From IMG/VR virus record IMGVR_UViG_3300031088_000734: a DNA stretch of 64,000 nucleotides. One strand, given 5' to 3'. Shown here piece after piece: positions 1-64,000 of this stretch (positions are counted from its first letter, which is position 1; each line of letters opens with the position of its first letter). A program made the translations under genes and the position numbers. Below the pieces are notes generated by a model, which ran no database searches, had not been told where the DNA came from, and worked only from the letters and a program-made list of their open reading frames with translations. This stretch comes from a virus.

Positions 1-25
1 GCTTTCTTAATTTAGGATATAAATC

Positions 26-457
26 ATGTCTAGAACATACAATGGTGGTCAGTATACGTTTTCATTTGAAGTCAGTGGTTCTGTTGACTCAGAAAATCTT
101 TCAAGAGATTTCTTTAAGAAATTGAGAAATCCTGAATCATTGCAATCACTGTTGACAGATGAACAATATGCGGTCTATGACACGCTTATCTTGTTCAAAG
201 AGCATGTTGAAGATGATTATGTTTTTCGCACGCTTGATGGCATTGAACAACTTGATGATTTTGATGAGCGTGGTTTCTCAATTGGTTTTGCATCGCCACG
301 TTTTTTTACCACTGACCAAGTGAAAGATATCTATCTCAATGTGGTCATTCCAATCTTCATTTCATGTGATATTGCAAGCAAACCTACTGGTGAATTTACC
401 GAGTATCACACGTATACAGAAACGACTGGTAAAGCTCATAAAATCTCATTTAATTAA
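26..457 (+). CDS. hypothetical protein
   Basis: 143-aa ORF, upstream AGGA, no recognisable motif. Confidence 0.7.
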   Translation: MSRTYNGGQYTFSFEVSGSVDSENLSRDFFKKLRNPESLQSLLTDEQYAVYDTLILFKEHVEDDYVFRTLDGIEQLDDFDERGFSIGFASPRFFTTDQVKDIYLNVVIPIFISCDIASKPTGEFTEYHTYTETTGKAHKISFN

Positions 458-544
458 ATTTAAATATTGAGCTAAATTGGGTTTATTTTTCTTGATTTAG
501 CCCGCCTTCAATGGTAAAATTACTCCATATTTGGAGTTTCTTTC

Positions 545-739
545 ATGGTTCGCATTTTGAAATCTGTTAGATCAATATACAGCAAAAAAACAATGATATT
601 GGGCACCTTTAGACTGCATAATAATCAAATAACGTACACTGTTATTGAAAAAGATGTCGTTCATAAGCTGTTTGGATTTCCTGTTTTTAAACATGCTGGC
701 AAATTGACTGATGAAGACTGGAACCGTATCATTTCTTAA
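545..739 (+). CDS. small hypothetical protein
   Basis: 64-aa ORF after GGAG and a promoter-like sequence. Confidence 0.5.
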   Translation: MVRILKSVRSIYSKKTMILGTFRLHNNQITYTVIEKDVVHKLFGFPVFKHAGKLTDEDWNRIIS

Positions 740-757
740 TCGTTTAGGTATTGTATT

Positions 758-967
758 TTGGCCCACTTTATTAAAAATTATCTCATGCTGCTTGAATCCT
801 ATGCTGGCGGGATTTTGATTGCCTTCTTTATTAGTTTGTCAGTGTTCTATAATCTGCCTGAGAAAACAGCTTTACTTTTCTTGGGTATTTTTAGCATACC
901 GTTCGTCGCTCTGCCTGCATTTATCAAAATCTTACTCATTTTATTTGAAAAAAAAGAGTTTAACTAG
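758..967 (+). CDS. small two-helix membrane protein
   Basis: 69-aa ORF with two hydrophobic stretches; TTG start uncertain. Confidence 0.5.
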   Translation: MAHFIKNYLMLLESYAGGILIAFFISLSVFYNLPEKTALLFLGIFSIPFVALPAFIKILLILFEKKEFN

Positions 968-1077
968 TTGATTTTTGGCGATTTTTTCAAGTCTTAAAAA
1001 TAGATGAAAAAAGTTTAAAATATTTTGTAAGTTCTTGATTTTAAAAGGTTTTAAACCATAATAAATATGAGAAAAAG

Positions 1078-1106
1078 TTGCTTTTTTATGATTTTCTTGG
1101 TATAAT
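1078..1106 (+). promoter_or_regulatory. sigma70-like early promoter (representative of many in the window)
   Basis: TTGCTT 1078-1083, 17-bp spacer, extended TG, TATAAT 1101-1106. Confidence 0.75.
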
Positions 1107-1132
1107 ACTCACACACAAACAGGAGAGCAAAT

Positions 1133-1342
1133 ATGACTATTACTATGAACACCGTTGAATCCAGCTCAATTTTCAAAGTTGGATATCGTCGTCGCGTCAT
1201 GCAAGTGCAGTTCAATTCCGGTCGTGTTTATGAGTTCCGTAAAGTGCCGCGTGCTACTTATGACCAGTTGATGCGTTCTCATTCCAAAGGTGAGTTCTTC
1301 AACCGCGAAATCAAAGACGCTTTTGTTTCGACTGAAATCTAA
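1133..1342 (+). CDS. KTSC domain protein
   Basis: VESSSIFKVGY...VQFNSGRVYEF..VP...YDQLM.SHSKGEFFNREIK is the KTSC pattern; GGAG RBS. Confidence 0.85.
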   Translation: MTITMNTVESSSIFKVGYRRRVMQVQFNSGRVYEFRKVPRATYDQLMRSHSKGEFFNREIKDAFVSTEI

Positions 1343-1435
1343 TACCTTTACGACAAAGGCACTTAGGTGCCTTTTGTTGTTATTGTTACTTTTAAAATAT
1401 GTGCTATAATAGCTCAAAATTCGTAGGAGATTACC

Positions 1436-1759
1436 ATGTCGAATGCAAGCCCTTGTAATGAGTGTCCTTTCAAACAATCTATTCCCGGCGATTGCCATTC
1501 AGCGTGTGGTCATCCAGTGGCTGTTGAGAAACAGATGTTGCTGATGTCTCTTGTGTTTACTGGCCGTCTTGGCGTGATTGAACAAGCGTTGGGGCTTCGA
1601 ATTGATCCTCATGCAGTCAGTCAAGGTTGGGCTAACTTCCCTATGAATTTTGACCCTATTTGGGTGACTGGTTCTTGTTCGATGTTGAACAGCTACAAAC
1701 AGTCAGTAGCGAAGTTCATGGCAGAACAAGACGCGGAACTTATTCATAAGGAATCCTAA
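1436..1759 (+). CDS. Cys-rich hypothetical protein
   Basis: CxxC...CHxxCxH N-terminus and GWxxFPxNFDPIW; GGAG RBS. Confidence 0.75.
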   Translation: MSNASPCNECPFKQSIPGDCHSACGHPVAVEKQMLLMSLVFTGRLGVIEQALGLRIDPHAVSQGWANFPMNFDPIWVTGSCSMLNSYKQSVAKFMAEQDAELIHKES

Positions 1760-1852
1760 TTCTTTTTCAATGAGTTAATATTAAAGGCTTGAGCGATCAA
1801 GCCTTTTTTGTTATAATATCAACCACTATTAACATATAACGGTTTATTCACA

Positions 1853-2311
1853 ATGATTGATACGATTACTGACAAAGAACGCCTTCATATTGATAAGGTT
1901 GTGAACTTTGCCAAACATATTGATGACAACGGCTTTCAACATAAAGTCGCTGCAGCTATTGTGTACAAAAATAAAATCATCAGTCTTGAACATAACCTTG
2001 ATAAAAGTCATACCTTTCAAAAACGTTTTGCAAAAAACGAACATGCTATTTTCTTTCATGCTGAAACCAGTGCTATTCATACCGCTCTCAAAATCTTGGG
2101 TGAAGATAAGCTCAGTAAAGCCACTCTGGTGGTGGTTCGGTTATCGGCAGTTAAGAGTAAGTATCGTCAACGTTTGTTACACCACACATTAGCGACTAGT
2201 AAGCCTTGTGAGGGTTGTGCATCGTGTATTAATCATTATGGCATTAAGAAAGTAATTCATAGTGTGATTGATGGATTTGAAGTGTATGACACCTTGAAGA
2301 TGATCAACTAA
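1853..2311 (+). CDS. zinc-dependent nucleotide/nucleic-acid deaminase (cytidine deaminase superfamily)
   Basis: HAE (HAETSAI) and PCxxC (SKPCEGC) zinc-binding motifs. Confidence 0.8.
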   Translation: MIDTITDKERLHIDKVVNFAKHIDDNGFQHKVAAAIVYKNKIISLEHNLDKSHTFQKRFAKNEHAIFFHAETSAIHTALKILGEDKLSKATLVVVRLSAVKSKYRQRLLHHTLATSKPCEGCASCINHYGIKKVIHSVIDGFEVYDTLKMIN

Positions 2312-2363
2312 GTCGCTTGATAGTTTTGCATTTTTATGGTATAATTGCCTTCAACTTATAACT

Positions 2364-2570
2364 ATGGTGATTACAATGTCCTATAATTTTGACGAATCGT
2401 CTGGCACTTATGTGATTGCTGATGATCTTCCTGAGAATGACCTTTATGATGCTTTGTTAGCCATCGCAAAAGATAACGACCTTATTGAAGCCAATCATGC
2501 TTCGGATAGTTCTCATATCATGGCTATCTTGCGAAATAATTCGGTTGAAGTTGAGTTCGAAACTGCATAA
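2364..2570 (+). CDS. small acidic hypothetical protein
   Basis: 68-aa ORF after promoter-like TATAAT. Confidence 0.6.
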   Translation: MVITMSYNFDESSGTYVIADDLPENDLYDALLAIAKDNDLIEANHASDSSHIMAILRNNSVEVEFETA

Positions 2571-2596
2571 CCTATCATTTAACAAGGGTATACATT

Positions 2597-2914
2597 ATGA
2601 CTTTCACGCCTAGACTGCCTACTGATACTGTTGCGATTGTTGGAGCCTTTAACAAGAAATGGCTTATTCAGTTTCAGAATCGTCGTAAGCATCATCGAGA
2701 ATTCTTGTGTGATGTTTTTAGCATTTTTACGCCTGTTTCATTTGAAACCTTGGAAGAAGCTTTCGAAAGAGCTGAACATTACAACCTTCAAGTGGTGGAT
2801 GTTCGTATTCATCAGGCTTATCATCAACATGATCAAGTGAATGCTGAAATGCAGGAACGCATTAAAAAGATGAGAGCCGAATTTGATGGCACTTATGTCA
2901 AAAAAATAGCTTGA
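2597..2914 (+). CDS. hypothetical protein
   Basis: 105-aa ORF with RBS. Confidence 0.65.
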   Translation: MTFTPRLPTDTVAIVGAFNKKWLIQFQNRRKHHREFLCDVFSIFTPVSFETLEEAFERAEHYNLQVVDVRIHQAYHQHDQVNAEMQERIKKMRAEFDGTYVKKIA

Positions 2915-2948
2915 TTTTTAACTTTAACTCTTACATAAGGATGGATTT

Positions 2949-3527
2949 ATGAAAAAGATTGCATTAATTATATTCTCTTGGTTAATTGCCTTTTCGACAG
3001 CTTTTGGTGATGAATTCAAAAGTATCAAAGAATTTAATTACAAAGGTATTAGCTTTTCATCGTCTATGGAGGATTTGAAGGCACACGGTTTTAATTGTCA
3101 AGACAATACTTGCATTGTTGGTGATGATTTTTTCAAATATAAATCACCGGGATTATTTTCTGTTCAGCAATTGGCTCGTAATGGTAAAACAGTGACTTTT
3201 CATGAAAATCATGTCATTAAAATTACGATTGATCAACTGTATCCTTATATGGGGGAAGGTTGTCAGAATATTATGAATGATCTTCAAACTCGATTTAATG
3301 CTAAGTACAAGGCAGACATTAAATTTCATACTTATGCAAGTCGTGCTGGGCCAGTCACTGATTATGATAACCTTATTGGATCGGTAAAGTTAGGCGAAGA
3401 TGTTTTAAGAGTTCATTTTTCTTGTAGTGAAGTCAAAAAACCAGACACAGAAGAAATGTTAACCTTTATTCATGCTCTTTTTCACTATGAAAACCTTGCT
3501 TCACGATTGTTGGTTGACGATATTTAA
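2949..3527 (+). CDS. exported protein
   Basis: Sec-type signal peptide MKKIALIIFSWLIAFSTAFG. Confidence 0.7.
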   Translation: MKKIALIIFSWLIAFSTAFGDEFKSIKEFNYKGISFSSSMEDLKAHGFNCQDNTCIVGDDFFKYKSPGLFSVQQLARNGKTVTFHENHVIKITIDQLYPYMGEGCQNIMNDLQTRFNAKYKADIKFHTYASRAGPVTDYDNLIGSVKLGEDVLRVHFSCSEVKKPDTEEMLTFIHALFHYENLASRLLVDDI

Positions 3528-3572
3528 AAAACCTTTGTAACGATTTGAATTATTACAGCAAGGAGAAAGATT

Positions 3573-4148
3573 TTGAATACATTTGAAAGATTTAAAGAAG
3601 ATTGCAAGAAATTATTTTCTGAGGAAAAGGCTTATACCGAACCAAAAGATGATGGTAAACGTATTATTGTTAAAGCTCATCTAAAACGGGCACGTAATGG
3701 ATTGGCAGTCGGAACTATCATCTATATTGATCGAAATGATTGGCTGAATCCTAACGATGACAGAGTTTGGGGATATACCAAACTTGAATACTTTGGACAA
3801 GGCAATCATGCGTATAGTGGTATGGAAAAAGCGGATCTTGAATATTTACCGACTAATGAGCCATCCTATTCTGTTGTCATTGAACACGTTAAGAAAAGCA
3901 TGGCTGGCTTTACACCCGATCCTGATTATCCAGAAGACAATATTGCTAATGTTAAGGATTCAGTCGTTTCGTCTATTGTCATCGAAAGCTGTCTATCTGA
4001 GCAGGAAGCTGTTTCAAGAGCATCCGTGGTCGCAACAGCTTTTAAAATTCCAAGAATTGAGACGCCTAAGCATGTAGGTAATCTATATATTTGGAATACG
4101 CTTGATGATATTGGTTCAGGTATTAAAATCTATGTTAGACCTGATTAA
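3573..4148 (+). CDS. hypothetical protein
   Basis: 191-aa ORF, AGGAG RBS, TTG start. Confidence 0.7.
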   Translation: MNTFERFKEDCKKLFSEEKAYTEPKDDGKRIIVKAHLKRARNGLAVGTIIYIDRNDWLNPNDDRVWGYTKLEYFGQGNHAYSGMEKADLEYLPTNEPSYSVVIEHVKKSMAGFTPDPDYPEDNIANVKDSVVSSIVIESCLSEQEAVSRASVVATAFKIPRIETPKHVGNLYIWNTLDDIGSGIKIYVRPD

Positions 4149-4220
4149 AGACTAACCAAATAGTATCATTGACTTTTTTTATGAAATTGATTAACCTACC
4201 TTATTCAAAGGAGAATAGCG

Positions 4221-4520
4221 ATGACTGGTGACGATTTAAGAACCCTTTTTCAAGAATATGGTGAGACGGATGAGTCTCATAAATTTGAGAGAGTAGCTGT
4301 AAAGTTTAGTAAACGTGATGATTTACATGCTTTTATATTGTTGGATAAAATCATGCCTGATGGGCATACAATGGTTTCTGCAGCAGCACATGATGAAATC
4401 TTCTTGGGCTTTGATATGGAAGAACTGGCCGCTGTTATTACCCCAGAACAAGTCTTGGAGCTTGTGCGTTGTGGTGTATCTTATGACAGTCACCATGACT
4501 GCTTGTATATGTTCGTTTAA
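4221..4520 (+). CDS. hypothetical protein
   Basis: 99-aa ORF, AGGAG RBS. Confidence 0.75.
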   Translation: MTGDDLRTLFQEYGETDESHKFERVAVKFSKRDDLHAFILLDKIMPDGHTMVSAAAHDEIFLGFDMEELAAVITPEQVLELVRCGVSYDSHHDCLYMFV

Positions 4521-4588
4521 CGAACAGTTGCTTTTTGATGGCTCATTTGGTATAATGGGCCTTCTTAATTCAACAAGGTAACTTTATC

Positions 4589-5014
4589 ATGACTTTTAAA
4601 TGGATCGCGTCTAATGAGACTTCGCACCTTCATGCTCATTCTTATGAGACAACTGTTATGGTTGAGTGCTTGGATAAACTCTTTCCAGAAGAAAAAGACA
4701 ACTATCAATATCTTTCAAAAGCCAAAGTAGATAAGCTTAAAGAGCTTGTGGCTGCACAGTACGTTGTGCTTTATTTTGTTGATTCTTACACTTATCCAGT
4801 TGAAAATTACCATGACAAGGATGGTGATTACACTCATTCGGATTCTGAAACCAATTCCTACAAAACTCCAACCGAAGAAATGATTGCGGCTTTGAATGAA
4901 ATGGGGTATACTGACACCACTGAAATGATTAAGAATGCTGTTCGTGTTAATCATGACATCAATCTCTATTATGGTGAGTCTATCTTGCTTGAATCCTACT
5001 GCATCAAAATTTAA
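4589..5014 (+). CDS. hypothetical protein
   Basis: 141-aa ORF after promoter and AAGG. Confidence 0.7.
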   Translation: MTFKWIASNETSHLHAHSYETTVMVECLDKLFPEEKDNYQYLSKAKVDKLKELVAAQYVVLYFVDSYTYPVENYHDKDGDYTHSDSETNSYKTPTEEMIAALNEMGYTDTTEMIKNAVRVNHDINLYYGESILLESYCIKI

Positions 5015-5024
5015 GGATATTATC

Positions 5025-5537
5025 ATGGCTATTCGTTTCGCAGCAGACATCAACGCAGAACAAGGCACTGATCTTGGATGGACTTTTGAAAATGGTGTTC
5101 TGTTTGAATCCGTCAGTTACATGCTGAAAGAGATCTTTCCAGAATTCCTTTCTATGCTTAAAGTTGACGACGAACATCGTTATATTCCAGAAGTTCATGT
5201 GCAAAAGAAAATTGAATTTCATGACAAGATTGATACTGAATTTTTCTTGTTTTACTATCCCGAAAAAGAAACGTCTGGTCATGATCCTTATGTGGATGAA
5301 AATGGTGCTCAGTGCCGTGCTTCCAGTAAAGAAATTGAACTTGAAGTACCGATGTTTGAACTTCGTGAAGCGGTTCGAGAAGAATTTCCACAGGTTGTCA
5401 ATGTAGAAAAGTTTGTTGAGAATGTTTTGAAACTGCACAGTGGTGATACTTATTGCATGAATCATTATTATGGTGATAGTGTCAACTATGCTTACATTAA
5501 AATCAAAAAAGATGCTGACCTTAGTCGTTATCTTTAA
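5025..5537 (+). CDS. acidic hypothetical protein
   Basis: start moved to ATG 5025 (AAGGA RBS, no overlap with upstream gene). Confidence 0.7.
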   Translation: MAIRFAADINAEQGTDLGWTFENGVLFESVSYMLKEIFPEFLSMLKVDDEHRYIPEVHVQKKIEFHDKIDTEFFLFYYPEKETSGHDPYVDENGAQCRASSKEIELEVPMFELREAVREEFPQVVNVEKFVENVLKLHSGDTYCMNHYYGDSVNYAYIKIKKDADLSRYL

Positions 5538-5552
5538 TTAAAAGGAAACTGT

Positions 5553-5858
5553 ATGAGTCGCATGACTGTTCGATTTGACCGCGTATTTAACAAGAAAGGT
5601 AACTTTGATCTTAAAGAGTTTGAGCTTCGTCATTTTGACCCTTATCGTCCTGACACTGACAATAAGAACTATGTTGATTTGTATGAACTCTTGTTTGATA
5701 GCAATGGCAACGTGCTGGATGAAGTTCGTTATGAACTTGAAGCTTATATCAAACTCAAAAACTTCCCAGCTTTGTCAGATGCAGTAAAATTGTTTTATGC
5801 CGGTATCCACGGTAGCAATACTGGTGGGTCTTATCCCGCCGTTTACATGTTTCGCTGA
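5553..5858 (+). CDS. hypothetical protein, paralog of 57114..57440
   Basis: shared FNxxGNF, LFDSxGN, LxDAVxLxxA, SxTxxxY, MFR/MFKR motifs. Confidence 0.75.
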   Translation: MSRMTVRFDRVFNKKGNFDLKEFELRHFDPYRPDTDNKNYVDLYELLFDSNGNVLDEVRYELEAYIKLKNFPALSDAVKLFYAGIHGSNTGGSYPAVYMFR

Positions 5859-5967
5859 TTCAAACAAACACTTCAAAAATAAATTTTAAATTGTTTAAAT
5901 AATAGTTGTTTTAAGATAAAAACGTTGATATAATAACCCCACACTAACTAAAAAAGGAAATACAATC

Positions 5968-6093
5968 ATGGCAACAGTAAATTCAGCAAAAAAAGCACAA
6001 GAAATCGAACAAGCCTACGCACAGGTTGCTGAAACCAAGCGTCGTCAAGAAGAAAAAATGTGGTCGCAACACGAAAAAGCAAACAAGCGTTAA
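5968..6093 (+). CDS. 41-aa charged helical peptide (not in ORF track)
   Basis: MATVNSAKKAQEIEQAYAQVAETKRRQEEKMWSQHEKANKR; own promoter and AAGGA RBS. Confidence 0.55.
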   Translation: MATVNSAKKAQEIEQAYAQVAETKRRQEEKMWSQHEKANKR

Positions 6094-6119
6094 TCACCAT
6101 CATTCAAAAAGGATTTACA

Positions 6120-6455
6120 ATGTCACAAGCCACTGCAGTCATTGAGTTTGATAACCTGAACAACCCACCAGAAGGGTTTTATGCTTCGGCAATGGGCTGG
6201 TATTTTCATGGTGAGCTTGAAGACATGGTAGGATATGATATTCCATCAGCTTCCGTTGATCTAATGAAAGTTCCTGATGGTATCTATGCCGGTTCTTACA
6301 AAGGGCTGGACTGCACTTTCTTTAACTGGTCTGTTATTGAAGAGTATGGATCTGTCAAAAAGCGTCGTCATCGTGGGTTCATTGTCCTTAATACGGACAA
6401 AAAAGCTTACGAATTTGCCGAGTTGGCTTATCGGACTAAACGTCAAAATCTTTAA
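6120..6455 (+). CDS. hypothetical protein
   Basis: start moved to ATG 6120 after AAGGA. Confidence 0.7.
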   Translation: MSQATAVIEFDNLNNPPEGFYASAMGWYFHGELEDMVGYDIPSASVDLMKVPDGIYAGSYKGLDCTFFNWSVIEEYGSVKKRRHRGFIVLNTDKKAYEFAELAYRTKRQNL

Positions 6456-6555
6456 TGTTGTCAATTAAAAAAGAGATCAAGTTCGCTTGATCTTTTTTTT
6501 GCCTTTATTTTTTGTTTATGCTATAATCAATCATTACCTAATTTGGAGCTTTCTT

Positions 6556-6987
6556 ATGTATAATATCGTAGCATCAAGTGTGATTAATGACCTAATCCTT
6601 AACAATGACCGTACCAGTCATCTTATTTTAGAAGAAATTAACAAGGCTCAAAGCCTTGTTGGTCAAACTGAACTGTTGATTCAAATTGATTCCGATGATG
6701 ATTTTGCAGTTGACGGAAAGTCGGTTTTCTCCAAGTCGTTTGTGATTGGTGAACGTGATCTGGTGGAAGTCTACAAAGCCGCTATTAAAAGTATCACTTT
6801 CGGTCACCACAATCAAAAGAACTACAAGCTTGAACGTTTCTTGGAAGACATCATGACAGAAGATTTCTTGGAAGAAGTTGCTAGCGGCCATGCGTCCACT
6901 GGTGGTAATCAAACCATTGATGTGTACGTTATTCCAGCTCCTACAGTGTTGACTATCGGGGCAATCAAGATTGATTTAACAAAATAA
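6556..6987 (+). CDS. hypothetical protein
   Basis: start moved to ATG 6556 after GGAG and promoter. Confidence 0.7.
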   Translation: MYNIVASSVINDLILNNDRTSHLILEEINKAQSLVGQTELLIQIDSDDDFAVDGKSVFSKSFVIGERDLVEVYKAAIKSITFGHHNQKNYKLERFLEDIMTEDFLEEVASGHASTGGNQTIDVYVIPAPTVLTIGAIKIDLTK

Positions 6988-7043
6988 CACTTTCAATTAT
7001 TGCTCCATTATGTTAAAATAAGCCCACTTGAGGGCTTTTTTTT

Positions 7044-7691
7044 ATGAGAAAATCAATTACTGTCAATACCATTGAAGAACTGAAATCAGTTGCATTTGAT
7101 TATAATGCTCCTGTTTTTGTTGGCCCTGACATTCTGATTAGCGATTTTATTTCGACGGATGATGAATGTGATAAACTTATTGAAAAATTGAAACCTTATC
7201 ATACAAATGTGATTGCTTTCTGTTTTCATCATGATGGTTTTCGTGTTCATTTTTTGATGATTGATAGCTTTGTCGTCTTAAAAAAATATGGAATTGAAAA
7301 TGTAACGATTATGAATTTGAAAAAATTTGTCGTTCACTCTATTCGTTTTGATTCTGGAACTCATGAGTGGAATGAGAAGGAGTTTTATTCATACAAACGT
7401 GGAAATAAACCTGTCAGTGTGAGTCGAAACTATGCTTCGTTTATTGCAAAATACGCTCATGTTTATGATAAGACCTATGTCAGTGAGATCAGAGTTACAG
7501 ATAACTCTCAATACCTGATTGATATGACGTTTAGTCACAATGGTCGCAAGATTACATTGAATGAGTTGGGTGCAGAATATCCAGAGATGGTAACAGCATT
7601 GCGTGGTAAGGTTCGATCAGTTGAAAACTTGACCAACAAAAGTAAATTGATTAAATCATTTTTACCCATCATTGATATGATACTTATTTAA
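7044..7691 (+). CDS. hypothetical protein with C-terminal Met(-4) motif
   Basis: ends LPIIDMILI. Confidence 0.75.
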   Translation: MRKSITVNTIEELKSVAFDYNAPVFVGPDILISDFISTDDECDKLIEKLKPYHTNVIAFCFHHDGFRVHFLMIDSFVVLKKYGIENVTIMNLKKFVVHSIRFDSGTHEWNEKEFYSYKRGNKPVSVSRNYASFIAKYAHVYDKTYVSEIRVTDNSQYLIDMTFSHNGRKITLNELGAEYPEMVTALRGKVRSVENLTNKSKLIKSFLPIIDMILI

Positions 7692-7695
7692 AGGA

Positions 7696-8331
7696 TTGAT
7701 TATGCTTCATATAAAAAACATTGCACAATTAAAGGAATGCTTGTTATCAGATAAATTGACAGGCTTATTTATTACTCCAGTTGAAGAATTTGTAAAATCA
7801 GGTGACATTATTAAATATGATAATCGTGCTGAATATTTTTATCAACTTGATGATGTGTCTTTTATTAAATTTCAAATCAGTCAAAATGTTATTGTCTTCA
7901 AAGGTTATTGCATTAAACCTGAAAAACATTATGTATACCATCGTTTAAATAATAAGCCAGCCACATTGTTTTACTTAAAAAATGGTGAACTCAATACAAC
8001 GAGTTGGTTTATTAATGGAAGCTCTGTTCGAGAACACCCTATGCAACCTGTCATGGTTGAACATTGTGATGGCGATTACTGGAAATTTCAATACGCAAAA
8101 ACAGAAGATGAGTTCTTTGAAATATCTTATATCATTTTTGACAAGAAAAAGACTGGAACATTAAAGATCTTGGATATGTTAGTTCGATACCGTGGAGAAA
8201 ACCTTAATCTTAAACATATCAAAAAACGTTATCCTTTCATTGAAGACCTTACATTTGAAGATTGCTATGATCTCAGTATCAACATTTTTACAGATGATCA
8301 AATTACTTTAATGAGAATGATTGATATTTGA
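7696..8331 (+). CDS. hypothetical protein with C-terminal Met(-4) motif
   Basis: ends ITLMRMIDI. Confidence 0.75.
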   Translation: MIMLHIKNIAQLKECLLSDKLTGLFITPVEEFVKSGDIIKYDNRAEYFYQLDDVSFIKFQISQNVIVFKGYCIKPEKHYVYHRLNNKPATLFYLKNGELNTTSWFINGSSVREHPMQPVMVEHCDGDYWKFQYAKTEDEFFEISYIIFDKKKTGTLKILDMLVRYRGENLNLKHIKKRYPFIEDLTFEDCYDLSINIFTDDQITLMRMIDI

Positions 8332-8336
8332 AATCA

Positions 8337-8434
8337 GCAATATAATGCAGGTTATTCATTCATTTTGGCACCTAATCGGCAATATAATGCAGATTAAGGT
8401 GCTTTTTAGTATCAAAAACTGCAATATAATGCAG
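8337..8434. repeat. three identical 14-bp direct repeats GCAATATAATGCAG with 42-bp period
   Basis: copies at 8337-8350, 8379-8392, 8421-8434 separated by two different 28-bp spacers, between convergent genes. Confidence 0.85.
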
Positions 8435-8436
8435 TC

Positions 8437-9270
8437 TCAACACTCAATCATCTCAATCAATTTTAAATAATCCATAAAAGCCACTTTGTTTGGACCGTTT
8501 AAATTTTCATAAAATATTTTGTTTACAATTTTGAACCAGTTTCTGTTTTCAAAATCAATACTGGTATAATCTAGAATGCTAGTATCCACATCGGTTTTCA
8601 TAGCATTCACATGGTTCACAAACTTTATCAGTAAGTGTTCATTTTCTGGTGTCCCATAGTCATCAAGATAATATTTAATGCCAGTTGACTCTAAAAAATT
8701 CTTAGTTTCAAAGTTTTTCTTACAAATTTTATGGTCTTTATCAAAAAAATAAGTCATAGAGTTTGCATGAAATTGTTGTTTTTTTATTTTGTCTAATAGA
8801 TCTGGGGTTTTGAAACAATGTTTTTTTATTAAAGAATAAATGGAGCCTGTAAGATCAGTGTCGAGATAAAAATTTAAATTCATAGATGGATCATTGAAAT
8901 GATCGATGTTTAAATGTTTTATGAGTCCTGTTTCTGACTGTCCACCTTCATAATGAGAACTGTAATGTGTTTGTCTCCCATTTTCATCATAATAGACATA
9001 GATTGGCATTTCAAAATAACAATCAAACAGTTCATACAGGTTAAAAGTAAAGGTAATGATAATACAATCTTTTGTTTTCTCATTTGCGTGAAAAGATGTT
9101 TCATTTTCTTCTAAATGTAGATGTTCTTGAATCAATTCAAGTGTGATATCTGGATTATTGTTGATTGCATTTATTTTCTCACACATTAAGGCATGCACAA
9201 TTTGAAAATGCCTAGGTTTAAGCATTTCCTTAGTGGATAATTCTTTGTAGTGTGGAAAAAATAATTTCAT
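8437..9270 (-). CDS. hypothetical protein, tandem paralog 1 of 3, Met(-4) motif
   Basis: similar to 9290 and 10079 along its length; ends LKLIEMIEC. Confidence 0.8.
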   Translation of the reverse strand: MKLFFPHYKELSTKEMLKPRHFQIVHALMCEKINAINNNPDITLELIQEHLHLEENETSFHANEKTKDCIIITFTFNLYELFDCYFEMPIYVYYDENGRQTHYSSHYEGGQSETGLIKHLNIDHFNDPSMNLNFYLDTDLTGSIYSLIKKHCFKTPDLLDKIKKQQFHANSMTYFFDKDHKICKKNFETKNFLESTGIKYYLDDYGTPENEHLLIKFVNHVNAMKTDVDTSILDYTSIDFENRNWFKIVNKIFYENLNGPNKVAFMDYLKLIEMIEC

Positions 9271-9289
9271 TTTGGTGTCCTTTTATTTC

Positions 9290-10063
9290 TTAAATTGTCA
9301 TCATCTCTATTAATTTTATATTATCACCTTTTAATGCATTTAAAAATGCATTATAAACTTTTTTAAACCATTCTGGCTTACTGAAATCTAATTTTGAATA
9401 GTTAAAAAACATAGCGTCAACACTTTCTTTTTGAATGATTATATGATTGACAAACATTAAAAATAGACGTTCTGTCTTCAAATTTTCAAATCCTTTAAAT
9501 GAATAAATTGTCTCATGCATTGTATTATTATCAGTAGTTTTGAATTTTTTATACTTTACTTTATGACTGTTATCAAAATAATATCTTAACGTTACTGTTT
9601 TTAAATGAGACATTGGTGTTTGTATGTAATCGTGTTTTACAATTTGATAACCTAATTCTAATTCGCTTTTATTTAAATGAAATTCAAGATAAGAATGCCC
9701 ATCATCAAAATGATCAAGGTTTAACAGCTTCATAATTTCTGATCTTTTTATTGAACCCACATAACGTGATTTCCATTTTTTGAATTTTCCGTCCGCATTG
9801 AAGAAAATAGTAAAAGGTATTCTAAATTTTAAATCAAATAAAACAATATCAAAATTAATGATTACAAACTCTTCTATTGAATAAGAATGAATTTGATGAT
9901 CTACTATTTTTAAACTTTCGATAATCAAGTTTTTGTTAAGTGCTACATTATTATTTATTGCATTTAATTTATCGCATATTAATGCATGCACAATTTCAAT
10001 ATGTTCACTTTTCAACACTTTTTCAGTTGACAAATCTTTATAATCTGGATTCCAAAATTTCAT
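9290..10063 (-). CDS. hypothetical protein, tandem paralog 2 of 3, Met(-4) motif
   Basis: shared KLNAINNN, LNxDHF, YYFDNSHKV; ends IKLIEMMTI. Confidence 0.8.
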   Translation of the reverse strand: MKFWNPDYKDLSTEKVLKSEHIEIVHALICDKLNAINNNVALNKNLIIESLKIVDHQIHSYSIEEFVIINFDIVLFDLKFRIPFTIFFNADGKFKKWKSRYVGSIKRSEIMKLLNLDHFDDGHSYLEFHLNKSELELGYQIVKHDYIQTPMSHLKTVTLRYYFDNSHKVKYKKFKTTDNNTMHETIYSFKGFENLKTERLFLMFVNHIIIQKESVDAMFFNYSKLDFSKPEWFKKVYNAFLNALKGDNIKLIEMMTI

Positions 10064-10078
10064 TTTTTTATATCCTTT

Positions 10079-10882
10079 TTAAATATTTATCATATCAATC
10101 ATTTTCATGTAATCCAAGAATGCAACACGTTTATCACCTGTTAATAGTCTAAAAAATGTTGCATGTGCTTTTTTTGCCCAATATGTATCATCAAAATTGA
10201 ATGTATTATAATCAATAAACCCAATATCAGTATGTTCTTGTGCATTTGTAATGTGTCGCAAGAAGCTAAGAAATAAAATTTCTGATGATACTTTTTCAAA
10301 ACCATCAATAGAATAACTTGATGTTCCAGCACCATTAACAGTATAGTTCACTGTTTCAAAACTTTTGCAGTGAACTGTGTGATTTTTATTGAAATAGTAT
10401 TTTAATTTTAATCTTTTCTTAGGATAATCTGGCAACTTAACATCGTTTAATTTTATAATCGTATACACTTCATTGATGCTGTCGTCTTTCAATGAAAACT
10501 CAAGATGTGATCGGTCATCTTTAAAATGATTTATATTCAATATATTCATTATTTCTGGATATCTTGGATCACCTTCATAATAGGATAGCCATTGAGTATA
10601 TTGACCACTATTATTAAAATAGGCATTCACTGCCAAACAGAAGGTAAAATCGAAAAATTTAACGTATAGATTGAAGGTTACATACTCTTTTGATTTGTAA
10701 AAATTTGTATTGGTATTAATAATTTTAACATTTTCTTTAATGATTTCTTTATTTAATTTAGGATTATTATTCATGATAGCAAACTTATCACATAACATTG
10801 ATTGTAAAATGTCTTTTTGATTGTCTGTCAAATTAGGAAATTTTTCTAATTCGTAATGGTTTGAAAATGTTAGTGACATCAT
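10079..10882 (-). CDS. hypothetical protein, tandem paralog 3 of 3, Met(-4) motif
   Basis: shared LCDK..IMNNN, LNINHF, YYFNKNHTV; ends MKMIDMINI. Confidence 0.8.
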   Translation of the reverse strand: MMSLTFSNHYELEKFPNLTDNQKDILQSMLCDKFAIMNNNPKLNKEIIKENVKIINTNTNFYKSKEYVTFNLYVKFFDFTFCLAVNAYFNNSGQYTQWLSYYEGDPRYPEIMNILNINHFKDDRSHLEFSLKDDSINEVYTIIKLNDVKLPDYPKKRLKLKYYFNKNHTVHCKSFETVNYTVNGAGTSSYSIDGFEKVSSEILFLSFLRHITNAQEHTDIGFIDYNTFNFDDTYWAKKAHATFFRLLTGDKRVAFLDYMKMIDMINI

Positions 10883-11020
10883 AAATCCTCAATTTTTCGA
10901 ATCTTTAAATTATACACTATTTTCCTATTTTAGTCTAGTTTTTCATGAAACAAAAACTAAAAAATAGTTGCTTTTATCTATTGGTTTATGTTAAAATGAT
11001 CGTCTCAAAGAGGTGATTGT

Positions 11021-11455
11021 ATGGAACTAGATATCAAAATTATAAAAGAGTTAGGCCCACATGTGGGGACAAAAGTTTGGATTTGTGATTATCGTCAACC
11101 TGACTTGGATAAGAAAGCTATCCGCCATGTCCCGCCAACTGAAGTATTCATTGTGTCCAATGAAGAAAATAAAACCAATAAGAAAATTTATTATTCTGAC
11201 ACTCATTTTAGACCTGTTGGTAAAAATGGTGAAGCTAGCAGTAAAATGATTGCTATTTTTGACAACACTGGCTACCGAGCTTATCCGGGTATTCCACTGC
11301 ACGTTTTTGACAACAAGGAAGAGTGTGTTGATTTTTATAATGATCAAGCTGATAAAATTATTTCAGCAATTGATGACAAACTCAGTTGGGTTGTGGTAGG
11401 ATTGAACAATTATAAAAACGAAATTCTCGACAACAAACTCAAATCAAGGAAATAA
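11021..11455 (+). CDS. hypothetical protein
   Basis: 144-aa ORF, GAGGTG RBS. Confidence 0.75.
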   Translation: MELDIKIIKELGPHVGTKVWICDYRQPDLDKKAIRHVPPTEVFIVSNEENKTNKKIYYSDTHFRPVGKNGEASSKMIAIFDNTGYRAYPGIPLHVFDNKEECVDFYNDQADKIISAIDDKLSWVVVGLNNYKNEILDNKLKSRK

Positions 11456-11458
11456 TCA

Positions 11459-11896
11459 ATGACCAGTCCAGTAGAAATCGGTGTTAAAGATCGTCATGGT
11501 GTAGAAATCGTTCAAGGTGATTATGTAAAATTTGATTTTGCTGATTTGATGGATACGCCATTCAGCAACAGTCACTTTGGTCAACTGATTCGCAAGCATA
11601 GCCTTGAAAAGTGTGTTATTCACTTTATGGCTGCAAAAACCTTTCAACCTGATTACGGCTGGCATAACACCTTGTGCTATGTCATTTACTTTTTGAAAAA
11701 TGATGATGTATTCCTTCGTCGTGAAGACATTGAAGAAGGTGAACCTCCTTATGTTCGGACAGGTGATGAACCACCTTACTTTACTTACGATTTTGACGCT
11801 CGTTTCTTGGTCTACATCAAACAGAAAGACCGTTTCAGCATTGCTGGTCATTCTGATAATACGCTTTTGACATTGTATGAAATTAAATCCGCTTAA
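11459..11896 (+). CDS. hypothetical protein
   Basis: 145-aa ORF directly after upstream gene. Confidence 0.7.
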   Translation: MTSPVEIGVKDRHGVEIVQGDYVKFDFADLMDTPFSNSHFGQLIRKHSLEKCVIHFMAAKTFQPDYGWHNTLCYVIYFLKNDDVFLRREDIEEGEPPYVRTGDEPPYFTYDFDARFLVYIKQKDRFSIAGHSDNTLLTLYEIKSA

Positions 11897-11944
11897 CTAT
11901 TTATAAAGATGGCTTAGGTCATCTTTTCACTTGGAGTTTAAACC

Positions 11945-12274
11945 ATGCTTAACTTTCTTTTTAAAAAAGTGATTGTTGTTGAATATGATGACCGTATCAG
12001 TATCTATGACACCTTTGAAAAGGTGAAACGCAATGATTCCCTGTTAGAGTATGTGAACAGCAATTTAACGCTTAAAAGTGGTTCGAAGTCGATGACAGCA
12101 GAACTACACACGGGGGCCGAATTTTATTACCCTGTCACTCTGTATGCGGCACATCGTTTTAATTTCTTGCACCTTAGCGATGCAGCATCTTGTGCTTATC
12201 ATCAGTTTAAATCTATTCTGACACGTTCTTCCTGTGATTGGGATAATTTTTCTGCTTATTCTTTCAAAAAATAA
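11945..12274 (+). CDS. hypothetical protein
   Basis: 109-aa ORF, GGAG RBS. Confidence 0.65.
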   Translation: MLNFLFKKVIVVEYDDRISIYDTFEKVKRNDSLLEYVNSNLTLKSGSKSMTAELHTGAEFYYPVTLYAAHRFNFLHLSDAASCAYHQFKSILTRSSCDWDNFSAYSFKK

Positions 12275-12296
12275 TTGTTTATTCATATAAAGAGAG

Positions 12297-12740
12297 GTGT
12301 TTAAGATGTCTATTAAAAATGATACCATGAGCAAAGGTGAGCAAATTTATTTTTCGTGTCTCTTTGGTTTATTGGCAACTCTTTTATTTGTACTCTTTTA
12401 TCTAGTTCTTTTTGTATTTACAACAACAACAACCTATAAAGTAAAGATGGATATTTTTACAATTGATAGGTCATTTGATTCCCATTCCAATCAGTGGATT
12501 GTTGGTGTTAAAGACATGGATAATATCAGACTTGGATCTTTTGTTTGCTCAGTGGAGCCAATCAATAAAAATCCAGCCCTATATTATCAAATGACTAAAA
12601 AAGAAACGTTAACTTCTTTTAAATATAGTTTTTATTTTAGTTACAATGAAAATTGTGATAGTGTAAGCAATCAACAGCAGAAATCAAAGCCAAATACTCG
12701 GCTTGCTCCACAAAGACAAAAAGGCGAATTCATACTATAG
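12297..12740 (+). CDS. single-pass membrane protein
   Basis: hydrophobic segment near N-terminus; TAG stop. Confidence 0.65.
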   Translation: MFKMSIKNDTMSKGEQIYFSCLFGLLATLLFVLFYLVLFVFTTTTTYKVKMDIFTIDRSFDSHSNQWIVGVKDMDNIRLGSFVCSVEPINKNPALYYQMTKKETLTSFKYSFYFSYNENCDSVSNQQQKSKPNTRLAPQRQKGEFIL

Positions 12741-12800
12741 TGGTTGATTTTTTCTCATTTCATGATATAATGACCTTCTAAATTATTAGAGGTCTTTATC

Positions 12801-13280
12801 ATGGGCATTACCTTTCAGGCTCAAATCAATCACAATGATTATCCAGAAGTTAAAGTCTTCATGGCGGATCGTTACCCTGATCTTGATGAAGAATACTTCA
12901 AGCTTGAAGGTTACTGCAGTTTTGATGAGGAAACTCAACGTCACTACCAGTTAGAGCGAGTCATTGACTTCAAACAAAGTCGTGATTTTAGCTATGCTAA
13001 TTTCTATTTAGTTTTGGATCTTGTTGACCGCAATATTCGTATTGCTACCCAAGCAGATGGCGGATACTACGCTATTGATCATGCTGACATTCAAATTTTC
13101 CGTAAAAAGGTTTTCATGGCGTTGAATAAGGTCAATGAAAGCCATGCTGTTGAACCGTCTCAAAACGGTAACTTTTATGATGGTGGTGCATCAACCGATT
13201 ATATTCGTGATGCCTTAACGGACATGCTTGAAATCATTGATCAGGCATATAAGAAAAACTTAAACGTATTTTGGGCTTAA
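12801..13280 (+). CDS. hypothetical protein
   Basis: 159-aa ORF, GAGG RBS, promoter upstream. Confidence 0.75.
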   Translation: MGITFQAQINHNDYPEVKVFMADRYPDLDEEYFKLEGYCSFDEETQRHYQLERVIDFKQSRDFSYANFYLVLDLVDRNIRIATQADGGYYAIDHADIQIFRKKVFMALNKVNESHAVEPSQNGNFYDGGASTDYIRDALTDMLEIIDQAYKKNLNVFWA

Positions 13281-13282
13281 TT

Positions 13283-13630
13283 ATGATTAAATCAAACAGT
13301 TTATTTAAAGCTGGACTATGCACCATTCTTGGTTCAGTAGTCTTTTCAATCTTTTTCTGGAATGGTTACATGATGAGCACGGGTCGTTATATGATTTGGG
13401 AAACCTTTGAAGGGCGTTCTCATTTTATTATGTTTATGTCTTTCCTTATGCCATTATTAATGGGATTACCCACTGGTTTTGGACTGATCTTGTATTCCAT
13501 TCGTAAAGAAAGCATTGAAAGAGAAGATGAAATTAACGAACGAATTGCAATTAGGAATCAAAAATTAGAAAATCCAAATTTAACACAAACAGAACGTCTA
13601 GAAATTATTCTCGACACTCACAAACATTAA
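13283..13630 (+). CDS. two-helix membrane protein
   Basis: two hydrophobic segments, charged C-terminus. Confidence 0.7.
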   Translation: MIKSNSLFKAGLCTILGSVVFSIFFWNGYMMSTGRYMIWETFEGRSHFIMFMSFLMPLLMGLPTGFGLILYSIRKESIEREDEINERIAIRNQKLENPNLTQTERLEIILDTHKH

Positions 13631-13635
13631 TTTAC

Positions 13636-13687
13636 CAAAGCTTAGTAAAAAGAATGCCCCTTGATTCATCTATGGGGTGGATGTCAA
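13636..13687 (+). mobile_element. 52-bp IS605/IS608-type minimal element (fused left end + right end, PATE-like)
   Basis: preceded by TTAC; 13636-13677 equals the left end of the IS at 46286 except 2 nt; TGGATGTCAA 13678-13687 equals the right-end terminus 47462-47471. Confidence 0.85.
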
Positions 13688-13698
13688 GGAGGCTTCAT

Positions 13699-14079
13699 AT
13701 GACAATTGCTCAAAAAGACAATGAAAGTTTTGTTAACGCCATACGTTCAATGACTGAAAAGTTTATTGTTCTCTATGAAAGTAAATCTGTATCCCAAGAT
13801 TTTTCTTGGTTTAAATTCCGTGATCACACCCTTTTATCCGCTATTCGACATTCCTTTGGAGAATTGACCAAAGAAGAACGTGAGCAGTATGATCATGTGT
13901 TTAATAATGTCATGAATCTTCATGGTTATGTTCAGAAAAAGGTCAGCATGTTTGATGATGAAGTCGAAGTGTGGCACACAACACCCACTTTAAATGTCGA
14001 GCTTCATGAATACCTTGGCATTGCTTCGGGGGATTATTCACATTTCATGTTTGGCCTCCCTGTTTACTCAAAACAATAA
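13699..14079 (+). CDS. hypothetical protein
   Basis: true start ATG 13699 after GGAGG; the track start 13654 lies inside the mini-element. Confidence 0.7.
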   Translation: MTIAQKDNESFVNAIRSMTEKFIVLYESKSVSQDFSWFKFRDHTLLSAIRHSFGELTKEEREQYDHVFNNVMNLHGYVQKKVSMFDDEVEVWHTTPTLNVELHEYLGIASGDYSHFMFGLPVYSKQ

Positions 14080-14109
14080 AATACGTTAATCCAGAAGATG
14101 AGGTGCTAA

Positions 14110-14733
14110 TTGTTAAGTCCAACAGAAAGAAACACATTCATAAAAACGGCACTTCAATTCGCTGAGAAACATAAACTTCCAACGAATAATTATCTAGGCA
14201 AGTCTCGCCTTTCATTTCATAATGATAAACATGAAGAATTTGTGCCAAATCATTATTTTGATTATTCAGCGTATGCTTCAATTATCTTTAAAGACTTCAA
14301 ATTACAACATTCGAATTTAAAACTCATACAAATGTTAGATCCTTATATTAAGAATTTGAATATTAAAATTGATTTTGAGCGACTTAGATTGCATCAGTAT
14401 TACAAAATTGGTTTAAAGCCAGATTACACATCACTTGAAGATGTCTTATATTTAAGCACTCAACTGGTTAGTATTAATCCTACTAAAGAAGTTCAAGATA
14501 GAATAACGATTCGATATTATTTGACACCTATCGAAACGTATTTTAAACAATCGATTTTCCCACGCTCTTTTAATATTGATGGTTTTGTGTTGCATGTTTA
14601 TTACAAGGATATTGAGTCATCTCTCTTTGCTCTGCTAGAAGCGAATAAACAAAAAATTGAAGATATTCTTGGATACCATATTGATCATATTAATCAAGAT
14701 ACGGTGAATCTCTTAGATATGACAATGATTTGA
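14110..14733 (+). CDS. hypothetical protein, paralog of 14828, Met(-4) motif
   Basis: LKPDYTSLEDV vs LKKDYTSLQDV; ends NLLDMTMI. Confidence 0.75.
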   Translation: MLSPTERNTFIKTALQFAEKHKLPTNNYLGKSRLSFHNDKHEEFVPNHYFDYSAYASIIFKDFKLQHSNLKLIQMLDPYIKNLNIKIDFERLRLHQYYKIGLKPDYTSLEDVLYLSTQLVSINPTKEVQDRITIRYYLTPIETYFKQSIFPRSFNIDGFVLHVYYKDIESSLFALLEANKQKIEDILGYHIDHINQDTVNLLDMTMI

Positions 14734-14827
14734 AGCTAGCTCATTTTTGTTGACGACATTTATAAAATATGCCATAATATAGCATCATTAACTGTCACTA
14801 CAGACAACAGACTTCTTGGGCTTTTTT

Positions 14828-15457
14828 ATGACTACAACAAACCCTGACATCGACTATTTCAAATCAATTTTTGCAGAGTTCTCTGCTGAGCATCAATTGA
14901 AAGTGGACAAGTATTCATCACGAAGACTTTTGAGCTTTTATACACATGAGTTCAAACCACTTATGCTGCATAAATTGGACATTGATGCTGTTGCTCCACT
15001 GGTGTTAAAGCCTTTCAAAGCTTTTAATGTCGAAAGACTGGTCAAAAAAGCAAAAATCATCTTTGATGAGTTTGTTGATGAACGTCTTGAAGGTTTTATA
15101 TTACCCGATTTTTACGATACCTTTGAAACGCATACTATTCAATCTGTTGTATTGAAGAAGGATTATACCAGCCTTCAAGATGTGGCTTATTATCAGGTCG
15201 AATTGATTAGTGACAAAAAACCTACTCGCATTTTTATTAATTTTCATACTGAGCCTGTTACACCATCTTATCGTAGAGACAGCAATAAACGAGGCTCTAT
15301 TAAATATCTCATTGCTGATGTTTACTATAAAGATATGGAATCTATTAAAGAACCTATGTTTGCTTATTATTTAACTGAAGTGAGCGAATTTCTCCAAACT
15401 CCGGTTACTGACATGAGTGAAAATGTCTTAACTTTGATTGAAATGGCAAAAATCTAA
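14828..15457 (+). CDS. hypothetical protein, paralog of 14110, Met(-4) motif
   Basis: own promoter TTGACG 14750 / CATAAT 14773; ends TLIEMAKI. Confidence 0.75.
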   Translation: MTTTNPDIDYFKSIFAEFSAEHQLKVDKYSSRRLLSFYTHEFKPLMLHKLDIDAVAPLVLKPFKAFNVERLVKKAKIIFDEFVDERLEGFILPDFYDTFETHTIQSVVLKKDYTSLQDVAYYQVELISDKKPTRIFINFHTEPVTPSYRRDSNKRGSIKYLIADVYYKDMESIKEPMFAYYLTEVSEFLQTPVTDMSENVLTLIEMAKI

Positions 15458-15536
15458 AAACATATCCTTTTTTCTTGACGAATTTATATTTTTTTAGTAT
15501 AATTACGAGATTGAAAATAAAAGAGGATTTCATAAC

Positions 15537-16622
15537 ATGTCTACGTTTAAAGCTACTGTTCTTTCAGTCATTGTTGAGCCACATCCTAACGCTGATGCGA
15601 TTGAACTGGCTCGCGTTGGTGATTTCTTTTCGATTATCCAAAAGGGATACTTGAAAACTGGCGACTTGGCTGTTTATATCCCAGAAGGTGCTCTTGTTCC
15701 TGAATTCATTCAAGAAGAAGTAGGTTGCCTTGGTAAATTGGCAGGTTCCAAGAAAAACCGTTTGAAACCATCTATGCTTCGTGGCGTCCTTAGCCAAGGT
15801 CTTTGCTTTAAGGCCCGTGAAGGCTGGGAAATCGGTGATGATAAAGCCGAAGAATTGGGTATCGTGAAATACGAAGCTCCTATTCCAGCATCCATGAATG
15901 GTGAGATTACCAACGTAGGCATTGAAAACACTTTCCACTTTGACATTGAAAACGTTAAACGCTACCCTGATGTATTGGTAGCAGGTGAAGAAGTCATTAT
16001 GACTGAAAAATTGCACGGCACGTTCACTGTTGCGGGTAGTGTGTATGGTAAAGATCCAATCCCACACACTGTTAATGGTCGCTCTTTCGTGAGTAGCAAA
16101 GGGTTCTTTAACAAAGGTTTGGTGCTTCGTGATAACGAACAAAATGCTCATAACATTTACATTCGTGTAGCGAAGAAATTTAACCTTTACGACATTACGG
16201 CTATCCTGTCAGACCGTTACAAAACCAACGCTTACATTTCAGGTGAAACGTTTGGTGCTGTTCAAGACTTGACTTATGGTCTTGAAGCTGGTGTGTTTGA
16301 TTTCCGTGTGTTCAACGTGTTCCTTGGAAATCGTAGTGATGCAAAAGGCGTGTTTGCAGTTAATGATGATGTGTTGGAAGAGATTCTTGCTGAATTCAAC
16401 TTGAAACGTGTGCCAGTGCTTTACAAAGGGCCATTCAGTAAAGAAGTGATGTTGAAACACACTGATGGTCTTGAAACCTACTCAGGTCAAGAAACGCACA
16501 TTCGTGAAGGGCTTGTTATTGAGCCACTTATTCAGCGTCGTGACCCAACTATTGGGCGTGTTGTCTTGAAAAGTGTTTCAACTGCTTACTTGTCGCGTAA
16601 AGGTGGCACTGAGCTTAACTAA
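15537..16622 (+). CDS. RNA ligase, DRB0094 (Rnl5) family
   Basis: N-terminal OB-like module (PHPNADAIELARV), motif I TEKLHGT, SGETFG, FRVFNV, REGLVI, LKSVSTAYL; promoter TTGACG 15475 / TATAAT 15498. Confidence 0.9.
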   Translation: MSTFKATVLSVIVEPHPNADAIELARVGDFFSIIQKGYLKTGDLAVYIPEGALVPEFIQEEVGCLGKLAGSKKNRLKPSMLRGVLSQGLCFKAREGWEIGDDKAEELGIVKYEAPIPASMNGEITNVGIENTFHFDIENVKRYPDVLVAGEEVIMTEKLHGTFTVAGSVYGKDPIPHTVNGRSFVSSKGFFNKGLVLRDNEQNAHNIYIRVAKKFNLYDITAILSDRYKTNAYISGETFGAVQDLTYGLEAGVFDFRVFNVFLGNRSDAKGVFAVNDDVLEEILAEFNLKRVPVLYKGPFSKEVMLKHTDGLETYSGQETHIREGLVIEPLIQRRDPTIGRVVLKSVSTAYLSRKGGTELN

Positions 16623-16635
16623 TTGCAATACTTAT

Positions 16636-16660
16636 AGGAGCCTTCGGGTTCCTTTTTTTT
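16636..16660 (+). terminator. intrinsic terminator
   Basis: AGGAGCC-TTCG-GGTTCCT followed by T-run. Confidence 0.85.
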
Positions 16661-16673
16661 TGAGGTTCTAATT

Positions 16674-17012
16674 ATGATTACCATGACATGCGAACAAATT
16701 AAAGCGGCTGTTGGTTTGGTGGCTTTAAAACATAACCTAGATATTCAATGGAGTTCCGAGGATTCTTTTACATGGATTACCATGTGGCGTGATGGCTTGA
16801 AATTCAAAGCAGCCGAAGCAGATCAGATTTCGCAAGAGATTGCAGACGCCAGTGGTTGTGACTTCTACTTAAACAAAATCATTGCTGATGGTTTTGAAGG
16901 TGCCTTAGATGCCTACTTCCGCAAAGTGTTGCCTGATGAAGTTCCAAAAAAATACATCGACTATGGTAATACACACATTGATGAATATGGCGAAAAATTC
17001 ATTGCCAAATAA
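16674..17012 (+). CDS. hypothetical protein
   Basis: 112-aa ORF, GAGG RBS. Confidence 0.65.
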   Translation: MITMTCEQIKAAVGLVALKHNLDIQWSSEDSFTWITMWRDGLKFKAAEADQISQEIADASGCDFYLNKIIADGFEGALDAYFRKVLPDEVPKKYIDYGNTHIDEYGEKFIAK

Positions 17013-17096
17013 CGTATTTAAAGGAGCCGGGAGGTTCCTTTTTTATTGCTGTCATGGTATAATAATTCATCAAATTATCAAGAGAACACCTTAATC

Positions 17097-17696
17097 ATGA
17101 ACGAAAAAATTAGTCGCTTGCTCAACGCTTTTTATCACATCAGCTTTGATGGAACCGATTACTTCGCCATTTCACCTACAGTACCTCATGATGGCCTTTC
17201 AGAATTGGCTATTTGCATTGCTCATGATTGTGACATTCATGTTATGCCTTGCATGAATCCAGATGTCACTTCATTGCGTGATGCCGATGGCACCATGAAT
17301 GATATTTATCAAGACATGTTCTTTTCCTTTGAACAATATCCCACTCTGACAGGCTTTTTGAAAATTGCGGCCCGTGGTATTGGAATGGACAACATGATTG
17401 GTCGTATTACCAGTGGTGTGGATCTTAAAAATCCTGTTGAATTGATCAATGCAATTGTAGAAGAACAAGATTATCCAGATATTATTGAAGGCTTTGTCTA
17501 CTCTCGACTACAAGACGATAATGATGGTGAAGAGACTTCTACGTTGGACATCAGCTTTGACCGTATGGGAGCTTATGTGAAGGTTCGTTCTCTGGATAGC
17601 CTTCGTTATCGGACAAGCTATGGCGGCGGCAAAAGTGACCGTCTTCGTAACTCTTTGTTGTTGATTTGCTATATCATCCATCATAACCTTGTCTAA
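17097..17696 (+). CDS. hypothetical protein
   Basis: start moved to ATG 17097 downstream of TGGTATAAT. Confidence 0.7.
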   Translation: MNEKISRLLNAFYHISFDGTDYFAISPTVPHDGLSELAICIAHDCDIHVMPCMNPDVTSLRDADGTMNDIYQDMFFSFEQYPTLTGFLKIAARGIGMDNMIGRITSGVDLKNPVELINAIVEEQDYPDIIEGFVYSRLQDDNDGEETSTLDISFDRMGAYVKVRSLDSLRYRTSYGGGKSDRLRNSLLLICYIIHHNLV

Positions 17697-17746
17697 TCCA
17701 GTCTAAACTGCTATAATAGGCCATACTTTTTCATCGGAGATACATT

Positions 17747-18175
17747 ATGACTACTTTGCACAAAGGTTTCAACAAAATCATGGAAAGCGAATCTATCTTG
17801 AGTGGTAACGTTCACTCAACCGTTCAGCGTTCGATGTATGTTCGCGGTGTTCATAATGTTGAATGTAATGGTTATGATTTCAAGACAGGTGAACTACACC
17901 AGCGTGACATGAACATTTTTACTGATTGGATGCAGCGTCATGTTTGTGCTGATTACCTTGTTCGTGATGATTTCTACAAACGAGTGTCAGACCTCGCTTT
18001 CAAAGGTGATGTCTGCTTGTATATCTTCCACAGTTCGCCTAAATCGGCTGCTATTGCCATTGCGGTTTCGGATAAAACAGGTTTGCAATATTTCTACGAA
18101 CTCAAAGGCGACATTAAAAACCGCAGTATTGTCAACTACATTAAAAGTGAATTGAACACCAAAGGCTGGTTTTAA
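17747..18175 (+). CDS. hypothetical protein
   Basis: 142-aa ORF, GGAG RBS. Confidence 0.75.
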   Translation: MTTLHKGFNKIMESESILSGNVHSTVQRSMYVRGVHNVECNGYDFKTGELHQRDMNIFTDWMQRHVCADYLVRDDFYKRVSDLAFKGDVCLYIFHSSPKSAAIAIAVSDKTGLQYFYELKGDIKNRSIVNYIKSELNTKGWF

Positions 18176-18267
18176 CTAGCCTTCATCTAGCTCCTAGTTG
18201 ATTTTTGACTTTTACTTAGATTATAGTATACTGAGTTGAAGTTAAAAGAAAACAACTAGGAGTATTT

Positions 18268-18768
18268 ATGTTAAAGAAAACCCTATTAGCGTGTCTTTTG
18301 ATCAGTAGTTCATTAGCTGTTCAAGCCGAAGAATTTGCACCTTTCGGAATCAAAATTGGAGAGACTAGCTCTTTCTATCCAAAAAATCTTCAACCCACTG
18401 TTCTTGAACCTGTTAAAGTTCAACCACCAGCCCCTGTTGATGACTTTTTTAATGAATACAACATTTACTTTAATGACGATCAATTGGTTCGCAAAGTAGA
18501 AGCGTCTGGTGATTTAACCTCTGGTAAATACAGTTGTGTCGATATTGCCAATTCACTCAATGATACATTCATCAAGACTTATAAAAACGCTCAACCGGGT
18601 GTTCAAAATGGTGCAATGTATGCGTACACTGTTGAAAGTGGAACAGACACTTATTCGGCTTATATCTCATGTGACGATACGTCTATTCATTATGTAATGT
18701 TCAATCCCGGTCTTGAAAAAATACGCGACAACATTGAAAATCCACCAAAACCAGATGTAAAATTGTAA
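18268..18768 (+). CDS. exported protein
   Basis: signal peptide MLKKTLLACLLISSSLAVQA. Confidence 0.75.
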   Translation: MLKKTLLACLLISSSLAVQAEEFAPFGIKIGETSSFYPKNLQPTVLEPVKVQPPAPVDDFFNEYNIYFNDDQLVRKVEASGDLTSGKYSCVDIANSLNDTFIKTYKNAQPGVQNGAMYAYTVESGTDTYSAYISCDDTSIHYVMFNPGLEKIRDNIENPPKPDVKL

Positions 18769-18855
18769 CCTATTTTATTTTAAATAATTAGCCAGCCTTT
18801 GTGTTGGCTTTTTTGTTTTTTCTGTTATATTAAATATTTTAAGGAGAACAAAAAA

Positions 18856-19245
18856 ATGTCAAGCATACCAAAATTAAGCGTTAGATTAAGTGACAACTAT
18901 AAATCTGCACTCGATGAAATTAAAACCGCTATTACTGATTTCAGAGCAATGGTTGAGTTGCATGATCCTTATATGGTTGAAATGGTTGTCAGAGATGGCT
19001 GTGTGGACAGTGATGAAAGTATTCCAGATGATTATGATTTTGAGTTGGATCAAGAATCTTTGTATATTAATATCTCGAATCTTCCTAAGCTAAAACAATG
19101 CACACCGGCTGAACTTAGTTTGTTAGAATATTCATTTAAAGATTCTGAATTGAAATTGTGGTTTTATGTTACGCATGATGATAAGTCTTTTCTCTTTATT
19201 CAAGCTCCATTGTCGCATATAATTGAGAATTCTAGGCACTATTGA
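18856..19245 (+). CDS. acidic hypothetical protein
   Basis: start moved to ATG 18856 after AAGGAG. Confidence 0.7.
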   Translation: MSSIPKLSVRLSDNYKSALDEIKTAITDFRAMVELHDPYMVEMVVRDGCVDSDESIPDDYDFELDQESLYINISNLPKLKQCTPAELSLLEYSFKDSELKLWFYVTHDDKSFLFIQAPLSHIIENSRHY

Positions 19246-19676
19246 TGACTGACATTGTTCCTTTACTTCCAAAGCTGATACATACACATGCTATCACAAA
19301 AGCCATTGATACCATCACAGGCTTGATTACTGCTGTCCAATCGGCACATGACCTTTTTTCAAAAAAAGACATTATTGATAGAGCAACTGAAATGGATTAT
19401 CGTATGTATTATGAGAAAAAACTACCTAATGATATGTTATTCATTCCTATTCCTTTTGATATACTCAACATTTCAAACGCTGAAATTGAAGTGGTTAAAC
19501 GCCACTTTGAGATTAGATCCGGTATCGTTTTTTCAATCAAGAATATAAAAATTAAGCAGGATTATAATCACTGTATTGGATTTTCAATGGCTATTTTGTA
19601 TCCAGCACCAGAAAAAGTAGAGAAACCTGAACCTGTTAAAGAAGTCGCTAAGGTTCCAGCAAAAAAAGGAAAATAA
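19242..19676 (+). CDS. hypothetical protein
   Basis: 144-aa ORF coupled to upstream stop; Lys/Pro-rich tail. Confidence 0.65.
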   Translation: MMTDIVPLLPKLIHTHAITKAIDTITGLITAVQSAHDLFSKKDIIDRATEMDYRMYYEKKLPNDMLFIPIPFDILNISNAEIEVVKRHFEIRSGIVFSIKNIKIKQDYNHCIGFSMAILYPAPEKVEKPEPVKEVAKVPAKKGK

Positions 19677-20017
19677 AAACCCCGCTCTTGTGAGCAGGGC
19701 TTTTGGAATGAGGTAAGAGTGGCGATGAATTGCCGATAAAGAACCCTTATGATCCCCGCGATAAGACGGCCCTTGGTGGCTATAATATCACTGGTTACTT
19801 TTTATAACTCCCTTCCAGAATAACCACGACCAGTTAGGATGTTAGATTTTATATTAATACTGGCGACGAGGAAAAAATCTTCGAGACGTAAAAAACCTTT
19901 CGTCCAGTGAATTTTTTTTTAACAACTATGAAGTATACGGCCTGAAAAACTTCAATAAAAAAATCCGATATACTCAACCAAGATCTAAATCATATCACAA
20001 ATAATACCCTTGTCAAT

Positions 20018-20653
20018 TCAGCTATAACCAAGAATAACGTTGGTAGGTGCGTAGCTGGTTTTGTTCAATGACGGGAGATGTTTTACAATCTCTTCTGGCA
20101 CAACTACTTCAATCAGGTAGCATGATTCATTCTCAGTCATCATAAAATCTTGAAGTAGTCGAATAAATTCACGGCTGTCAAACAAGGCATTAGGCACAAA
20201 GACATTTCTATCTTCCAGCTTCAAAAAAGCTGGCTTGTTGATTTCTTCACCGACAATCAAGGTCAGGTATGTTTCATGTTGACGTGGCTCATGAAGACAG
20301 ACACCAATGTTTTTGCAAGCGGCCCAATAAGCGTCCTGAATGACACTGACTTCTTCAATATGATAAGGAAGCTTAAATGCAATGGTCTTTGCGGCCAAAC
20401 CTTTACCCACAGTAATAGTAAACACATCGTCATATTCTTCATTTATGAGTGCTTTAATTTCGCAGTAATGGATGGCGTTATTGATTACATCATCTTGCGA
20501 TGAGCCATGAAGCACACGATAATCCGATTCATGCCAAAAACGAATCCAAAACGCATCATCAGTAGATTGTTTGATTTTACTCTCATCAAAATCAATCTCA
20601 GGTTCATTTGCCAGAATCCAAGTCAGACGTTGTTCAGCCGTGTAGTTTTTCAT
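20018..20653 (-). CDS. hypothetical protein
   Basis: 211-aa ORF with AAGGT RBS and own promoter on minus strand. Confidence 0.75.
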   Translation of the reverse strand: MKNYTAEQRLTWILANEPEIDFDESKIKQSTDDAFWIRFWHESDYRVLHGSSQDDVINNAIHYCEIKALINEEYDDVFTITVGKGLAAKTIAFKLPYHIEEVSVIQDAYWAACKNIGVCLHEPRQHETYLTLIVGEEINKPAFLKLEDRNVFVPNALFDSREFIRLLQDFMMTENESCYLIEVVVPEEIVKHLPSLNKTSYAPTNVILGYS

Positions 20654-20799
20654 GTGATTTACCTTGTTGGAAATAGATGGTTATTATACCAATATTTGAG
20701 CAGATACGCAATTTTGTTTTTCTGTTTCAAAGTAATGTATTTACTTTTATTTTGTTTGTCGCTATGGTATAATTAGACATCCTTTTAGAGAGCTTAATT

Positions 20800-21393
20800 A
20801 TGTTCGACATTAAGTATACAGAATTCCATGACATCCGTAAGATGGCTAGCCTCATCAAACGTCATAAGTTGTTTGAAAAAGAGCACCGTTCAAGCCGCTT
20901 TGAAAACAATGCCAATGATATTTTGGCCGGTGATGAAATTCGCCCTATGGGTGATGTTAATTTTATCAAGATCAGCCATTTCTCTACAGTGGTTTGTCGT
21001 GTTGATAAAAAACCTGTTGGTTTGCTGGTGTTGGAACATTACATCGTTGATGACAAGATTGACCCAGCCTTTATGTTGAATCATAAAAAACGTCGTTACT
21101 CAATGATTGGTTTAGTGGGCACCTATGTGAAGCCAGAGTTTCGTAAACGGGGTATTGGTCATTCCATGATGAATCTTTTGAATGACAACCTTCAAGATTT
21201 TTATATCAGTGATGATACTCATGTACCGATGTTGGCGGCGACTGGGAAATCATTTGATTTGGTTCAGTCTGAAATGCCTTCGTTTTGTCCTGTTGTCGCA
21301 CCTTACAATGCGAACAAATGGAAAGACACTGCAAAGAGCTGGTATACTTACAGTCGTCGCAATACCGAAACAGATGTGGTAGAATTCGTTTAA
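20800..21393 (+). CDS. GNAT-family acetyltransferase
   Basis: motif A YVKPEFRKRGIG. Confidence 0.75.
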   Translation: MFDIKYTEFHDIRKMASLIKRHKLFEKEHRSSRFENNANDILAGDEIRPMGDVNFIKISHFSTVVCRVDKKPVGLLVLEHYIVDDKIDPAFMLNHKKRRYSMIGLVGTYVKPEFRKRGIGHSMMNLLNDNLQDFYISDDTHVPMLAATGKSFDLVQSEMPSFCPVVAPYNANKWKDTAKSWYTYSRRNTETDVVEFV

Positions 21394-21434
21394 TTCTGCT
21401 ATAATACAACCACACATATTTGAGGATTAAAGCC

Positions 21435-21719
21435 ATGTTCAATAAAATTCTTTTTGGTCTTGGTGCGGCTTGGGCTTGGTTCTGGTATAACACCGTCACT
21501 CGCTTTCTGGTTGTCTTGATTCCAACTTATATGATTGCTGTTATTCCATTTTTCATCCATGTTGTGAAGGTTCCACCTTCTGATATGGCTAATTCATTAT
21601 CCGCCGTCTATTTGATAGTTTTTGGGTGGGCTGTTTTCGATAATGATTTTTCTAAACGTAAAAAATACGGCATTCCTGAACGGGTTTTCTTTAAGAAGAA
21701 AGCAAAAAAAGTCAAATAA
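21435..21719 (+). CDS. small membrane protein
   Basis: hydrophobic segments, basic C-terminus, GAGG RBS. Confidence 0.65.
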   Translation: MFNKILFGLGAAWAWFWYNTVTRFLVVLIPTYMIAVIPFFIHVVKVPPSDMANSLSAVYLIVFGWAVFDNDFSKRKKYGIPERVFFKKKAKKVK

Positions 21720-21751
21720 TTTATCTATTTCAGTCACTTTGGAGTTTTACT

Positions 21752-22012
21752 ATGATTTCGGAACCACTTAATTATTATGACGAACAGGTCATTGCTTTGG
21801 ATTTGACACGACTCTATAAGCGAGAACAAGAATTGTTGGCAGAAATGATTCAGAAGCAATCTACGGCAACTTCGATGGCTGAACAAAAACAAATTATGCA
21901 AGCCTATCGAGAAAAAGAAGACGTAATTAAATTTTCTGACCGCAAAGATGAAATTATGCGTCGTCAACAGGTCGCAAATGCTCGAAAAGATGCCGCTAAA
22001 ATCAAAAGTTAA
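21752..22012 (+). CDS. small coiled-coil protein
   Basis: 86-aa Q/E/K-rich ORF, GGAG RBS. Confidence 0.65.
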   Translation: MISEPLNYYDEQVIALDLTRLYKREQELLAEMIQKQSTATSMAEQKQIMQAYREKEDVIKFSDRKDEIMRRQQVANARKDAAKIKS

Positions 22013-22076
22013 TGATTGCGTTGTTTCATCATTTTTGTTATAATTATCGCATCTTAATCAACACGAGAATTCAATC

Positions 22077-22451
22077 ATGAAAATTGCACACGTTATTATT
22101 AAAGAAGCTGTCACTCATTTTCTGGCTAACCAGCCTATCAATAAGCTGATCAGTCAATTATTTCGTAATGGCAGACAAGTTCACGACGATTTTGAACCTT
22201 TTAAACAAGTGTCTTTTATGAAATTTGAAAATGGTGTGGGTACCCTGCGTCTGCATTGGAATGATATTATGCCGCGTGTCCTTGATCAGATTGAAAAACA
22301 TGATGACATGGATACTGTCTTTACCATTGAAGTTAAAGGTCTTGAAGCCGAAATCGTTGTAAGTTATGACAAGCCTTCGATGTGGTTTAACATCACTTCG
22401 AAGACATTTGATAATCTCTTTGCACTGGCCGTGGAACGGTCGAAGGAGTAA
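22077..22451 (+). CDS. hypothetical protein
   Basis: 124-aa ORF after promoter. Confidence 0.7.
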   Translation: MKIAHVIIKEAVTHFLANQPINKLISQLFRNGRQVHDDFEPFKQVSFMKFENGVGTLRLHWNDIMPRVLDQIEKHDDMDTVFTIEVKGLEAEIVVSYDKPSMWFNITSKTFDNLFALAVERSKE

Positions 22452-22453
22452 CT

Positions 22454-22882
22454 ATGGAATTTAGAGAATTTTTAGAAAAAGCCTCAGAAGAAGTCTCATT
22501 GCTGTCGAATAGCCAAGTTTTGTATGGTTATGTACCATCAGATAAGCTATCTTCGATGAGTGATGATGACCTTGAATCGCTTATTTTCGAGCGTTCATGG
22601 ATTTCGGGTGGATCAACAGGTAAAAGCTGCTGGGGTGGTGAAGCTTATAGCCGATCAGCAGATGCTCCCGAAGATATTACACCTGATGTCGCCAAAGTTT
22701 TGAAGGCTGTTGGTAAAGAAGATATCAGTTTTGTTGCTTACATGGCAGACATTCAGCCTTTGGTTCAATCAACTGATTTGTCTGATCACAGTGACTATTA
22801 TGGTAATTACACCACTTATTCGCGGGTTTATGTAAATTTGAAAGCGTTGTATGATGTGTTGTATGGCGAGCGAGCTGATTAA
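22454..22882 (+). CDS. hypothetical protein, paralog of 22942
   Basis: WISGGSTGKSCW, DYYGNY, VYVNLKALYD. Confidence 0.8.
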   Translation: MEFREFLEKASEEVSLLSNSQVLYGYVPSDKLSSMSDDDLESLIFERSWISGGSTGKSCWGGEAYSRSADAPEDITPDVAKVLKAVGKEDISFVAYMADIQPLVQSTDLSDHSDYYGNYTTYSRVYVNLKALYDVLYGERAD

Positions 22883-22941
22883 TAGCTAACAATCCATAAT
22901 TAGAACCTATAAATCTTATGCGATTATATAAGGAGAAAATT

Positions 22942-23361
22942 ATGATTGAGTTTAAAGAGTTTGTAAAAAAAGCTATTGTGTTTGCAAATGTATCTGTTGA
23001 TGTGTTGCATTCACGGGATTACTCGTTAACCGAAGCCTGCGTCGAAGCGTTAGATGACAAAGTACTGGAAACTGCAGTGATTGAAAAAGTATGGGTTTCT
23101 GGTGGTGTTTCTGGCAACGATTGCTATGAATATTTGAATAGAGACGTAGAGAGTGAAGGCGAACAAGACATTGTACCAGAGGTTTTGGGCTTGTTGAAAA
23201 GTTTAGGTCGTGATGACGTTGACAGTTCATCTGTTAGTGGTTTGGTAGAGGCTTATAGCTTCGATGAAGAACCAGATTACTATTTCAACTACTACGAGTA
23301 TTCAAAAGTGTATGTCAGCTTGAAAGCGTTGTATGATAAGTTTTTGGCGAAAGCTGTATAA
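22942..23361 (+). CDS. hypothetical protein, paralog of 22454
   Basis: WVSGGVSGNDCY, DYYFNY, VYVSLKALYD; AAGGAG RBS. Confidence 0.8.
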   Translation: MIEFKEFVKKAIVFANVSVDVLHSRDYSLTEACVEALDDKVLETAVIEKVWVSGGVSGNDCYEYLNRDVESEGEQDIVPEVLGLLKSLGRDDVDSSSVSGLVEAYSFDEEPDYYFNYYEYSKVYVSLKALYDKFLAKAV

Positions 23362-23486
23362 TTTATCAATTCTATCTGTCAAAGAAAAACCTCATTTCGG
23401 TGGGGTTTTTTGTTGTCTACTCCTTTCAATTCTGTTATACTGTTGATATTGACTTAATTTGCTAAGACAGCAAAGGAGAAAAACAC

Positions 23487-23720
23487 ATGAGTCGCGGCGA
23501 ATCCACTGAAATGATTTCAACCACATTCTATATCGGATGGTTTTACATGAGAACTGTTCGTGACTATTTGAATGATATCATTGAAAATAAAAAATGGCCG
23601 GTTCGCTATGAAGAATCCATTAGTTTCTTCGAAAACAAGTTTGTTTTGTATGGCCCACAACGTGACATTATGTATATTCATTCCAAAATTGAACATTATT
23701 TGAAAAATCTTCAGTTTTAA
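23487..23720 (+). CDS. small hypothetical protein
   Basis: 77-aa ORF, AAGGAG RBS. Confidence 0.65.
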   Translation: MSRGESTEMISTTFYIGWFYMRTVRDYLNDIIENKKWPVRYEESISFFENKFVLYGPQRDIMYIHSKIEHYLKNLQF

Positions 23721-23761
23721 CTCAAAAAAAAAAGAGTGTTATCCACTCCATTTTTTTTCTA

Positions 23762-24757
23762 TTAAATTTTTATACTTGCTTCAAAGTCTTTTTTCTTTTC
23801 AAATAACATCATAATAAATGATCGTTTTTCTGGATTAATTTCTCTCATTGCTTCATCAACACCTTTTGTCTTATAGGTATTGAGCAATTGTATGTCATAT
23901 TCATTTAATTTTGAAATTTTGTTATATTTATAAACTTTCGTCCAATAAAAATCATCACCTAATTTTTCTTTCAAGTAGCTTTCGTCCTTTAACTTATAAT
24001 TCGTAGACATTTTTTCAGCTAAGTCAAAAATTTCTTTGTTAGTTGTTTTGTTAATTAATGGATAATAGGTGATTGCGAGTATATCGGTATAATTGTTTGT
24101 TATTTTCTCAATAGTCGCAACACCATCATCTATTATCTCAGCCCCTAAAAGAGTAGGCTTATATTGATGGACTTGATAATCCACTTTTGTAAACTGTAAG
24201 CTTGCTTTGACGACTTGATTGGCTATATCAACTTTCAATATATTCTTTTGTAAATTTAGCATTAAAAAGACTGCTAGGCATGACATTGTTGTAATGAGCA
24301 CTAATTTCATGTTGAATGGTTGTTTTCTTTTTGCAAACAATGCAGCAACAAGTGGAACTAGTAAATAAAGCAAACTTATATTTTCAGGTGCATATTCATC
24401 AAATCTATAACTTTTTGGATGATTGATGTTGATTAATCTAATAATAAGATCAATCACAACAAAAAACAGTATTTGATATTTTAAACCTCTGGATATCATA
24501 ATAGACGTTGGGGTATTGCCTTTATGCAATAAGATTACAAGATAACTGGTTGCTAGTAGCCCAATATACATAATACTGTAATAGTAATCTATTTTTAATT
24601 TCCAGTATTCATATGGAGTTCCTAATTCATATTTAAAATTTCCAACTATGCTATAAAAATATCCAGCCGAATTTAACAATCCAAAATATCCGACAGCCAC
24701 AAACAAAACATTAACCAGTAAAAAGGTTAAGGCAACTCTATTATTTACTAGTTTCAT
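23762..24757 (-). CDS. multi-pass membrane protein, paralog of 24741
   Basis: about five hydrophobic helices then soluble domain; shared NILKVDIAN, TLLGAE, YLKEKxGD. Confidence 0.8.
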   Translation of the reverse strand: MKLVNNRVALTFLLVNVLFVAVGYFGLLNSAGYFYSIVGNFKYELGTPYEYWKLKIDYYYSIMYIGLLATSYLVILLHKGNTPTSIMISRGLKYQILFFVVIDLIIRLININHPKSYRFDEYAPENISLLYLLVPLVAALFAKRKQPFNMKLVLITTMSCLAVFLMLNLQKNILKVDIANQVVKASLQFTKVDYQVHQYKPTLLGAEIIDDGVATIEKITNNYTDILAITYYPLINKTTNKEIFDLAEKMSTNYKLKDESYLKEKLGDDFYWTKVYKYNKISKLNEYDIQLLNTYKTKGVDEAMREINPEKRSFIMMLFEKKKDFEASIKI

Positions 24758-25766
24758 TTCTATTCACATCCGCGTTCTTTTCATCATGTTTTGTGGCCCT
24801 AATAAGTAAAGCTATTAGAGAGCCTTTTTTTGAAACATCTATTTCTTTTAGTGCATCGTTTAAACCTTTATTTTTATAAATATCAATAATTTTCATATCA
24901 TTTTCTTTGTATCTAGCATTCATTTTATTGTTAAGAGATAATTTTGTTAGCTGATAATTATCTCCCATTTTTTCCTTCAAATAAGTTTCATCATAATTAA
25001 CATGATTGGCGTAAAATTTTTCCACCATTGTAAATATTTCTTCATTACTTGGTTTGTTGGTTGAAACATACATTAAGAGATCAAGAAAATTCGTTTGATT
25101 ATCTGTTAATCTATCTAAGGTTGACACACCATCTTCATAACTTTCAGCTCCTAATAGAGTGACTTTATGTTTCATAATCGGTGACCCAACAGGTTTTAGT
25201 TTACTTATATTGATTGCTGATTTATTTGCTATATCTACTCTTAAAATATTATTTTCTATATTTAAAATAAATGAAACCAGTAAACATGCAAAGGCTACAT
25301 AAACTAGACCTTTTTTATTTTTAAAATCAAAATTATAGGCTAATAAAGCACTTATTATTGCAATAATTAAATAATAAACACCAAATATAGAAGCTTCAAA
25401 CTCTTCAATTGACGTTTTATTATAACCATCAATGGCATATATTTTAATTAGGCTAATTATACCCGTTATAATTAATTGTATGATTAACGCTTTAGATAAT
25501 TTTCTCATTATTTCGCCTTGTCCGCGATATAAAATGATAATTAAATAATTAATCACAAAAAATGTTATAAAAACAATACTGAAGTAATAATCTTTTTTTA
25601 CCTTAAAATACTCTTCGGCTGTTCCTGTTGATAATTCTGATGTAGAAATTATCCCATTTAAAAATCCGGCTGAGTCCATTATTCCAAAATATCCAATTAT
25701 AATCAATGCTAAATTTATTATCAAAAATGCCAATGCTACTTTATTACCTATTAATTTCATTTTCAC
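24741..25766 (-). CDS. multi-pass membrane protein, paralog of 23762
   Basis: same architecture and motifs as adjacent gene. Confidence 0.8.
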   Translation of the reverse strand: MKMKLIGNKVALAFLIINLALIIIGYFGIMDSAGFLNGIISTSELSTGTAEEYFKVKKDYYFSIVFITFFVINYLIIILYRGQGEIMRKLSKALIIQLIITGIISLIKIYAIDGYNKTSIEEFEASIFGVYYLIIAIISALLAYNFDFKNKKGLVYVAFACLLVSFILNIENNILRVDIANKSAINISKLKPVGSPIMKHKVTLLGAESYEDGVSTLDRLTDNQTNFLDLLMYVSTNKPSNEEIFTMVEKFYANHVNYDETYLKEKMGDNYQLTKLSLNNKMNARYKENDMKIIDIYKNKGLNDALKEIDVSKKGSLIALLIRATKHDEKNADVNRNETSK

Positions 25767-26244
25767 TCCCTAATTTAAATTCTATGAATGGTTGATTTCC
25801 TTTTATATACAATGGGTGTTTGGGCATACCCGCCTTAGTTGTTCCTAAACAATACATTTCAACGCCTAATTCATTAAGCATGTTGTACACTTCGACTACT
25901 CTGTCCATCTTGGCATTCCCGCCCCACGCACAGATGATTCTTTTATGTTTGCTGAATAAATTCATAAGGTATGCATCATTATCTGTTCCTACTGGGTCAT
26001 CTGTTAACCACAAGCTTTTCGGAGTCGGTGAACGAAAGGCGTATAAATTAACCACTTTCAATGAATCATGCCCATTGTCTTTGGCAAACTGTATACACCT
26101 TCTAATAGTAGGGTCATCAATCATTGCATCGGCTGTACTGGGGTTTAGCATACAAAAGATAGCTGGGTTATGTGCGTTCTCTACAAAGTCACGTCCCAAC
26201 TCATAACGAAATTTTAGGCATTGACTAATAATGGCTGTTTTCAT
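25744..26244 (-). CDS. DUF1643-family protein
   Basis: MLNPSTAD...DDPTIRRC, NLYAFRSPTP, CAWG, GTTKAGMPKHPLY; start moved to 26244 after AAGGAG. Confidence 0.85.
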   Translation of the reverse strand: MKTAIISQCLKFRYELGRDFVENAHNPAIFCMLNPSTADAMIDDPTIRRCIQFAKDNGHDSLKVVNLYAFRSPTPKSLWLTDDPVGTDNDAYLMNLFSKHKRIICAWGGNAKMDRVVEVYNMLNELGVEMYCLGTTKAGMPKHPLYIKGNQPFIEFKLGSENEINR

Positions 26245-26434
26245 ATTTATTTTCTCCTTATGGCAGAATATATGACAAACCAACTACAGTCAAATAAATC
26301 AATATTATAAGGATAATACATAATGTTTTAATATAAAAATATAATTAATTAAAATCAAAGTATTATACATAAAGTATGATTGAAATCTTAACGAAAAAGA
26401 TGTAAAGTTTAAGTCCTTAACAAAGGATTAAATT

Positions 26435-26944
26435 ATGAAATTCTTTCTGTTGGTCAGTGTTGGAATACTCAGTGTTTTGTTAGCCACTGCCAATGAGCCA
26501 TTCAACAGAAAATTACCTTATACTTTGTCTATTACTGACAGTCAAAAACAATTGAATTTTTCTGTTCCTACCTCTGTTGGTACCATTTCATACTTTTCTA
26601 CCAATGAAAACAACGAAACATTGTTGACGCAGTGTTTGGCTGGTATTGATGTTATGAACCAAGAACATATCAAGCGTTTAAACTACAACAATAAACAGAT
26701 AGATGCAGACATCACGGTTTTTGTCATGTCAAAAAATGATGACCTATTTAAAGCAATGGTTATTTATTCAAAATTAGATGATAATTCTATTCAAAACAAA
26801 TCAACTGAAAACCTCTGCAATTCTTTAAATGGTTCTTATTCAACAAAAAAATGGATGGTTGATCTTTCGTTCAACAAAATTACTTCAATTGCATTGAATG
26901 AGAACAATCAGCTATATTTGAAGATAGCCAAATATACTGACTAA
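26435..26944 (+). CDS. exported protein, divergent member of a four-gene tandem array
   Basis: signal peptide; C-terminal W...I.L...N.LY like neighbours. Confidence 0.7.
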   Translation: MKFFLLVSVGILSVLLATANEPFNRKLPYTLSITDSQKQLNFSVPTSVGTISYFSTNENNETLLTQCLAGIDVMNQEHIKRLNYNNKQIDADITVFVMSKNDDLFKAMVIYSKLDDNSIQNKSTENLCNSLNGSYSTKKWMVDLSFNKITSIALNENNQLYLKIAKYTD

Positions 26945-27003
26945 CTAGAATTGTAATCAGTATTTAACCTAGTATACTACTTATACAATTAGGAGGATTT
27001 ATC

Positions 27004-27510
27004 ATGTTTAAAAATTTTATTGCTGCTAGTCTTTTAATATCATCAGGTTTTGTGTATGCAGAAAATATTGTGGATGAAAAACCTTATATTCTTTATGTGA
27101 CAGATAAACAACATAAAATTAGCAATGTTTTAAGACTTGATGTTGATGGATTTCCATCTTCTGGTGGTGGAATACTTAAAGAAAAAAATAAAACCACTGA
27201 TTGTAACCTAGAACCTTATGATTTTGAAGTTTATTCGTCCACTGATCAATTTTCTGGTATGTCTGTAAGAACCTTATCTCAAACTAGAGAGATTTTTCAT
27301 ATTGTGTTTAAATTAACCTACACTGAAGACTTTTCTACTGAAAATGCTATTAAGTTGAACGATACTTGCACTATTGCGAATAATGTCTCTACTTCTGTTG
27401 ATGTCCAATGGGCGGGTGATATTCAGTTTGGAGAAAAGAAAGTTATTAAGCTTCCTAACAAGAATGAACTCTATATGGAAGTGTTGAAAGGATATCCGAT
27501 TGACATTTAA
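27004..27510 (+). CDS. exported protein, tandem paralog
   Basis: signal peptide; C...N.VSTSVDVQWAGDI. Confidence 0.8.
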   Translation: MFKNFIAASLLISSGFVYAENIVDEKPYILYVTDKQHKISNVLRLDVDGFPSSGGGILKEKNKTTDCNLEPYDFEVYSSTDQFSGMSVRTLSQTREIFHIVFKLTYTEDFSTENAIKLNDTCTIANNVSTSVDVQWAGDIQFGEKKVIKLPNKNELYMEVLKGYPIDI

Positions 27511-27579
27511 ATATATATTTTAATATGATTGTATTAATCATTTAATTAACTTATAATAAAATTTTATTAGGAGTTAATT

Positions 27580-28110
27580 ATGCTAAAAACCATATTTATA
27601 ACAAGTTCTTTACTTATATCATCTATGTCTGCATATGCGGATGTTGCGTCTTACAAAATTGACATCAAAGAGAAACTTGATGACAGTTCATTTTCAATTA
27701 CAACACCGATGGGCAGCATTGTTCCATTCCAAAAAGGTGGAAATCCATTAAAAAATGAAAAGTGTTCTATTGTCTTGAATGATGGCACTACAAAAACAGA
27801 ATTTGAAACGAACCAAATAAAGTCAGATAAAAATAATACCTTAACTGCATCTGTATATCCTGTTTCTATTGATGGTGATAAAGTTAAATTTGTATTGGTG
27901 TATAGTAAGCAAGATATGATGACTTCACAAGAGGCTCAAGACTTCATGCAGATTGGTGAAAACTGTAAGTTCCATAACTCAGTTGTTCATGCAGTCTCTA
28001 CTGATGTCCATTGGGCTGGTGATGTAACGTTAGGTAAACATACCACTATTCCAGTATCTTCAAATAATTCAATTGATGTACTTATTACAGAAGTTAAACC
28101 AACTAAATAA
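27580..28110 (+). CDS. exported protein, tandem paralog
   Basis: signal peptide; VYPVSIDGDKVK, STDVHWAGDV, two Cys. Confidence 0.8.
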   Translation: MLKTIFITSSLLISSMSAYADVASYKIDIKEKLDDSSFSITTPMGSIVPFQKGGNPLKNEKCSIVLNDGTTKTEFETNQIKSDKNNTLTASVYPVSIDGDKVKFVLVYSKQDMMTSQEAQDFMQIGENCKFHNSVVHAVSTDVHWAGDVTLGKHTTIPVSSNNSIDVLITEVKPTK

Positions 28111-28137
28111 TAGCTCACTCATTTCTGGAGATTTACA

Positions 28138-28671
28138 ATGTTAAAAAAAATGTTAATTGCAAGTTCATTGACACTTATTTCATTATCAGCTTTTGCTGAT
28201 GTCGTTGCACCACCTTTATACAGTATTGAGGTTATAGATACTGATGGGGTCGTTAACCATTCTGTCTTTTCGGTTACCACACCTATCGGTAAAGTAATGC
28301 CTGTTAAAGTGACACAAGAAAATAAAGATAATTCGACTAATTGTTCACTTTCTCTAAAAGACAATAACGAACTTACAGAATTAAACGTTGAACAAAAAAA
28401 CAGTATAGGCATTACATCAACGGTTTATCCGATGTCTATTGATGGTGATAACGTTAAACTTATGTTGACTTACAGTAAACAAGATGATGTCTCTTCAGAT
28501 AAAGCTATTGAATTAAGCAATACCTGTCATTTTGCGAATGCTGTTTCAACAACGACTAATGTTCAATGGTTAGGTAATGTTGAGCTTAATGAAAAAACAA
28601 AAATCCCATTAACTGGTAAAAACAGCTTGTTTGTTCTTATCAAGAAAGTTAATCCTAATGACAACCATTAA
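28138..28671 (+). CDS. exported protein, tandem paralog
   Basis: signal peptide; VYPMSIDGDNVK, TTNVQWLGNV, two Cys. Confidence 0.8.
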   Translation: MLKKMLIASSLTLISLSAFADVVAPPLYSIEVIDTDGVVNHSVFSVTTPIGKVMPVKVTQENKDNSTNCSLSLKDNNELTELNVEQKNSIGITSTVYPMSIDGDNVKLMLTYSKQDDVSSDKAIELSNTCHFANAVSTTTNVQWLGNVELNEKTKIPLTGKNSLFVLIKKVNPNDNH

Positions 28672-29311
28672 TATCAATCAAGCCGTTAAACATAGCTGTC
28701 AACAACTAGGCTTTCCACAAGAATTTGTGGACTGCTTAGATATTGAGGCTGTATTGGCTGCAGAAAAACAACAAAAAACCATTTTAGCCATCAATTCGAA
28801 TTATTCTGGTTCAATTGACATTCATTCTAAACTGACTGATTCTGTTAACAAGTATAGTATTTGCGTAACATTTGATAATCCAGTTGATTTTCTAGAAAAA
28901 CGATCTTTATTTAATCAAATACACGAAGATTCATTTTGTTTCTTTAATCTTATTTTTGATCATAATTTCAACTTTGTGTCTTTTTCATTACCCTATTGTT
29001 TCCATGCCGAGCATGTATATGAAGAAATTGAGCATGATTTTGTCATCTTTTTTAAATTTGATATTGATAATCAATTAATAGGTTTAGAAGTCCGTGAATT
29101 TCGAGAAAACGATGAATTTTTTATGACCTCAAAGTCAAGCCATCTGTTAATGCCGATTGCTGATGAACTTTTATTGGTTGAATTCCTACGTTACAAATAC
29201 AGTCCAGAAATGATAGAACTCATTCCCGAATTTACCATACCAACAGCTTATGATTTTACATCTTCAGATCTTGAAAGTCGAATACAACTTGCCAGAATGA
29301 TAAAGTTTTAA
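28658..29311 (+). CDS. hypothetical protein with C-terminal Met(-4) motif
   Basis: ends IQLARMIKF. Confidence 0.7.
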   Translation: MTTININQAVKHSCQQLGFPQEFVDCLDIEAVLAAEKQQKTILAINSNYSGSIDIHSKLTDSVNKYSICVTFDNPVDFLEKRSLFNQIHEDSFCFFNLIFDHNFNFVSFSLPYCFHAEHVYEEIEHDFVIFFKFDIDNQLIGLEVREFRENDEFFMTSKSSHLLMPIADELLLVEFLRYKYSPEMIELIPEFTIPTAYDFTSSDLESRIQLARMIKF

Positions 29312-29997
29312 TAATCAAACTCTTTATTTTGTAATCTTTCAAGAATTGTCATATCACCTTTATAATGTTTATCAATTACTTGTTTAAAAGCTTCAGTATC
29401 CCTGAAAAACAGATGATTTGATGGCTTACATATTTTGACATTCATGGCGTCTTCATAACTGTTAGAATGGCTAAATAATTTTTCATATTCCTTACCACGT
29501 TTTGACCATTCTCGTTTAGTCATACCTTCTGGTAAATCGGAATTATCATAATAGTCGTAACTGATTAAAGGCACATTGGCTTTTACATGCTCTATGATGT
29601 CTTTATACGCCGAGTTATTGTAGATGCGGTAGAATGTTTTCTTACCTTGTGTTTTAAAATAGATTTGGGTCATCTTGTTTAACGCACAACTGGATTGGAC
29701 TTTGGCTGCAAGATCAATCACCGCATAATAGAACTCATGCAGCTCAACTTGCCGTCCTTTGTATTTTTCGTGGATGATACTGAACAGTAATTGATTTTGA
29801 TAAGTTGCATATTTCTTTTCAAACACCCCTTTGAGAGAGGTTTCATGCTCAAATAATACAAAGTCATCAATAATTGATTTGTAAATGGCTTCTCTGGCGA
29901 TTTTGTTGGCAATTTCTTCAATCACCTTATTATGGCTATCAATTTCTGCCATTTTATTGGTATTCAGCACAAAGAAATTATCAATTACTGTTGACAT
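29308..29997 (-). CDS. hypothetical protein
   Basis: 229-aa ORF, GAGGGG RBS. Confidence 0.75.
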   Translation of the reverse strand: MSTVIDNFFVLNTNKMAEIDSHNKVIEEIANKIAREAIYKSIIDDFVLFEHETSLKGVFEKKYATYQNQLLFSIIHEKYKGRQVELHEFYYAVIDLAAKVQSSCALNKMTQIYFKTQGKKTFYRIYNNSAYKDIIEHVKANVPLISYDYYDNSDLPEGMTKREWSKRGKEYEKLFSHSNSYEDAMNVKICKPSNHLFFRDTEAFKQVIDKHYKGDMTILERLQNKEFDY

Positions 29998-30168
29998 AGA
30001 TTACCCCTCAAATAATATGTTATTTTACGTTAAATATAATAGAAAGTCAATATTCCACACTATTTTCAATTTATTTCTTTATTTTTAACTTTTTTGTGAT
30101 TAAACACGTTGCTTTATAGGCTCTATTTTGATACAATGTCGTCAATGAAAACAACGGAGATACACCAC

Positions 30169-31323
30169 ATGTCAATTTTCCCAACTATCCGCCACATTGA
30201 TGACATCTTGCCAGCTTTGGTTGGTAAAGATTACATCGGCATCAACAAGCAATCTAACGGTGCAACCGTCATTTGCTATAACATCAGCAATGCTGAAGGT
30301 TTTGCTACGTCTTTTGAAAAAGAGTGCCGTGGTATCACTTTTGACCGTGATGGTAAAATTGTATCCCGTCCTTTGCATAAGTTCTTCAACTTGGCAGAGC
30401 GTGAGGAAGTATTGCCACAAAACTTGAATTGGGACGATGTTGTTGCTGTCTTTGATAAAATGGACGGTTCGATGATTACAGGTGGTGTATTCCACGGTGA
30501 AGTCTTCGTAAAATCGAAAAAATCCTTTGAATCGGATGTGGCTGTCTCTGCTTTGGCGTATGTGAAAGCAAACCAGAAATATTATGATTTCATCAAGCAT
30601 TGTGCTGATGTGGATTTGACACCTGTTTTTGAATACACTTCGCCAAATAACCGCATCGTGTTGCGTTACGATGAAGAAAAAATGACTGTCTTGCATGTTC
30701 GTCATAACATCACTGGTGTGTACCATACTCCAGATGAAGTGGCAGCATTGGCTAAGTCTTTTGATATTCCAGTGAACGCTCCATTGTTTGGTAAAGGCTT
30801 TGATTTGAAAGCATTGTTGGAATCTTTGAATACTGTTGAAGGTATAGAAGGTTATGTTATTCAGTTTAAAAACGGCGATATGGTGAAAGTCAAAACTCGC
30901 TGGTATGTAAATTTGCACCACGCTGTTACTTTCGTGCGTATCCGTGATATTGCTCGTTTGGTATTGTCGGAGAAAATTGACGACTACATTGCATTTGTTG
31001 CTTTGAATGCACCAGAAGCCGATTTGACTCAAATCCATCATATCAACGACACTATCAAAGGTGAAATTGAAGGAATCAAGAAAGAAGTTGATACTATTTT
31101 GGCTCAGCATCAAGATGCAGATTTCAAAACGTTGGCAACTACTTACTTGGGTCATCCATACTTCTCTTTCATCATGACAACTGCTCGTGGTAAAGAAGTG
31201 GATTATTTGGACTACTACGAACGTAACCGTTTGAAAGAAGTTTGGTCTTTGGATCAAGTGGATTTGGGTGACTTCACTGGCACCGACGAATCAGACGATG
31301 AAGTTCAAGTAGACGAAGACTGA
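30169..31323 (+). CDS. rnlA: T4 Rnl1-like RNA ligase
   Basis: ECRGITF, RPLHKFFNLxE, motif I KMDGS, FEYTSPNNRIV, EGYVI, KVKTRWY; GGAG RBS before ATG 30169. Confidence 0.9.
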   Translation: MSIFPTIRHIDDILPALVGKDYIGINKQSNGATVICYNISNAEGFATSFEKECRGITFDRDGKIVSRPLHKFFNLAEREEVLPQNLNWDDVVAVFDKMDGSMITGGVFHGEVFVKSKKSFESDVAVSALAYVKANQKYYDFIKHCADVDLTPVFEYTSPNNRIVLRYDEEKMTVLHVRHNITGVYHTPDEVAALAKSFDIPVNAPLFGKGFDLKALLESLNTVEGIEGYVIQFKNGDMVKVKTRWYVNLHHAVTFVRIRDIARLVLSEKIDDYIAFVALNAPEADLTQIHHINDTIKGEIEGIKKEVDTILAQHQDADFKTLATTYLGHPYFSFIMTTARGKEVDYLDYYERNRLKEVWSLDQVDLGDFTGTDESDDEVQVDED

Positions 31324-31453
31324 CATACAGTAACACCAATAAAAGGCGGCTATGTCGCCTTTTTTCAGTTTGTTTTAATAGTTAAGAATAATATTTTCAT
31401 TGACCATATCTACAAAAAATAGTATAATTAGCCAAATCCTACGGAGTTATGCG

Positions 31454-32005
31454 ATGAATACCATTATCTCAAAAACCAAAGAAAAAACCGTCAATTCTAT
31501 TCTTTTTTCATGCACTTTAAACATAGCACTCATCATTGGTGGAGTTTACTTGGCTTACCTATCGTTAGTATGGACGTATCAACACTGGGCGATGATTTCT
31601 GGTTCTGTTGCTTCGTTCTTCTTGATGTTTAAACCTGCCAAAGATTTTTTGGTTAGTCATCTTGGAAAACTCTTTATCGTATGGGCAGTGATGACGGCTT
31701 GGTTTTTTTGCTTAAATTCTAAACTGGACAAAGAAAATCTTGAATTCGACTCCGTAGCAATGAATATCACTGATATTTTCATGTTCTTGGTTCCTTTCTT
31801 GGGTTTTATTGTCTTTGGAACAGTGCCCTTTAAACTCGATAGTTCATTGATTTTAATCAGCGTTATATCAAGTGTTATTTCTTTTGTGTGTTGTCTATTT
31901 TGGATTTGTATTGTCGGAATGCATCTTGAGAATATTTTTTCGAAAAAAGAATATGGTACAGTAATGGAAGATAATCCAGAACAATTGAAATTAGACTTGC
32001 TTTAA
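31454..32005 (+). CDS. multi-pass membrane protein, paralog of 32124, C-terminal QLKLDL
   Basis: shared ILFSCTLNI / IMLSCTFNI, HLGKxFIxW, PEQLxL. Confidence 0.8.
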   Translation: MNTIISKTKEKTVNSILFSCTLNIALIIGGVYLAYLSLVWTYQHWAMISGSVASFFLMFKPAKDFLVSHLGKLFIVWAVMTAWFFCLNSKLDKENLEFDSVAMNITDIFMFLVPFLGFIVFGTVPFKLDSSLILISVISSVISFVCCLFWICIVGMHLENIFSKKEYGTVMEDNPEQLKLDLL

Positions 32006-32123
32006 ACCTATATTCATCAAAAGATAAGAAAAGACGCATTAACAGCGTCTTTTTTTGTTTTTTTTATTTGACTTATTACTAATAAATAATATTATATATT
32101 CAATTTATTGGAGTTATTATATT

Positions 32124-32657
32124 ATGGAAAAAGTTAAGAAAAGTTTAAGCTCTATTATGCTTTCATGTACATTCAATATAGTGCTTACTGGCGTAGTTTT
32201 TTATTTGTTATATTTATTATTAGGTTATATTAGTGATAATTGGAATACCATTAGTACCAGTATCATTTCTTTTATGAATCTTTTTATACCACTTAAAAAT
32301 TTTTTGTTTGCACATCTTGGAAAAATATTTATTGGCTGGTCTATATTCGCTCTTTGGCTGCTATGTGTATGTGTCAAAATGGAAGAAAATGAAATCAAAG
32401 AATCAGGCATAATTAATTTCATAGGTTTCTTAATGTTGCCTATTGGATCAATTGTTTTCTTCATGATTCCTTTTGCACTCGGTTGGGAATGGTTTCCAGT
32501 CAATGTTTTTTCTATTTTAGCTAGTATCGTTCTGCTTGTTTTCTTTATTGGGGTAATTTGTATTTTCTTTGGTTTAGATACTGGTGACCAACCAGAAAAT
32601 GTAGAAAGTACAGATATTGATGCTCCTGAGCAATTAGAGCTATTTGATAAAAAATAA
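32124..32657 (+). CDS. multi-pass membrane protein, paralog of 31454, C-terminal QLELF
   Basis: same motifs; both genes are followed by an AAAAGACGC...GCGTCTTTT terminator. Confidence 0.8.
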   Translation: MEKVKKSLSSIMLSCTFNIVLTGVVFYLLYLLLGYISDNWNTISTSIISFMNLFIPLKNFLFAHLGKIFIGWSIFALWLLCVCVKMEENEIKESGIINFIGFLMLPIGSIVFFMIPFALGWEWFPVNVFSILASIVLLVFFIGVICIFFGLDTGDQPENVESTDIDAPEQLELFDKK

Positions 32658-32745
32658 AACAACAGTCCGACGAAAAGACGCTTTCATAGCGTCTTTTTTT
32701 TGCTTTATTGTTTTCATCATGGTATTATAACCAAATCAAAAAAAT

Positions 32746-33375
32746 ATGAGGTTATCATCAGTGATTAATGTAATTACCAACAAAAAAATGATTGAAAAAA
32801 TTAAAATGGGTTTAAATTCTGAGTTGGTTGATCATCCTGCCATTCGAATTGATCATTGGGTCTATAATGCTGTTATCTTTCGAGAACTGTCCTATGACCA
32901 GAACGGCTTTAAACGTCCTGCTGATATTATTAATTACCTTTACTGTTCTTCTTACAACGACTTCTTGAAGGCTTATAAAGTCACTAAAAGTAGCTTTGTT
33001 TTTGAAACGTTCAGACGCTATAAACATTATGCACTTGAATACACCACACCTACTGAAACCTATTATTTCACAGTAAGCTATAACTCAGAACGTGGCATGG
33101 ATATTAATTTCTATCCCCATATGATTGCTTCTGGTTTTGATCCAGCGGCCCGTGATGATTTTAATGGCGAAATGTATTTGGTTTATTCAAAGATTATGTA
33201 TGAATTCTTGACAGAATTCTACGCAGACATTTTAAACCATCTTTTCGACACTTATGATTTGGCTTCCATTATTGACTATTTCAGCAAGTCATACCGCCAT
33301 TCAGTGGGTGCTGTTGAAATTTTGACCGATTATGAACAATCTAGGGACATTACCTTGATTATGCCAAAATTGTAA
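32746..33375 (+). CDS. hypothetical protein (ends MPKL, possible Met(-4) member)
   Basis: 209-aa ORF after TGGTATTAT. Confidence 0.7.
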   Translation: MRLSSVINVITNKKMIEKIKMGLNSELVDHPAIRIDHWVYNAVIFRELSYDQNGFKRPADIINYLYCSSYNDFLKAYKVTKSSFVFETFRRYKHYALEYTTPTETYYFTVSYNSERGMDINFYPHMIASGFDPAARDDFNGEMYLVYSKIMYEFLTEFYADILNHLFDTYDLASIIDYFSKSYRHSVGAVEILTDYEQSRDITLIMPKL

Positions 33376-33441
33376 TCATTGAATAGACAAAAATGTTGGA
33401 ATATGTTAATATGGAAGTTCACTTTTTTAAGAGATCTTTCC

Positions 33442-34620
33442 ATGACACTTCCGACATTATCTCAATTGAACTCAAATCATGAACTGATTAAAGATTTACT
33501 TCTAAAAAAAAATCTAACCATGTCCGAATATCCAGTAGCAGATTGGCAAAAAATTGTACCGGGTAAAACTGATTTTGCTTTTTGTTCTGGCCCCATTAAG
33601 TTGACTGCTCTTACAGTGTACGCCATTCAATCGGAAACTATTTTTTATTCTGTCATCTTCCCTGAGTATTCCAACAATCAAATTCGTCAGCTCACTACTT
33701 TGCTTGATTTTGTTAAAACTATTTTAAAAGAAAAACCTTCAACTTACGAACCATATAATAAATTTACGCTGGCTAATAATTGTTTAATTGTTGACAATAA
33801 AAAAATCAGTTTATTTTCTAATAATAATAAAGTTTTTTTAAGCAAGTACTCTACTGTAAACCTTGTAGACAAATTATTGTTGCCTGATTTAAGCTTTGAA
33901 ACATTGTATTCAACTATTTTAAATGATTTTAACGAAAAAATCAGTGTTATGCTTAATTCTGAGTTAGCTACCATCAATACTACCAGTATAATTCGATTAC
34001 AAGAAGAAACAAATGAAGAGTTTATTACTAGAACTCATAAAAATCGTATTGTAAAAGCATTGAGCGTTACTGCGTTTAAACAGCATGTCGATGGTCTATA
34101 TCTGCCTATTCAATCTATTCCTTATGATGTAAAAAATAAATCATTGGATAGTAATTCAATGTATTTTATGGATGTTTATGGTCGAGATAAATTTGCAATA
34201 GGTATTCAAAAAATTAATAAATTAAAAATGATGTTGTCTCCATTAATGTCTGATAATGACATTAATCAACTGGTTCAATTGCTATCGATAGCTCAATTTC
34301 ATAGCCACTTGTTACATGCTGAATTTAATAATAATTGTGTCGAATTTTCACAAAAAGATCTTTCGCTTTTATCAAAAGAAAGTTTGTCTAATAATCCAGT
34401 CTATATGGAATTTTCAATCGGTATTTTTGATTTTGAAATTACTGATAAATTTAAAATTGATAACTATATGGGGGATGGTGAGCAATATTTCTTAACCATT
34501 AATGAAGCCTATGACTATCTATTGGATTACATTCAACAAGATATTTGCAAGGTGTTGCATGCCGATGTTGAGAATGTTTGTAATAAAGATCTTCTTGTTA
34601 TTGATATGATGACCTGTTAA
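33442..34620 (+). CDS. hypothetical protein; C-terminal part paralogous to 34623; Met(-4) motif
   Basis: KFAIGIQKI...LSIAQFHSHL matches KFLIGVQRI...LSIAQFYSYL; ends LVIDMMTC. Confidence 0.75.
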   Translation: MTLPTLSQLNSNHELIKDLLLKKNLTMSEYPVADWQKIVPGKTDFAFCSGPIKLTALTVYAIQSETIFYSVIFPEYSNNQIRQLTTLLDFVKTILKEKPSTYEPYNKFTLANNCLIVDNKKISLFSNNNKVFLSKYSTVNLVDKLLLPDLSFETLYSTILNDFNEKISVMLNSELATINTTSIIRLQEETNEEFITRTHKNRIVKALSVTAFKQHVDGLYLPIQSIPYDVKNKSLDSNSMYFMDVYGRDKFAIGIQKINKLKMMLSPLMSDNDINQLVQLLSIAQFHSHLLHAEFNNNCVEFSQKDLSLLSKESLSNNPVYMEFSIGIFDFEITDKFKIDNYMGDGEQYFLTINEAYDYLLDYIQQDICKVLHADVENVCNKDLLVIDMMTC

Positions 34621-34622
34621 TT

Positions 34623-35186
34623 ATGATTAATAATATAGAGTTATCTTTAAATTTAAAGGAATTTTTAATATATGTTGAGTCATTGAACATTGGTATGGAA
34701 CCTATTTCTTATTATTATTCAATTAACATGGATTACAAAAAAAGACTATGTGTGGTGACGGAAGATAGCAAAACTAAATTTTTGATAGGGGTTCAAAGGA
34801 TACAATATTTACGACAGATTTTAAAACCATTAATGGTTGATAAAAATATTAGTCAACTAATTCATATGCTTTCAATCGCTCAATTTTATAGCTATTTATT
34901 TTACAATGATGATTATTTCAATGGGACAGTTGATTTTTCTTATGTAGATAAATATGCATCTGATTATTTACAGTTTTCAGTAGGTGTTTTAAATTTTAAT
35001 ATTTTTGACAATAATATACAAGTTTATAATTGTGGTGACGATTATATATTTGGGTCATTTACTATTGAAGATACATATAATTTTTTCTTAAATTATATTC
35101 AACAAAAAATAATTGACCATTTACACGCTGATCGGGAGCAGATAACTAACAAAAATATTTTGCTTCTTGAAATGCTAAAAATTTAA
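34623..35186 (+). CDS. hypothetical protein, partial duplicate of upstream gene; Met(-4) motif
   Basis: ends LLLEMLKI. Confidence 0.75.
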   Translation: MINNIELSLNLKEFLIYVESLNIGMEPISYYYSINMDYKKRLCVVTEDSKTKFLIGVQRIQYLRQILKPLMVDKNISQLIHMLSIAQFYSYLFYNDDYFNGTVDFSYVDKYASDYLQFSVGVLNFNIFDNNIQVYNCGDDYIFGSFTIEDTYNFFLNYIQQKIIDHLHADREQITNKNILLLEMLKI

Positions 35187-35270
35187 ACAACTAGCTTTCA
35201 GTCCATTTATTGATTGCCTTGTTTTTAGCCTTGTGTTATAATGAGGCATCATTTTTTAGAGCATTCACCT

Positions 35271-35648
35271 ATGCAACAAAAACCAGAATGGACAACCGCC
35301 CAAATCAATGCGAACATAGCCCTTCGCAACCGTCTTTATGTATCAGGATTTCTATTGTCTGGCGTTTTGAAGGATATTCGGGCTGGTCATGCTGATGGTG
35401 TTGTGAACCTTCATTATGAAGATGACACTCCAGTGGGTGTTATTGTTCATGTTACCGATGGCACATTGACTGATGATTTGTCTTGTTATTATGACTTGAT
35501 GGTCTTTGTCCGTAAGGCTCATCGGAACAAAGGAATTGGGAAAAAATTAGTGAATGAATTGAATGTATCTAATCGTTTAAAAGTAGGGCGTGGTTCTCGA
35601 TACAGCCAACATTTCTGGAGTTCACTGGGGTTCAATATCTATGGCTAA
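35271..35648 (+). CDS. GNAT-family acetyltransferase
   Basis: motif A VFVRKAHRNKGIG. Confidence 0.75.
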   Translation: MQQKPEWTTAQINANIALRNRLYVSGFLLSGVLKDIRAGHADGVVNLHYEDDTPVGVIVHVTDGTLTDDLSCYYDLMVFVRKAHRNKGIGKKLVNELNVSNRLKVGRGSRYSQHFWSSLGFNIYG

Positions 35649-36183
35649 TCATCACACTAAAAAGAAAATTGTGAAGCTGGTTGTTGACAGTTTTCACACT
35701 GTTTTTAAAAATAACCATCTTAATGGTCTAGGCTTTCATGAAGATTTTGAACCGATGAAAGATGTGTGTGCATTTTTCAATGGCACCCCTGTCGGAGCCT
35801 ATGGTTGTTTTAAATTTGAACTAGATGGGCATACTATCTTTGTTTATAACACTTATGGTGATGAAGATCACGAAAGACATGATGCCGAAGACATGGTGAA
35901 CATTGCCAGTATGGGTTTTTGTTTTTATTTTGACAAATACTTTTATTGCTTTGATATGGATTCTGCTGGTTATATTACGCTTTTCAACAAGACAGTAAAA
36001 CCAGCTAAAATTGATCCTGATTTTTTCAGTGGTAAACGACCTTTTTATCATTATGATGATCAAGGTTTCTTGTCTATGCAAGGATTTTATGAGAGCCTTA
36101 AATTTCCAGAGCATACAGAAGCTCATAAGTGGACAAGTGGGCCAAGAACTCGATTTGAGCTTGAAAAATTTGCTCTTTTGTGA
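35641..36183 (+). CDS. hypothetical protein
   Basis: start ATG 35641 overlaps upstream stop. Confidence 0.7.
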   Translation: MANHHTKKKIVKLVVDSFHTVFKNNHLNGLGFHEDFEPMKDVCAFFNGTPVGAYGCFKFELDGHTIFVYNTYGDEDHERHDAEDMVNIASMGFCFYFDKYFYCFDMDSAGYITLFNKTVKPAKIDPDFFSGKRPFYHYDDQGFLSMQGFYESLKFPEHTEAHKWTSGPRTRFELEKFALL

Positions 36184-36233
36184 TACTATTGTTTAAAATT
36201 TGAAACGACAACTCATTTCATATAGGTGAATTT

Positions 36234-36539
36234 ATGACTACCCATTATCTTTCCATCTACAACCGTGAAACCACCACATTGAACTATTCAGGATTTAAAG
36301 ACCCTACTGCAAGCTTGCTTAAAGTAGAAGGTGAACTTTCACCAGTGGTTTTTGCTGCAGCTAAATTTATTGTAACCGATGGCGTGTTGGTTAAAATTAA
36401 CGAAGGTGGACGTTATCCTAAATGCGGTGTTGGTGAAACCCTGACTGATGAACAAGTTCATCACCTGCAATCCAACTATGAAAAAACCACCACTCAATAT
36501 TTGAATACATCCGATAAAGTTGAGGCTATCTTGGCATGA
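36234..36539 (+). CDS. hypothetical protein
   Basis: 101-aa ORF, AGGTG RBS. Confidence 0.7.
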   Translation: MTTHYLSIYNRETTTLNYSGFKDPTASLLKVEGELSPVVFAAAKFIVTDGVLVKINEGGRYPKCGVGETLTDEQVHHLQSNYEKTTTQYLNTSDKVEAILA

Positions 36540-36967
36540 CAACTAAACTCAGAAAAGAAGAAGTGCAACTCTATAAGCCGAAGTATCGAAATAGAACTCA
36601 TGCTCGCATGGACTTTTCTGATTGGCAAAAAGAACTCAACCGTAAAATCAGACAACAAATGCCACCAGAACTTTGCTTTCGTGTGGCAGTTCGTGAACAC
36701 TTCTTAGATCGCCTTATTGATCGAGAAGCTGATCCGCGACACATCAAAAAGTTGATTGAAGATACAATTCAGAAGAAAATGTGCGAAATTCTTTTTTTTG
36801 GTGCATTGAACAAAGATTTTCCACGCATGGTGTTTACAGATACCATTCACCATGTCATGACAACTTGGTCAAATCATGACCGTTGCATTGTATTACGTTC
36901 TTATTTCTTGAACGGTGATCGACTGGTTGGTCAAAACCCTGAATTCACATTAAATCCCCATCAGTAA
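36536..36967 (+). CDS. regB: T4 RegB-like endoribonuclease
   Basis: HFLDRLIDREAD aligns with RegB HLLDRAIQREID as recalled; RMVFTD and LNGDRLVG align with RLEITD and INSRRLPG; similar length. Confidence 0.7.
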   Translation: MTTKLRKEEVQLYKPKYRNRTHARMDFSDWQKELNRKIRQQMPPELCFRVAVREHFLDRLIDREADPRHIKKLIEDTIQKKMCEILFFGALNKDFPRMVFTDTIHHVMTTWSNHDRCIVLRSYFLNGDRLVGQNPEFTLNPHQ

Positions 36968-37033
36968 AGATTTTCGTTGCATAATTGTTTTTTTACTGTT
37001 ATACTCTCGAAATCATATTATTGGAGATCAACC

Positions 37034-37426
37034 ATGTTTAAAGAAATGTCTCAACAAACTCAAGAACTTATTGTGGAATCACTCAACAGTGTTGTTACTC
37101 GACTCACTTGTTTTAATGGTGAAATTGCTATTCTTATGCAAGACGCGGCTGAACCCTATCAGAGCATCAATGATTCAGTGACTGACAAACTTGAAAACGT
37201 TGCCGAACTTTTTACCGAAGAAGGTCATGTGATTGATGAAGTGGACGCTTACGCAAAAATGGTTGTGCTGAAAGCCCTTAATGACCGTATTAAGGAACTT
37301 GAAACTTCTATGACTTATTTTATTCAATTTGGTGAAGCGTTGCCTATTGAAGATGTCGTTTTCGCTTATGAATCCAAAATTAAAGCCCTGTATGGTGCTC
37401 AAATGGAATTCTTGACCGCTGTTTAA
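37034..37426 (+). CDS. acidic helical hypothetical protein
   Basis: start moved to ATG 37034 after GGAG. Confidence 0.75.
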   Translation: MFKEMSQQTQELIVESLNSVVTRLTCFNGEIAILMQDAAEPYQSINDSVTDKLENVAELFTEEGHVIDEVDAYAKMVVLKALNDRIKELETSMTYFIQFGEALPIEDVVFAYESKIKALYGAQMEFLTAV

Positions 37427-37524
37427 CCTGTAAATGATTTAATAAAAGCCATCTTTTTGATGGTTTTTTTATTGATTTTTTTCGTCGTTTTTATTATAAT
37501 AAAGGTCTAAATCCTAACCGAGTA

Positions 37525-37971
37525 ATGCAAATGCCTAATTTTAATGTCGGTGATGTTGTTGTTGACTTGACCAATATGGACAAATGGCGAGATCCAAAGG
37601 AGTTTAAATTGGAGTTGTTTCTATATGACTTCAATAAAAAAGTTTTGATAACTGATGCAACAAATTTTATTATCAAATCGAATTATGAACGCTATAACAC
37701 TTCTGCTTTCTTACCTGATTATGAACTGTTTTCTCAATCTACTGGCTTGAATGAAGCTAAGTCAAGAGTTCTTTTTAATTTGACACCACACAGGGCTGGG
37801 CTGGGTAAAGAATTTCAAAAACAGAATACACCAGAAGAACTTGTTCGTTTAAAATCTTCAATTGCGATGGATAGTGATGAGGATACGACACAATTTATTA
37901 TTGCTTTGAAAGATGCCTTCTTGGCCTATTTTGATAGTATTCATGAAGAAATCAAGCCACAAATTTCTTGA
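37525..37971 (+). CDS. hypothetical protein
   Basis: 148-aa ORF after promoter. Confidence 0.65.
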   Translation: MQMPNFNVGDVVVDLTNMDKWRDPKEFKLELFLYDFNKKVLITDATNFIIKSNYERYNTSAFLPDYELFSQSTGLNEAKSRVLFNLTPHRAGLGKEFQKQNTPEELVRLKSSIAMDSDEDTTQFIIALKDAFLAYFDSIHEEIKPQIS

Positions 37972-38022
37972 GCTTTTTGGTGTTTTTTGATAAAATATCT
38001 TCATAAATTAATCACATATTAG

Positions 38023-38298
38023 GTGGAAACTATGTCAAATCGCGTTATTACTATTAAAAAAGTCGGCACTGTTAACAATGTTATGTATCGAGACGTTTTG
38101 GTGGGATCTTTTCATGACGGGGACAATGACACCCTTGCCATGATTATTGATCGGGCTGTTGATGTTTACATTGAACGGCGAGCACCTGATTTGAAAGAAG
38201 CTTTTGAGCGAACCATTGATATGGCTTATGATATGGGCCGAAAAGGTCAAGGTATTGCTACAGCCAAAAAACTTATTTTGCTGGCTTGCTCGGCATAA
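38023..38298 (+). CDS. hypothetical protein
   Basis: 91-aa ORF; start GTG 38023 or ATG 38032. Confidence 0.7.
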   Translation: METMSNRVITIKKVGTVNNVMYRDVLVGSFHDGDNDTLAMIIDRAVDVYIERRAPDLKEAFERTIDMAYDMGRKGQGIATAKKLILLACSA

Positions 38299-38329
38299 CG
38301 TCAACTTTCTATCATTTTTGAGGCTTAAC

Positions 38330-38593
38330 ATGAACGCTATTACCATTACACATTTGCCCATGCAACAAGTCAGCAGTGTCGCCTACAAGGGAAAATTCAT
38401 TGGGCTTGCAGATGATGGAGATTCAGCCAAGCTGCAGCGGTTGGTTAATGAAGCTATGGTTCTTCATGACAAAGCTGAAAAAGAAAACTGGATTAAAACA
38501 ATGGTTAAAGTCTCTCGACTCGTGTATAATCTTGACAATGATGAGGTTTCTGAATCTCGTATGGTTGAAATGATTAAGGAGCGATTTGAATGA
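38330..38593 (+). CDS. hypothetical protein
   Basis: start moved to ATG 38330 after GAGG. Confidence 0.65.
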   Translation: MNAITITHLPMQQVSSVAYKGKFIGLADDGDSAKLQRLVNEAMVLHDKAEKENWIKTMVKVSRLVYNLDNDEVSESRMVEMIKERFE

Positions 38594-39063
38594 AATACCT
38601 TTCTTTGTCAAAAGACATTGGAGCCGTAGCAGTTGCTCTTGGTATTCCAAGTTACAAAATCAAAGACACCATCTTTGATGTATTTCAGTCTATGGAGATT
38701 AAATATTCCAATTTTTCTGATTGGTATGACAAAGTTTTTGTCGAAGTATTGATGGATAATGTGCGTCGAGATATTGTGTTGGCTGTTGATGGTACTACCA
38801 TTGCAGGCATCTTGATTTTGAAAGATATGGATGGTGAAAAGAAAGTCTGCAATATTGTGGTACTTCCAGCTTATCGTAAACAAGGTATTGCCAACGAATT
38901 GTTTGAAATTGCATTTGAATACCTTGGAACTCGTAAACCTATGCTTTCTATGTCACAAGATCTAGTGCCTAGCTTTTCTGGTATCATTCGTAAGTTTAAA
39001 TTCAAGCTAACTAATATTGATCAAGCCTATAATAAAGACAAACCAGAATTTTATTATAATTGA
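38590..39063 (+). CDS. GNAT-family acetyltransferase
   Basis: motif A IVVLPAYRKQGIA; ATGA overlap with upstream gene. Confidence 0.8.
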   Translation: MKYLSLSKDIGAVAVALGIPSYKIKDTIFDVFQSMEIKYSNFSDWYDKVFVEVLMDNVRRDIVLAVDGTTIAGILILKDMDGEKKVCNIVVLPAYRKQGIANELFEIAFEYLGTRKPMLSMSQDLVPSFSGIIRKFKFKLTNIDQAYNKDKPEFYYN

Positions 39064-39111
39064 AAAAAAGTATTGACTTATAGCGTTCATTGTTTTATAA
39101 TTATCAACATT

Positions 39112-39195
39112 GCGGAAGTGATGAAATGGTAGACGTTCTGGTCTTAGAAGCCAGTGCCGAGAGGCGTGTGGGTTCGAGTCCCACCTTCCGCACCA
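39112..39195 (+). tRNA. tRNA-Leu(TAG)
   Basis: cloverleaf: GCGGAAG/CTTCCGC acceptor, CTGGT-CTTAGAA-GCCAG anticodon arm, long variable arm, GGTTCGAGTCC, encoded CCA; promoter TTGACT 39073 / TATAAT 39096. Confidence 0.95.
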
Positions 39196-39268
39196 TTTTA
39201 ATATAGGCTCACATTTGTGGGTCTTTTTTTTAACTTTAAAACAGAGTTTGCTTATTGAGAGGTCAGCA

Positions 39269-39475
39269 GTGAAAGAACATTGCCCAGTCATTAAATCAAG
39301 ACGTAATCAATTCATATTGGTAGGTATTCTTTCTTTTTTTGCTCTTTTTGTGGGCATGGAAATGGTTCGTTTTTTTCATAACTACTCTGACCGTCAATCC
39401 TCTATACATAATACAGCTTCTGATAAAACTCAGGGGCTTGTTAAATCATTCTTTTCTCAACAAGGGAGCCGATAA
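39269..39475 (+). CDS. small single-pass membrane protein
   Basis: GTG start after GAGG; one hydrophobic helix. Confidence 0.55.
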   Translation: MKEHCPVIKSRRNQFILVGILSFFALFVGMEMVRFFHNYSDRQSSIHNTASDKTQGLVKSFFSQQGSR

Positions 39476-39963
39476 TGACGCTTCCTTCTTACACTGACTT
39501 CATCGTTAAATACACCCCAGAAAAGCCACTTGAACGTAGTTGGATGCCTCACTTACACAATAACAGTTATTACTATTCTGATAAAGAGTCTCGATTTGTA
39601 GATGTTTCTGAAATGTTGGAAAGTTTGTATTCAGATAAATTAATTAGTTATACACGAACAGACGCGAATGTTATCTCCGTTGATTTGTTTGATGAACGCT
39701 TTGATATTCTGGATGCCATTGCTGAATCTAACTACCATAATAAGGAGATCATCAATCTCTTGATACAAATGGATATCAATCATATGAAACCTGACTGTTG
39801 GGTGGAGAAATTGAATTTTCATCATAATGCCATTCACCCCATAGCATCTGTTAAAGACATGCGGTGTTATTTCTTGCCAAGAACTCGCCCTTACGATGTT
39901 GTTAGGGAAGTTATCTATACTGATATTTGCAAATCCTACATAAAGCTCTTCATTCCAGATTGA
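39475..39963 (+). CDS. hypothetical protein
   Basis: 162-aa ORF coupled to upstream stop. Confidence 0.7.
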   Translation: MTLPSYTDFIVKYTPEKPLERSWMPHLHNNSYYYSDKESRFVDVSEMLESLYSDKLISYTRTDANVISVDLFDERFDILDAIAESNYHNKEIINLLIQMDINHMKPDCWVEKLNFHHNAIHPIASVKDMRCYFLPRTRPYDVVREVIYTDICKSYIKLFIPD

Positions 39964-40012
39964 GCCTTTGCTTTATTTGTGGTATAATTGTCGAAATCTT
40001 AGAGGAACTACT

Positions 40013-40591
40013 ATGACCAGTCTTGATCTCGTTTTGAAAAATATGATCCTGTCTGCACCTCATATTTATCCAACAACTTGGCAATGTTATGCGTCGATTT
40101 TTCTAGACGTTAGATCCGGGTTTGTTTTTTCAAATTCAGAAATTGAATGTCCTTTTGTAGTCAGCGATTCCCCGGTTATCAATGAACAACATCTTGAAGC
40201 CTACAAAGCTTTGGCTGTTAATCCAAAAGGCCAGCTTGACTACGAAATGAAAGTATTTATGACAAATTTTATCAAAGAAAATATTGATATGATTGTTAAA
40301 ACGAAATGCGTCTATGTAGAATACCTTAAGCCTTCTCGGGACGATTTAGCCCTGTTGAATGATCAGTCACCTATTTGGTTAATTGATGACACCTATACTG
40401 CTGATGTGATTAAAGCGGCTCTCGATGTGTTGAAAGAAATGAAACATGTGTTGTGGAATTTTCATGGCATTCATCATTCACCTTCTCGACCGATTGATCG
40501 TGCAGCTTGGAAAGAAATGTGTTATCATGCGGCTTATGTTAAAGTCTCTGAACGACTTGAATTCCTTCAACCAAAAAGGACGCTCGCCTAA
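40013..40591 (+). CDS. hypothetical protein
   Basis: start moved to ATG 40013 after GAGG; N-terminus weakly resembles next gene. Confidence 0.75.
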   Translation: MTSLDLVLKNMILSAPHIYPTTWQCYASIFLDVRSGFVFSNSEIECPFVVSDSPVINEQHLEAYKALAVNPKGQLDYEMKVFMTNFIKENIDMIVKTKCVYVEYLKPSRDDLALLNDQSPIWLIDDTYTADVIKAALDVLKEMKHVLWNFHGIHHSPSRPIDRAAWKEMCYHAAYVKVSERLEFLQPKRTLA

Positions 40592-41175
40592 TGAAAGCCA
40601 TTACAGTCATTGAAGCCATTATTGCTCAATACAACCTTTCATTCTCCACTCGTTGGCGAGTATTGGAACACCTTTTTCTGGTGAATGGTAATGGTTGCCA
40701 TTGGTTGAAAGATGGATCTTTGGATTCAGACATTTCAAATTATAAAGAAGGCGTGATGGGTGAAAACAAAATGATTCAATCATTGAATCAATCAATTGAA
40801 CTGGTTAAGGACTATAATATTCCAGCTTTTACTGACGCTTATCATTTGCAAATTAAGTTTGAACAAGGTTTTGATCAGTTCAAACAGAAAAATTTCAAAG
40901 AAATTGCCGCTAACCAATTCTTTTTCTTTGATAGTCAAATCCCTACTTTTAAAGATCTGTCTCGGGCGACCTTCAACCATCTGTTCTATGAAGTCCCTGA
41001 CAATGTTCAACCCGACTGGAAAGCTTTGATTGTGGAAACAGCCTGTATTGTTCAAAAGGGGATTAAAGATACTTATTTTGTTTCTGGTGCTCTTACTTCC
41101 CCGGATTCATGGACTAATCAAGAAGCTTTTGGTGTTTACATGGCGGCTGAGAATCAGCTAAAATCTTTAAAATGA
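40591..41175 (+). CDS. hypothetical protein
   Basis: 194-aa ORF, TAATG coupling. Confidence 0.75.
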   Translation: MKAITVIEAIIAQYNLSFSTRWRVLEHLFLVNGNGCHWLKDGSLDSDISNYKEGVMGENKMIQSLNQSIELVKDYNIPAFTDAYHLQIKFEQGFDQFKQKNFKEIAANQFFFFDSQIPTFKDLSRATFNHLFYEVPDNVQPDWKALIVETACIVQKGIKDTYFVSGALTSPDSWTNQEAFGVYMAAENQLKSLK

Positions 41176-41243
41176 CTTGATCCACTATTGATTTTTCGTC
41201 CTACTATGTTATAATAGCCTTCTTAATTAGGGAGGTCACTGTC

Positions 41244-41735
41244 ATGTCGAACAATCATGAAATCGAAAATCTTGAAGCTAAAATTTTCACGACCTTACGC
41301 CGTAATGGAAACTATGCGATTCCTAAAAATGCGGTGAACATTTACGCACCTATCCTTTCATTGCTTACCAAGATGAGCGAAGAGGGGCTGGTTGTTCAAA
41401 GTGAATCTCCTAACAAATTCATTTTCACGGCTACCGAAAAAATGTCGCCTACTATTGTTGTTCGTGGCGTGACTGCAGACAAAGTTCGCACTGGATATCA
41501 CCTTTGCCGACAAAAAAATAATGATGTGGTTTCCAAAGTGAATGCTCGAAATCTTGAAGTCTATACCAAAGATGTAGACTTTCTGGGGGTTGTTTGCTCC
41601 GTAGAAACAAAAGAGGTTCCCGCTAATTTTTGGGAAATGCTGACCTTCAGAAAAAACAGTGTTAAAACCGTGATTAAGTTCAAATACAAAACGCTGGTGG
41701 TGTCGCCTGACACTGAATTGATGAAAGTTCGTTAA
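41244..41735 (+). CDS. hypothetical protein
   Basis: 163-aa ORF, GGAGGT RBS. Confidence 0.75.
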   Translation: MSNNHEIENLEAKIFTTLRRNGNYAIPKNAVNIYAPILSLLTKMSEEGLVVQSESPNKFIFTATEKMSPTIVVRGVTADKVRTGYHLCRQKNNDVVSKVNARNLEVYTKDVDFLGVVCSVETKEVPANFWEMLTFRKNSVKTVIKFKYKTLVVSPDTELMKVR

Positions 41736-41848
41736 TCGTCCACTTATCAGCTAACCGTCTAGAACAAAACTAACAGGCACTTCGGTGCTTGTTTTTTTTT
41801 GAAAGTCGATCTATACTATTATACTGTTTTAATTTATGGAGGTTGCCA

Positions 41849-42169
41849 TTGTTTAAATTTGCTGTTTTGTTGAGTTTCACTGCTTTCCTTGCTGGTTGTG
41901 GTGGTGATACTGTAATTAGCCAAAATCCTCGTGAATTTATTGTTTTGGAATATGATAAACCTTATGGATTTAGCGTTACGCTTGAAGACGTGATTACTCA
42001 TGAGATCTATAAGGATGTGCCTGTTTCCACATCATGTGACGACTACCCAAAATTGAAAATTGATTCAATCTGGTCATTCCCTGTCACTACCTATGTTGAT
42101 AACTCTGGTAAATCCTATTCCGTGGTTGACGCCAGTGATTTGTGCGACAAATTAGAAAAAATGCTGTAA
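41849..42169 (+). CDS. lipoprotein
   Basis: TTG start after GGAGG; lipobox LAGC. Confidence 0.7.
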   Translation: MFKFAVLLSFTAFLAGCGGDTVISQNPREFIVLEYDKPYGFSVTLEDVITHEIYKDVPVSTSCDDYPKLKIDSIWSFPVTTYVDNSGKSYSVVDASDLCDKLEKML

Positions 42170-42215
42170 AAACTTTTCAATTTCTGTTATACTTAGGCAT
42201 TCTTCATGATAAAGG

Positions 42216-42899
42216 ATGTCTATTATGACTTCGCTTAATGCATTACTGTTTTCTATCTCAAATCTTAAAACACGTTTTAATCGTGAGAACCTTTCCGAAT
42301 TCATTCCATCTTGTTTTATATACCAGTCGGTATGTATTATAATCATGGCTTTGGCTTTTATTTATGGAATCAGCACTGATAATCGACAAATCATTGTATT
42401 CAGTTCCTTTAATGGCATTTCTTCAATCCTGCTATTCGGATTGGTGTTGTGGATGAACACCATTAAAACACTCCCTGATCGCTATTATAGTTGGTCTACT
42501 GTCATCAATTATTTGGGTGCGTTGGTTGCCATTCCTTATCTGGTGTTTATTGAACGTGAAGCGGGCAATATTGTCTCGATGCTCTTCTTTTTCATCAATA
42601 TTTTCAACTTTTGTGTACTTCTGCATATTTTGAATTTTCGGACTAACCATCACCATAGTTGGAATGCTCTTCGTCAAGTCACCAAATTGAAAAAAGGTTT
42701 TAAATTCAAACTGACTATGGGGTTACGCCTCCATATGATTATGCCTATTGGTTTAATCAGTATTCATTTTGAAAGCATTACTATCAATCATGTCGATTAT
42801 GATTTGTATTATCTCACACAACATTTCAAAGAATATGATCTTGACTTGTCGTCAGTTACTGATGCTGATTTGAAGCTTTGGGAAATGATTAAATATTGA
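42216..42899 (+). CDS. membrane protein, tandem paralog 1 of 3, Met(-4) motif
   Basis: four TM helices, PDRYYSxWS, soluble tail ending LKLWEMIKY. Confidence 0.8.
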   Translation: MSIMTSLNALLFSISNLKTRFNRENLSEFIPSCFIYQSVCIIIMALAFIYGISTDNRQIIVFSSFNGISSILLFGLVLWMNTIKTLPDRYYSWSTVINYLGALVAIPYLVFIEREAGNIVSMLFFFINIFNFCVLLHILNFRTNHHHSWNALRQVTKLKKGFKFKLTMGLRLHMIMPIGLISIHFESITINHVDYDLYYLTQHFKEYDLDLSSVTDADLKLWEMIKY

Positions 42900-42916
42900 T
42901 TAACTTCAGGTGACTT

Positions 42917-43585
42917 ATGAATAATACTTTATTGTTCGCACAACGTATGATTGTCGCTTATGCCACAGGATTTATTGGTATCCTATGTTCTATTCTTATC
43001 GCTGCCTTGCAGATAACAAAGACATCTAATACCAGTGATGTGCTATTGCTTTGTTTGGCTTGTGGCTTTGCAGTTGCTGTTTTTGTAATGTATCTGGATG
43101 GCCGTCCAGTGCTTAAACATATTCATTATTATTCAAAATACACCATGTTGAATTATGTGTTTAGCTTATATGTTGTAGCTCATTCAGTTTTCATGAGTGG
43201 TTCAAACCAATTATTTATATTATTGCCTGCCATGTTGCTAAGTTTTTTCAATATTTTCTTGTTTTCTAAGATCCATCATGGTCTTTCTGAGCATTTGGTT
43301 ATTCCAGAACTTCAACGATTGTATAGGCTGTTGCCAGAAATAAATAATGTTAATATTGATTTTGATTATACTTTTTTAAGAAAAACAGACCTTCTGATCT
43401 TTGAAAGACGATTTTTTAAAATCATGACAACAATGGGCGAGTTACTTTTTGATGGCCGTCATATTTATCTTAATGGTGAGCAATATGAAGTCGATGCCTT
43501 TGTGGCTGGATTTAAGGCTTGTGCGATTGATATCAACAGTTCAACACCAGAAGATGCTGTTGTTATGCAAATGTATTGTGTATAA
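42917..43585 (+). CDS. membrane protein, tandem paralog 2 of 3, Met(-4) motif
   Basis: four TM helices; tail ending VVMQMYCV. Confidence 0.8.
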   Translation: MNNTLLFAQRMIVAYATGFIGILCSILIAALQITKTSNTSDVLLLCLACGFAVAVFVMYLDGRPVLKHIHYYSKYTMLNYVFSLYVVAHSVFMSGSNQLFILLPAMLLSFFNIFLFSKIHHGLSEHLVIPELQRLYRLLPEINNVNIDFDYTFLRKTDLLIFERRFFKIMTTMGELLFDGRHIYLNGEQYEVDAFVAGFKACAIDINSSTPEDAVVMQMYCV

Positions 43586-43663
43586 TTTCAGCTAAACAGG
43601 TCATTTTTAGCTGTCTTATTTTCTTTCAATAGTGTATAATCAACATCTATTTGAATCAACGCC

Positions 43664-44368
43664 ATGAGGTGTTTTATGAAAGCATTACAGTATTTGAAAC
43701 AAATCACCCCCTTGTTTATTATGCGTCAATACAACTTGTCTGCATTTATTGTATTGTTGTGTTCTTGTTTTGGCATGTATCTCACCATGTCACATATGGA
43801 ACTGGGTGGCAATAAGTTTTTTATCATTGTGGGTGGTGTGACCTTAGTTACGCTGGGGTTCTCATTTACGCTTCACGCGATGAATTACTTTGCTATGCCT
43901 CCTGACCGATTCTACTCAGACTGGTCTTTGATGAATTATATTTTGGCTGGCGTTGTGTTATTGACCACGCTCACCATGCCAGAAGAAAGTCTTATTAACT
44001 ATTTGATTATTTTTTCTATTGCTATTCTCAACTTGTGTCTGTTTATGTCGAGTATGCAATTTAGAAGCACCCATTCAACCGAAATCAACAAAATGCGAAA
44101 GTTGTTCCCTGATGAAAAACAATTCAAGTTTGATTTTGACTTTGTTTTTGCCCGAGATTTCAAGGGTGTTGTCAATAAGAAAAAAGTCAACTTTGGTCTT
44201 TGTCTCTTAACCAACTCAGGTAAGATTGTTTTGGCGGGTGATCATTTTTATTTTGATGACAAACCTTATTCTGCTGAAAAGCTGGCAATCGACCTTAAAG
44301 AATGTGAGTTGAGCTTTAATAAGGCCAGCAAAGATGATTTGAAGGTTGTTGAAATGGCGACTTATTAA
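43664..44368 (+). CDS. membrane protein, tandem paralog 3 of 3, Met(-4) motif
   Basis: PPDRFYSDWS; tail ending LKVVEMATY. Confidence 0.8.
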   Translation: MRCFMKALQYLKQITPLFIMRQYNLSAFIVLLCSCFGMYLTMSHMELGGNKFFIIVGGVTLVTLGFSFTLHAMNYFAMPPDRFYSDWSLMNYILAGVVLLTTLTMPEESLINYLIIFSIAILNLCLFMSSMQFRSTHSTEINKMRKLFPDEKQFKFDFDFVFARDFKGVVNKKKVNFGLCLLTNSGKIVLAGDHFYFDDKPYSAEKLAIDLKECELSFNKASKDDLKVVEMATY

Positions 44369-44425
44369 TTCGCTATCTTTATTGAGCCATTTACGGTATA
44401 ATCAAGAAAACTTGGAGAGCTTCAC

Positions 44426-44935
44426 ATGTCGGATAAACCTGTTAAAATTGTTCCTTACGTTCCACACTATGCCCGTGGTGGTAATGAAGTGTTGATGGAA
44501 CAAGAACGTACTTTCTATGACCGTAGCGGCAACCATGCTCTGGTTACTAGTGTGGTTTATCGTGACAAGAAAGGTGGCATTCATCAAGAAGACATTCGTG
44601 TTAAATGGCTTAATATTAAACCAGCCGTTAAGGTTGAGAAGCCCAAGGTAACAGTTGAACGTGTTTACATCAGCTTGATGGTGTGCAGTAACGGATTGTT
44701 CTTTTATACCACACTGCAGATGTCTGATGGTCGCCGTGAAACGCCATCGCATAGTAAAGAGCTTTACCGTGCCCTTTACGACATTGCAACATGGGCCAAC
44801 ACCTTTGATATTGAACCCGATGTTTACTTGTCAAATGAATATGTTTCCGAAACTGATGTGCAAGCTGCTTACAAAGAAATTAAACGGATGGTTGAACGAC
44901 TTAAAATGTCTCGCAATCAAAAAAGTTACTTTTAA
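44426..44935 (+). CDS. hypothetical protein
   Basis: 169-aa ORF, GGAG RBS. Confidence 0.75.
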   Translation: MSDKPVKIVPYVPHYARGGNEVLMEQERTFYDRSGNHALVTSVVYRDKKGGIHQEDIRVKWLNIKPAVKVEKPKVTVERVYISLMVCSNGLFFYTTLQMSDGRRETPSHSKELYRALYDIATWANTFDIEPDVYLSNEYVSETDVQAAYKEIKRMVERLKMSRNQKSYF

Positions 44936-44949
44936 TTGAGGTTTTAATT

Positions 44950-45228
44950 ATGTCAAAAATCAACGGGTTTATGGAATGGTTTAAAATGTCGTATCCTACT
45001 CGCAATGTGGAAACGCTTCGTCGTCGGGCATCTGGATTGACGATTCGATTGAGTGATTACGCTCAGAATAATTATGGCACTGATTCTGCTGACCGCATGG
45101 AGAGTGTTGTAAAAACCAGTTGGAGTGTACTTACTGGGATGAATCTTATTCCAGAAAAAGACAAGGTGTTTCATTTGAAAGGTCTTATCAAACAGTTGAA
45201 GAGAAACACTAAGATGAATGGTTGCTGA
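44950..45228 (+). CDS. small helical protein, paralog of 45231
   Basis: NVETLR...; ends IKQLKRNTKMNGC. Confidence 0.7.
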   Translation: MSKINGFMEWFKMSYPTRNVETLRRRASGLTIRLSDYAQNNYGTDSADRMESVVKTSWSVLTGMNLIPEKDKVFHLKGLIKQLKRNTKMNGC

Positions 45229-45230
45229 TT

Positions 45231-45494
45231 ATGTTTCAATCTTTGTTGAAATATTTTAAAGCATCCAACAACGTCGAAGATCTTCGTGCAGAAGCGATAC
45301 GCCTTATTGGAGAGATTGAGTCGCGTTTGTACTCTCAGGAAACACGCGAAGGTTATCTAAACTCCATGAAGACGTTAAAAACATCAAGAGAAATGATGCA
45401 AATTCTTAACGAATCCAGTGAAGAACAACAAGTTATTTTCTTGAAAAAGATGATCAAACGGCTGAAACCGATTAGTAAAATGAAAAGGTGTTGA
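45231..45494 (+). CDS. small helical protein, paralog of 44950
   Basis: NVEDLR...; ends IKRLKPISKMKRC. Confidence 0.7.
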   Translation: MFQSLLKYFKASNNVEDLRAEAIRLIGEIESRLYSQETREGYLNSMKTLKTSREMMQILNESSEEQQVIFLKKMIKRLKPISKMKRC

Positions 45495-45581
45495 TGCTTA
45501 TTAAAGTGTTTGCATTTTTTCATTGTTTCTGTTATTATCAGTCATCACGTTGTACTATTTGACAGCATAAAGGAACCTTCT

Positions 45582-46112
45582 ATGAAACAACCAGAATTAA
45601 CAAAATTAAAGATTCTCATTGAGGTATTGAAAGATAAACATAATGATTATTACGAAAAGTACAGTGATCATGATTTTCTAGCACATGTCGATGAAGATGA
45701 TAATTCTGATAGTATTGCTTATTTGATGGAGCATGTACGAAAACTTAAAGTAAGTGATAAGCAATATCCATCTTATTTACAACATTGTTATGCTATTTTT
45801 AATCAATTACAAGGATCTATTCGGTCGGATCTTGAAACAGCTAAACTGACTTATTTTGATCTTATTTATCAAAGCCTTACTGACACGTCTTCACTTCGTT
45901 TATTTCTTGTTGAATCTTCCGTTCATCAACCTGAAAAACTGGATGAATTATATAATGTCATTAAGCAAGATAAAAATGAAAAGTTTGCTGATGTTATTCT
46001 TGGAGTTATTGACAATTGTAAGGACTTTGAAGAGGACCGACAACGTAAATTGTCCAACATTAATTCACACTTTAAATATTTCAATAAGTGTTTTAAGGAT
46101 TTGAAAAAATGA
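45582..46112 (+). CDS. hypothetical protein
   Basis: start moved to ATG 45582 after AAGGA. Confidence 0.7.
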   Translation: MKQPELTKLKILIEVLKDKHNDYYEKYSDHDFLAHVDEDDNSDSIAYLMEHVRKLKVSDKQYPSYLQHCYAIFNQLQGSIRSDLETAKLTYFDLIYQSLTDTSSLRLFLVESSVHQPEKLDELYNVIKQDKNEKFADVILGVIDNCKDFEEDRQRKLSNINSHFKYFNKCFKDLKK

Positions 46113-46247
46113 ACCAAATCGCCCGTATCCCTTTATGGTTAAGACGATTAGGTAATAGTCCGGTGGCTACCTCGCCAGTAATGGCTTAATAGACGACTGA
46201 TTGGTGTCGGCAAATCCGGTAAGATGGTGTAAGACTATCAAAGAAAG

Positions 46248-46269
46248 AAGACCTTCGGGTCTTTTTTTT
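46248..46269 (+). terminator. intrinsic terminator
   Basis: AAGACC-TTCG-GGTCTT plus T-run. Confidence 0.85.
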
Positions 46270-46285
46270 ATTCTTTTTGCGTTAC

Positions 46286-47471
46286 CAAATCTTATTAAAA
46301 AGAATGCCCCTTGATTCATCTATGGGGATGAATTTTTATGCTTAAATTATTGACTTTATAGATAATTTATTGTAAGATTCCCAAAATGGATAACCTAACG
46401 ACTATTAAAACTCTAAAGCTTAGAGTTAAAGACAAATATAAAGGCGTTCTTTGCCAGATGGCGAAGAACGTTAACTTTGTTTGGAACTTCGTTAATGAAA
46501 TCAGCACTCGCTCAATTGTCGAGCGTGACAAATTCCTTTCCGCTAGAGATCTTCAAAAATACACCGATGGTTCTTCGAAACTAATCAACTTGCATAGTCA
46601 AACTATTCAAGGAATTTGTGACGAATATGCGACTCGTAGAATTCAATTCAAAAAAAGAAAATTAAAATGGAGAAAATCGGTAGGTTCTAAACGATCTCTT
46701 GGTTGGGTTCCTTTTAAGAGTGGTGCTGTTTCTTATAAAAATGGTCAAATTCATTTTAATAAACATCATTTCTCTATTTGGGACAGTTACGGACTGTCCC
46801 AATATAAATTCAAAAGTGGTTCTTTTAATGAAGATGCTCGTGGTAGATGGTACTTCAACGTGGCGGTTGAAGTTCCAAGAACATTATCTTCAAGTCAAGG
46901 TAGTGTAGGGATTGATCTTGGATTTAAAGAATCGGCTGTTTGCAGTGACGGTTTTAAAACAGAAAGAAATCGGATTTATCGTTCTTATGAAAAGAAATTA
47001 GCCATTGCTCAACGTTCTAACAACAAAGTTAGAACGAGAGCTATTCACGCTAAAATTGCTAATATTCGAAAAGATACACTCCATAAATTCACAAATCATT
47101 TGGTCAAAAACTACAGTGAAATTTATGTAGGTGATTTGAGCATTAAAAAAATGCTCAAAGCTAAAAGAGGAAAGTCTACGTTAGATGCCGCTCACGGCAT
47201 GATAAGAAGTATGCTGGTCTATAAATGCGATAACGCAGGCATACATCACAATGTGAATGTAGACGAAAAAAACACTACCCGCACCTGTCATTCGTGTAAG
47301 TCCTTAACAGGACCGAAAGGATTAGATGGGCTGCGAATAAGAGTATGGACTTGTTGTGTGTGTGGTGACACACACAACCGGGATGAAAATTCCGCTAAGA
47401 ATATACTCGAGGTCGGACATGGCCTTCTAGCAGTAGGAATCCCCTTGCTTTAGCTATGGGGTGGATGTCAA
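46286..47471 (+). mobile_element. IS200/IS605-family non-autonomous element (tnpB only, IS608-like ends)
   Basis: TTAC at 46282-46285 precedes left end with CCCCTTGATTCATCTATGGGG hairpin; right end GAATCCCCTTGCTTTAGCTATGGGGTGGATGTCAA terminates in TCAA, as in IS608; no tnpA inside. Confidence 0.9.
46386..47453 (+). CDS. tnpB: TnpB RNA-guided endonuclease with rearranged RuvC-II
   Basis: RuvC-I GIDLG, VGDL in place of VEDL, VDEKNTTRTC, CxxC...CxxC zinc finger, RuvC-III NRDENSAKNI. Confidence 0.92.
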   Translation: MDNLTTIKTLKLRVKDKYKGVLCQMAKNVNFVWNFVNEISTRSIVERDKFLSARDLQKYTDGSSKLINLHSQTIQGICDEYATRRIQFKKRKLKWRKSVGSKRSLGWVPFKSGAVSYKNGQIHFNKHHFSIWDSYGLSQYKFKSGSFNEDARGRWYFNVAVEVPRTLSSSQGSVGIDLGFKESAVCSDGFKTERNRIYRSYEKKLAIAQRSNNKVRTRAIHAKIANIRKDTLHKFTNHLVKNYSEIYVGDLSIKKMLKAKRGKSTLDAAHGMIRSMLVYKCDNAGIHHNVNVDEKNTTRTCHSCKSLTGPKGLDGLRIRVWTCCVCGDTHNRDENSAKNILEVGHGLLAVGIPLL

Positions 47472-47497
47472 AATTAAGTAATAACTATTATAACGAT

Positions 47498-48343
47498 ATG
47501 AAAAATTATTTAAAAACATCACTGGCTTTGTCTGTTTGCTTAGCCTCTTTGATCGCTCATGCTGATTACCAAGTTAACTATTTTCTTGATAAGAAAGACA
47601 TCAACTTTACCAATACTCCTGTTGTTGGAGAGTGGCTATCAACCACACCATCTTACAGCGATTGGACATATGTGGGTGACTATTTCGACTGTCAGTCAGC
47701 CTTGCCAACCATTGAAACACAAGATGAAGGCGTTCAGTTTACACAAACGCTATCAGATTGTTCCAGAAATAGAACACGCTCTGTTCAACAACGAGAGCAA
47801 AACGATCAAACACATGCCTACCGAGATGTTGGTAATCCTGTTGATGAAAATGAAGACGAAAAAAACTTATCATATACACAACAATTAACAGGAACCAATC
47901 CATCTTTCACACTTAATTTTGGAGCTGGTCGATATACAACAACTGGTAACACATTGGTGGGTTCTTATGCCCGAACAAATTCTGGCATATCTATTGGTTC
48001 TACCATATTGAATGAAAATGGTGCTAGAGTACTCTTGTACTTTACTTCTTTTGCTCAATATCCTTCACTTCAAACATGTATGCTCAGGTATGGAATTACT
48101 TCAACAACTGGTTGGACACCGGGCGGCATAACGCCACCTACTGCCTATGATGATGTTCAAAAATATAATTATATTGATCTCTATAATGGAAGTACATTAT
48201 ACAAACGTTACAGCCTTTCAGGTTCAACTATAAACTCAGCAGAGACTGGTTATTACCGAGATATTTCAGTTTCTTGCTCTGATATGGTTTCATTCTACAA
48301 CAACACTTCATTTTTCAGTAAAGCTGTTTTTCGTAAAAACTGA
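47498..48343 (+). CDS. exported protein with Cys/Trp-rich extracellular-type module
   Basis: signal peptide ending AHA-DYQV; W...YSDW...DC...FTQT..DC.R.RTR; start moved out of the IS right end. Confidence 0.75.
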   Translation: MKNYLKTSLALSVCLASLIAHADYQVNYFLDKKDINFTNTPVVGEWLSTTPSYSDWTYVGDYFDCQSALPTIETQDEGVQFTQTLSDCSRNRTRSVQQREQNDQTHAYRDVGNPVDENEDEKNLSYTQQLTGTNPSFTLNFGAGRYTTTGNTLVGSYARTNSGISIGSTILNENGARVLLYFTSFAQYPSLQTCMLRYGITSTTGWTPGGITPPTAYDDVQKYNYIDLYNGSTLYKRYSLSGSTINSAETGYYRDISVSCSDMVSFYNNTSFFSKAVFRKN

Positions 48344-48399
48344 TTAAATTTTGAACAAAAAAAAGACCTTCTAAAAGGTCTTTTTAGTTAACAATAACT

Positions 48400-48981
48400 T
48401 TATTGCTTTTGGAACTTATCCCATTCTTCTTTAATGGTTTCCGAATCAACAAATACTGCTAGGTTTTCATAGACCACATCATTAATCTTGATATTGCGAT
48501 CTCGACCCACTGACATACCTAGAATAGCTAACTTGTCTTCAGAGTATACTGGGCCACCTGACATACCACCAATCGTTCGGGAATCACTAATCGCATAACG
48601 ACCATCTTTAAATTCAACTTCGTCTTGAATGAACTTACCACGCAGTTCAACAGTCAGACCGTTGTCTTTTGGCCCTACATGAATCACTTCTTCATCGGCT
48701 TTTGGATTTCGCCATTCAATGGCTGGATTGAACTTGTCGTTAGGTTTATTCTTGAAGAACACCAGATCAACGGTATCACTGACATACGCAGGATCTTCTG
48801 GGTATTTGTTATGCTTTGCGGTTACGGCATATTCTTCATTCCACTGAATAAAGCTAGCTGTAATCACTTCAGGGTTTTTGTTATTGACAATCATTTCGTA
48901 GTTGCTATTGGGAGCATGACTTGAACACGCTGATATAATTGCAGCCAAAGCTAATGAACACATCATTTTAAACATTTTCAA
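48400..48981 (-). CDS. trypsin-like serine protease lipoprotein
   Basis: lipobox ISAC, TAKH, VDL, GMSGGPV. Confidence 0.85.
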   Translation of the reverse strand: MKMFKMMCSLALAAIISACSSHAPNSNYEMIVNNKNPEVITASFIQWNEEYAVTAKHNKYPEDPAYVSDTVDLVFFKNKPNDKFNPAIEWRNPKADEEVIHVGPKDNGLTVELRGKFIQDEVEFKDGRYAISDSRTIGGMSGGPVYSEDKLAILGMSVGRDRNIKINDVVYENLAVFVDSETIKEEWDKFQKQ

Positions 48982-49050
48982 TGGTATTACTCCTTTATTA
49001 AATTTCGCAGATTATACAGTTATTTTGATTAATTATCAATATCAATCTTA

Positions 49051-49638
49051 TTATTTCTTATTAGTATTTTGAAATTTGTCCCATTCTTGTTCAATTTTCG
49101 AACTTTCAATAAACAACGCAATATCAGGATAGATCACTCCATTGATTTTTGCATTGTTAGCCTTGGCTACGGACATACCCAGAATGGATTGTTTGTCTTC
49201 GGAATAAACAGGGCCACCCGACATCCCTTTGATAATGGCTGCACTGCTAACAGAGTAAGCTGCACCTTCATACAGAATTTCTTGATTAATCGAAGTGCCA
49301 TGTCGTGTCAGTGTCCGATCACCAGAACTAGAACCTACATGTGTTACAGGTTCCTCAATTGATGGATTACGCCACTGAATGTTGGAGTTGAATCCTTTGT
49401 CAGCCGGATGTTTAAAGAAGGCCAGATCATATGTCTCACTTACATAGTCAGGATTTTTTGGATACAGGTTGTGCTTTGCGGTTACAGCATATTCGCTGTT
49501 CCATTGAATATAGCTGGCACTAATCACTTTTCCATCTTGCAGGTCAGTGATTTTTTTGTAATTGCTGTTAGGGGGAGAACTACAAGCAGCTACCAGTACA
49601 ACACACGCCATCACCACAATCATTTTCAGCATTTTCAT
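49051..49638 (-). CDS. trypsin-like serine protease lipoprotein, tandem paralog
   Basis: lipobox VAAC, TAKH, YDL, GMSGGPV. Confidence 0.85.
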   Translation of the reverse strand: MKMLKMIVVMACVVLVAACSSPPNSNYKKITDLQDGKVISASYIQWNSEYAVTAKHNLYPKNPDYVSETYDLAFFKHPADKGFNSNIQWRNPSIEEPVTHVGSSSGDRTLTRHGTSINQEILYEGAAYSVSSAAIIKGMSGGPVYSEDKQSILGMSVAKANNAKINGVIYPDIALFIESSKIEQEWDKFQNTNKK

Positions 49639-49787
49639 GAATAACTGTCTCCGTTTAAATTTGCATTATTATAGTATAAATTGAGTAAAAACACAAGGTT
49701 AATGTGCTTTCGCTCTTTAATATGGCGATGTTTTCATAAATGATTATTATTATCAACAAGTTATGCCTGTATGAAAGCAAAAACACA

Positions 49788-49816
49788 TTGACTTCTTGGT
49801 TTGTATTTGTTATTAT
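49788..49816 (+). promoter_or_regulatory. sigma70-like promoter of tRNA-like RNA
   Basis: TTGACT 49788-49793, 17 bp, TGnTATTAT 49808-49816. Confidence 0.75.
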
Positions 49817-49821
49817 TGAGC

Positions 49822-49917
49822 CACTAGATAGAGATGACGATGGAATCGCCTCACAGCAAGGTTAGATCATCTTTAGGTTCAGCGGCGATTGGTTGGGTTC
49901 GAGTCCCAGATCTAGTG
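49822..49917 (+). ncRNA. atypical tRNA-like RNA (acceptor stem + T arm, no valid anticodon arm)
   Basis: 8-bp CACTAGAT/ATCTAGTG stem, T arm TTGGG-TTCGAGT-CCCAG, internal 7-bp AATCGCC/GGCGATT helix; own promoter and terminator; no encoded CCA. Confidence 0.65.
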
Positions 49918-49919
49918 TG

Positions 49920-49950
49920 AGGACTTACAATTATGTGAGTCCTTTTTTTT
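49920..49950 (+). terminator. intrinsic terminator
   Basis: AGGACTTAC/GTGAGTCCT stem plus T-run. Confidence 0.8.
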
Positions 49951-49962
49951 TGGAGATTTTTT

Positions 49963-50589
49963 ATGGAAACATTACATAAACAGTATTATAAGGCGGCTCT
50001 TGTCGTTTTATTGCTCGTTTTAATTTCTTTTTGCATTAATTCCATTGTTCTCAATCCTTTTGAACATTCTCCTTATGTCTTTCGAATTCTCTACATTGTC
50101 ACTGCCGCTCTGAGTGTTTTTGCTTTCTTTAAATCAAGAAAACTACTGGTTCAACTTGACTTGGTTAGTATTGTGAAGTATCTCTTCTCATTTGTTGTCG
50201 CTATTATCTTTTTCTCTGGCATTATGACGATATTTAATCCACAGATAACTCAACTCATTGTGGCTAAAAAATATGATGACTATTCTGTTCAAATTAAAGA
50301 AGAAGATCGTTATCAACCGCTCTATTACTATTTTGCAGTGGCCCAGCAGAAAAATAATGTCAAATATTTACTCAACTTTGAAAAAAATGGTTTGATTGAG
50401 AATTTTATTTATCTGGATGACAACGGGCTTGAAGCTTTAACCAATATCATGAAAGTTTCCAAAGACAAAAACCTTATCGAGCTGTATGATAGATTTAATA
50501 AGGATGGTAAAATTAGTAAGAAAGAAGCTAAACAGATATTGCTTTATCTTGCAACCTTTGGAGTGACTTATGAAAAACAACCTTTTTAA
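49963..50589 (+). CDS. membrane protein
   Basis: three N-terminal hydrophobic helices; GGAG RBS. Confidence 0.75.
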   Translation: METLHKQYYKAALVVLLLVLISFCINSIVLNPFEHSPYVFRILYIVTAALSVFAFFKSRKLLVQLDLVSIVKYLFSFVVAIIFFSGIMTIFNPQITQLIVAKKYDDYSVQIKEEDRYQPLYYYFAVAQQKNNVKYLLNFEKNGLIENFIYLDDNGLEALTNIMKVSKDKNLIELYDRFNKDGKISKKEAKQILLYLATFGVTYEKQPF

Positions 50590-50854
50590 GCGGTTTTACA
50601 AACGCTTTGAACATTACTTCCCAACTGATGAAGAACGTGACCCATGTCCCTCTTGTGGTGGTTGTATGCGACATCGTTTGCATGAAGACAGTGGTATGTC
50701 AGCAGAAGCTAAGTTTGGTTGTCTCAAATGTGATTACACTGAGTTCCGTGGTGGCACTGGCAGTGAAATCTGGTTGGAACGGATTTATTTCGCAAGACAA
50801 AAAAATTCATATTTGCGAAAAAAGTATTCAATTGTTGTAAAATATGATGTATAG
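50570..50854 (+). CDS. small zinc-ribbon protein
   Basis: CPSC...CLKC. Confidence 0.6.
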   Translation: MKNNLFKRFYKRFEHYFPTDEERDPCPSCGGCMRHRLHEDSGMSAEAKFGCLKCDYTEFRGGTGSEIWLERIYFARQKNSYLRKKYSIVVKYDV

Positions 50855-50889
50855 TAACAATTAAACATAATCGCCAAGGAGATTTGATC

Positions 50890-51234
50890 ATGGGTAATAA
50901 AAATAAACCACAACGTTTTGAAGGCTTTTGGTGGTCAGAACGTGAACCCCACTTCCCTAAACCTGTCAGCTCTGATGTCGAGTTTGAAGGCAAAGCTGCA
51001 GTGGTTGAAGCACTCGAAAAACTGGAAAAAAATATTTATACTCACAAAGACAGGGCTGGCACTTGTGTTTATTTCAAAGGGTGGTCTAACTGTCGCTGTT
51101 GTGGGGCAGAAAATGGCTCAGCGGAATTTTCTTACAAGAACTGGAAATGGCCTGATGGGTTGTCTCATTATGTCAAAGTGCATAATGTGAAACCATCCGA
51201 TGACTTCTTGAAAGATGTGTTACATATCAGTTAA
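50890..51234 (+). CDS. hypothetical protein with Cys/His motif
   Basis: KGWSNCRCC...WKWPDGLSHYVKVHNV; AAGGAG RBS. Confidence 0.75.
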   Translation: MGNKNKPQRFEGFWWSEREPHFPKPVSSDVEFEGKAAVVEALEKLEKNIYTHKDRAGTCVYFKGWSNCRCCGAENGSAEFSYKNWKWPDGLSHYVKVHNVKPSDDFLKDVLHIS

Positions 51235-51305
51235 GTTGTATTCCTGCCATCCTTGATTGTCTGTTCTCAAAATGGTATAATATCTTATCATTTTGAGGAT
51301 AGATC

Positions 51306-52121
51306 ATGACCAAAAAATCGTATGAACTCATTGTAAATACTAACCGAGACATTAGCCAACTGTATAAAATGCTGGGAGCTTATATTACCAGCCATATTGA
51401 AAAGAAAAGCTCATGTGAAGGTGACTATCCTTTTGATACTGACGATATTATTGCTGGCTACGCAGAAGAGAACCGTGACAAATACCCAGATTATTTGTGG
51501 TGGAATGCTAACACTCAATTCAAAGGTCGAAACAATGAAGACCCTTACCTTTTGGCTTCTGGTAAAGGTTCTTTCTACGAAAAGAACTTTCCTGATATTA
51601 TCTTTTCAGTAGGCGATACTGATGAGTATGTTCGTTCTAAGATCAAAGCTGAAATCTTTAAAAGGTTTAATGCGATTGTTGACCCAGTTGATAATTCGAC
51701 ATTGATTGATGAAGTCAACGTATTGATTGACTCTGATGTCTTCACTGCTCGTTTTACAAAAGAATATTGCCATGCTGTTGTTGAAGACTATAACATGATG
51801 GAAAAATTATTTGCTGGTTATGTGTTTGATAAAGTTGAAGTCCCATCTGAAATCAGTAATAGATCTTCAATGGTGTTCTTTCTTGGAAAAGAACCAACCA
51901 AGGAAATTGTTGAGAACATGATTACTCGTATTCATCAATTCATTGACAACTATGAAGCTATTGTGGCTGAGACGAGTTCAGGCTTTAGATATTTTTTTGA
52001 ATCCGGCATTGATGAAGTCATCACTATTGATGCAGTCCTTACAGATCCTGCTAACTTTAAAGTAGTGTCTGTTGAATTAGTGGAACATGTTACAGAATCA
52101 ACCACTAAAAAACTTGTGTAA
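51306..52121 (+). CDS. acidic hypothetical protein
   Basis: 271-aa ORF, GAGG RBS, promoter upstream. Confidence 0.75.
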   Translation: MTKKSYELIVNTNRDISQLYKMLGAYITSHIEKKSSCEGDYPFDTDDIIAGYAEENRDKYPDYLWWNANTQFKGRNNEDPYLLASGKGSFYEKNFPDIIFSVGDTDEYVRSKIKAEIFKRFNAIVDPVDNSTLIDEVNVLIDSDVFTARFTKEYCHAVVEDYNMMEKLFAGYVFDKVEVPSEISNRSSMVFFLGKEPTKEIVENMITRIHQFIDNYEAIVAETSSGFRYFFESGIDEVITIDAVLTDPANFKVVSVELVEHVTESTTKKLV

Positions 52122-52337
52122 TATTTGTTACAAAAATAACCCAGCCTTGTGTTGGGTTTTCGATTGAATGTTCATTTTTTCGATGATATACTGTAATTCA
52201 TTTTGGAGAATTACATGTTTCATATGCAGGAAGCCAACAACATTGTTGAGTTACTTAGAGCTATTTAAGGTGACGGAGCAACAAGTCTTTTAAATAGACA
52301 AGTACATTTTTTTAACAATTAATAATAGGCGATTACC

Positions 52338-53357
52338 ATGACTTTCGAACGCGATCTTGATCAATTTTACACCAACAGTGACATCGCTCTTAAATGCTAT
52401 GACTTACTGCAAGGTGTACTGGCACAAAACAATATCAAACCCACAATATGGTTAGAACCCTCAGCCGGTTCTGGTGCGTTCTTTTCTATTGTCTCTGGTA
52501 GTAAGCTTGGTATTGATATTGATCCGAAAATTGATAAAGTCGTCAAGGCAGATTTTTTGGAATACCCTTTGAAAGACGAAGGTTATATCACCATTGGTAA
52601 TCCTCCATTTGGCAAGAATTCCAGTTTAGCCATCAAGTTTTTTAACAAATGTGCAGAAGTTTCCAAAGTCGTCGCCTTTATTGTGCCGAAGACCTTTAAG
52701 AAAGACAGTGTGCAAAAGAAGTTGAATAACCACATGCACCTTGCGTTTGAATGGGATGTGCCCAGCAACTCTTTTAACATTAAGAAAGAAATTGTGGATG
52801 TGCCTTGTGTCTTTCAAGTTTGGATTAAACAAGACATCGTTCGTCAAAGCACCAACAAAAGCTCGCTGGCGGAAGATTTCATCTTCACTAATAGAACCAC
52901 GGCTAACATCGCATTTCAACGAGTAGGGGTAAGAGCTGGCACCATTAAGGGCTGTGCGGCGTTCCCTGAAATTGCTGATGCCTCACATTTGTTTATCAAT
53001 ACCTTACAACCTGATGTTGTGAAAATTTTAAAAGTGATTGACTGGTCAGCTATTAAGTTTAATACGGCTGGTAACCCAAGTATTTCAAAGCGTGAATTGA
53101 TCAGCGAATACACTCGATACAAAGCGAGCCTTGTGGGTATTATTGATGACTATCTGTTGTTTAATTTCGACGGCGTTATCTCTATTGTGTTCTTGGTGAA
53201 TGGCAATGTGTTCAACATCAAAGTTGAAAACGATAACCTTGTGTTCCATGATGCTATTTTTAAAATTCAAGTCGGTAATGTTGACTTTAATTTGGTGAAA
53301 GCGGCTTATCTTGATTTCAAAAAAATGTTGAATGAAAACATCACTAAAAAAAGTTAA
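52338..53357 (+). CDS. orphan N6-adenine DNA methyltransferase (motif I before NPPF)
   Basis: DQFYT, LEPSAGSGAF, IGNPPFG; no adjacent restriction endonuclease. Confidence 0.8.
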   Translation: MTFERDLDQFYTNSDIALKCYDLLQGVLAQNNIKPTIWLEPSAGSGAFFSIVSGSKLGIDIDPKIDKVVKADFLEYPLKDEGYITIGNPPFGKNSSLAIKFFNKCAEVSKVVAFIVPKTFKKDSVQKKLNNHMHLAFEWDVPSNSFNIKKEIVDVPCVFQVWIKQDIVRQSTNKSSLAEDFIFTNRTTANIAFQRVGVRAGTIKGCAAFPEIADASHLFINTLQPDVVKILKVIDWSAIKFNTAGNPSISKRELISEYTRYKASLVGIIDDYLLFNFDGVISIVFLVNGNVFNIKVENDNLVFHDAIFKIQVGNVDFNLVKAAYLDFKKMLNENITKKS

Positions 53358-53450
53358 AATATTTGAAAAAAAAGGTTGCCTTACCGATAAAGTTTTGATA
53401 GAATATCTACATTGAATGAGCAAAGCAACACGCTCTCAATGCCTTAAAAT

Positions 53451-53524
53451 GGCTGCTTGGCAGAATGGTCATGTACCGGATTGCAAATCCGAGTATGGGG
53501 GTTCGATTCCCTCAGCAGCCTCCA
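53451..53524 (+). tRNA. tRNA-Cys(GCA)
   Basis: GGCTGCT/AGCAGCC acceptor, CGGA-TTGCAAA-TCCG anticodon arm, GGTTCGATTCC, T discriminator, encoded CCA. Confidence 0.95.
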
Positions 53525-53579
53525 ACTTTAAAACACAAAAAAAGACATCTTCTGATGTCTTTTTTATTGTCTTTATTTT

Positions 53580-54113
53580 TTAATCTTTTGTTGTTTCTTC
53601 TGTCTCGAATGGATCAATTGCCATTATTATTTTTTCATCGTTGCTTTTAAGAACATCAGTTTTGACTACATATTCTGGTTTATTCATTTCTTCATAAAGA
53701 TAGTAAGCCACATTTCCTGTTATTCCCATATATTTTTTCATGTCGTATTCGATAACATGTTTTGCATTAATAATGGCTTGATGATTTAGATCTGGGAATA
53801 GATCTTCTAATTTTCCTTTATAAACCATTTTATCGAACATGATTGCTTTCATATTTCTTAAATCATGAATAACCATAATCAGTATGACCAATGGGATACT
53901 TACTGCAGCATATCCAACCATTAAGTAATAGTACCAGTTTGGTATTATTGACAGTGGAGCAAATAACACCATCATCATGACCACCAAAGGAGCCATTAAA
54001 AAAAGAGTTAATTTAAATAATTTAGGATCTCTTTTTTTATCATATTCTGCTACATTTCTTTTGAAATATTCGAAATTTTTTATAAATTCTTTTTTTGCTA
54101 ATTTCTCTTTCAT
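53580..54113 (-). CDS. two-helix membrane protein, paralog of 57490
   Basis: KEFIKNFEYFK, two TM helices, KMVYKG...DLFP. Confidence 0.8.
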   Translation of the reverse strand: MKEKLAKKEFIKNFEYFKRNVAEYDKKRDPKLFKLTLFLMAPLVVMMMVLFAPLSIIPNWYYYLMVGYAAVSIPLVILIMVIHDLRNMKAIMFDKMVYKGKLEDLFPDLNHQAIINAKHVIEYDMKKYMGITGNVAYYLYEEMNKPEYVVKTDVLKSNDEKIIMAIDPFETEETTKD

Positions 54114-54259
54114 ATTATTTATCCTTCCTTGCAATTATCCTATTATCTTATAATAAAATGTCAAACGACTATTCATTCGAATACAATTTTGTTAAATAAA
54201 CTTGACATTATATATTTTTTTTGGATACAATACAGTCTCAACTTATCGGAGAATCAAAA

Positions 54260-54595
54260 ATGAAAAAAATGTCTATTTGTGCTACTATTAGTATGTTGCT
54301 TGCCTTTGTTATTGGTTCGCAAGCTATTGCTTCAGAAACGGTTGTTCAAAGCCAACATGTAACCTCTGTTATACCTCTTGTTGTTGAAGCCACTCCATTC
54401 ATGGATGTAAAACAGGTGATTTCTGATAGTCCATTGGTTGCACATACAGCCGAATATATTGCACATGTTCGTTGTCAAGATGAAGCTCGTGTAATGGTAT
54501 TTAAAGATAGTCACGGCGTATTGAAGTCGGTTCAATATACTGCCAGTAATATGAATGGTTGCACTGACGGTGATGGTGGGATTAATTATCTTTAA
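54260..54595 (+). CDS. exported protein
   Basis: signal peptide MKKMSICATISMLLAFVIGSQAIA; GGAG RBS. Confidence 0.75.
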   Translation: MKKMSICATISMLLAFVIGSQAIASETVVQSQHVTSVIPLVVEATPFMDVKQVISDSPLVAHTAEYIAHVRCQDEARVMVFKDSHGVLKSVQYTASNMNGCTDGDGGINYL

Positions 54596-54643
54596 CTAGA
54601 GTACAAGAAAAAAGGTTAGTAAACACTAACCTTTTTTATTTTT

Positions 54644-56476
54644 TTACTGTCTACATATCCTGTACATCTCTTCAGAAGAACCTACTTCATCTATTATGGC
54701 AGAACCTACATAAGTACTTCTTGTGTAAGTATAGCCTCCTGCACTTGCAGATGTTGCATTTGATCTTATTGTATAAACTGTAACTCCAGAAAATCTCCAT
54801 ACTTGGTTTCTAGTTGCACTGTTATATATTACACTATTTGATGTGCTATACGCTGGGCAAACAATACTACTTGTTGTGGTTACTGATACAGATTTTACTG
54901 GACTATATCTTGTCACTCCATTTAAAGATTTCTTAGCACTTGCATAATATGTCGTTGTTGTTACAGCAGATGATGCGGTTGAAGGCAAGTTTGATTCTGC
55001 AGTTCCTGCACTGTTCATTCCCTGTAACGTAGAGCCAGCACTATATCCAGATCCAGCAAACGTAATTGCAGTGGATTGCACAACCGATGTACTTGCAACT
55101 CCATTCACAGTAAACGTTGTAAATGTTGGATTGCTTTCAACAACAACAGTTTTAGTTGATTCAGTTTCAACATTGGCTTCATTTATAGCTATTACCGTGT
55201 AAACATATGTGCCTGCCGCTGTTGGTGTTATTGCTGTTGATGTCGAAACACCTAAATCAACATTATTCGTAGCAATACCTGAATTAGCATTATTTGATTT
55301 TATCTTATAGCTTGTAGCACCGCTTGATGAGAATGATAATGTGAATGGTGCATTTGCAAACACTGTAGATGGTGCTGTAATTGAAGGTGAAGTTGCAGGC
55401 TGTATCACATTGACTGTAATTTTTTCCTGTACACTCTTTCCAGCTCCGTTTTTGTTTACATATATATAATCTTTCGAACCTGTTGTTGGTGCTACTAATG
55501 TTTTGTTTTGACCAGTTACATTTAAATTATCTAGTAATTGTTCTTCGAAACCACTTCCGCTCCAATTGAAATCAAGATTGCTATTTGGCCCTACTTTAAT
55601 GGTAGTTGGCACACCGTTCACAGTAAATGAACTAATTATTGGCTCTGGGTATACTGTTATACTTTTCTTTTTATTAATTTTAGTTCCACTAAAACTTGTT
55701 GATTCTAATGTATAATCAAAAGTTCCAATTGTGTTTGTTACGATTTCTTTTGTGCCTGATGGTGAGTTTGCTGGTGAACCATCAAAAGTTAACAATTCAG
55801 ATCCTTCAACACTCCAATTGAAAATAGCGGTGTCACCAACAGTTAATTTTTCTTTGTCCACATTGAAAGAATTTATTAGGGAGTCAGGAACAACTTCAAT
55901 GGATAGTGATTTAGATTTATCAGATATTCCAGTATATCCTTTCGCAGTTAACGTATATGTTGTTGTGGTTTGCGGATAGACAGTTGTATTACTGTTAAAT
56001 GAGATTCCACCAATCCCGTTATCAATACTAGCAGAAGCAGCATCAATTATATTCCAATTTAATGTTGCAGATTGACCAAATCCAATTCTTTGAATATTAC
56101 TTGTAAACGTAATTTCTTGTTCAGGTTGAATAACATTCAATGTGAGTTTTTCTTGTTTAGTGTTTGAACCATTACTTATTGTAATTAGGTATTCTGTTGT
56201 TTCAATAGGAGAGACACCTGCAAGTCCTTTTTTTGAATTATAAGAACCAATATTTTCTATGTTAATTTTATTAGCATATTTATAATCCCAAATAATACTG
56301 GTTTCTTCGCCTCTTTTTATTGTTGAGTTTTTTAGTTTTATCTCTCCATTAACTTCGCTGTCTTTTATAATTATTTTGTTACCATCCAATGGAACGTAAA
56401 CATTATAGTCTGCAAAGCTATTGCCACTTAGTAAAGCAATTAATATTAGATATTTATTTTTATTCATTTTAGTCAT
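54644..56476 (-). CDS. exported Ser/Thr-rich protein with tandem Ig-like (PKD-like) repeats
   Basis: signal peptide ending SFA-DYNV; repeated F..G..ATLxW...GxxTVxPxxTTxYTL units. Confidence 0.8.
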   Translation of the reverse strand: MTKMNKNKYLILIALLSGNSFADYNVYVPLDGNKIIIKDSEVNGEIKLKNSTIKRGEETSIIWDYKYANKINIENIGSYNSKKGLAGVSPIETTEYLITISNGSNTKQEKLTLNVIQPEQEITFTSNIQRIGFGQSATLNWNIIDAASASIDNGIGGISFNSNTTVYPQTTTTYTLTAKGYTGISDKSKSLSIEVVPDSLINSFNVDKEKLTVGDTAIFNWSVEGSELLTFDGSPANSPSGTKEIVTNTIGTFDYTLESTSFSGTKINKKKSITVYPEPIISSFTVNGVPTTIKVGPNSNLDFNWSGSGFEEQLLDNLNVTGQNKTLVAPTTGSKDYIYVNKNGAGKSVQEKITVNVIQPATSPSITAPSTVFANAPFTLSFSSSGATSYKIKSNNANSGIATNNVDLGVSTSTAITPTAAGTYVYTVIAINEANVETESTKTVVVESNPTFTTFTVNGVASTSVVQSTAITFAGSGYSAGSTLQGMNSAGTAESNLPSTASSAVTTTTYYASAKKSLNGVTRYSPVKSVSVTTTSSIVCPAYSTSNSVIYNSATRNQVWRFSGVTVYTIRSNATSASAGGYTYTRSTYVGSAIIDEVGSSEEMYRICRQ

Positions 56477-56822
56477 CTATTATAGTTATTTATAAATATT
56501 ATTGTATAACATATTTAACACATAACAATATCTTTATTCTATTTTCTTCTTTTTTTTATTCATTCATTGAAAATTTACAGACTATATATTTGAATATATT
56601 TTTCTATATCGAATATTATTCATGAATTATTTTTATTATAAAATGCAGATTATAATGAAAACAACACATGATATGATTAAAGATTCTTTTTTTGTCACTC
56701 CCATTAATTTATTATAGAAATAATTAGAATATAGTGCGAAGAACATGAAAAAGTCAACTATTTTTCATAACCCGTCAAGAAAATTGAACAGGAATTAATT
56801 ATTAGTCATAATAATGTTAGCA

Positions 56823-56850
56823 CAAAGTATCAAAATATTTTGATACTTTG
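56823..56850. repeat. perfect 28-bp palindrome
   Basis: CAAAGTATCAAAAT-ATTTTGATACTTTG in a 470-bp AT-rich divergent intergenic region. Confidence 0.85.
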
Positions 56851-56951
56851 AGTATGCTTGTATAAAAAATCTTGCAAAAAAAATAATTGCGAACACACAT
56901 GTTTTGTGTTAAAATCATGTGATTAAAAGATGTTTCATTTAGGAGAACGTT

Positions 56952-57101
56952 ATGCCTAAGATTTCTATTGAACAGATCCGATTAGCGAACCAAAAGCTTA
57001 TGGCGGGTGAAGGTGGTTCTGTTAAAAGTTATGCTTCCAAGCTTTCTAAAAATGACATCAATGAGATGTTAAAGAAAGCTTTCCACTCATTGCCACAATA
57101 A
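56952..57101 (+). CDS. 49-aa protein (not in ORF track)
   Basis: AGGAG RBS; MPKISIEQIRLANQKLMAGEGGSVKSYASKLSKNDINEMLKKAFHSLPQ. Confidence 0.6.
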   Translation: MPKISIEQIRLANQKLMAGEGGSVKSYASKLSKNDINEMLKKAFHSLPQ

Positions 57102-57113
57102 TTGGAGGTCATT

Positions 57114-57440
57114 ATGACCAAGAAAAAAGTATTTGAACCTATTTTTAATGCTGATGGTAATTTCGTAGTGCTTGGTTATGATCCATTTTATTGCCAAAGG
57201 GATAATCCAGCTCATCGTGCTATTCATGATGTTTTGTTTGATTCAGATGGTAATTTGAATGAAGCACTGGATGCTAATTATACTGATGATATTCAGGATC
57301 TCGAAGAGTTCGTTCAGGAATTATTTAAGAAAAATCCTTCAGTCTCTCCATTATGTGATGCGGTTCATTTGTATTTTGCTGAACTGGCATCCAGTGCGAC
57401 CAATCAGCAGTATTCAGTTGCCAGTATGTTCAAGCGTTAA
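57114..57440 (+). CDS. hypothetical protein, paralog of 5553..5858
   Basis: GGAGG RBS; shared motifs listed at 5553. Confidence 0.75.
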   Translation: MTKKKVFEPIFNADGNFVVLGYDPFYCQRDNPAHRAIHDVLFDSDGNLNEALDANYTDDIQDLEEFVQELFKKNPSVSPLCDAVHLYFAELASSATNQQYSVASMFKR

Positions 57441-57489
57441 TATAGTTAACCAACTCAGTAAAAAAGACATCCTAGATGTCTTTTTTGTT

Positions 57490-58014
57490 TTAATCTACTT
57501 CTAAATCTTTTAAACCATGAACTCTACCAATTTCATCAATGGCTTGTTGTTGAATGGTAGGCTTAGGAGCGTTATTGATAAAGTCATTATCATTAATTCC
57601 CTGATAGATTGCGTAAGCAGTTTCTCCTTTAAGTCCACCTCTGTAATGAATATCGGCTCTTATCTGTTCTTTATAATAATTGATGACTGGGTGTTCGATA
57701 TTTGGGAAGAGATCAGACGTTAATCCTTTGTAAATCATTTTATTAAATTTTGTTATTTTTCTATTTAAAAAAGACTCAATGAATGATATAGTAAATGTGA
57801 AAAACAATCCAAAAACAAAAAATGTCCATAAATAGTTCATATAAATATTAGATTTTTCTTCATCTAATATTGTTGCTACTTTTGTTCCAAATCCTATTAA
57901 TGCGAATGAAAATATCATTAGTGTAACAAGTCCATACGATTTCATTTTATATCTGTATTCTGTAGGATTTTTTTTGTAAAACTCAAAATTTTCTAAAAAT
58001 TCTTTATTGATCAT
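57490..58014 (-). CDS. two-helix membrane protein, paralog of 53580
   Basis: KEFLENFEFYK, two TM helices, KMIYKG...DLFP; start moved to 58014 after AAGGAG. Confidence 0.8.
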   Translation of the reverse strand: MINKEFLENFEFYKKNPTEYRYKMKSYGLVTLMIFSFALIGFGTKVATILDEEKSNIYMNYLWTFFVFGLFFTFTISFIESFLNRKITKFNKMIYKGLTSDLFPNIEHPVINYYKEQIRADIHYRGGLKGETAYAIYQGINDNDFINNAPKPTIQQQAIDEIGRVHGLKDLEVD

Positions 58015-58169
58015 GATAAACTCCTTTATTCTTTTACATTTTATTAGTAAAAAAAAATTAATCAAATGCAAAAAAAAACTGTTTGAAAGGTCTTGATTGC
58101 TTCGTTTCTTTTTGCTAGAATGGCTACATTGAATGAGACGACAGCTTCAAAGTCACTCAGGATTGTCAT

Positions 58170-58272
58170 GTGGATGTGTGAGCGTAATAGGAGAGTTGGC
58201 CCTCCGTCCTTGAATAAAGGTTACTCTACTGTTGTATTGGTAACGTAGGTTCAAATCCTACCATCTGCACCA
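58170..58272 (+). ncRNA. atypical 103-nt tRNA-like RNA
   Basis: GTGGATG/CATCTGC acceptor with G3.U70, A discriminator, CCA; perfect T arm GTAGG-TTCAAAT-CCTAC; long variable arm; anticodon arm defective; promoter TTGATT 58093 / TAGAAT 58116. Confidence 0.65.
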
Positions 58273-58313
58273 AATTGCTTGATTGTTGTGATGGATTGTG
58301 GTATAATCATCAC

Positions 58314-58554
58314 AGCAAACGAATTAGGAGCCTTCGTCAAAGAAGGTTGGATAGCAGCGGTGTCGCGGGCGAGCTATCACGAAAGGTGAGGAATACTCCC
58401 TTTCATAGTAACAAAGTCCATCGGGGTGTTTTCTGCCTTTGATTAAAACGCTTGGGTGAAGCGGTTCTTTGTTACGAACTTATTTGTCAATTAGCGAAGG
58501 AATTATAGTCCTAGTGGCTATGATTAAAACGGTTGGGTGAACTGGCCTTCGTTA
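58314..58554 (+). ncRNA. structured ncRNA unit 1 (5' domain plus two three-way-junction modules)
   Basis: promoter TTGATT 58279 / TATAAT 58302; stems covary with unit 2. Confidence 0.75.
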
Positions 58555-58605
58555 AGACCAATTTTAAAGGTTGTTATTTACAGGCGTTTGATGTATAATA
58601 GCGAC

Positions 58606-58772
58606 ATGTTAAACGAATACGGAGCAGCAGTTAAATGTTGCTGAATGGTAGCGGTGGTCGGGCGAGCCATTGTTTGAAGGAGAGGTGATTTCTTAGTCCC
58701 TCTCTTAGCAACAAGGGAATTGAGATGTTGTTGGTCTTGATTAAAACGGTTGGGTGAACCGGCTCTTGTTGC
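58606..58772 (+). ncRNA. structured ncRNA unit 2 (5' domain plus one three-way-junction module)
   Basis: promoter TTGTTA 58571 / TATAAT 58594; conserved loops and compensatory stem changes relative to unit 1. Confidence 0.75.
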
Positions 58773-58836
58773 AAACCCTATTCCAAAGAGTTGTTAAATG
58801 ACAGCTTTTTTCTTTTTAGCAGTGATGGAGATTGTC

Positions 58837-59049
58837 ATGATTGAGAATAATGAATTTGCAAGTGATTATGCTACACAACTTGTATCTAATATGACGCTTG
58901 AACAACGCCAAATGGCATTTAAACATCTTGAAAGTTTTTTTGATGAAGTTACTATTTCAACAATGAAACATGATGCACAATACATTGGCGAAGAGCGAGC
59001 AGCGATGGATCGTTCTCTTGCGGAGCTGGATGCTAAACCTGCTGTTTGA
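58837..59049 (+). CDS. small hypothetical protein
   Basis: start moved to ATG 58837 after GGAG. Confidence 0.65.
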   Translation: MIENNEFASDYATQLVSNMTLEQRQMAFKHLESFFDEVTISTMKHDAQYIGEERAAMDRSLAELDAKPAV

Positions 59050-59065
59050 TGAAATACCTTTTTAT

Positions 59066-59173
59066 TGGTGAATACTCAATTTATTGAGGTCGTAGGCTAG
59101 TCCCTTCTTCACCAGCCAGATTTGCTGTAGGCTCTTGTAGCCTGTCCGACCGGGTTGTGACCGGGCAGCACCA
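59066..59173 (+). ncRNA. two tandem ~50-nt reduced tRNA-like folds, each ending NCCA (or decayed tRNA genes)
   Basis: 59066-59118 and 59124-59173: closing stem, one hairpin, GTC linker, T-arm-like hairpin, then GCCA / ACCA. Confidence 0.4.
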
Positions 59174-59325
59174 GACGGTGCCCACCTAACAGTGGAGTCG
59201 ATATGGCGTAGGTAATCGGTTCCTATTGCAGCAATGAAATTATTAACATTATTGAGAGATTCTTATGCCGACATACGAAAAAATCTGGACACGATTATAA
59301 AATGTTAGCCCTAGGAGGGTCAATT

Positions 59326-59487
59326 ATGTCTAGAAGTGTAAAAGGTAGTAAAGGTTGTGGTTATGAATACTGGTCTAAACGTCCTATGTGCTATTCTTCT
59401 CCCGGTCGTTGGGCGAAGCAAAAATGCCATAGAATTGAAAGACAACATGACAAAGAGTTAATCAGAACTGAACTCAAAGATCTTTGA
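59326..59487 (+). CDS. small basic protein
   Basis: GGAGG RBS; MSRSVKGSKGCGYEYWSKRP. Confidence 0.7.
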   Translation: MSRSVKGSKGCGYEYWSKRPMCYSSPGRWAKQKCHRIERQHDKELIRTELKDL

Positions 59488-59648
59488 GTGGTTCTTACAG
59501 AGCAAGACCTGCATTAAGCGAAGACTGGCAGCTTGATACGGGATTTATACCGGCCCAGCGGAGTAGTGGAGTGATAGGTGTATGCCTTGACCTTAGAAGC
59601 GATAATCTTCGGTGACTTGGTGGTGGAAAAAGATAAACCACATAGAGT

Positions 59649-59675
59649 AAAAGACTTCTTCGGAGGTCTTTTTTT
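59649..59675 (+). terminator. intrinsic terminator
   Basis: AAAAGACTTC-TTCG-GAGGTCTTTT plus T-run. Confidence 0.85.
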
Positions 59676-59738
59676 ATTTGGTCATTTTTTAAAATTATGG
59701 TATTATAATTATAATAAACAAAAATTCATCAGGTATAT

Positions 59739-60791
59739 ATGAATATAAACAGAGATGTTATAATTAATCACTTTGAACATTTAAAAGGATTAATGGAAAA
59801 AGAAGATCAAGCAGTAGCACATATAGATTCTCTTAAAGATAATGGTGTTAGTTTGAATGATAGATCTCATATGAAAATGGCTGCACTTCAAGAGACTTCA
59901 TTTTATAATGATTTAACAAATAATGCGTTATTGGAAAACTTTAAACAACTTCCTGATGATGCGGGTTATATTAAACATTTAGCAGCAATTTCAATTAATG
60001 TGTACACCAGTGCTGATCATGGAATGCTTAAAGATTTCTTAAAATCTAAAGGGTTTTTATCTAACGAATTCAATTTACTAGATGATTTAAATAATAAAGA
60101 ACCTGCATTTAAGGCTCTCATTGGATCGGATTCACTAGATGGTTTGAATAGTATTATTTCTGATATAGATACTCTTTGTGGAAAAAATGATATTCTTTTT
60201 GAACGCTATAAATCTCTTATCAATAACAGTATTAATAATGTTGAAGTAAAAAGTAATGTTGAATCTGTTTTTTGGATAATGAATAAAGTGGATAGCCCTA
60301 TTGTTTTGGGCAGTAAAATAGATGACATTATTGTATTTGATGTTGGTGGCAAGCATGATTTCACACTTTCCACTCATAACATCAGCAATCCATTGGTTTC
60401 ATATAATGCACCAGAAGATAAAAAAACTGTTAAAAAAACTGGACTTATTGCTGGATTCTTGAATAATCATTTGGAAAAGACAGAAAATGCAATCAAGGCA
60501 GAAGTTTTGAAAGAAACCTTAGCTGGTTTTGAAAGCTCTTGTTTGCGTTATCAGGATAACATTAGAAATTTAACTGATTCTGTTATTGATTTCAATCTTC
60601 GTTCACATGCAGAAAAAGATCCAAATATTTCTATACTGAGATCGTATCAAATAGAACATGGACGATTAAATGATCTATTCCGTACTATTGTTCGTAATAA
60701 TTCAGACTATGTTGAAAGATCGATTGATAATAATCCTGAACAACTTAAGATTCATCAAGAAATAATTAAAAAATATGGCTTTAAACCTTAA
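59739..60791 (+). CDS. hypothetical protein
   Basis: 350-aa AT-rich ORF, no recognisable motif. Confidence 0.75.
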   Translation: MNINRDVIINHFEHLKGLMEKEDQAVAHIDSLKDNGVSLNDRSHMKMAALQETSFYNDLTNNALLENFKQLPDDAGYIKHLAAISINVYTSADHGMLKDFLKSKGFLSNEFNLLDDLNNKEPAFKALIGSDSLDGLNSIISDIDTLCGKNDILFERYKSLINNSINNVEVKSNVESVFWIMNKVDSPIVLGSKIDDIIVFDVGGKHDFTLSTHNISNPLVSYNAPEDKKTVKKTGLIAGFLNNHLEKTENAIKAEVLKETLAGFESSCLRYQDNIRNLTDSVIDFNLRSHAEKDPNISILRSYQIEHGRLNDLFRTIVRNNSDYVERSIDNNPEQLKIHQEIIKKYGFKP

Positions 60792-60847
60792 GTTCTTCAC
60801 AAAAAAAAGACTTCTGATGAAGTCTTTTTTTTTGTTTTTTTTAACTA

Positions 60848-61480
60848 TTACATTTTAAAGCGTCTTTTTGTTTCTAACTTTGGTTTTGGTGTTTCTCTGT
60901 TTGCTGCCAAATTAATCCACTGAGTGTCTTCTCTACCTTGTTTATCTATACTGTGAGATAATTTTACATTTCCAAAAAGTTTTGAATCATCAATTATTTT
61001 TGTTAATTCTGGTATGGTGTAGTAACTGAAAAATCTTCCTTTGGGATCACTGGATTCGCCTTCACCTGCCTTGAAGCTTGCATATATTTTTGCACCTTCT
61101 TTCATGCTTTCGGCAATATTCTTTAAAGCATCTTTCAATTCATTTTTGTTCAAATGAAGTAATGAAGCCATACACCAAACACCATCAAATTCATTTTTCC
61201 AGTCTATTTCTGCAAATGTCTTATTTTCTACTTTTACAGCAGAATTGTTTTTAGCAATTTCAACCAATTCTTTGGAAGCATCTATACCTTGTACATTAAA
61301 TCCTAAATTTTTGAAAGCCAATAAATCACGGCCTGAACCGCAACCAGCATCTAATATTTTTGCACCCACTGGTAAGCCCTTGGTGAATTCCTTGTGGAGA
61401 TCAGAAATGTCTAAATTTATAGTGCTTTGAGCATATTCATCAGCATTCTTATTGTAATAATCTATCGTCTCTTTATTCAT
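60848..61480 (-). CDS. class I SAM-dependent methyltransferase
   Basis: ILDAGCGSGRD, GIDAS, FDGVWCMASLLH. Confidence 0.85.
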   Translation of the reverse strand: MNKETIDYYNKNADEYAQSTINLDISDLHKEFTKGLPVGAKILDAGCGSGRDLLAFKNLGFNVQGIDASKELVEIAKNNSAVKVENKTFAEIDWKNEFDGVWCMASLLHLNKNELKDALKNIAESMKEGAKIYASFKAGEGESSDPKGRFFSYYTIPELTKIIDDSKLFGNVKLSHSIDKQGREDTQWINLAANRETPKPKLETKRRFKM

Positions 61481-61586
61481 AATATTCTTTTCTGTTGATT
61501 ATTTACATTGTACCACATTTTTTTGTTGTTTAAAGCTTGAAGAAGTGCTATAATCTTCCCATACAAACACACAAAGGTGCTTTACC

Positions 61587-61853
61587 ATGATCAGTGAACG
61601 AGTTTCGGTTAATAACTATGTTGTTCGTTTCTACACTAAAGTAGAAGACGCCCGTGATGCGGCTAAATACGAACATATGCAAGTCTGCCAGTATGGTAAA
61701 GACAATCGTTTTATCATCACACCAGACAAAGATGCTGAGCACCCTGAATTGATTGATACCACTGGCGTTATTTTCAGTAAGCGTTCGCAGGAAAATGACA
61801 GCACTGTTAAGGTTTGGATGACTGAGTTTGTAGCTGAACTCACCGTTGTCTAA
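61587..61853 (+). CDS. hypothetical protein
   Basis: 88-aa ORF after TGCTATAAT promoter and AAGGT. Confidence 0.7.
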   Translation: MISERVSVNNYVVRFYTKVEDARDAAKYEHMQVCQYGKDNRFIITPDKDAEHPELIDTTGVIFSKRSQENDSTVKVWMTEFVAELTVV

Positions 61854-62014
61854 GTAGGAACTGCTGGGGAGCAGCGTAAGACCATTAGGAGCAGTTGTAA
61901 CGACCTCGCACATGAGAATGTCCGGGGTTTTTTGTTGCCTATCAAAAATAAATAGATGACAGGTTTATCTATTTTTGATAGAATAGAGACATAATTTAAT
62001 CGGAGACATTTGTA

Positions 62015-62236
62015 ATGACCAGTAAACTTAACAAAAAAATTGATGAAGAAATGTCCGTATTTATCGCTAAAATGGAGAGTGGTTTCACACCAGACGCGGC
62101 ATTCAAAGCCATTCTTCGCCGTGTCTTGAAAGAGCAAGATCGGGATACTCGCCATGCGTGTGCCGAAAGCGTTTTGCAAACCAATAATTCAGATGAAGCT
62201 CACGAAGCCTGTATGAATTGCAATACGTTTGGTTAA
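62015..62236 (+). CDS. small hypothetical protein
   Basis: 73-aa ORF, GGAG RBS. Confidence 0.7.
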   Translation: MTSKLNKKIDEEMSVFIAKMESGFTPDAAFKAILRRVLKEQDRDTRHACAESVLQTNNSDEAHEACMNCNTFG

Positions 62237-62354
62237 TTCAAGTCTATTATTTTTTGACTAATTTAAAGAGCCGACGAATGGCTCTTTTTTTTGTTTAACT
62301 CTTTCATTTTTTACAATTTAAGCTATAATGGATGTGCAAACTAAGGAGCTTACT

Positions 62355-63038
62355 ATGTTTAAACTAATGTGTATTATATTTTCTAGCTTATTGATGACGG
62401 GGTGTGCTATTAACAACATTGGTAACACAGTGAATCGAAAAATGGATAATTATTCAATTATTGATACCATTACAGAACCACAAAGCAAGCTGGATTACAT
62501 TCGTTTTGAATCACGTAAAACGGAAGCTGCAGACACCTATTTCTCAGTATCGAGTGGTGTTCAGTGGAATGATGATTATGTGGTGGCTTTAAAAACAACT
62601 GAAAGTGCAAATGATAAGTTTGCGTGTCTTGATGAATGTGGTGTTGTGTTTATTAAGAAACATAAACAAGCACCGGTACCGGAATGGCGTCATCGCATCA
62701 GTAATGAACCTGTTACCTTGTTAGGGGCTTCGGACGAAGTTGATGAAACCTTTGTTTATAAATCAATGGATATAGATGTTTCTGCTATCAGTGCAGACAT
62801 CACACCATATCCAGTATATGCGGTACCAACCACCATTGTAGAAAACAATGCAGAAGGTGGCCCAGTCTATGGCACTGATGGTAAAGTGATTGGTATCATT
62901 TCTGGTTTTGTGAATACTGTTGATGATACAGGTGAACGTTTGACTTATCTGGATGGTTTTGATTCTGGTTATTTTGCTTTGTATATTCCTTATAGTGAAT
63001 TGATTAGAGCTTGGGATTTAGTTAAGCCAACTAAGTAA
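62355..63038 (+). CDS. trypsin-fold lipoprotein lacking the catalytic triad
   Basis: lipobox MTGC; SGVQWNDDYVVALK (no His), AEGGPVY (Ser replaced by Glu). Confidence 0.75.
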   Translation: MFKLMCIIFSSLLMTGCAINNIGNTVNRKMDNYSIIDTITEPQSKLDYIRFESRKTEAADTYFSVSSGVQWNDDYVVALKTTESANDKFACLDECGVVFIKKHKQAPVPEWRHRISNEPVTLLGASDEVDETFVYKSMDIDVSAISADITPYPVYAVPTTIVENNAEGGPVYGTDGKVIGIISGFVNTVDDTGERLTYLDGFDSGYFALYIPYSELIRAWDLVKPTK

Positions 63039-63139
63039 ATATATTCTTATTAATATTAAGGACTTTTTAGTCCTTTTTTGTTGCTTAAAATTCAATAATT
63101 TGGTATAATAGCACTTCACTATTCCATCGAGTAAAATCA

Positions 63140-63865
63140 ATGTTTAGATACGTCATTCTTGTTGCCATTACAAGCCTTATTGTAGGTTGTTCGTTTAATG
63201 CTTCCAATTATGAAGCAGAGCAAGCTAAACAGCCTGTTAATGGTCTTAAAAACTACAATGTGGTTCAAGACGCCAGTATCAACATGGGTGGACGCGATTT
63301 GAATTTCGTTACCTTTGAAAAAACAGTTGAAGTTCATGTTATTCAAAATGGTAAAATCATCACTGATACGCAATCTCAATATGGCAGCGGTGTTCAATGG
63401 AATGAAGATTATGTAGTGACGACTAAAGCTGTCAATTTTGTAAATGGATCTTCTCAGCCATGTATCAAAGATTGTGAAATTCAATTTATCAAACGAAAAG
63501 CAACCGCTCCGGTTCCTGATTGGCGTTCTCATGTTGCCAATGAACGAATCACCTTTGTAGGCATTGAAAGCGAAGCTCGTTTTCGTGCTGAATTTGGTAT
63601 GGATTTGAACGTTAAGACCTATACCGAAACCAACACAAGCACGTTGCTCAATGTAGCCGACAATCAAATTGTTAACAACATGTCAGGTGGGCCAGCTTAT
63701 GGTCTGGATGGTAAAGTAGTTGGTATCTTGACGGGTTCTACTGAGACGGCTAATCTTCGTAATTCAACCAATCGTAATTTGAGTGCCCGTGGCGAACGTT
63801 TGTCAGTCTATCTGTCCTATGAAGATGTGCAGAAAGAATGGGTTAAGTTTCAACAATCACATTAA
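63140..63865 (+). CDS. trypsin-fold lipoprotein lacking catalytic His
   Basis: lipobox IVGC; SGVQWNEDYVVTTKA (no His), MSGGPAY. Confidence 0.75.
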   Translation: MFRYVILVAITSLIVGCSFNASNYEAEQAKQPVNGLKNYNVVQDASINMGGRDLNFVTFEKTVEVHVIQNGKIITDTQSQYGSGVQWNEDYVVTTKAVNFVNGSSQPCIKDCEIQFIKRKATAPVPDWRSHVANERITFVGIESEARFRAEFGMDLNVKTYTETNTSTLLNVADNQIVNNMSGGPAYGLDGKVVGILTGSTETANLRNSTNRNLSARGERLSVYLSYEDVQKEWVKFQQSH

Positions 63866-63889
63866 TTATTTTAATATTAGGAGAATACA

Positions 63890-64000
63890 ATGGAAGCAAA
63901 ACTTAAAGAATTTCAAACCATGACTGAACGTTTTCGTGTTCTGGAAACCGAGATCCTGACTGCTATTCAAACCGTAGGTAAATCAAAAGGCTTTAACTGG
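63890..64000 (+). CDS. partial ORF running off the window
   Basis: AGGAG RBS, MEAKLKEFQTMTERFRV... Confidence 0.6.
   Translation, partial: MEAKLKEFQTMTERFRVLETEILTAIQTVGKSKGFNW

Follow-up and report, generated by a model that had tools for sequence, protein, structure and literature searches.

Several kinds of short tag at the C terminus direct many proteins to one machine, among them PTS1, KDEL, type IV signals, and clamp-binding tails; we know of none with the sequence, the sharpness (an invariant methionine and an exact end), or the proteome share of the tail described here. Poxvirus ANK-PRANC/F-box proteins and Xanthomonas T4SS effectors (XVIPCD) combine a variable body that binds targets with a constant C-terminal module that leads into one machine, and they are encoded in tandem arrays. 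Their modules span 40 to 120 residues and form defined families, whereas the tail described here has ~12 residues and no sequence relation to them. The clamp-binding tails of the T4 family (RB69 gp43, SLFDMFDF; T4 gp43, SLDFLFG; gp55, SLDFLYEAND) are, like ours, short hydrophobic/acidic peptides at the extreme C terminus. They dock on a hub protein, where a hydrophobic pocket receives them, and the RB69 peptide shares both Met(−4) and the spacing of hydrophobic and acidic positions. However, T4-family tails are aromatic and occur on few DNA and transcription enzymes, whereas the tails found here are aliphatic and occur on 50 orphans. Binding of the RB69 polymerase C-terminal peptide to the gp45 clamp has been documented (PDB 1b8h; PMC3012046), as has the PIP-box consensus Qxxhxxaa, with h being L/I/M and a being aromatic (PMC3012046). 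The tails depart from this consensus, with no Q at −7 and no aromatic pair, and also from the bacterial beta-clamp motif (QL[SD]LF or QLxLxL), as their logo lacks a Gln-Leu core.

Dot/Icm (type IVB) substrates have their signal at the C terminus, with acidic residues upstream of a hydrophobic one at −3 or −4; in Lpg2844, the hydrophobic residue at −3/−4 is Met (PMC3052360). Transmembrane, multi-pass effectors are among the substrates (PMC11602083). As with the signal in the substrates of Legionella and Coxiella, the tail here sits at the C terminus of many otherwise unrelated, fast-evolving orphans. Dot/Icm signals are usually degenerate, flexible, and disordered, with an E-block or small polar residues upstream, whereas the tail is a rigid predicted helix of 12 residues with an invariant Met and an exact end.

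The closest described genetic elements are the pMEGA megaplasmids of Enterobacteriaceae, which exceed 1 Mb, have very low GC, and encode mostly novel proteins (Guitor et al., bioRxiv 10.1101/2025.09.30.679422). They encode paralogous proteins, "novel" or immunity-like, in tandem runs, especially in clade 2, and no phage genes have been reported (bioRxiv 10.1101/2025.09.30.679422). The main text of that preprint mentions no C-terminal motif, and the word "C-terminal" has 0 occurrences in it (bioRxiv 10.1101/2025.09.30.679422). The DNA analyzed here is a stretch of 64,000 nucleotides (the window) within a 179-kb record of 33.9% GC; the contigs that hold orthologues measure 773 kb, 835 kb, and 1.07 Mb. 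It shares with pMEGA giant size, low GC, mostly novel proteins, and tandem paralogues, as well as genes for TrpRS, RNA ligase, sirtuin, and TnpB and a lack of phage genes; its GC is higher than that of pMEGA4 (34% versus 26%). The first-pass annotation had described the tail as phage encoded and offered capsid loading as one role. Neither the framing nor this role is supported: the record has no terminase and no PolB, none of the Pfam domains found in ~20 of 150 non-carrier open reading frames (ORFs) is a phage structural family, and the contigs with orthologues are 0.77 to 1.07 Mb long. A phage is therefore not the probable identity of the element. By size, GC, and gene content rather than by sequence identity, it probably belongs to the pMEGA-type megaplasmids of Enterobacteriaceae; searches of PLSDB, the phage collection, and complete Escherichia coli genomes gave no match. 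Giant elements of this class seem to be common among Enterobacteriaceae from the gut and from plants.

A position-locked methionine at the C terminus

A total of 63 of the 282 ORFs in the whole 179-kb record (22%) have Met at position −4, compared with a background Met frequency of 2.4% (binomial p = 8e-41). At all other positions between −1 and −15, Met frequency is 0.4 to 4.6%. These position-specific counts, together with the p value, rule out chance or composition as the cause of Met(−4), and the effect is larger than the first-pass annotation had stated. About 50 of the 63 ORFs match the pattern D/S/N(−11)-x-L-x-[LVI]-[LIF]-[DE]-M-h-x-[I/Y/L/C/V/F]-stop. Within the window, Met occupies −4 in 19 of 106 ORFs; by position-specific scoring matrix (PSSM) score, 14 of these 19 fit the motif. 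Two diverged relatives of the record are also enriched (43/239 and 59/297 ORFs), and the three related records, with 818 ORFs, were pooled for positional counts. Matches with PSSM ≥10 fell at the exact terminus 123 times, one residue before it once, and internally six times. This ratio of 123 exact-terminal matches to a single one-residue extension supports the proposal, based on the constant distance to the free carboxylate, that the terminus itself is recognized. Met at −4 is a specific requirement: where the remaining 11 positions fit the motif, residue −4 was Met in 109 of 115 cases, Ala in four, and Ile in two, while the hydrophobic positions beside it accept L, I, V, or F without preference for one.

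The tail is 12 residues long and consists of an N-cap D/S/N(−11), L(−9), L/V/I(−7), a hydrophobic residue at −6, D/E(−5), M(−4), a hydrophobic residue at −3, I/Y/L/C/V/F at −1, and the free carboxylate. Position −7 is L/V/I in 80% of tails and hydrophobic in 90%, and it is never Q; position −3 is hydrophobic in 62%. Acidic residues make up 62% at −5, 42% at −11, and 26% at −14. The ends are hydrophobic at −1, −3, and −4, mostly polar at −2, and acidic at −5, with no LAA-like end; an aromatic residue occupies −1 in 8 of 50 tails, and there is no aromatic pair. Leave-one-family-out z values of 3.8 (−8 to −1), 2.1 (−12 to −5), 1.0 (−24 to −9), and 0.5 (−40 to −25) indicate that likeness across families lies mainly within the last 12 residues. 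Different codons underlie the motif: GAT, GAA, GAG, AGA, and CAA occur before the ATG, and ATT, ATC, TAT, TGT, GTA, and TTT occur before the stop. Since both synonymous and nonsynonymous changes occur within residue classes, the constraint is on the protein, and a DNA-level cause such as a conserved regulatory element or a start codon under the tail is ruled out.

Conservation also indicates selection on the tail. Orthologues of carriers are 49 to 55% identical in their bodies and 67% identical in their tails, with the reverse trend in non-carriers (body, 73%; last 12 residues, 63%). The terminal counts and the difference between tail and body bear out the earlier suggestion of a position-locked, selected C-terminal element.

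Carrier families and their kinship

Carriers in the window occur on both strands and include soluble and four-transmembrane (4-TM) proteins, as the first-pass annotation had noted, and its 13 C-terminal heptapeptides all read as written in the ORF translations. ORFs are named here by their low coordinate, which is the start for plus-strand genes and the stop for minus-strand genes. Two singleton families lie side by side on the plus strand, A1 (7044..7691; 215 aa; ending PIIDMILI; PSSM, 21.2) and A2 (7696..8331; 211 aa; ITLMRMIDI; PSSM, 18.1), both with the tail kept in the orthologue. They are followed on the minus strand by family B (8437..9270; 277 aa; LKLIEMIEC) and two paralogues (9290..10063, 257 aa, IKLIEMMTI; 10079..10882, 267 aa, MKMIDMINI). 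All remaining carriers in the window are on the plus strand. Family C has two members, one at 14110..14733 (207 aa; VNLLDMTMI) and one at 14816..15457 (213 aa; LTLIEMAKI), the latter perhaps starting at 14828. Family D is represented at 28658..29311 (217 aa; IQLARMIKF) and has nine paralogues in the whole record. A singleton at 32746..33375 (209 aa; DITLIMPKL; PSSM, 11.0) is followed by two family E carriers, one at 33379..34620 (413 aa; LLVIDMMTC), perhaps starting at 33442, and one at 34623..35186 (187 aa; ILLLEMLKI). Membrane family F has three members: 42216..42899 (227 aa; LKLWEMIKY), which consists of four TM segments (at 26, 58, 94, and 116) and a C-terminal soluble part; 42917..43585 (222 aa; AVVMQMYCV), the weakest fit (PSSM, 5.7), with orthologues ending VMQMFCI and VLEMFCV; and 43664..44368 (234 aa; LKVVEMATY). 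Among three weaker candidates named earlier, the plus-strand ORF 32746 (LIMPKL) is retained as a carrier, with orthologues ending ITLIMPAL. ORFs 44950 (KMNGC; PSSM, −6.9) and 45222 (KMKRC; PSSM, 1.4) are not, as both lack hydrophobic residues at −6, −7, and −9.

Carriers are orphans of 175 to 416 aa found in tandem paralogue arrays. None of 53 carriers had a Pfam match, compared with ~20 of 150 non-carriers, and one weak PHROG match was the only sign of a known domain. No relatives were found in GTDB genomes, PLSDB, complete E. coli genomes, or the phage collection, and the ESM Atlas gave no usable match. A signal-peptide-like N terminus was found in 0 of 46 carriers versus 24 of 236 other ORFs. 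In 4-TM carriers, the N terminus is basic and the tail follows an even number of TM segments. The absence of signal peptides and this inferred topology place the carrier tails in the cytoplasm.

The tail spans ~24 families, and its removal leaves the majority of family pairs without similarity, even with three-record alignments. The claim of at least five groups without visible similarity elsewhere holds only in part. A hidden Markov model (HMM) search with tails cut off linked family D to membrane family F. Profile-profile comparison linked family D to a family outside the window, that of g7370 (66% probability; E = 6e-5; 157 columns), and gave 13% probability between the g7370 and g129839 families. 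Judging from these profiles, the families are not all unrelated, some being remote homologues, and many carriers may be of common descent. For family B (8437), a search of 1.84 billion representatives gave 25 homologue clusters, all with alignments that reach the end of the protein. In the 12 most distant of these clusters, which were the ones read, the tail was present in 12 of 12 and Met at −4 in 11 of 12. The tail is the best conserved stretch of family B. In families B and D, conserved residues gather in the last 50 to 65 residues rather than in the last 12 alone.

AlphaFold models of family B (8437; pLDDT, 80) and family D (28658; pLDDT, 64) have the same order of elements, with N-terminal helices leading to a beta-meander and then to C-terminal helices that end in the tail (helix 262-276 and helix 203-214, respectively). 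In the family B model, the tail helix has a pLDDT of 75 to 88 and is continuous with the C-terminal helical subdomain, without a linker. On these models, the tail may be packed into the carrier's own protein. Foldseek found no known fold for the family B and D models at E ≤ 1e-3. The best VIA-align Z scores, 5.1 for family B (cystatin or NTF2-like roll) and 5.9 for family D (CdiI immunity protein), are both within the tool's stated noise. Another membrane family in the window has beta-clamp-like QL[DE]LF sequences at its C termini. No TM-domain homology, which would have revealed tail swapping, was found between that family and family F.

Proposed docking, structure, and candidate readers

Most likely, the tail is a common docking handle on about one-sixth of the proteins of a giant, AT-rich, orphan-filled element. 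More specifically, we give about even credence to a constant C-terminal docking helix on fast-evolving orphans, read by one cytoplasmic partner. The variable bodies, which are alpha+beta and broadly resemble inhibitors or immunity proteins in shape, with a 4-TM anchor in a few, would give specificity, while the last 12 residues and the free carboxylate would plug into the common cytoplasmic partner, which would hold a methionine-specific pocket. Invariance of Met over ~24 families is better explained by a pocket in one shared partner than by self-packing, and docking on a common hub, one of the roles first suggested for the tail, is still the best general reading; we infer that a single external reader exists. 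No gene for a T4CP, a gp45-type clamp, or PolB was found in the four records searched, all of which are fragments. The tail sorts otherwise unreadable orphan genes of newly recognized giant elements into one functional class, and the 12-residue peptide could be used to fish for the partner, whose identity would tell the purpose of ~18% of these elements' genes.

Several known uses of terminal peptides were rejected. Periplasmic PDZ proteases as readers are ruled out because the carriers lack signal peptides and their tails are cytoplasmic; no PDZ family is among those listed for the non-carrier set. A membrane-targeting amphipathic helix of the MinD/FtsA type is ruled out by the acidic polar face. 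A T4 prohead-protease site (cleavage after L/I-x-E; compare LIE preceding M) is ruled out by the lack of capsid genes and is also contradicted by Asp, Arg, and Gln at −5 and by membrane-protein carriers. A microcompartment or encapsulin cargo peptide is a separate case from these rejected uses and would be an amphipathic helix on a flexible linker, with shell genes in the element; in the predicted family B model, the tail helix directly follows structured helices with no linker, and to judge from residue types, hydrophobic side chains would cover most of its surface.

It is possible, if somewhat unlikely, that no separate reader exists and that the carriers are one or a few huge, diverging superfamilies in which the tail is the last helix of a shared fold. 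The tail would then be kept for core closure or self-association and would outlast bodies under diversifying selection. This would account for carriers that are all orphans of similar size in tandem arrays with no known domain in any, for the tail-less link between families D and F and the profile links through g7370, for the common element order of both models with a confident terminal helix, and for conserved residues spread over the last 50 to 65 residues of families B and D. Absence of the tail from proteins with known enzymatic domains is odd for a general address label and also fits a single superfamily. However, a structural helix should accept Leu or Ile and short extensions, whereas Met was found in 109 of 115 cases and the exact end in 123 of 124. 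Nor would it be expected that most family pairs lose all similarity without the tail, three-record alignments included, or that 4-TM and soluble proteins have the tail in common, and self-association would allow family-specific drift of the tail, of which none is seen.

Among possible readers of a docking tail, a Dot/Icm-type (type IVB) coupling complex, part of a secretion and conjugation system, is the most concrete, and we assign to it roughly half of the weight of the docking helix. Carriers would be substrates delivered into a recipient or target cell. The Met(−4) helix would then be a new export or transfer signal, with a Dot/Icm-like machine injecting substrates into recipient or competitor cells with or before DNA, a proposal that we consider unlikely as a whole. 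The cross-family signal lies in the last 12 to 24 residues and at the exact terminus, compared with the C-terminal 20 to 35 residues for Dot/Icm signals, and the hydrophobic residue expected at −3 or −4 is present as Met(−4) in 109 of 115 cases, with −3 hydrophobic in 62%. Homologues of DotM, DotN, IcmW, and DotB, together with a T4CP, are reported for pMEGA4 (bioRxiv 10.1101/2025.09.30.679422). No T4SS-DNA_transf match was found in the four records (G000 to G003), each only a piece of a much larger element. If this proposal is true, several hundred substrates, or about one-sixth of the proteome of a megabase-sized plasmid, would use the signal. No type IVB system would have had so sharp a consensus before, and the carriers would form a ready catalogue of cargo.

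A link to an AAA+ protease (ClpXP or FtsH-like, of the host or the element), with the tail acting either as a C-terminal degron that shortens the life of the carriers or as the tether of adaptors that pass bound targets on to the protease, appears quite improbable. In ssrA-like or nonpolar C-terminal degrons (ClpXP, FtsH, Tsp), the last 3 to 5 residues are nonpolar. The tail is C-terminal, mostly nonpolar, and exposed to the cytoplasm on both soluble and membrane proteins, and FtsH acts on both of these substrate classes and accepts nonpolar C-terminal tails. A variable body with a constant tail is also the architecture of adaptors. On the other side, the tail is unlike ssrA-type (LAA) or MuA-type ClpX motifs, having a polar −2 and frequent acidic residues, and to our knowledge a degron on one-sixth of a proteome has no precedent. 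ClpX, ClpP, and three FtsH-like proteins are reported for pMEGA4 (bioRxiv 10.1101/2025.09.30.679422), yet ClpXP- or FtsH-type protease genes were not found in the searchable pieces, and the only proteases in the record are four small trypsin-like proteins (~200 aa, without PDZ) and one S26 signal peptidase.

It is very improbable that the tail is a T4-family or PIP-box peptide that binds a sliding clamp and so tethers carriers to DNA-bound clamps: the RB69 polymerase end belongs to the same pattern class [L(−7) F(−6) D(−5) M(−4) F(−3) D(−2) F(−1)], and QL[DE]LF C termini occur on the same element, but the tails lack Gln at h−3 and the aromatic pair, no DNA enzymes are among the carriers, the 179-kb record, itself a fragment, has no gp45-family gene (no PF09116/PF02916 match), fifty clamp clients per 179 kb are implausible, and the motif PSSM scores the RB69 tail at −0.5 and the T4 tails at −11 to −19.

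A position-locked C-terminal motif

The proteins of this giant element share a C-terminal motif that is real, strongly selected, and position-locked, and that occurs on about one sixth of them. The first-pass annotation had quoted 13 C-terminal sequences from the window with Met exactly four residues from the end [Met(-4)]; all are present as listed, each coordinate being the low coordinate of its ORF. One of its three weaker candidates, ORF 32746, is also a true carrier, giving 14 carriers in the window, but the other two are not. The latter (44950 to 45228 and 45222 to 45494, both plus strand) are overlapping, basic, 90-aa paralogues ending in KMNGC and KMKRC, which have Met(-4) and Cys(-1) but no other motif position and form a separate small family.

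Across the whole record (179,373 bases, 33.9% GC; greedy set of 282 ORFs), the count of residue -4 that the annotation had called for returned Met in 63 ORFs (22%), compared with a background Met frequency of 2.4% (binomial P = 8e-41). Met made up 0.4 to 4.6% of residues at all other positions from -1 to -15. The fuller motif, matched by approximately 50 ORFs, comprises D/S/N at -11, L/I at -9 (82% hydrophobic), L/V/I at -7 (90% hydrophobic), a hydrophobic residue at -6 (74%), D/E at -5 (62%), M at -4, a hydrophobic residue at -3 (62%), and I (62%) or Y/L/C/V/F at -1. A score of 10 on a 12-column position-specific scoring matrix (PSSM) of this tail was reached by 44 of 282 terminal windows versus 2 of 49,458 internal windows. 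Over the 818 ORFs of the record and two related IMG/VR records, 123 matches lay at the exact end, 1 had a single extra residue, and 6 were internal. The codons beneath the tail vary, both for the residue preceding Met (GAT, GAA, GAG, AGA, or CAA) and for the final residue (ATT, ATC, TAT, TGT, GTA, or TTT), so the constraint acts at the protein level rather than on a nucleic-acid element.

Among tails that match the motif at the remaining eleven positions, 109 across the three records had M at -4, 4 had A, and 2 had I, while the hydrophobic positions adjoining Met take L, I, V, or F interchangeably. A paralogue pair at 1269 to 2309 and 2322 to 3401 of the whole record (both plus strand), ending in ELLVVEAIFI and ELMVIEAMFI, has a complete tail with Ala replacing Met(-4), a natural variant that could serve as a test case. 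The sole tail of 124 with an extra residue (...DIDFLDMAMFK; 37641 to 38573, minus strand, in stitched coordinates of IMGVR_UViG_3300034157_000065) may be a copy in decay or one whose stop codon shifted recently.

Met(-4) is similarly enriched in the two relatives (152 kb and 193 kb, 34% GC), at 43 of 239 ORFs and 59 of 297, and persists in 24 of 26 and 36 of 38 carrier pairs. Among reciprocal-best pairs, carrier bodies were 49 to 55% identical and their tails 67%, whereas non-carriers showed the reverse trend (body, 73%; last 12 residues, 63%). In family B (soluble carriers at 8437, 9290, and 10079 in the window), the tail is the best-conserved segment. A family B profile searched against 1.84 billion representatives recovered only 25 clusters, each aligning to the extreme protein end; the 12 most distant all had the tail, with Met at -4 in 11 and Ile in 1.

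Carrier proteins and their kinship

Carriers are 175 to 416 aa long, mainly acidic and soluble, and arranged as tandem arrays of paralogues. Members of family F (42216, 42917, and 43664 in the window) and g164925 have a soluble C-terminal region after four transmembrane segments. No signal-peptide-like N terminus was found in 46 carriers, compared with 24 of 236 other ORFs, which places the tails on the cytoplasmic side. Of 53 carriers, none matched Pfam at E ≤ 1e-3 and one matched PHROG, weakly. Approximately 20 of 150 non-carriers had Pfam domains, including TrpRS, RRF, CzcD, Sir2, two RNA ligases, GNATs, methyltransferases, an S26 peptidase, small trypsin-like proteases, TnpB, and a DEDDh exonuclease.

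Two further paralogous groups lie in the window. Four tandem ~170-aa proteins (26435 to 28671, plus strand) have clear signal peptides with cleavage-like sites AYA/D and VYA/E, and have neither the tail nor a Pfam match. Multi-pass membrane proteins at 31400 to 32005 and 32055 to 32657 (both plus strand) end in PEQLKLDLL and PEQLELFDKK; (P/K)EQL[DEK]L[FD], kept near the C terminus in six of seven members across the three records, resembles the bacterial beta-clamp-binding motif (QL[SD]LF). Their transmembrane domains were compared with those of family F and are not related.

BLASTP grouped the carriers into approximately 24 families and singletons. The annotation had described groups with no similarity elsewhere, which does not hold for families D (28658 and paralogues) and F, joined by iterative HMM searches with the last 14 residues cut. 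Profile-profile comparison of shallow alignments gave no match between carrier families. With alignments deepened from three records, family D matched the g7370 family, which lies outside the window, at 66% probability (E = 6e-5, 157 columns), and g7370 matched g129839 at 13%; every other family pair fell below 7%, and to that extent the description stands. In a leave-one-family-out PSSM, cross-family likeness was z = 3.8 for positions -8 to -1 and 2.1 for -12 to -5, compared with 1.0 for -24 to -9 and 0.5 for -40 to -25. Likeness concentrated in the last 12 residues, together with the low pairwise probabilities, indicates several groups between which no similarity is detectable outside the tail. 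Given such fast-changing bodies, it is possible that many or all carriers share ancestry.

AlphaFold2 predicted family B (17 sequences; pLDDT 80, pTM 0.77) as a beta-meander of roughly ten strands between helices at the N terminus and three C-terminal helices, the last of which is the tail (residues 262 to 276, pLDDT 75 to 88). The family D model (15 sequences; pLDDT 64) repeats this arrangement, its tail forming helix 203 to 214. Neither model matched a solved structure above the noise level stated by the tools. The best rows were small alpha+beta inhibitor/immunity-type proteins (cystatin, BLIP-like, CdiI, and TriTu immunity; Z of 4 to 6), a hint of resemblance in predicted shape only. Orphan proteins of 550 to 610 aa lie directly upstream of several carrier arrays (176411 to 178069, 151107 to 152825, 152837 to 154663, and 32247 to 33929 of the whole record, all minus strand), and the first, second, and fourth of these gave only a weak AAA_19 match to Pfam. 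By analogy, a large orphan ahead of a carrier array recalls toxin and poly-immunity loci.

Candidate readers of the tail

Our strongest inference is a single partner, common to the carriers, that recognizes the tail. An invariant Met amid freely varying hydrophobic positions, intolerance of one extra residue, and approximately 24 families with fast-diverging bodies point to a lock-and-key pocket. Such a pocket would sit in a component that does not diverge along with the carriers, and the partner would have to be cytoplasmic or at the inner membrane face. We therefore infer a docking function. The main rival is that the tail may be merely the final helix of one huge diverged superfamily. This reading is supported by the remote homologies between carrier families, by their similar predicted topologies, and by the fact that no known-domain protein bears the tail; the invariance of Met and the precise terminal position count against it. 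If the tail instead served self-packing or self-association, each family's tail would be free to drift.

Among candidate readers of a docking signal, we rank a Dot/Icm-type coupling complex first, then an AAA+ protease or its adaptor-docking site, and then a DNA clamp. Dot/Icm signals are C-terminal, with a hydrophobic residue at -3 or -4 and acidic residues upstream (PMC3052360), and occur on hundreds of orphan proteins, membrane proteins among them (PMC3052360; PMC11602083). The Met(-4) tail is likewise C-terminal, hydrophobic at -3/-4, and borne by orphan and membrane proteins. A clamp-binding peptide is suggested by the RB69 polymerase C terminus, SLFDMFDF, which binds gp45 (PMC3012046) and shares the pattern class and Met at -4, but it scores poorly on the PSSM (-0.5), the tails have no PIP-box Gln or aromatic pair, and no carrier is a DNA enzyme.

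A probable megaplasmid segment

IMG/VR labels the whole record and both relatives "provirus," at 55 to 59% completeness. Searched fragments of the element yielded no terminase, PolB, gp45-type clamp, or type IV coupling protein. The only sequences found with carrier orthologues came from close relatives (contigs of 773,483, 834,842, and 1,071,457 bases); GTDB species genomes, PLSDB, the phage collection, and complete E. coli genomes had none. The lack of a phage hallmark gene and orthologues on contigs of up to 1.07 Mb make the label doubtful, and the records are probably misclassified megaplasmid segments. The phage frame of the first-pass annotation, above all a tag for capsid loading, is thus not supported.

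The record fits the description of Enterobacteriaceae megaplasmids (pMEGA), a likeness by description rather than sequence identity. These are 1.3 to 1.6 Mb, with very low GC and no phage genes (Guitor et al., bioRxiv 10.1101/2025.09.30.679422). According to the same source, novel proteins predominate on them, clade 2 having extended tandem arrays of novel/immunity-like paralogues, and they encode TrpRS, RNA ligase, sirtuin, TnpB, ClpXP, three FtsH-like proteins, and a Dot/Icm-like type IVB system that includes a T4CP and DotM, DotN, IcmW, and DotB homologues. That preprint, the sole publication found on such megaplasmids, makes no mention of the Met(-4) motif in its main text, where the word "C-terminal" does not occur.

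Four small trypsin-like (Pfam Trypsin_2) paralogues of 193 to 241 aa, with no PDZ domain detected, occur in the window at 48400 to 48981 and 49051 to 49638 (minus strand) and at 62328 to 63038 and 63140 to 63865 (plus strand); three reach E ≤ 1e-3. RNA ligases of two different families lie within carrier arrays, one at 15537 to 16622 (plus strand; PF09414 with a PHA02142 OB domain) and the other, of T4 Rnl1 type (PF09511), at 30109 to 31323 (plus strand), with its best phage match in Ralstonia phage RsoM2USA (43.5% identity).

Follow-up and report, generated by a model that had tools for sequence, protein, structure and literature searches.

Two neighbouring non-coding genes in a 64,000-nt stretch of viral DNA (in the following, the window, meaning this stretch at its full length) belong to what we are confident is a genuine family of structured RNAs. 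The window is part of an IMG/VR record (G000) of 179,373 bases and 34% GC. A structured RNA supported by covariation had been proposed in a first-pass annotation, and the homologues collected here bear this out: their substitutions keep the stems paired, and their covariation far exceeds that of shuffle and slide controls. Across nine full-length genes 96% of the complete structure is paired, and double changes are seen in 23 of its 45 pairs; few lineages stand behind the homologues, so that these and the following cell counts overstate the number of independent events.

Two RNA genes in the window

Promoters were scored against the sigma-70 consensus at 12 positions. Three sigma-70-like promoters start at 58093, 58279 and 58571, ahead of a tRNA-like gene and of the two RNA units. 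Both units had been described as promoter-led and non-coding, and the promoters indeed lie just upstream of each. That of gene 1 (58279..58307, plus strand) consists of a -35 element, 17 nt and an extended -10 element, the latter retained among homologues; it matches the consensus at 10 of 12 positions, as does the promoter of gene 2 (58571..58599, plus strand). Stop codons interrupt every reading frame through both units.

Gene 1 (58314..58565, plus strand, about 252 nt, ends inferred) begins with the 5' strand of a closing helix P0 (58321..58328, leader GAAUWNGG), followed by the hairpins H1 (58329..58348), H2 (58350..58378) and H3 (58381..58404), which together form the head. Two three-way-junction modules (58408..58475 and 58491..58555) and the 3' strand of P0 (58558..58565) complete the gene; an alternative or vestigial P0 tail is found at 58479-58486. 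Gene 2 (58606..58783, plus strand, about 178 nt) has the same order with a single module: P0 5' strand (58615-58622), H1 (58623-58642), H2 (58644-58671), H3 (58678-58706), module 3 (58708-58772) and P0 3' strand (58776-58783). A terminator-like hairpin with a U run (58788..58810, plus strand) is seen in the fold 3' of gene 2, where the consensus terminator scan made no call. All sequence elements reported earlier were recovered in place, and both units are present, but they reach further than first drawn, to 58565 and 58783, by way of a closing helix that had been missed.

The threefold occurrence of the 3' module was recovered as a 33-nt core repeat at 58440, 58521 and 58738, with only these three copies within the 179,373-base record. 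Folding z-scores against shuffles are -2.95 and -2.75 for the two 5' domains, and -2.3, -4.9 and -4.4 for the three modules. No known family had been recognised by inspection, and a search of Rfam 15 over 58314-58783 returned none at the gathering threshold (best E 0.6 in a search up to E 5). Two RNA runs contain only 6-9% of the sequence words, a figure that says nothing for or against expression.

The tRNA-like gene noticed directly in front of gene 1 was confirmed at 58170..58272 (plus strand), with its own promoter at 58093-58121; it lies outside the RNA family. Over 58093-58272 it combines a 42-nt leader, an acceptor stem with a G3-U70 pair, a perfect T arm, an aberrant middle and CCA, and it is not called as a tRNA by tRNA searches. 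Relatives carry one or two tRNA-like genes each, with differing inserts. On the other side of the RNA genes, two more structured non-coding segments (59065-59240 and 59485-59645) flank a small basic ORF, and the 3' half of the second recurs after the third gene copy in a distant relative, G001, at 79% identity. The ORF (59329-59487) encodes a 52-aa basic protein without a Pfam match, found near tRNA clusters in G000, G001 and a further relative, G005. As a specific partner of the RNA this protein was rejected, since unrelated phages encode it too, with no copy of the RNA close to it.

Homologues and covariation

Homologues were sought by pattern scans of viral and metagenome contigs, by searches with neighbouring proteins and by covariance models. 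Close relatives are L001-L003, L010, L020, L101-L107 and L110; three are distant, namely G001 (437 kb), L021 and G005 (290 kb). After de-duplication the set holds 23 junction modules and 19 heads. The H2 pattern gave seven hits, one of them genuine (L010); the other six look like chance matches and lie in unrelated, GC-richer contigs. By blastn against phage and plasmid collections, the sole match was the T arm of the adjoining tRNA-like gene, and the module pattern is absent from the sampled genomes of 400 Pseudomonas and 400 Gammaproteobacteria.

In the head, a 7-bp hairpin followed by a second covarying stem had been predicted, and both hold up: across 12 sequences all 180 cells are paired and 10 of 15 pairs are doubly changed, a score reached by none of 500 shuffles and far above that of slid registers. 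H1 has constant geometry, with a fixed 7-bp stem and a six-base loop ending in A; the loop itself, earlier taken as a fixed GTYAAA, is variable (N5-A). The geometry of H2 is constant as well: six base pairs, a 1x2 internal loop (A/RA), two G-C pairs and a GGYG-N(1-3)-CGG loop. H3 is an optional hairpin carrying a bulged U and is missing from two homologues.

Each module consists of a closing stem P1, a hairpin P2, a linker and a 5-bp hairpin P3. The repeated three-way junction with a compensating P3 hairpin, as first described, is well supported, since P3 is paired in 115 of 115 cells across the 23 distinct modules (with C-G, G-C and A-U swaps). The first four pairs of P2 are likewise formed in all 92 cells, and the sequences of P1 and P2 vary freely. 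The conserved A run of the junction stands, but the linker is UAAAA (22/23) rather than AAAA. A single G had also been placed after the P3 hairpin; in 14 of the 23 modules this G lies opposite a C and pairs with it at the top of P1, and in the other 9 it faces an A. The P3 pentaloop is RGGYG, realised as GGGUG (14), GGGCG (5) and AGGUG (4), and the GAA of the GGGTGAA word forms the 3' strand of P3, where it covaries (U-A to C-G and U-G changes). Throughout the whole RNA, the only invariant unpaired bases are those of the UAAAA linker and of the GGYG-type G-rich loops in H2 and P3.

The closing helix P0, which would join the 5' leader with the 3' tail, was predicted de novo by RNAalifold on the nine full-length genes and is made up of five pairs, a mismatch, and GG with CC. 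In this alignment it is 95% paired, with 2 of 7 pairs doubly changed and most others invariant or one-sided; across 13 units, 85 of 104 cells are paired against about 44 expected from local 8-mers. One head in G005 has a leader and a tail that are both off-consensus and still pair. This data supports, if more weakly than for the local helices, a model in which P0 closes each gene into one multibranch RNA; the helix is less certain, given that its pairs are mostly invariant and that its predicted probability is low in some units. Where a gene has two modules, pairing with the tail that follows module 2 is at least as good as pairing with the one that follows module 1. Module 2 is therefore probably enclosed in gene 1, which would then be a single 252-nt RNA with two modules.

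Modularity and tRNA context

Genes of the family contain one or two modules, and their parts are shuffled among carriers. G001 has three complete genes, two of them without H3, and a lone module attached to a different structured RNA. The most distant carrier, G005, has three heads without modules and two modules that sit on another RNA, so that the two module types are encoded separately. The different RNA of G001 is promoter-led and lies directly 5' of the lone module (about 407980-408080; L019:250-370). In G005 a repeated RNA (three copies, core CAAGCGU..GGGGCG; G005:C1 114860-115100 and 129840-129910, minus strand) is fused to modules and flanked by tRNAs.

Most copies lie at most a few hundred bases from a T arm. 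In G005 this holds for 5 of 5 elements, all within 170 nt, at a density of 31 T arms per 290 kb; only one gene of G001 and its lone module lie elsewhere. The RNA tails resemble the 3' ends of the carrier's tRNAs plus an AAUUU spacer. Some copies either precede a tRNA gene by just 5-7 nt or have no promoter of their own, which suggests that such copies may be released by tRNA processing. Downstream neighbours differ by carrier (tRNA-Cys, tRNA-Met, tRNA-like genes or a terminator). This variety argues for RNAs acting in trans and against a cis leader, as does the finding that no consistent protein-coding family follows the genes, as would be expected of a riboswitch or cis-leader.

Carrier elements

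The record that contains the window encodes two RNA ligases, TrpRS, Sir2, NAD kinase and TnpB, and G001 encodes GatAB, TyrRS, DnaK, an MCP and efflux genes; in its scanned pieces no ORF exceeds 800 aa. Neither a terminase nor a reverse transcriptase was found in five carrier records, all of them partial. The parent contig of L003, Ga0370511_0000001 (L101), measures 834,842 bp, compared with 152 kb for its IMG/VR piece, and the carrier records are therefore fragments of very large elements. We regard the carriers as a small clade of AT-rich giant extrachromosomal, phage-like elements, which may be either megaphage or megaplasmid-like; Al-Shayeb et al. (PMC7162821) noted putative plasmids of large size that have comparable sets of translation genes. 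The carrier DnaK is 66-68% identical to that of Gammaproteobacteria. A contig of Pseudomonas gregormendelii with a related RNA ligase was considered as a host clue and set aside (51% GC, RNA absent). G000, G001 and G005 have 19 short ORFs in common, including the 52-aa basic protein, and among these no known RNA-binding family was found in scans for 10 families.

Several other RNAs of the carriers resemble parts of the translation apparatus. G000 holds, roughly 10,570 bases ahead of the window (within L014), a close match to helix H43 of the 23S GTPase centre, and at 49816-49920 of the window lies an RNA shaped like the tRNA-like domain (TLD) of tmRNA, kept in G001 at 84% identity. In G005 (C1, about 183360-183420, minus strand; L093), a segment that by eye resembles domain IV of SRP RNA adjoins a head copy and a tRNA-Arg gene. 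G005 has 35 tRNA genes, including 13 for Leu and 2 with CUA anticodons; the tRNA genes of G001 include 6 for Ser, one CUA.

Proposed function and alternatives

Modules of this family duplicate, detach and re-join, and hence behave like self-contained binding units. Together with the neighbouring RNA mimics, this modularity makes a decoy or scaffold the most likely role, and from genomic context we tentatively favour a stable RNA that serves in this way for a host RNA-binding protein or RNase, a reading that falls a little short of probable. The multivalent sponge or scaffold suggested in the first-pass annotation is likewise plausible. Each unit would encode a stable RNA of 145-250 nt that acts in trans and is transcribed from its own sigma-70 promoter or possibly cut from tRNA operons by host RNase P/E. 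Its closed ends would protect the RNA, and the GGYG loops and UAAAA linkers would be presented as self-contained binding sites. The RNA may in this way titrate or scaffold a host RNA-binding protein or RNase whose target is the translation apparatus, and would belong to the carrier's presumed set of tRNA-, tmRNA-, SRP- and rRNA-like decoy RNAs. A bolder version, which we consider rather unlikely, is that a clade of giant elements (up to at least 835 kb, with neither a capsid nor a terminase gene in the searched parts) assembles a modular decoy arsenal to which this family contributes a multivalent member; its GGYG loops and UAAAA junction would disarm host defences or regulators directed at tRNA ends or the ribosome, amounting to an RNA-only counter-defence.

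Pairing with the tRNA 3' end has precedents in the 23S P loop, the RNase P P15 loop and the T-box antiterminator bulge. The GGYG loops might do the same with C72-R73-C74-C75 and in this way bind CCA ends, shield them or detect uncharged tRNA: CRCC and GGYG are exact reverse complements, the U/C variation of the loop mirrors the A/G discriminator, pentaloop G2 and G3 are invariant as in the 23S P loop, and the genes sit among tRNA genes. However, a 4-nt complement is statistically weak and C72 is normally paired, and we judge this function to be unlikely; if the target were instead the 16S anti-Shine-Dalgarno, the loop C variant would break the pairing. It is likewise improbable that the modules mimic pieces of rRNA and thereby sequester ribosomal proteins or rRNA-cutting toxins, with H2 standing for the 23S H13 or the 16S h23 apical loop and the junction for the H42-H44 GTPase centre. 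E. coli rRNA contains the motif AGCGGYG..GCR at three sites (16S 687 and 938, 23S 244) against 0.3 expected, but this 10-nt H2 pattern was picked post hoc, after the match was known. H13 is the best sense-strand model match, yet Watson-Crick pairs here replace its bulged-G motif. The GTPase-centre junction has the same order of helix, UUAAA, helix and purine, and the record carries an apparent real mimic of it; on the other hand, covariance models run on rRNA give E of at least 0.65, and weight-matrix scores are no better than on shuffled rRNA (p 0.1-0.99).

The proximity of tRNA genes, sometimes only 5-7 nt downstream, and the conserved junction purines could also point to an RNA that helps to free tRNAs from operons in the manner of theta ribozymes, whether as a processing element or as a small ribozyme of a new type. 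This we hold to be very unlikely, given that the window genes each have their own promoter and no tRNA after them, that the two modules are separable and that Rfam ribozyme families give no match. A pseudoknot between the P3 loop and the tail (RGGY with ACYH, 3-4 pairs), which would have suited a ribozyme, was rejected: P0 competes for the tail and explains it better, and C-loop variants are uncompensated. In the first-pass annotation, GGGTGAA and GCGGTG had been likened to T-loop segments of RNase P and T-box RNAs that bind the tRNA elbow (the interdigitated T-loops that clamp it in T-box stem I and in the S domain of RNase P), and GGGTGAA and GCGGT do lie within 20 nt of each other in E. coli RNase P RNA. 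This idea is largely refuted and by now highly improbable: GAA belongs to a covarying stem and RGGYG forms the loop, which leaves no possible U-N-N-N-A T-loop, and hence the RNase P-like word is not a T-loop here. Moreover, the two motifs stand in reverse order and on separable modules, there is no model match to RNase P, and neither T-box nor RNase P is matched up to E 5. Equally hard to sustain is the view that there is no functional RNA at all, but hairpins or repeats acting at the DNA level, or a template of the retron/DRT type. G-U pairs are frequent and the covariation is strand-specific, promoters stand just upstream of the units, and the five partial carrier records contain no reverse transcriptase gene, as a retron or DRT would require.

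The small separable modules (a 65-nt junction, a 60-nt head) suit direct synthesis, probing and use as bait. Domain swaps and copy-number variants occur naturally within the family, and its few invariant bases are ready targets for mutation. The carriers are of interest in themselves, as giant elements with many translation genes and RNA mimics.

Comparison with known systems

Literature searches for the motifs found none, the roughly 10,000 viral candidates of Fremin 2023 (PMC10690425) lying outside the comparison. Models of both domains gave no match to RNase P RNA, tmRNA, rRNA or the T4 tRNA region. Some likenesses were considered and dropped: those seen by eye to the 16S decoding site, h27, h28/h29 and h37 are no better than with shuffles, phi29 pRNA has no Rfam match here, and as a RegB target the invariant GGAG is helical and without the downstream consensus of PMC3014915.

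With 23S H42-H44, a junction of the family C type, and with the L10 leader, the module has in common zero-length linkers save for one U-A-rich linker of five bases between hairpins. Unlike them, it has no kink-turn and no conserved P2 loop, its P3 is unrelated, and models and weight matrices fail. CsrB, RsmY and RsmZ are also trans-acting RNAs with repeated short G-rich motifs in hairpin loops; here, however, the loops are GGYG rather than GGA, the single invariant GGA is helical in P0/H1, helix lengths are fixed within a closed multibranch fold, and Rfam gives no match. T-box stem I and the RNase P S domain have short words in common with these RNAs, which lack the T-loop geometry. GOLLD and ROOL, which are often found beside tRNA genes, are likewise structured non-coding RNAs of phages and prophages with unknown function. 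Their structures have been reported (bioRxiv 10.1101/2024.12.08.627333); they are far larger, and in the RNAs described here neither an Rfam match nor conserved complementary loops for cage-type contacts were seen.

The small RNAs rnaC and rnaD of T4 (species 1 and 2; NC_000866.4 70908-71171) are transcribed from the tRNA region and have no known role (PMC3014915). Like the present genes, they form an RNA pair of similar size class in the tRNA region of a large mobile genome. Both T4 genes were searched and show no homology in sequence or structure, and rnaC ends in a T arm that is missing from these RNAs, so that the upstream tRNA-like gene (58170-58272) is its better analogue. The question of what small stable RNAs do in the tRNA clusters of large mobile genomes goes back to T4 rnaC/D, and the family described here is an uncatalogued non-coding RNA family within this known class of tRNA-cluster RNAs.
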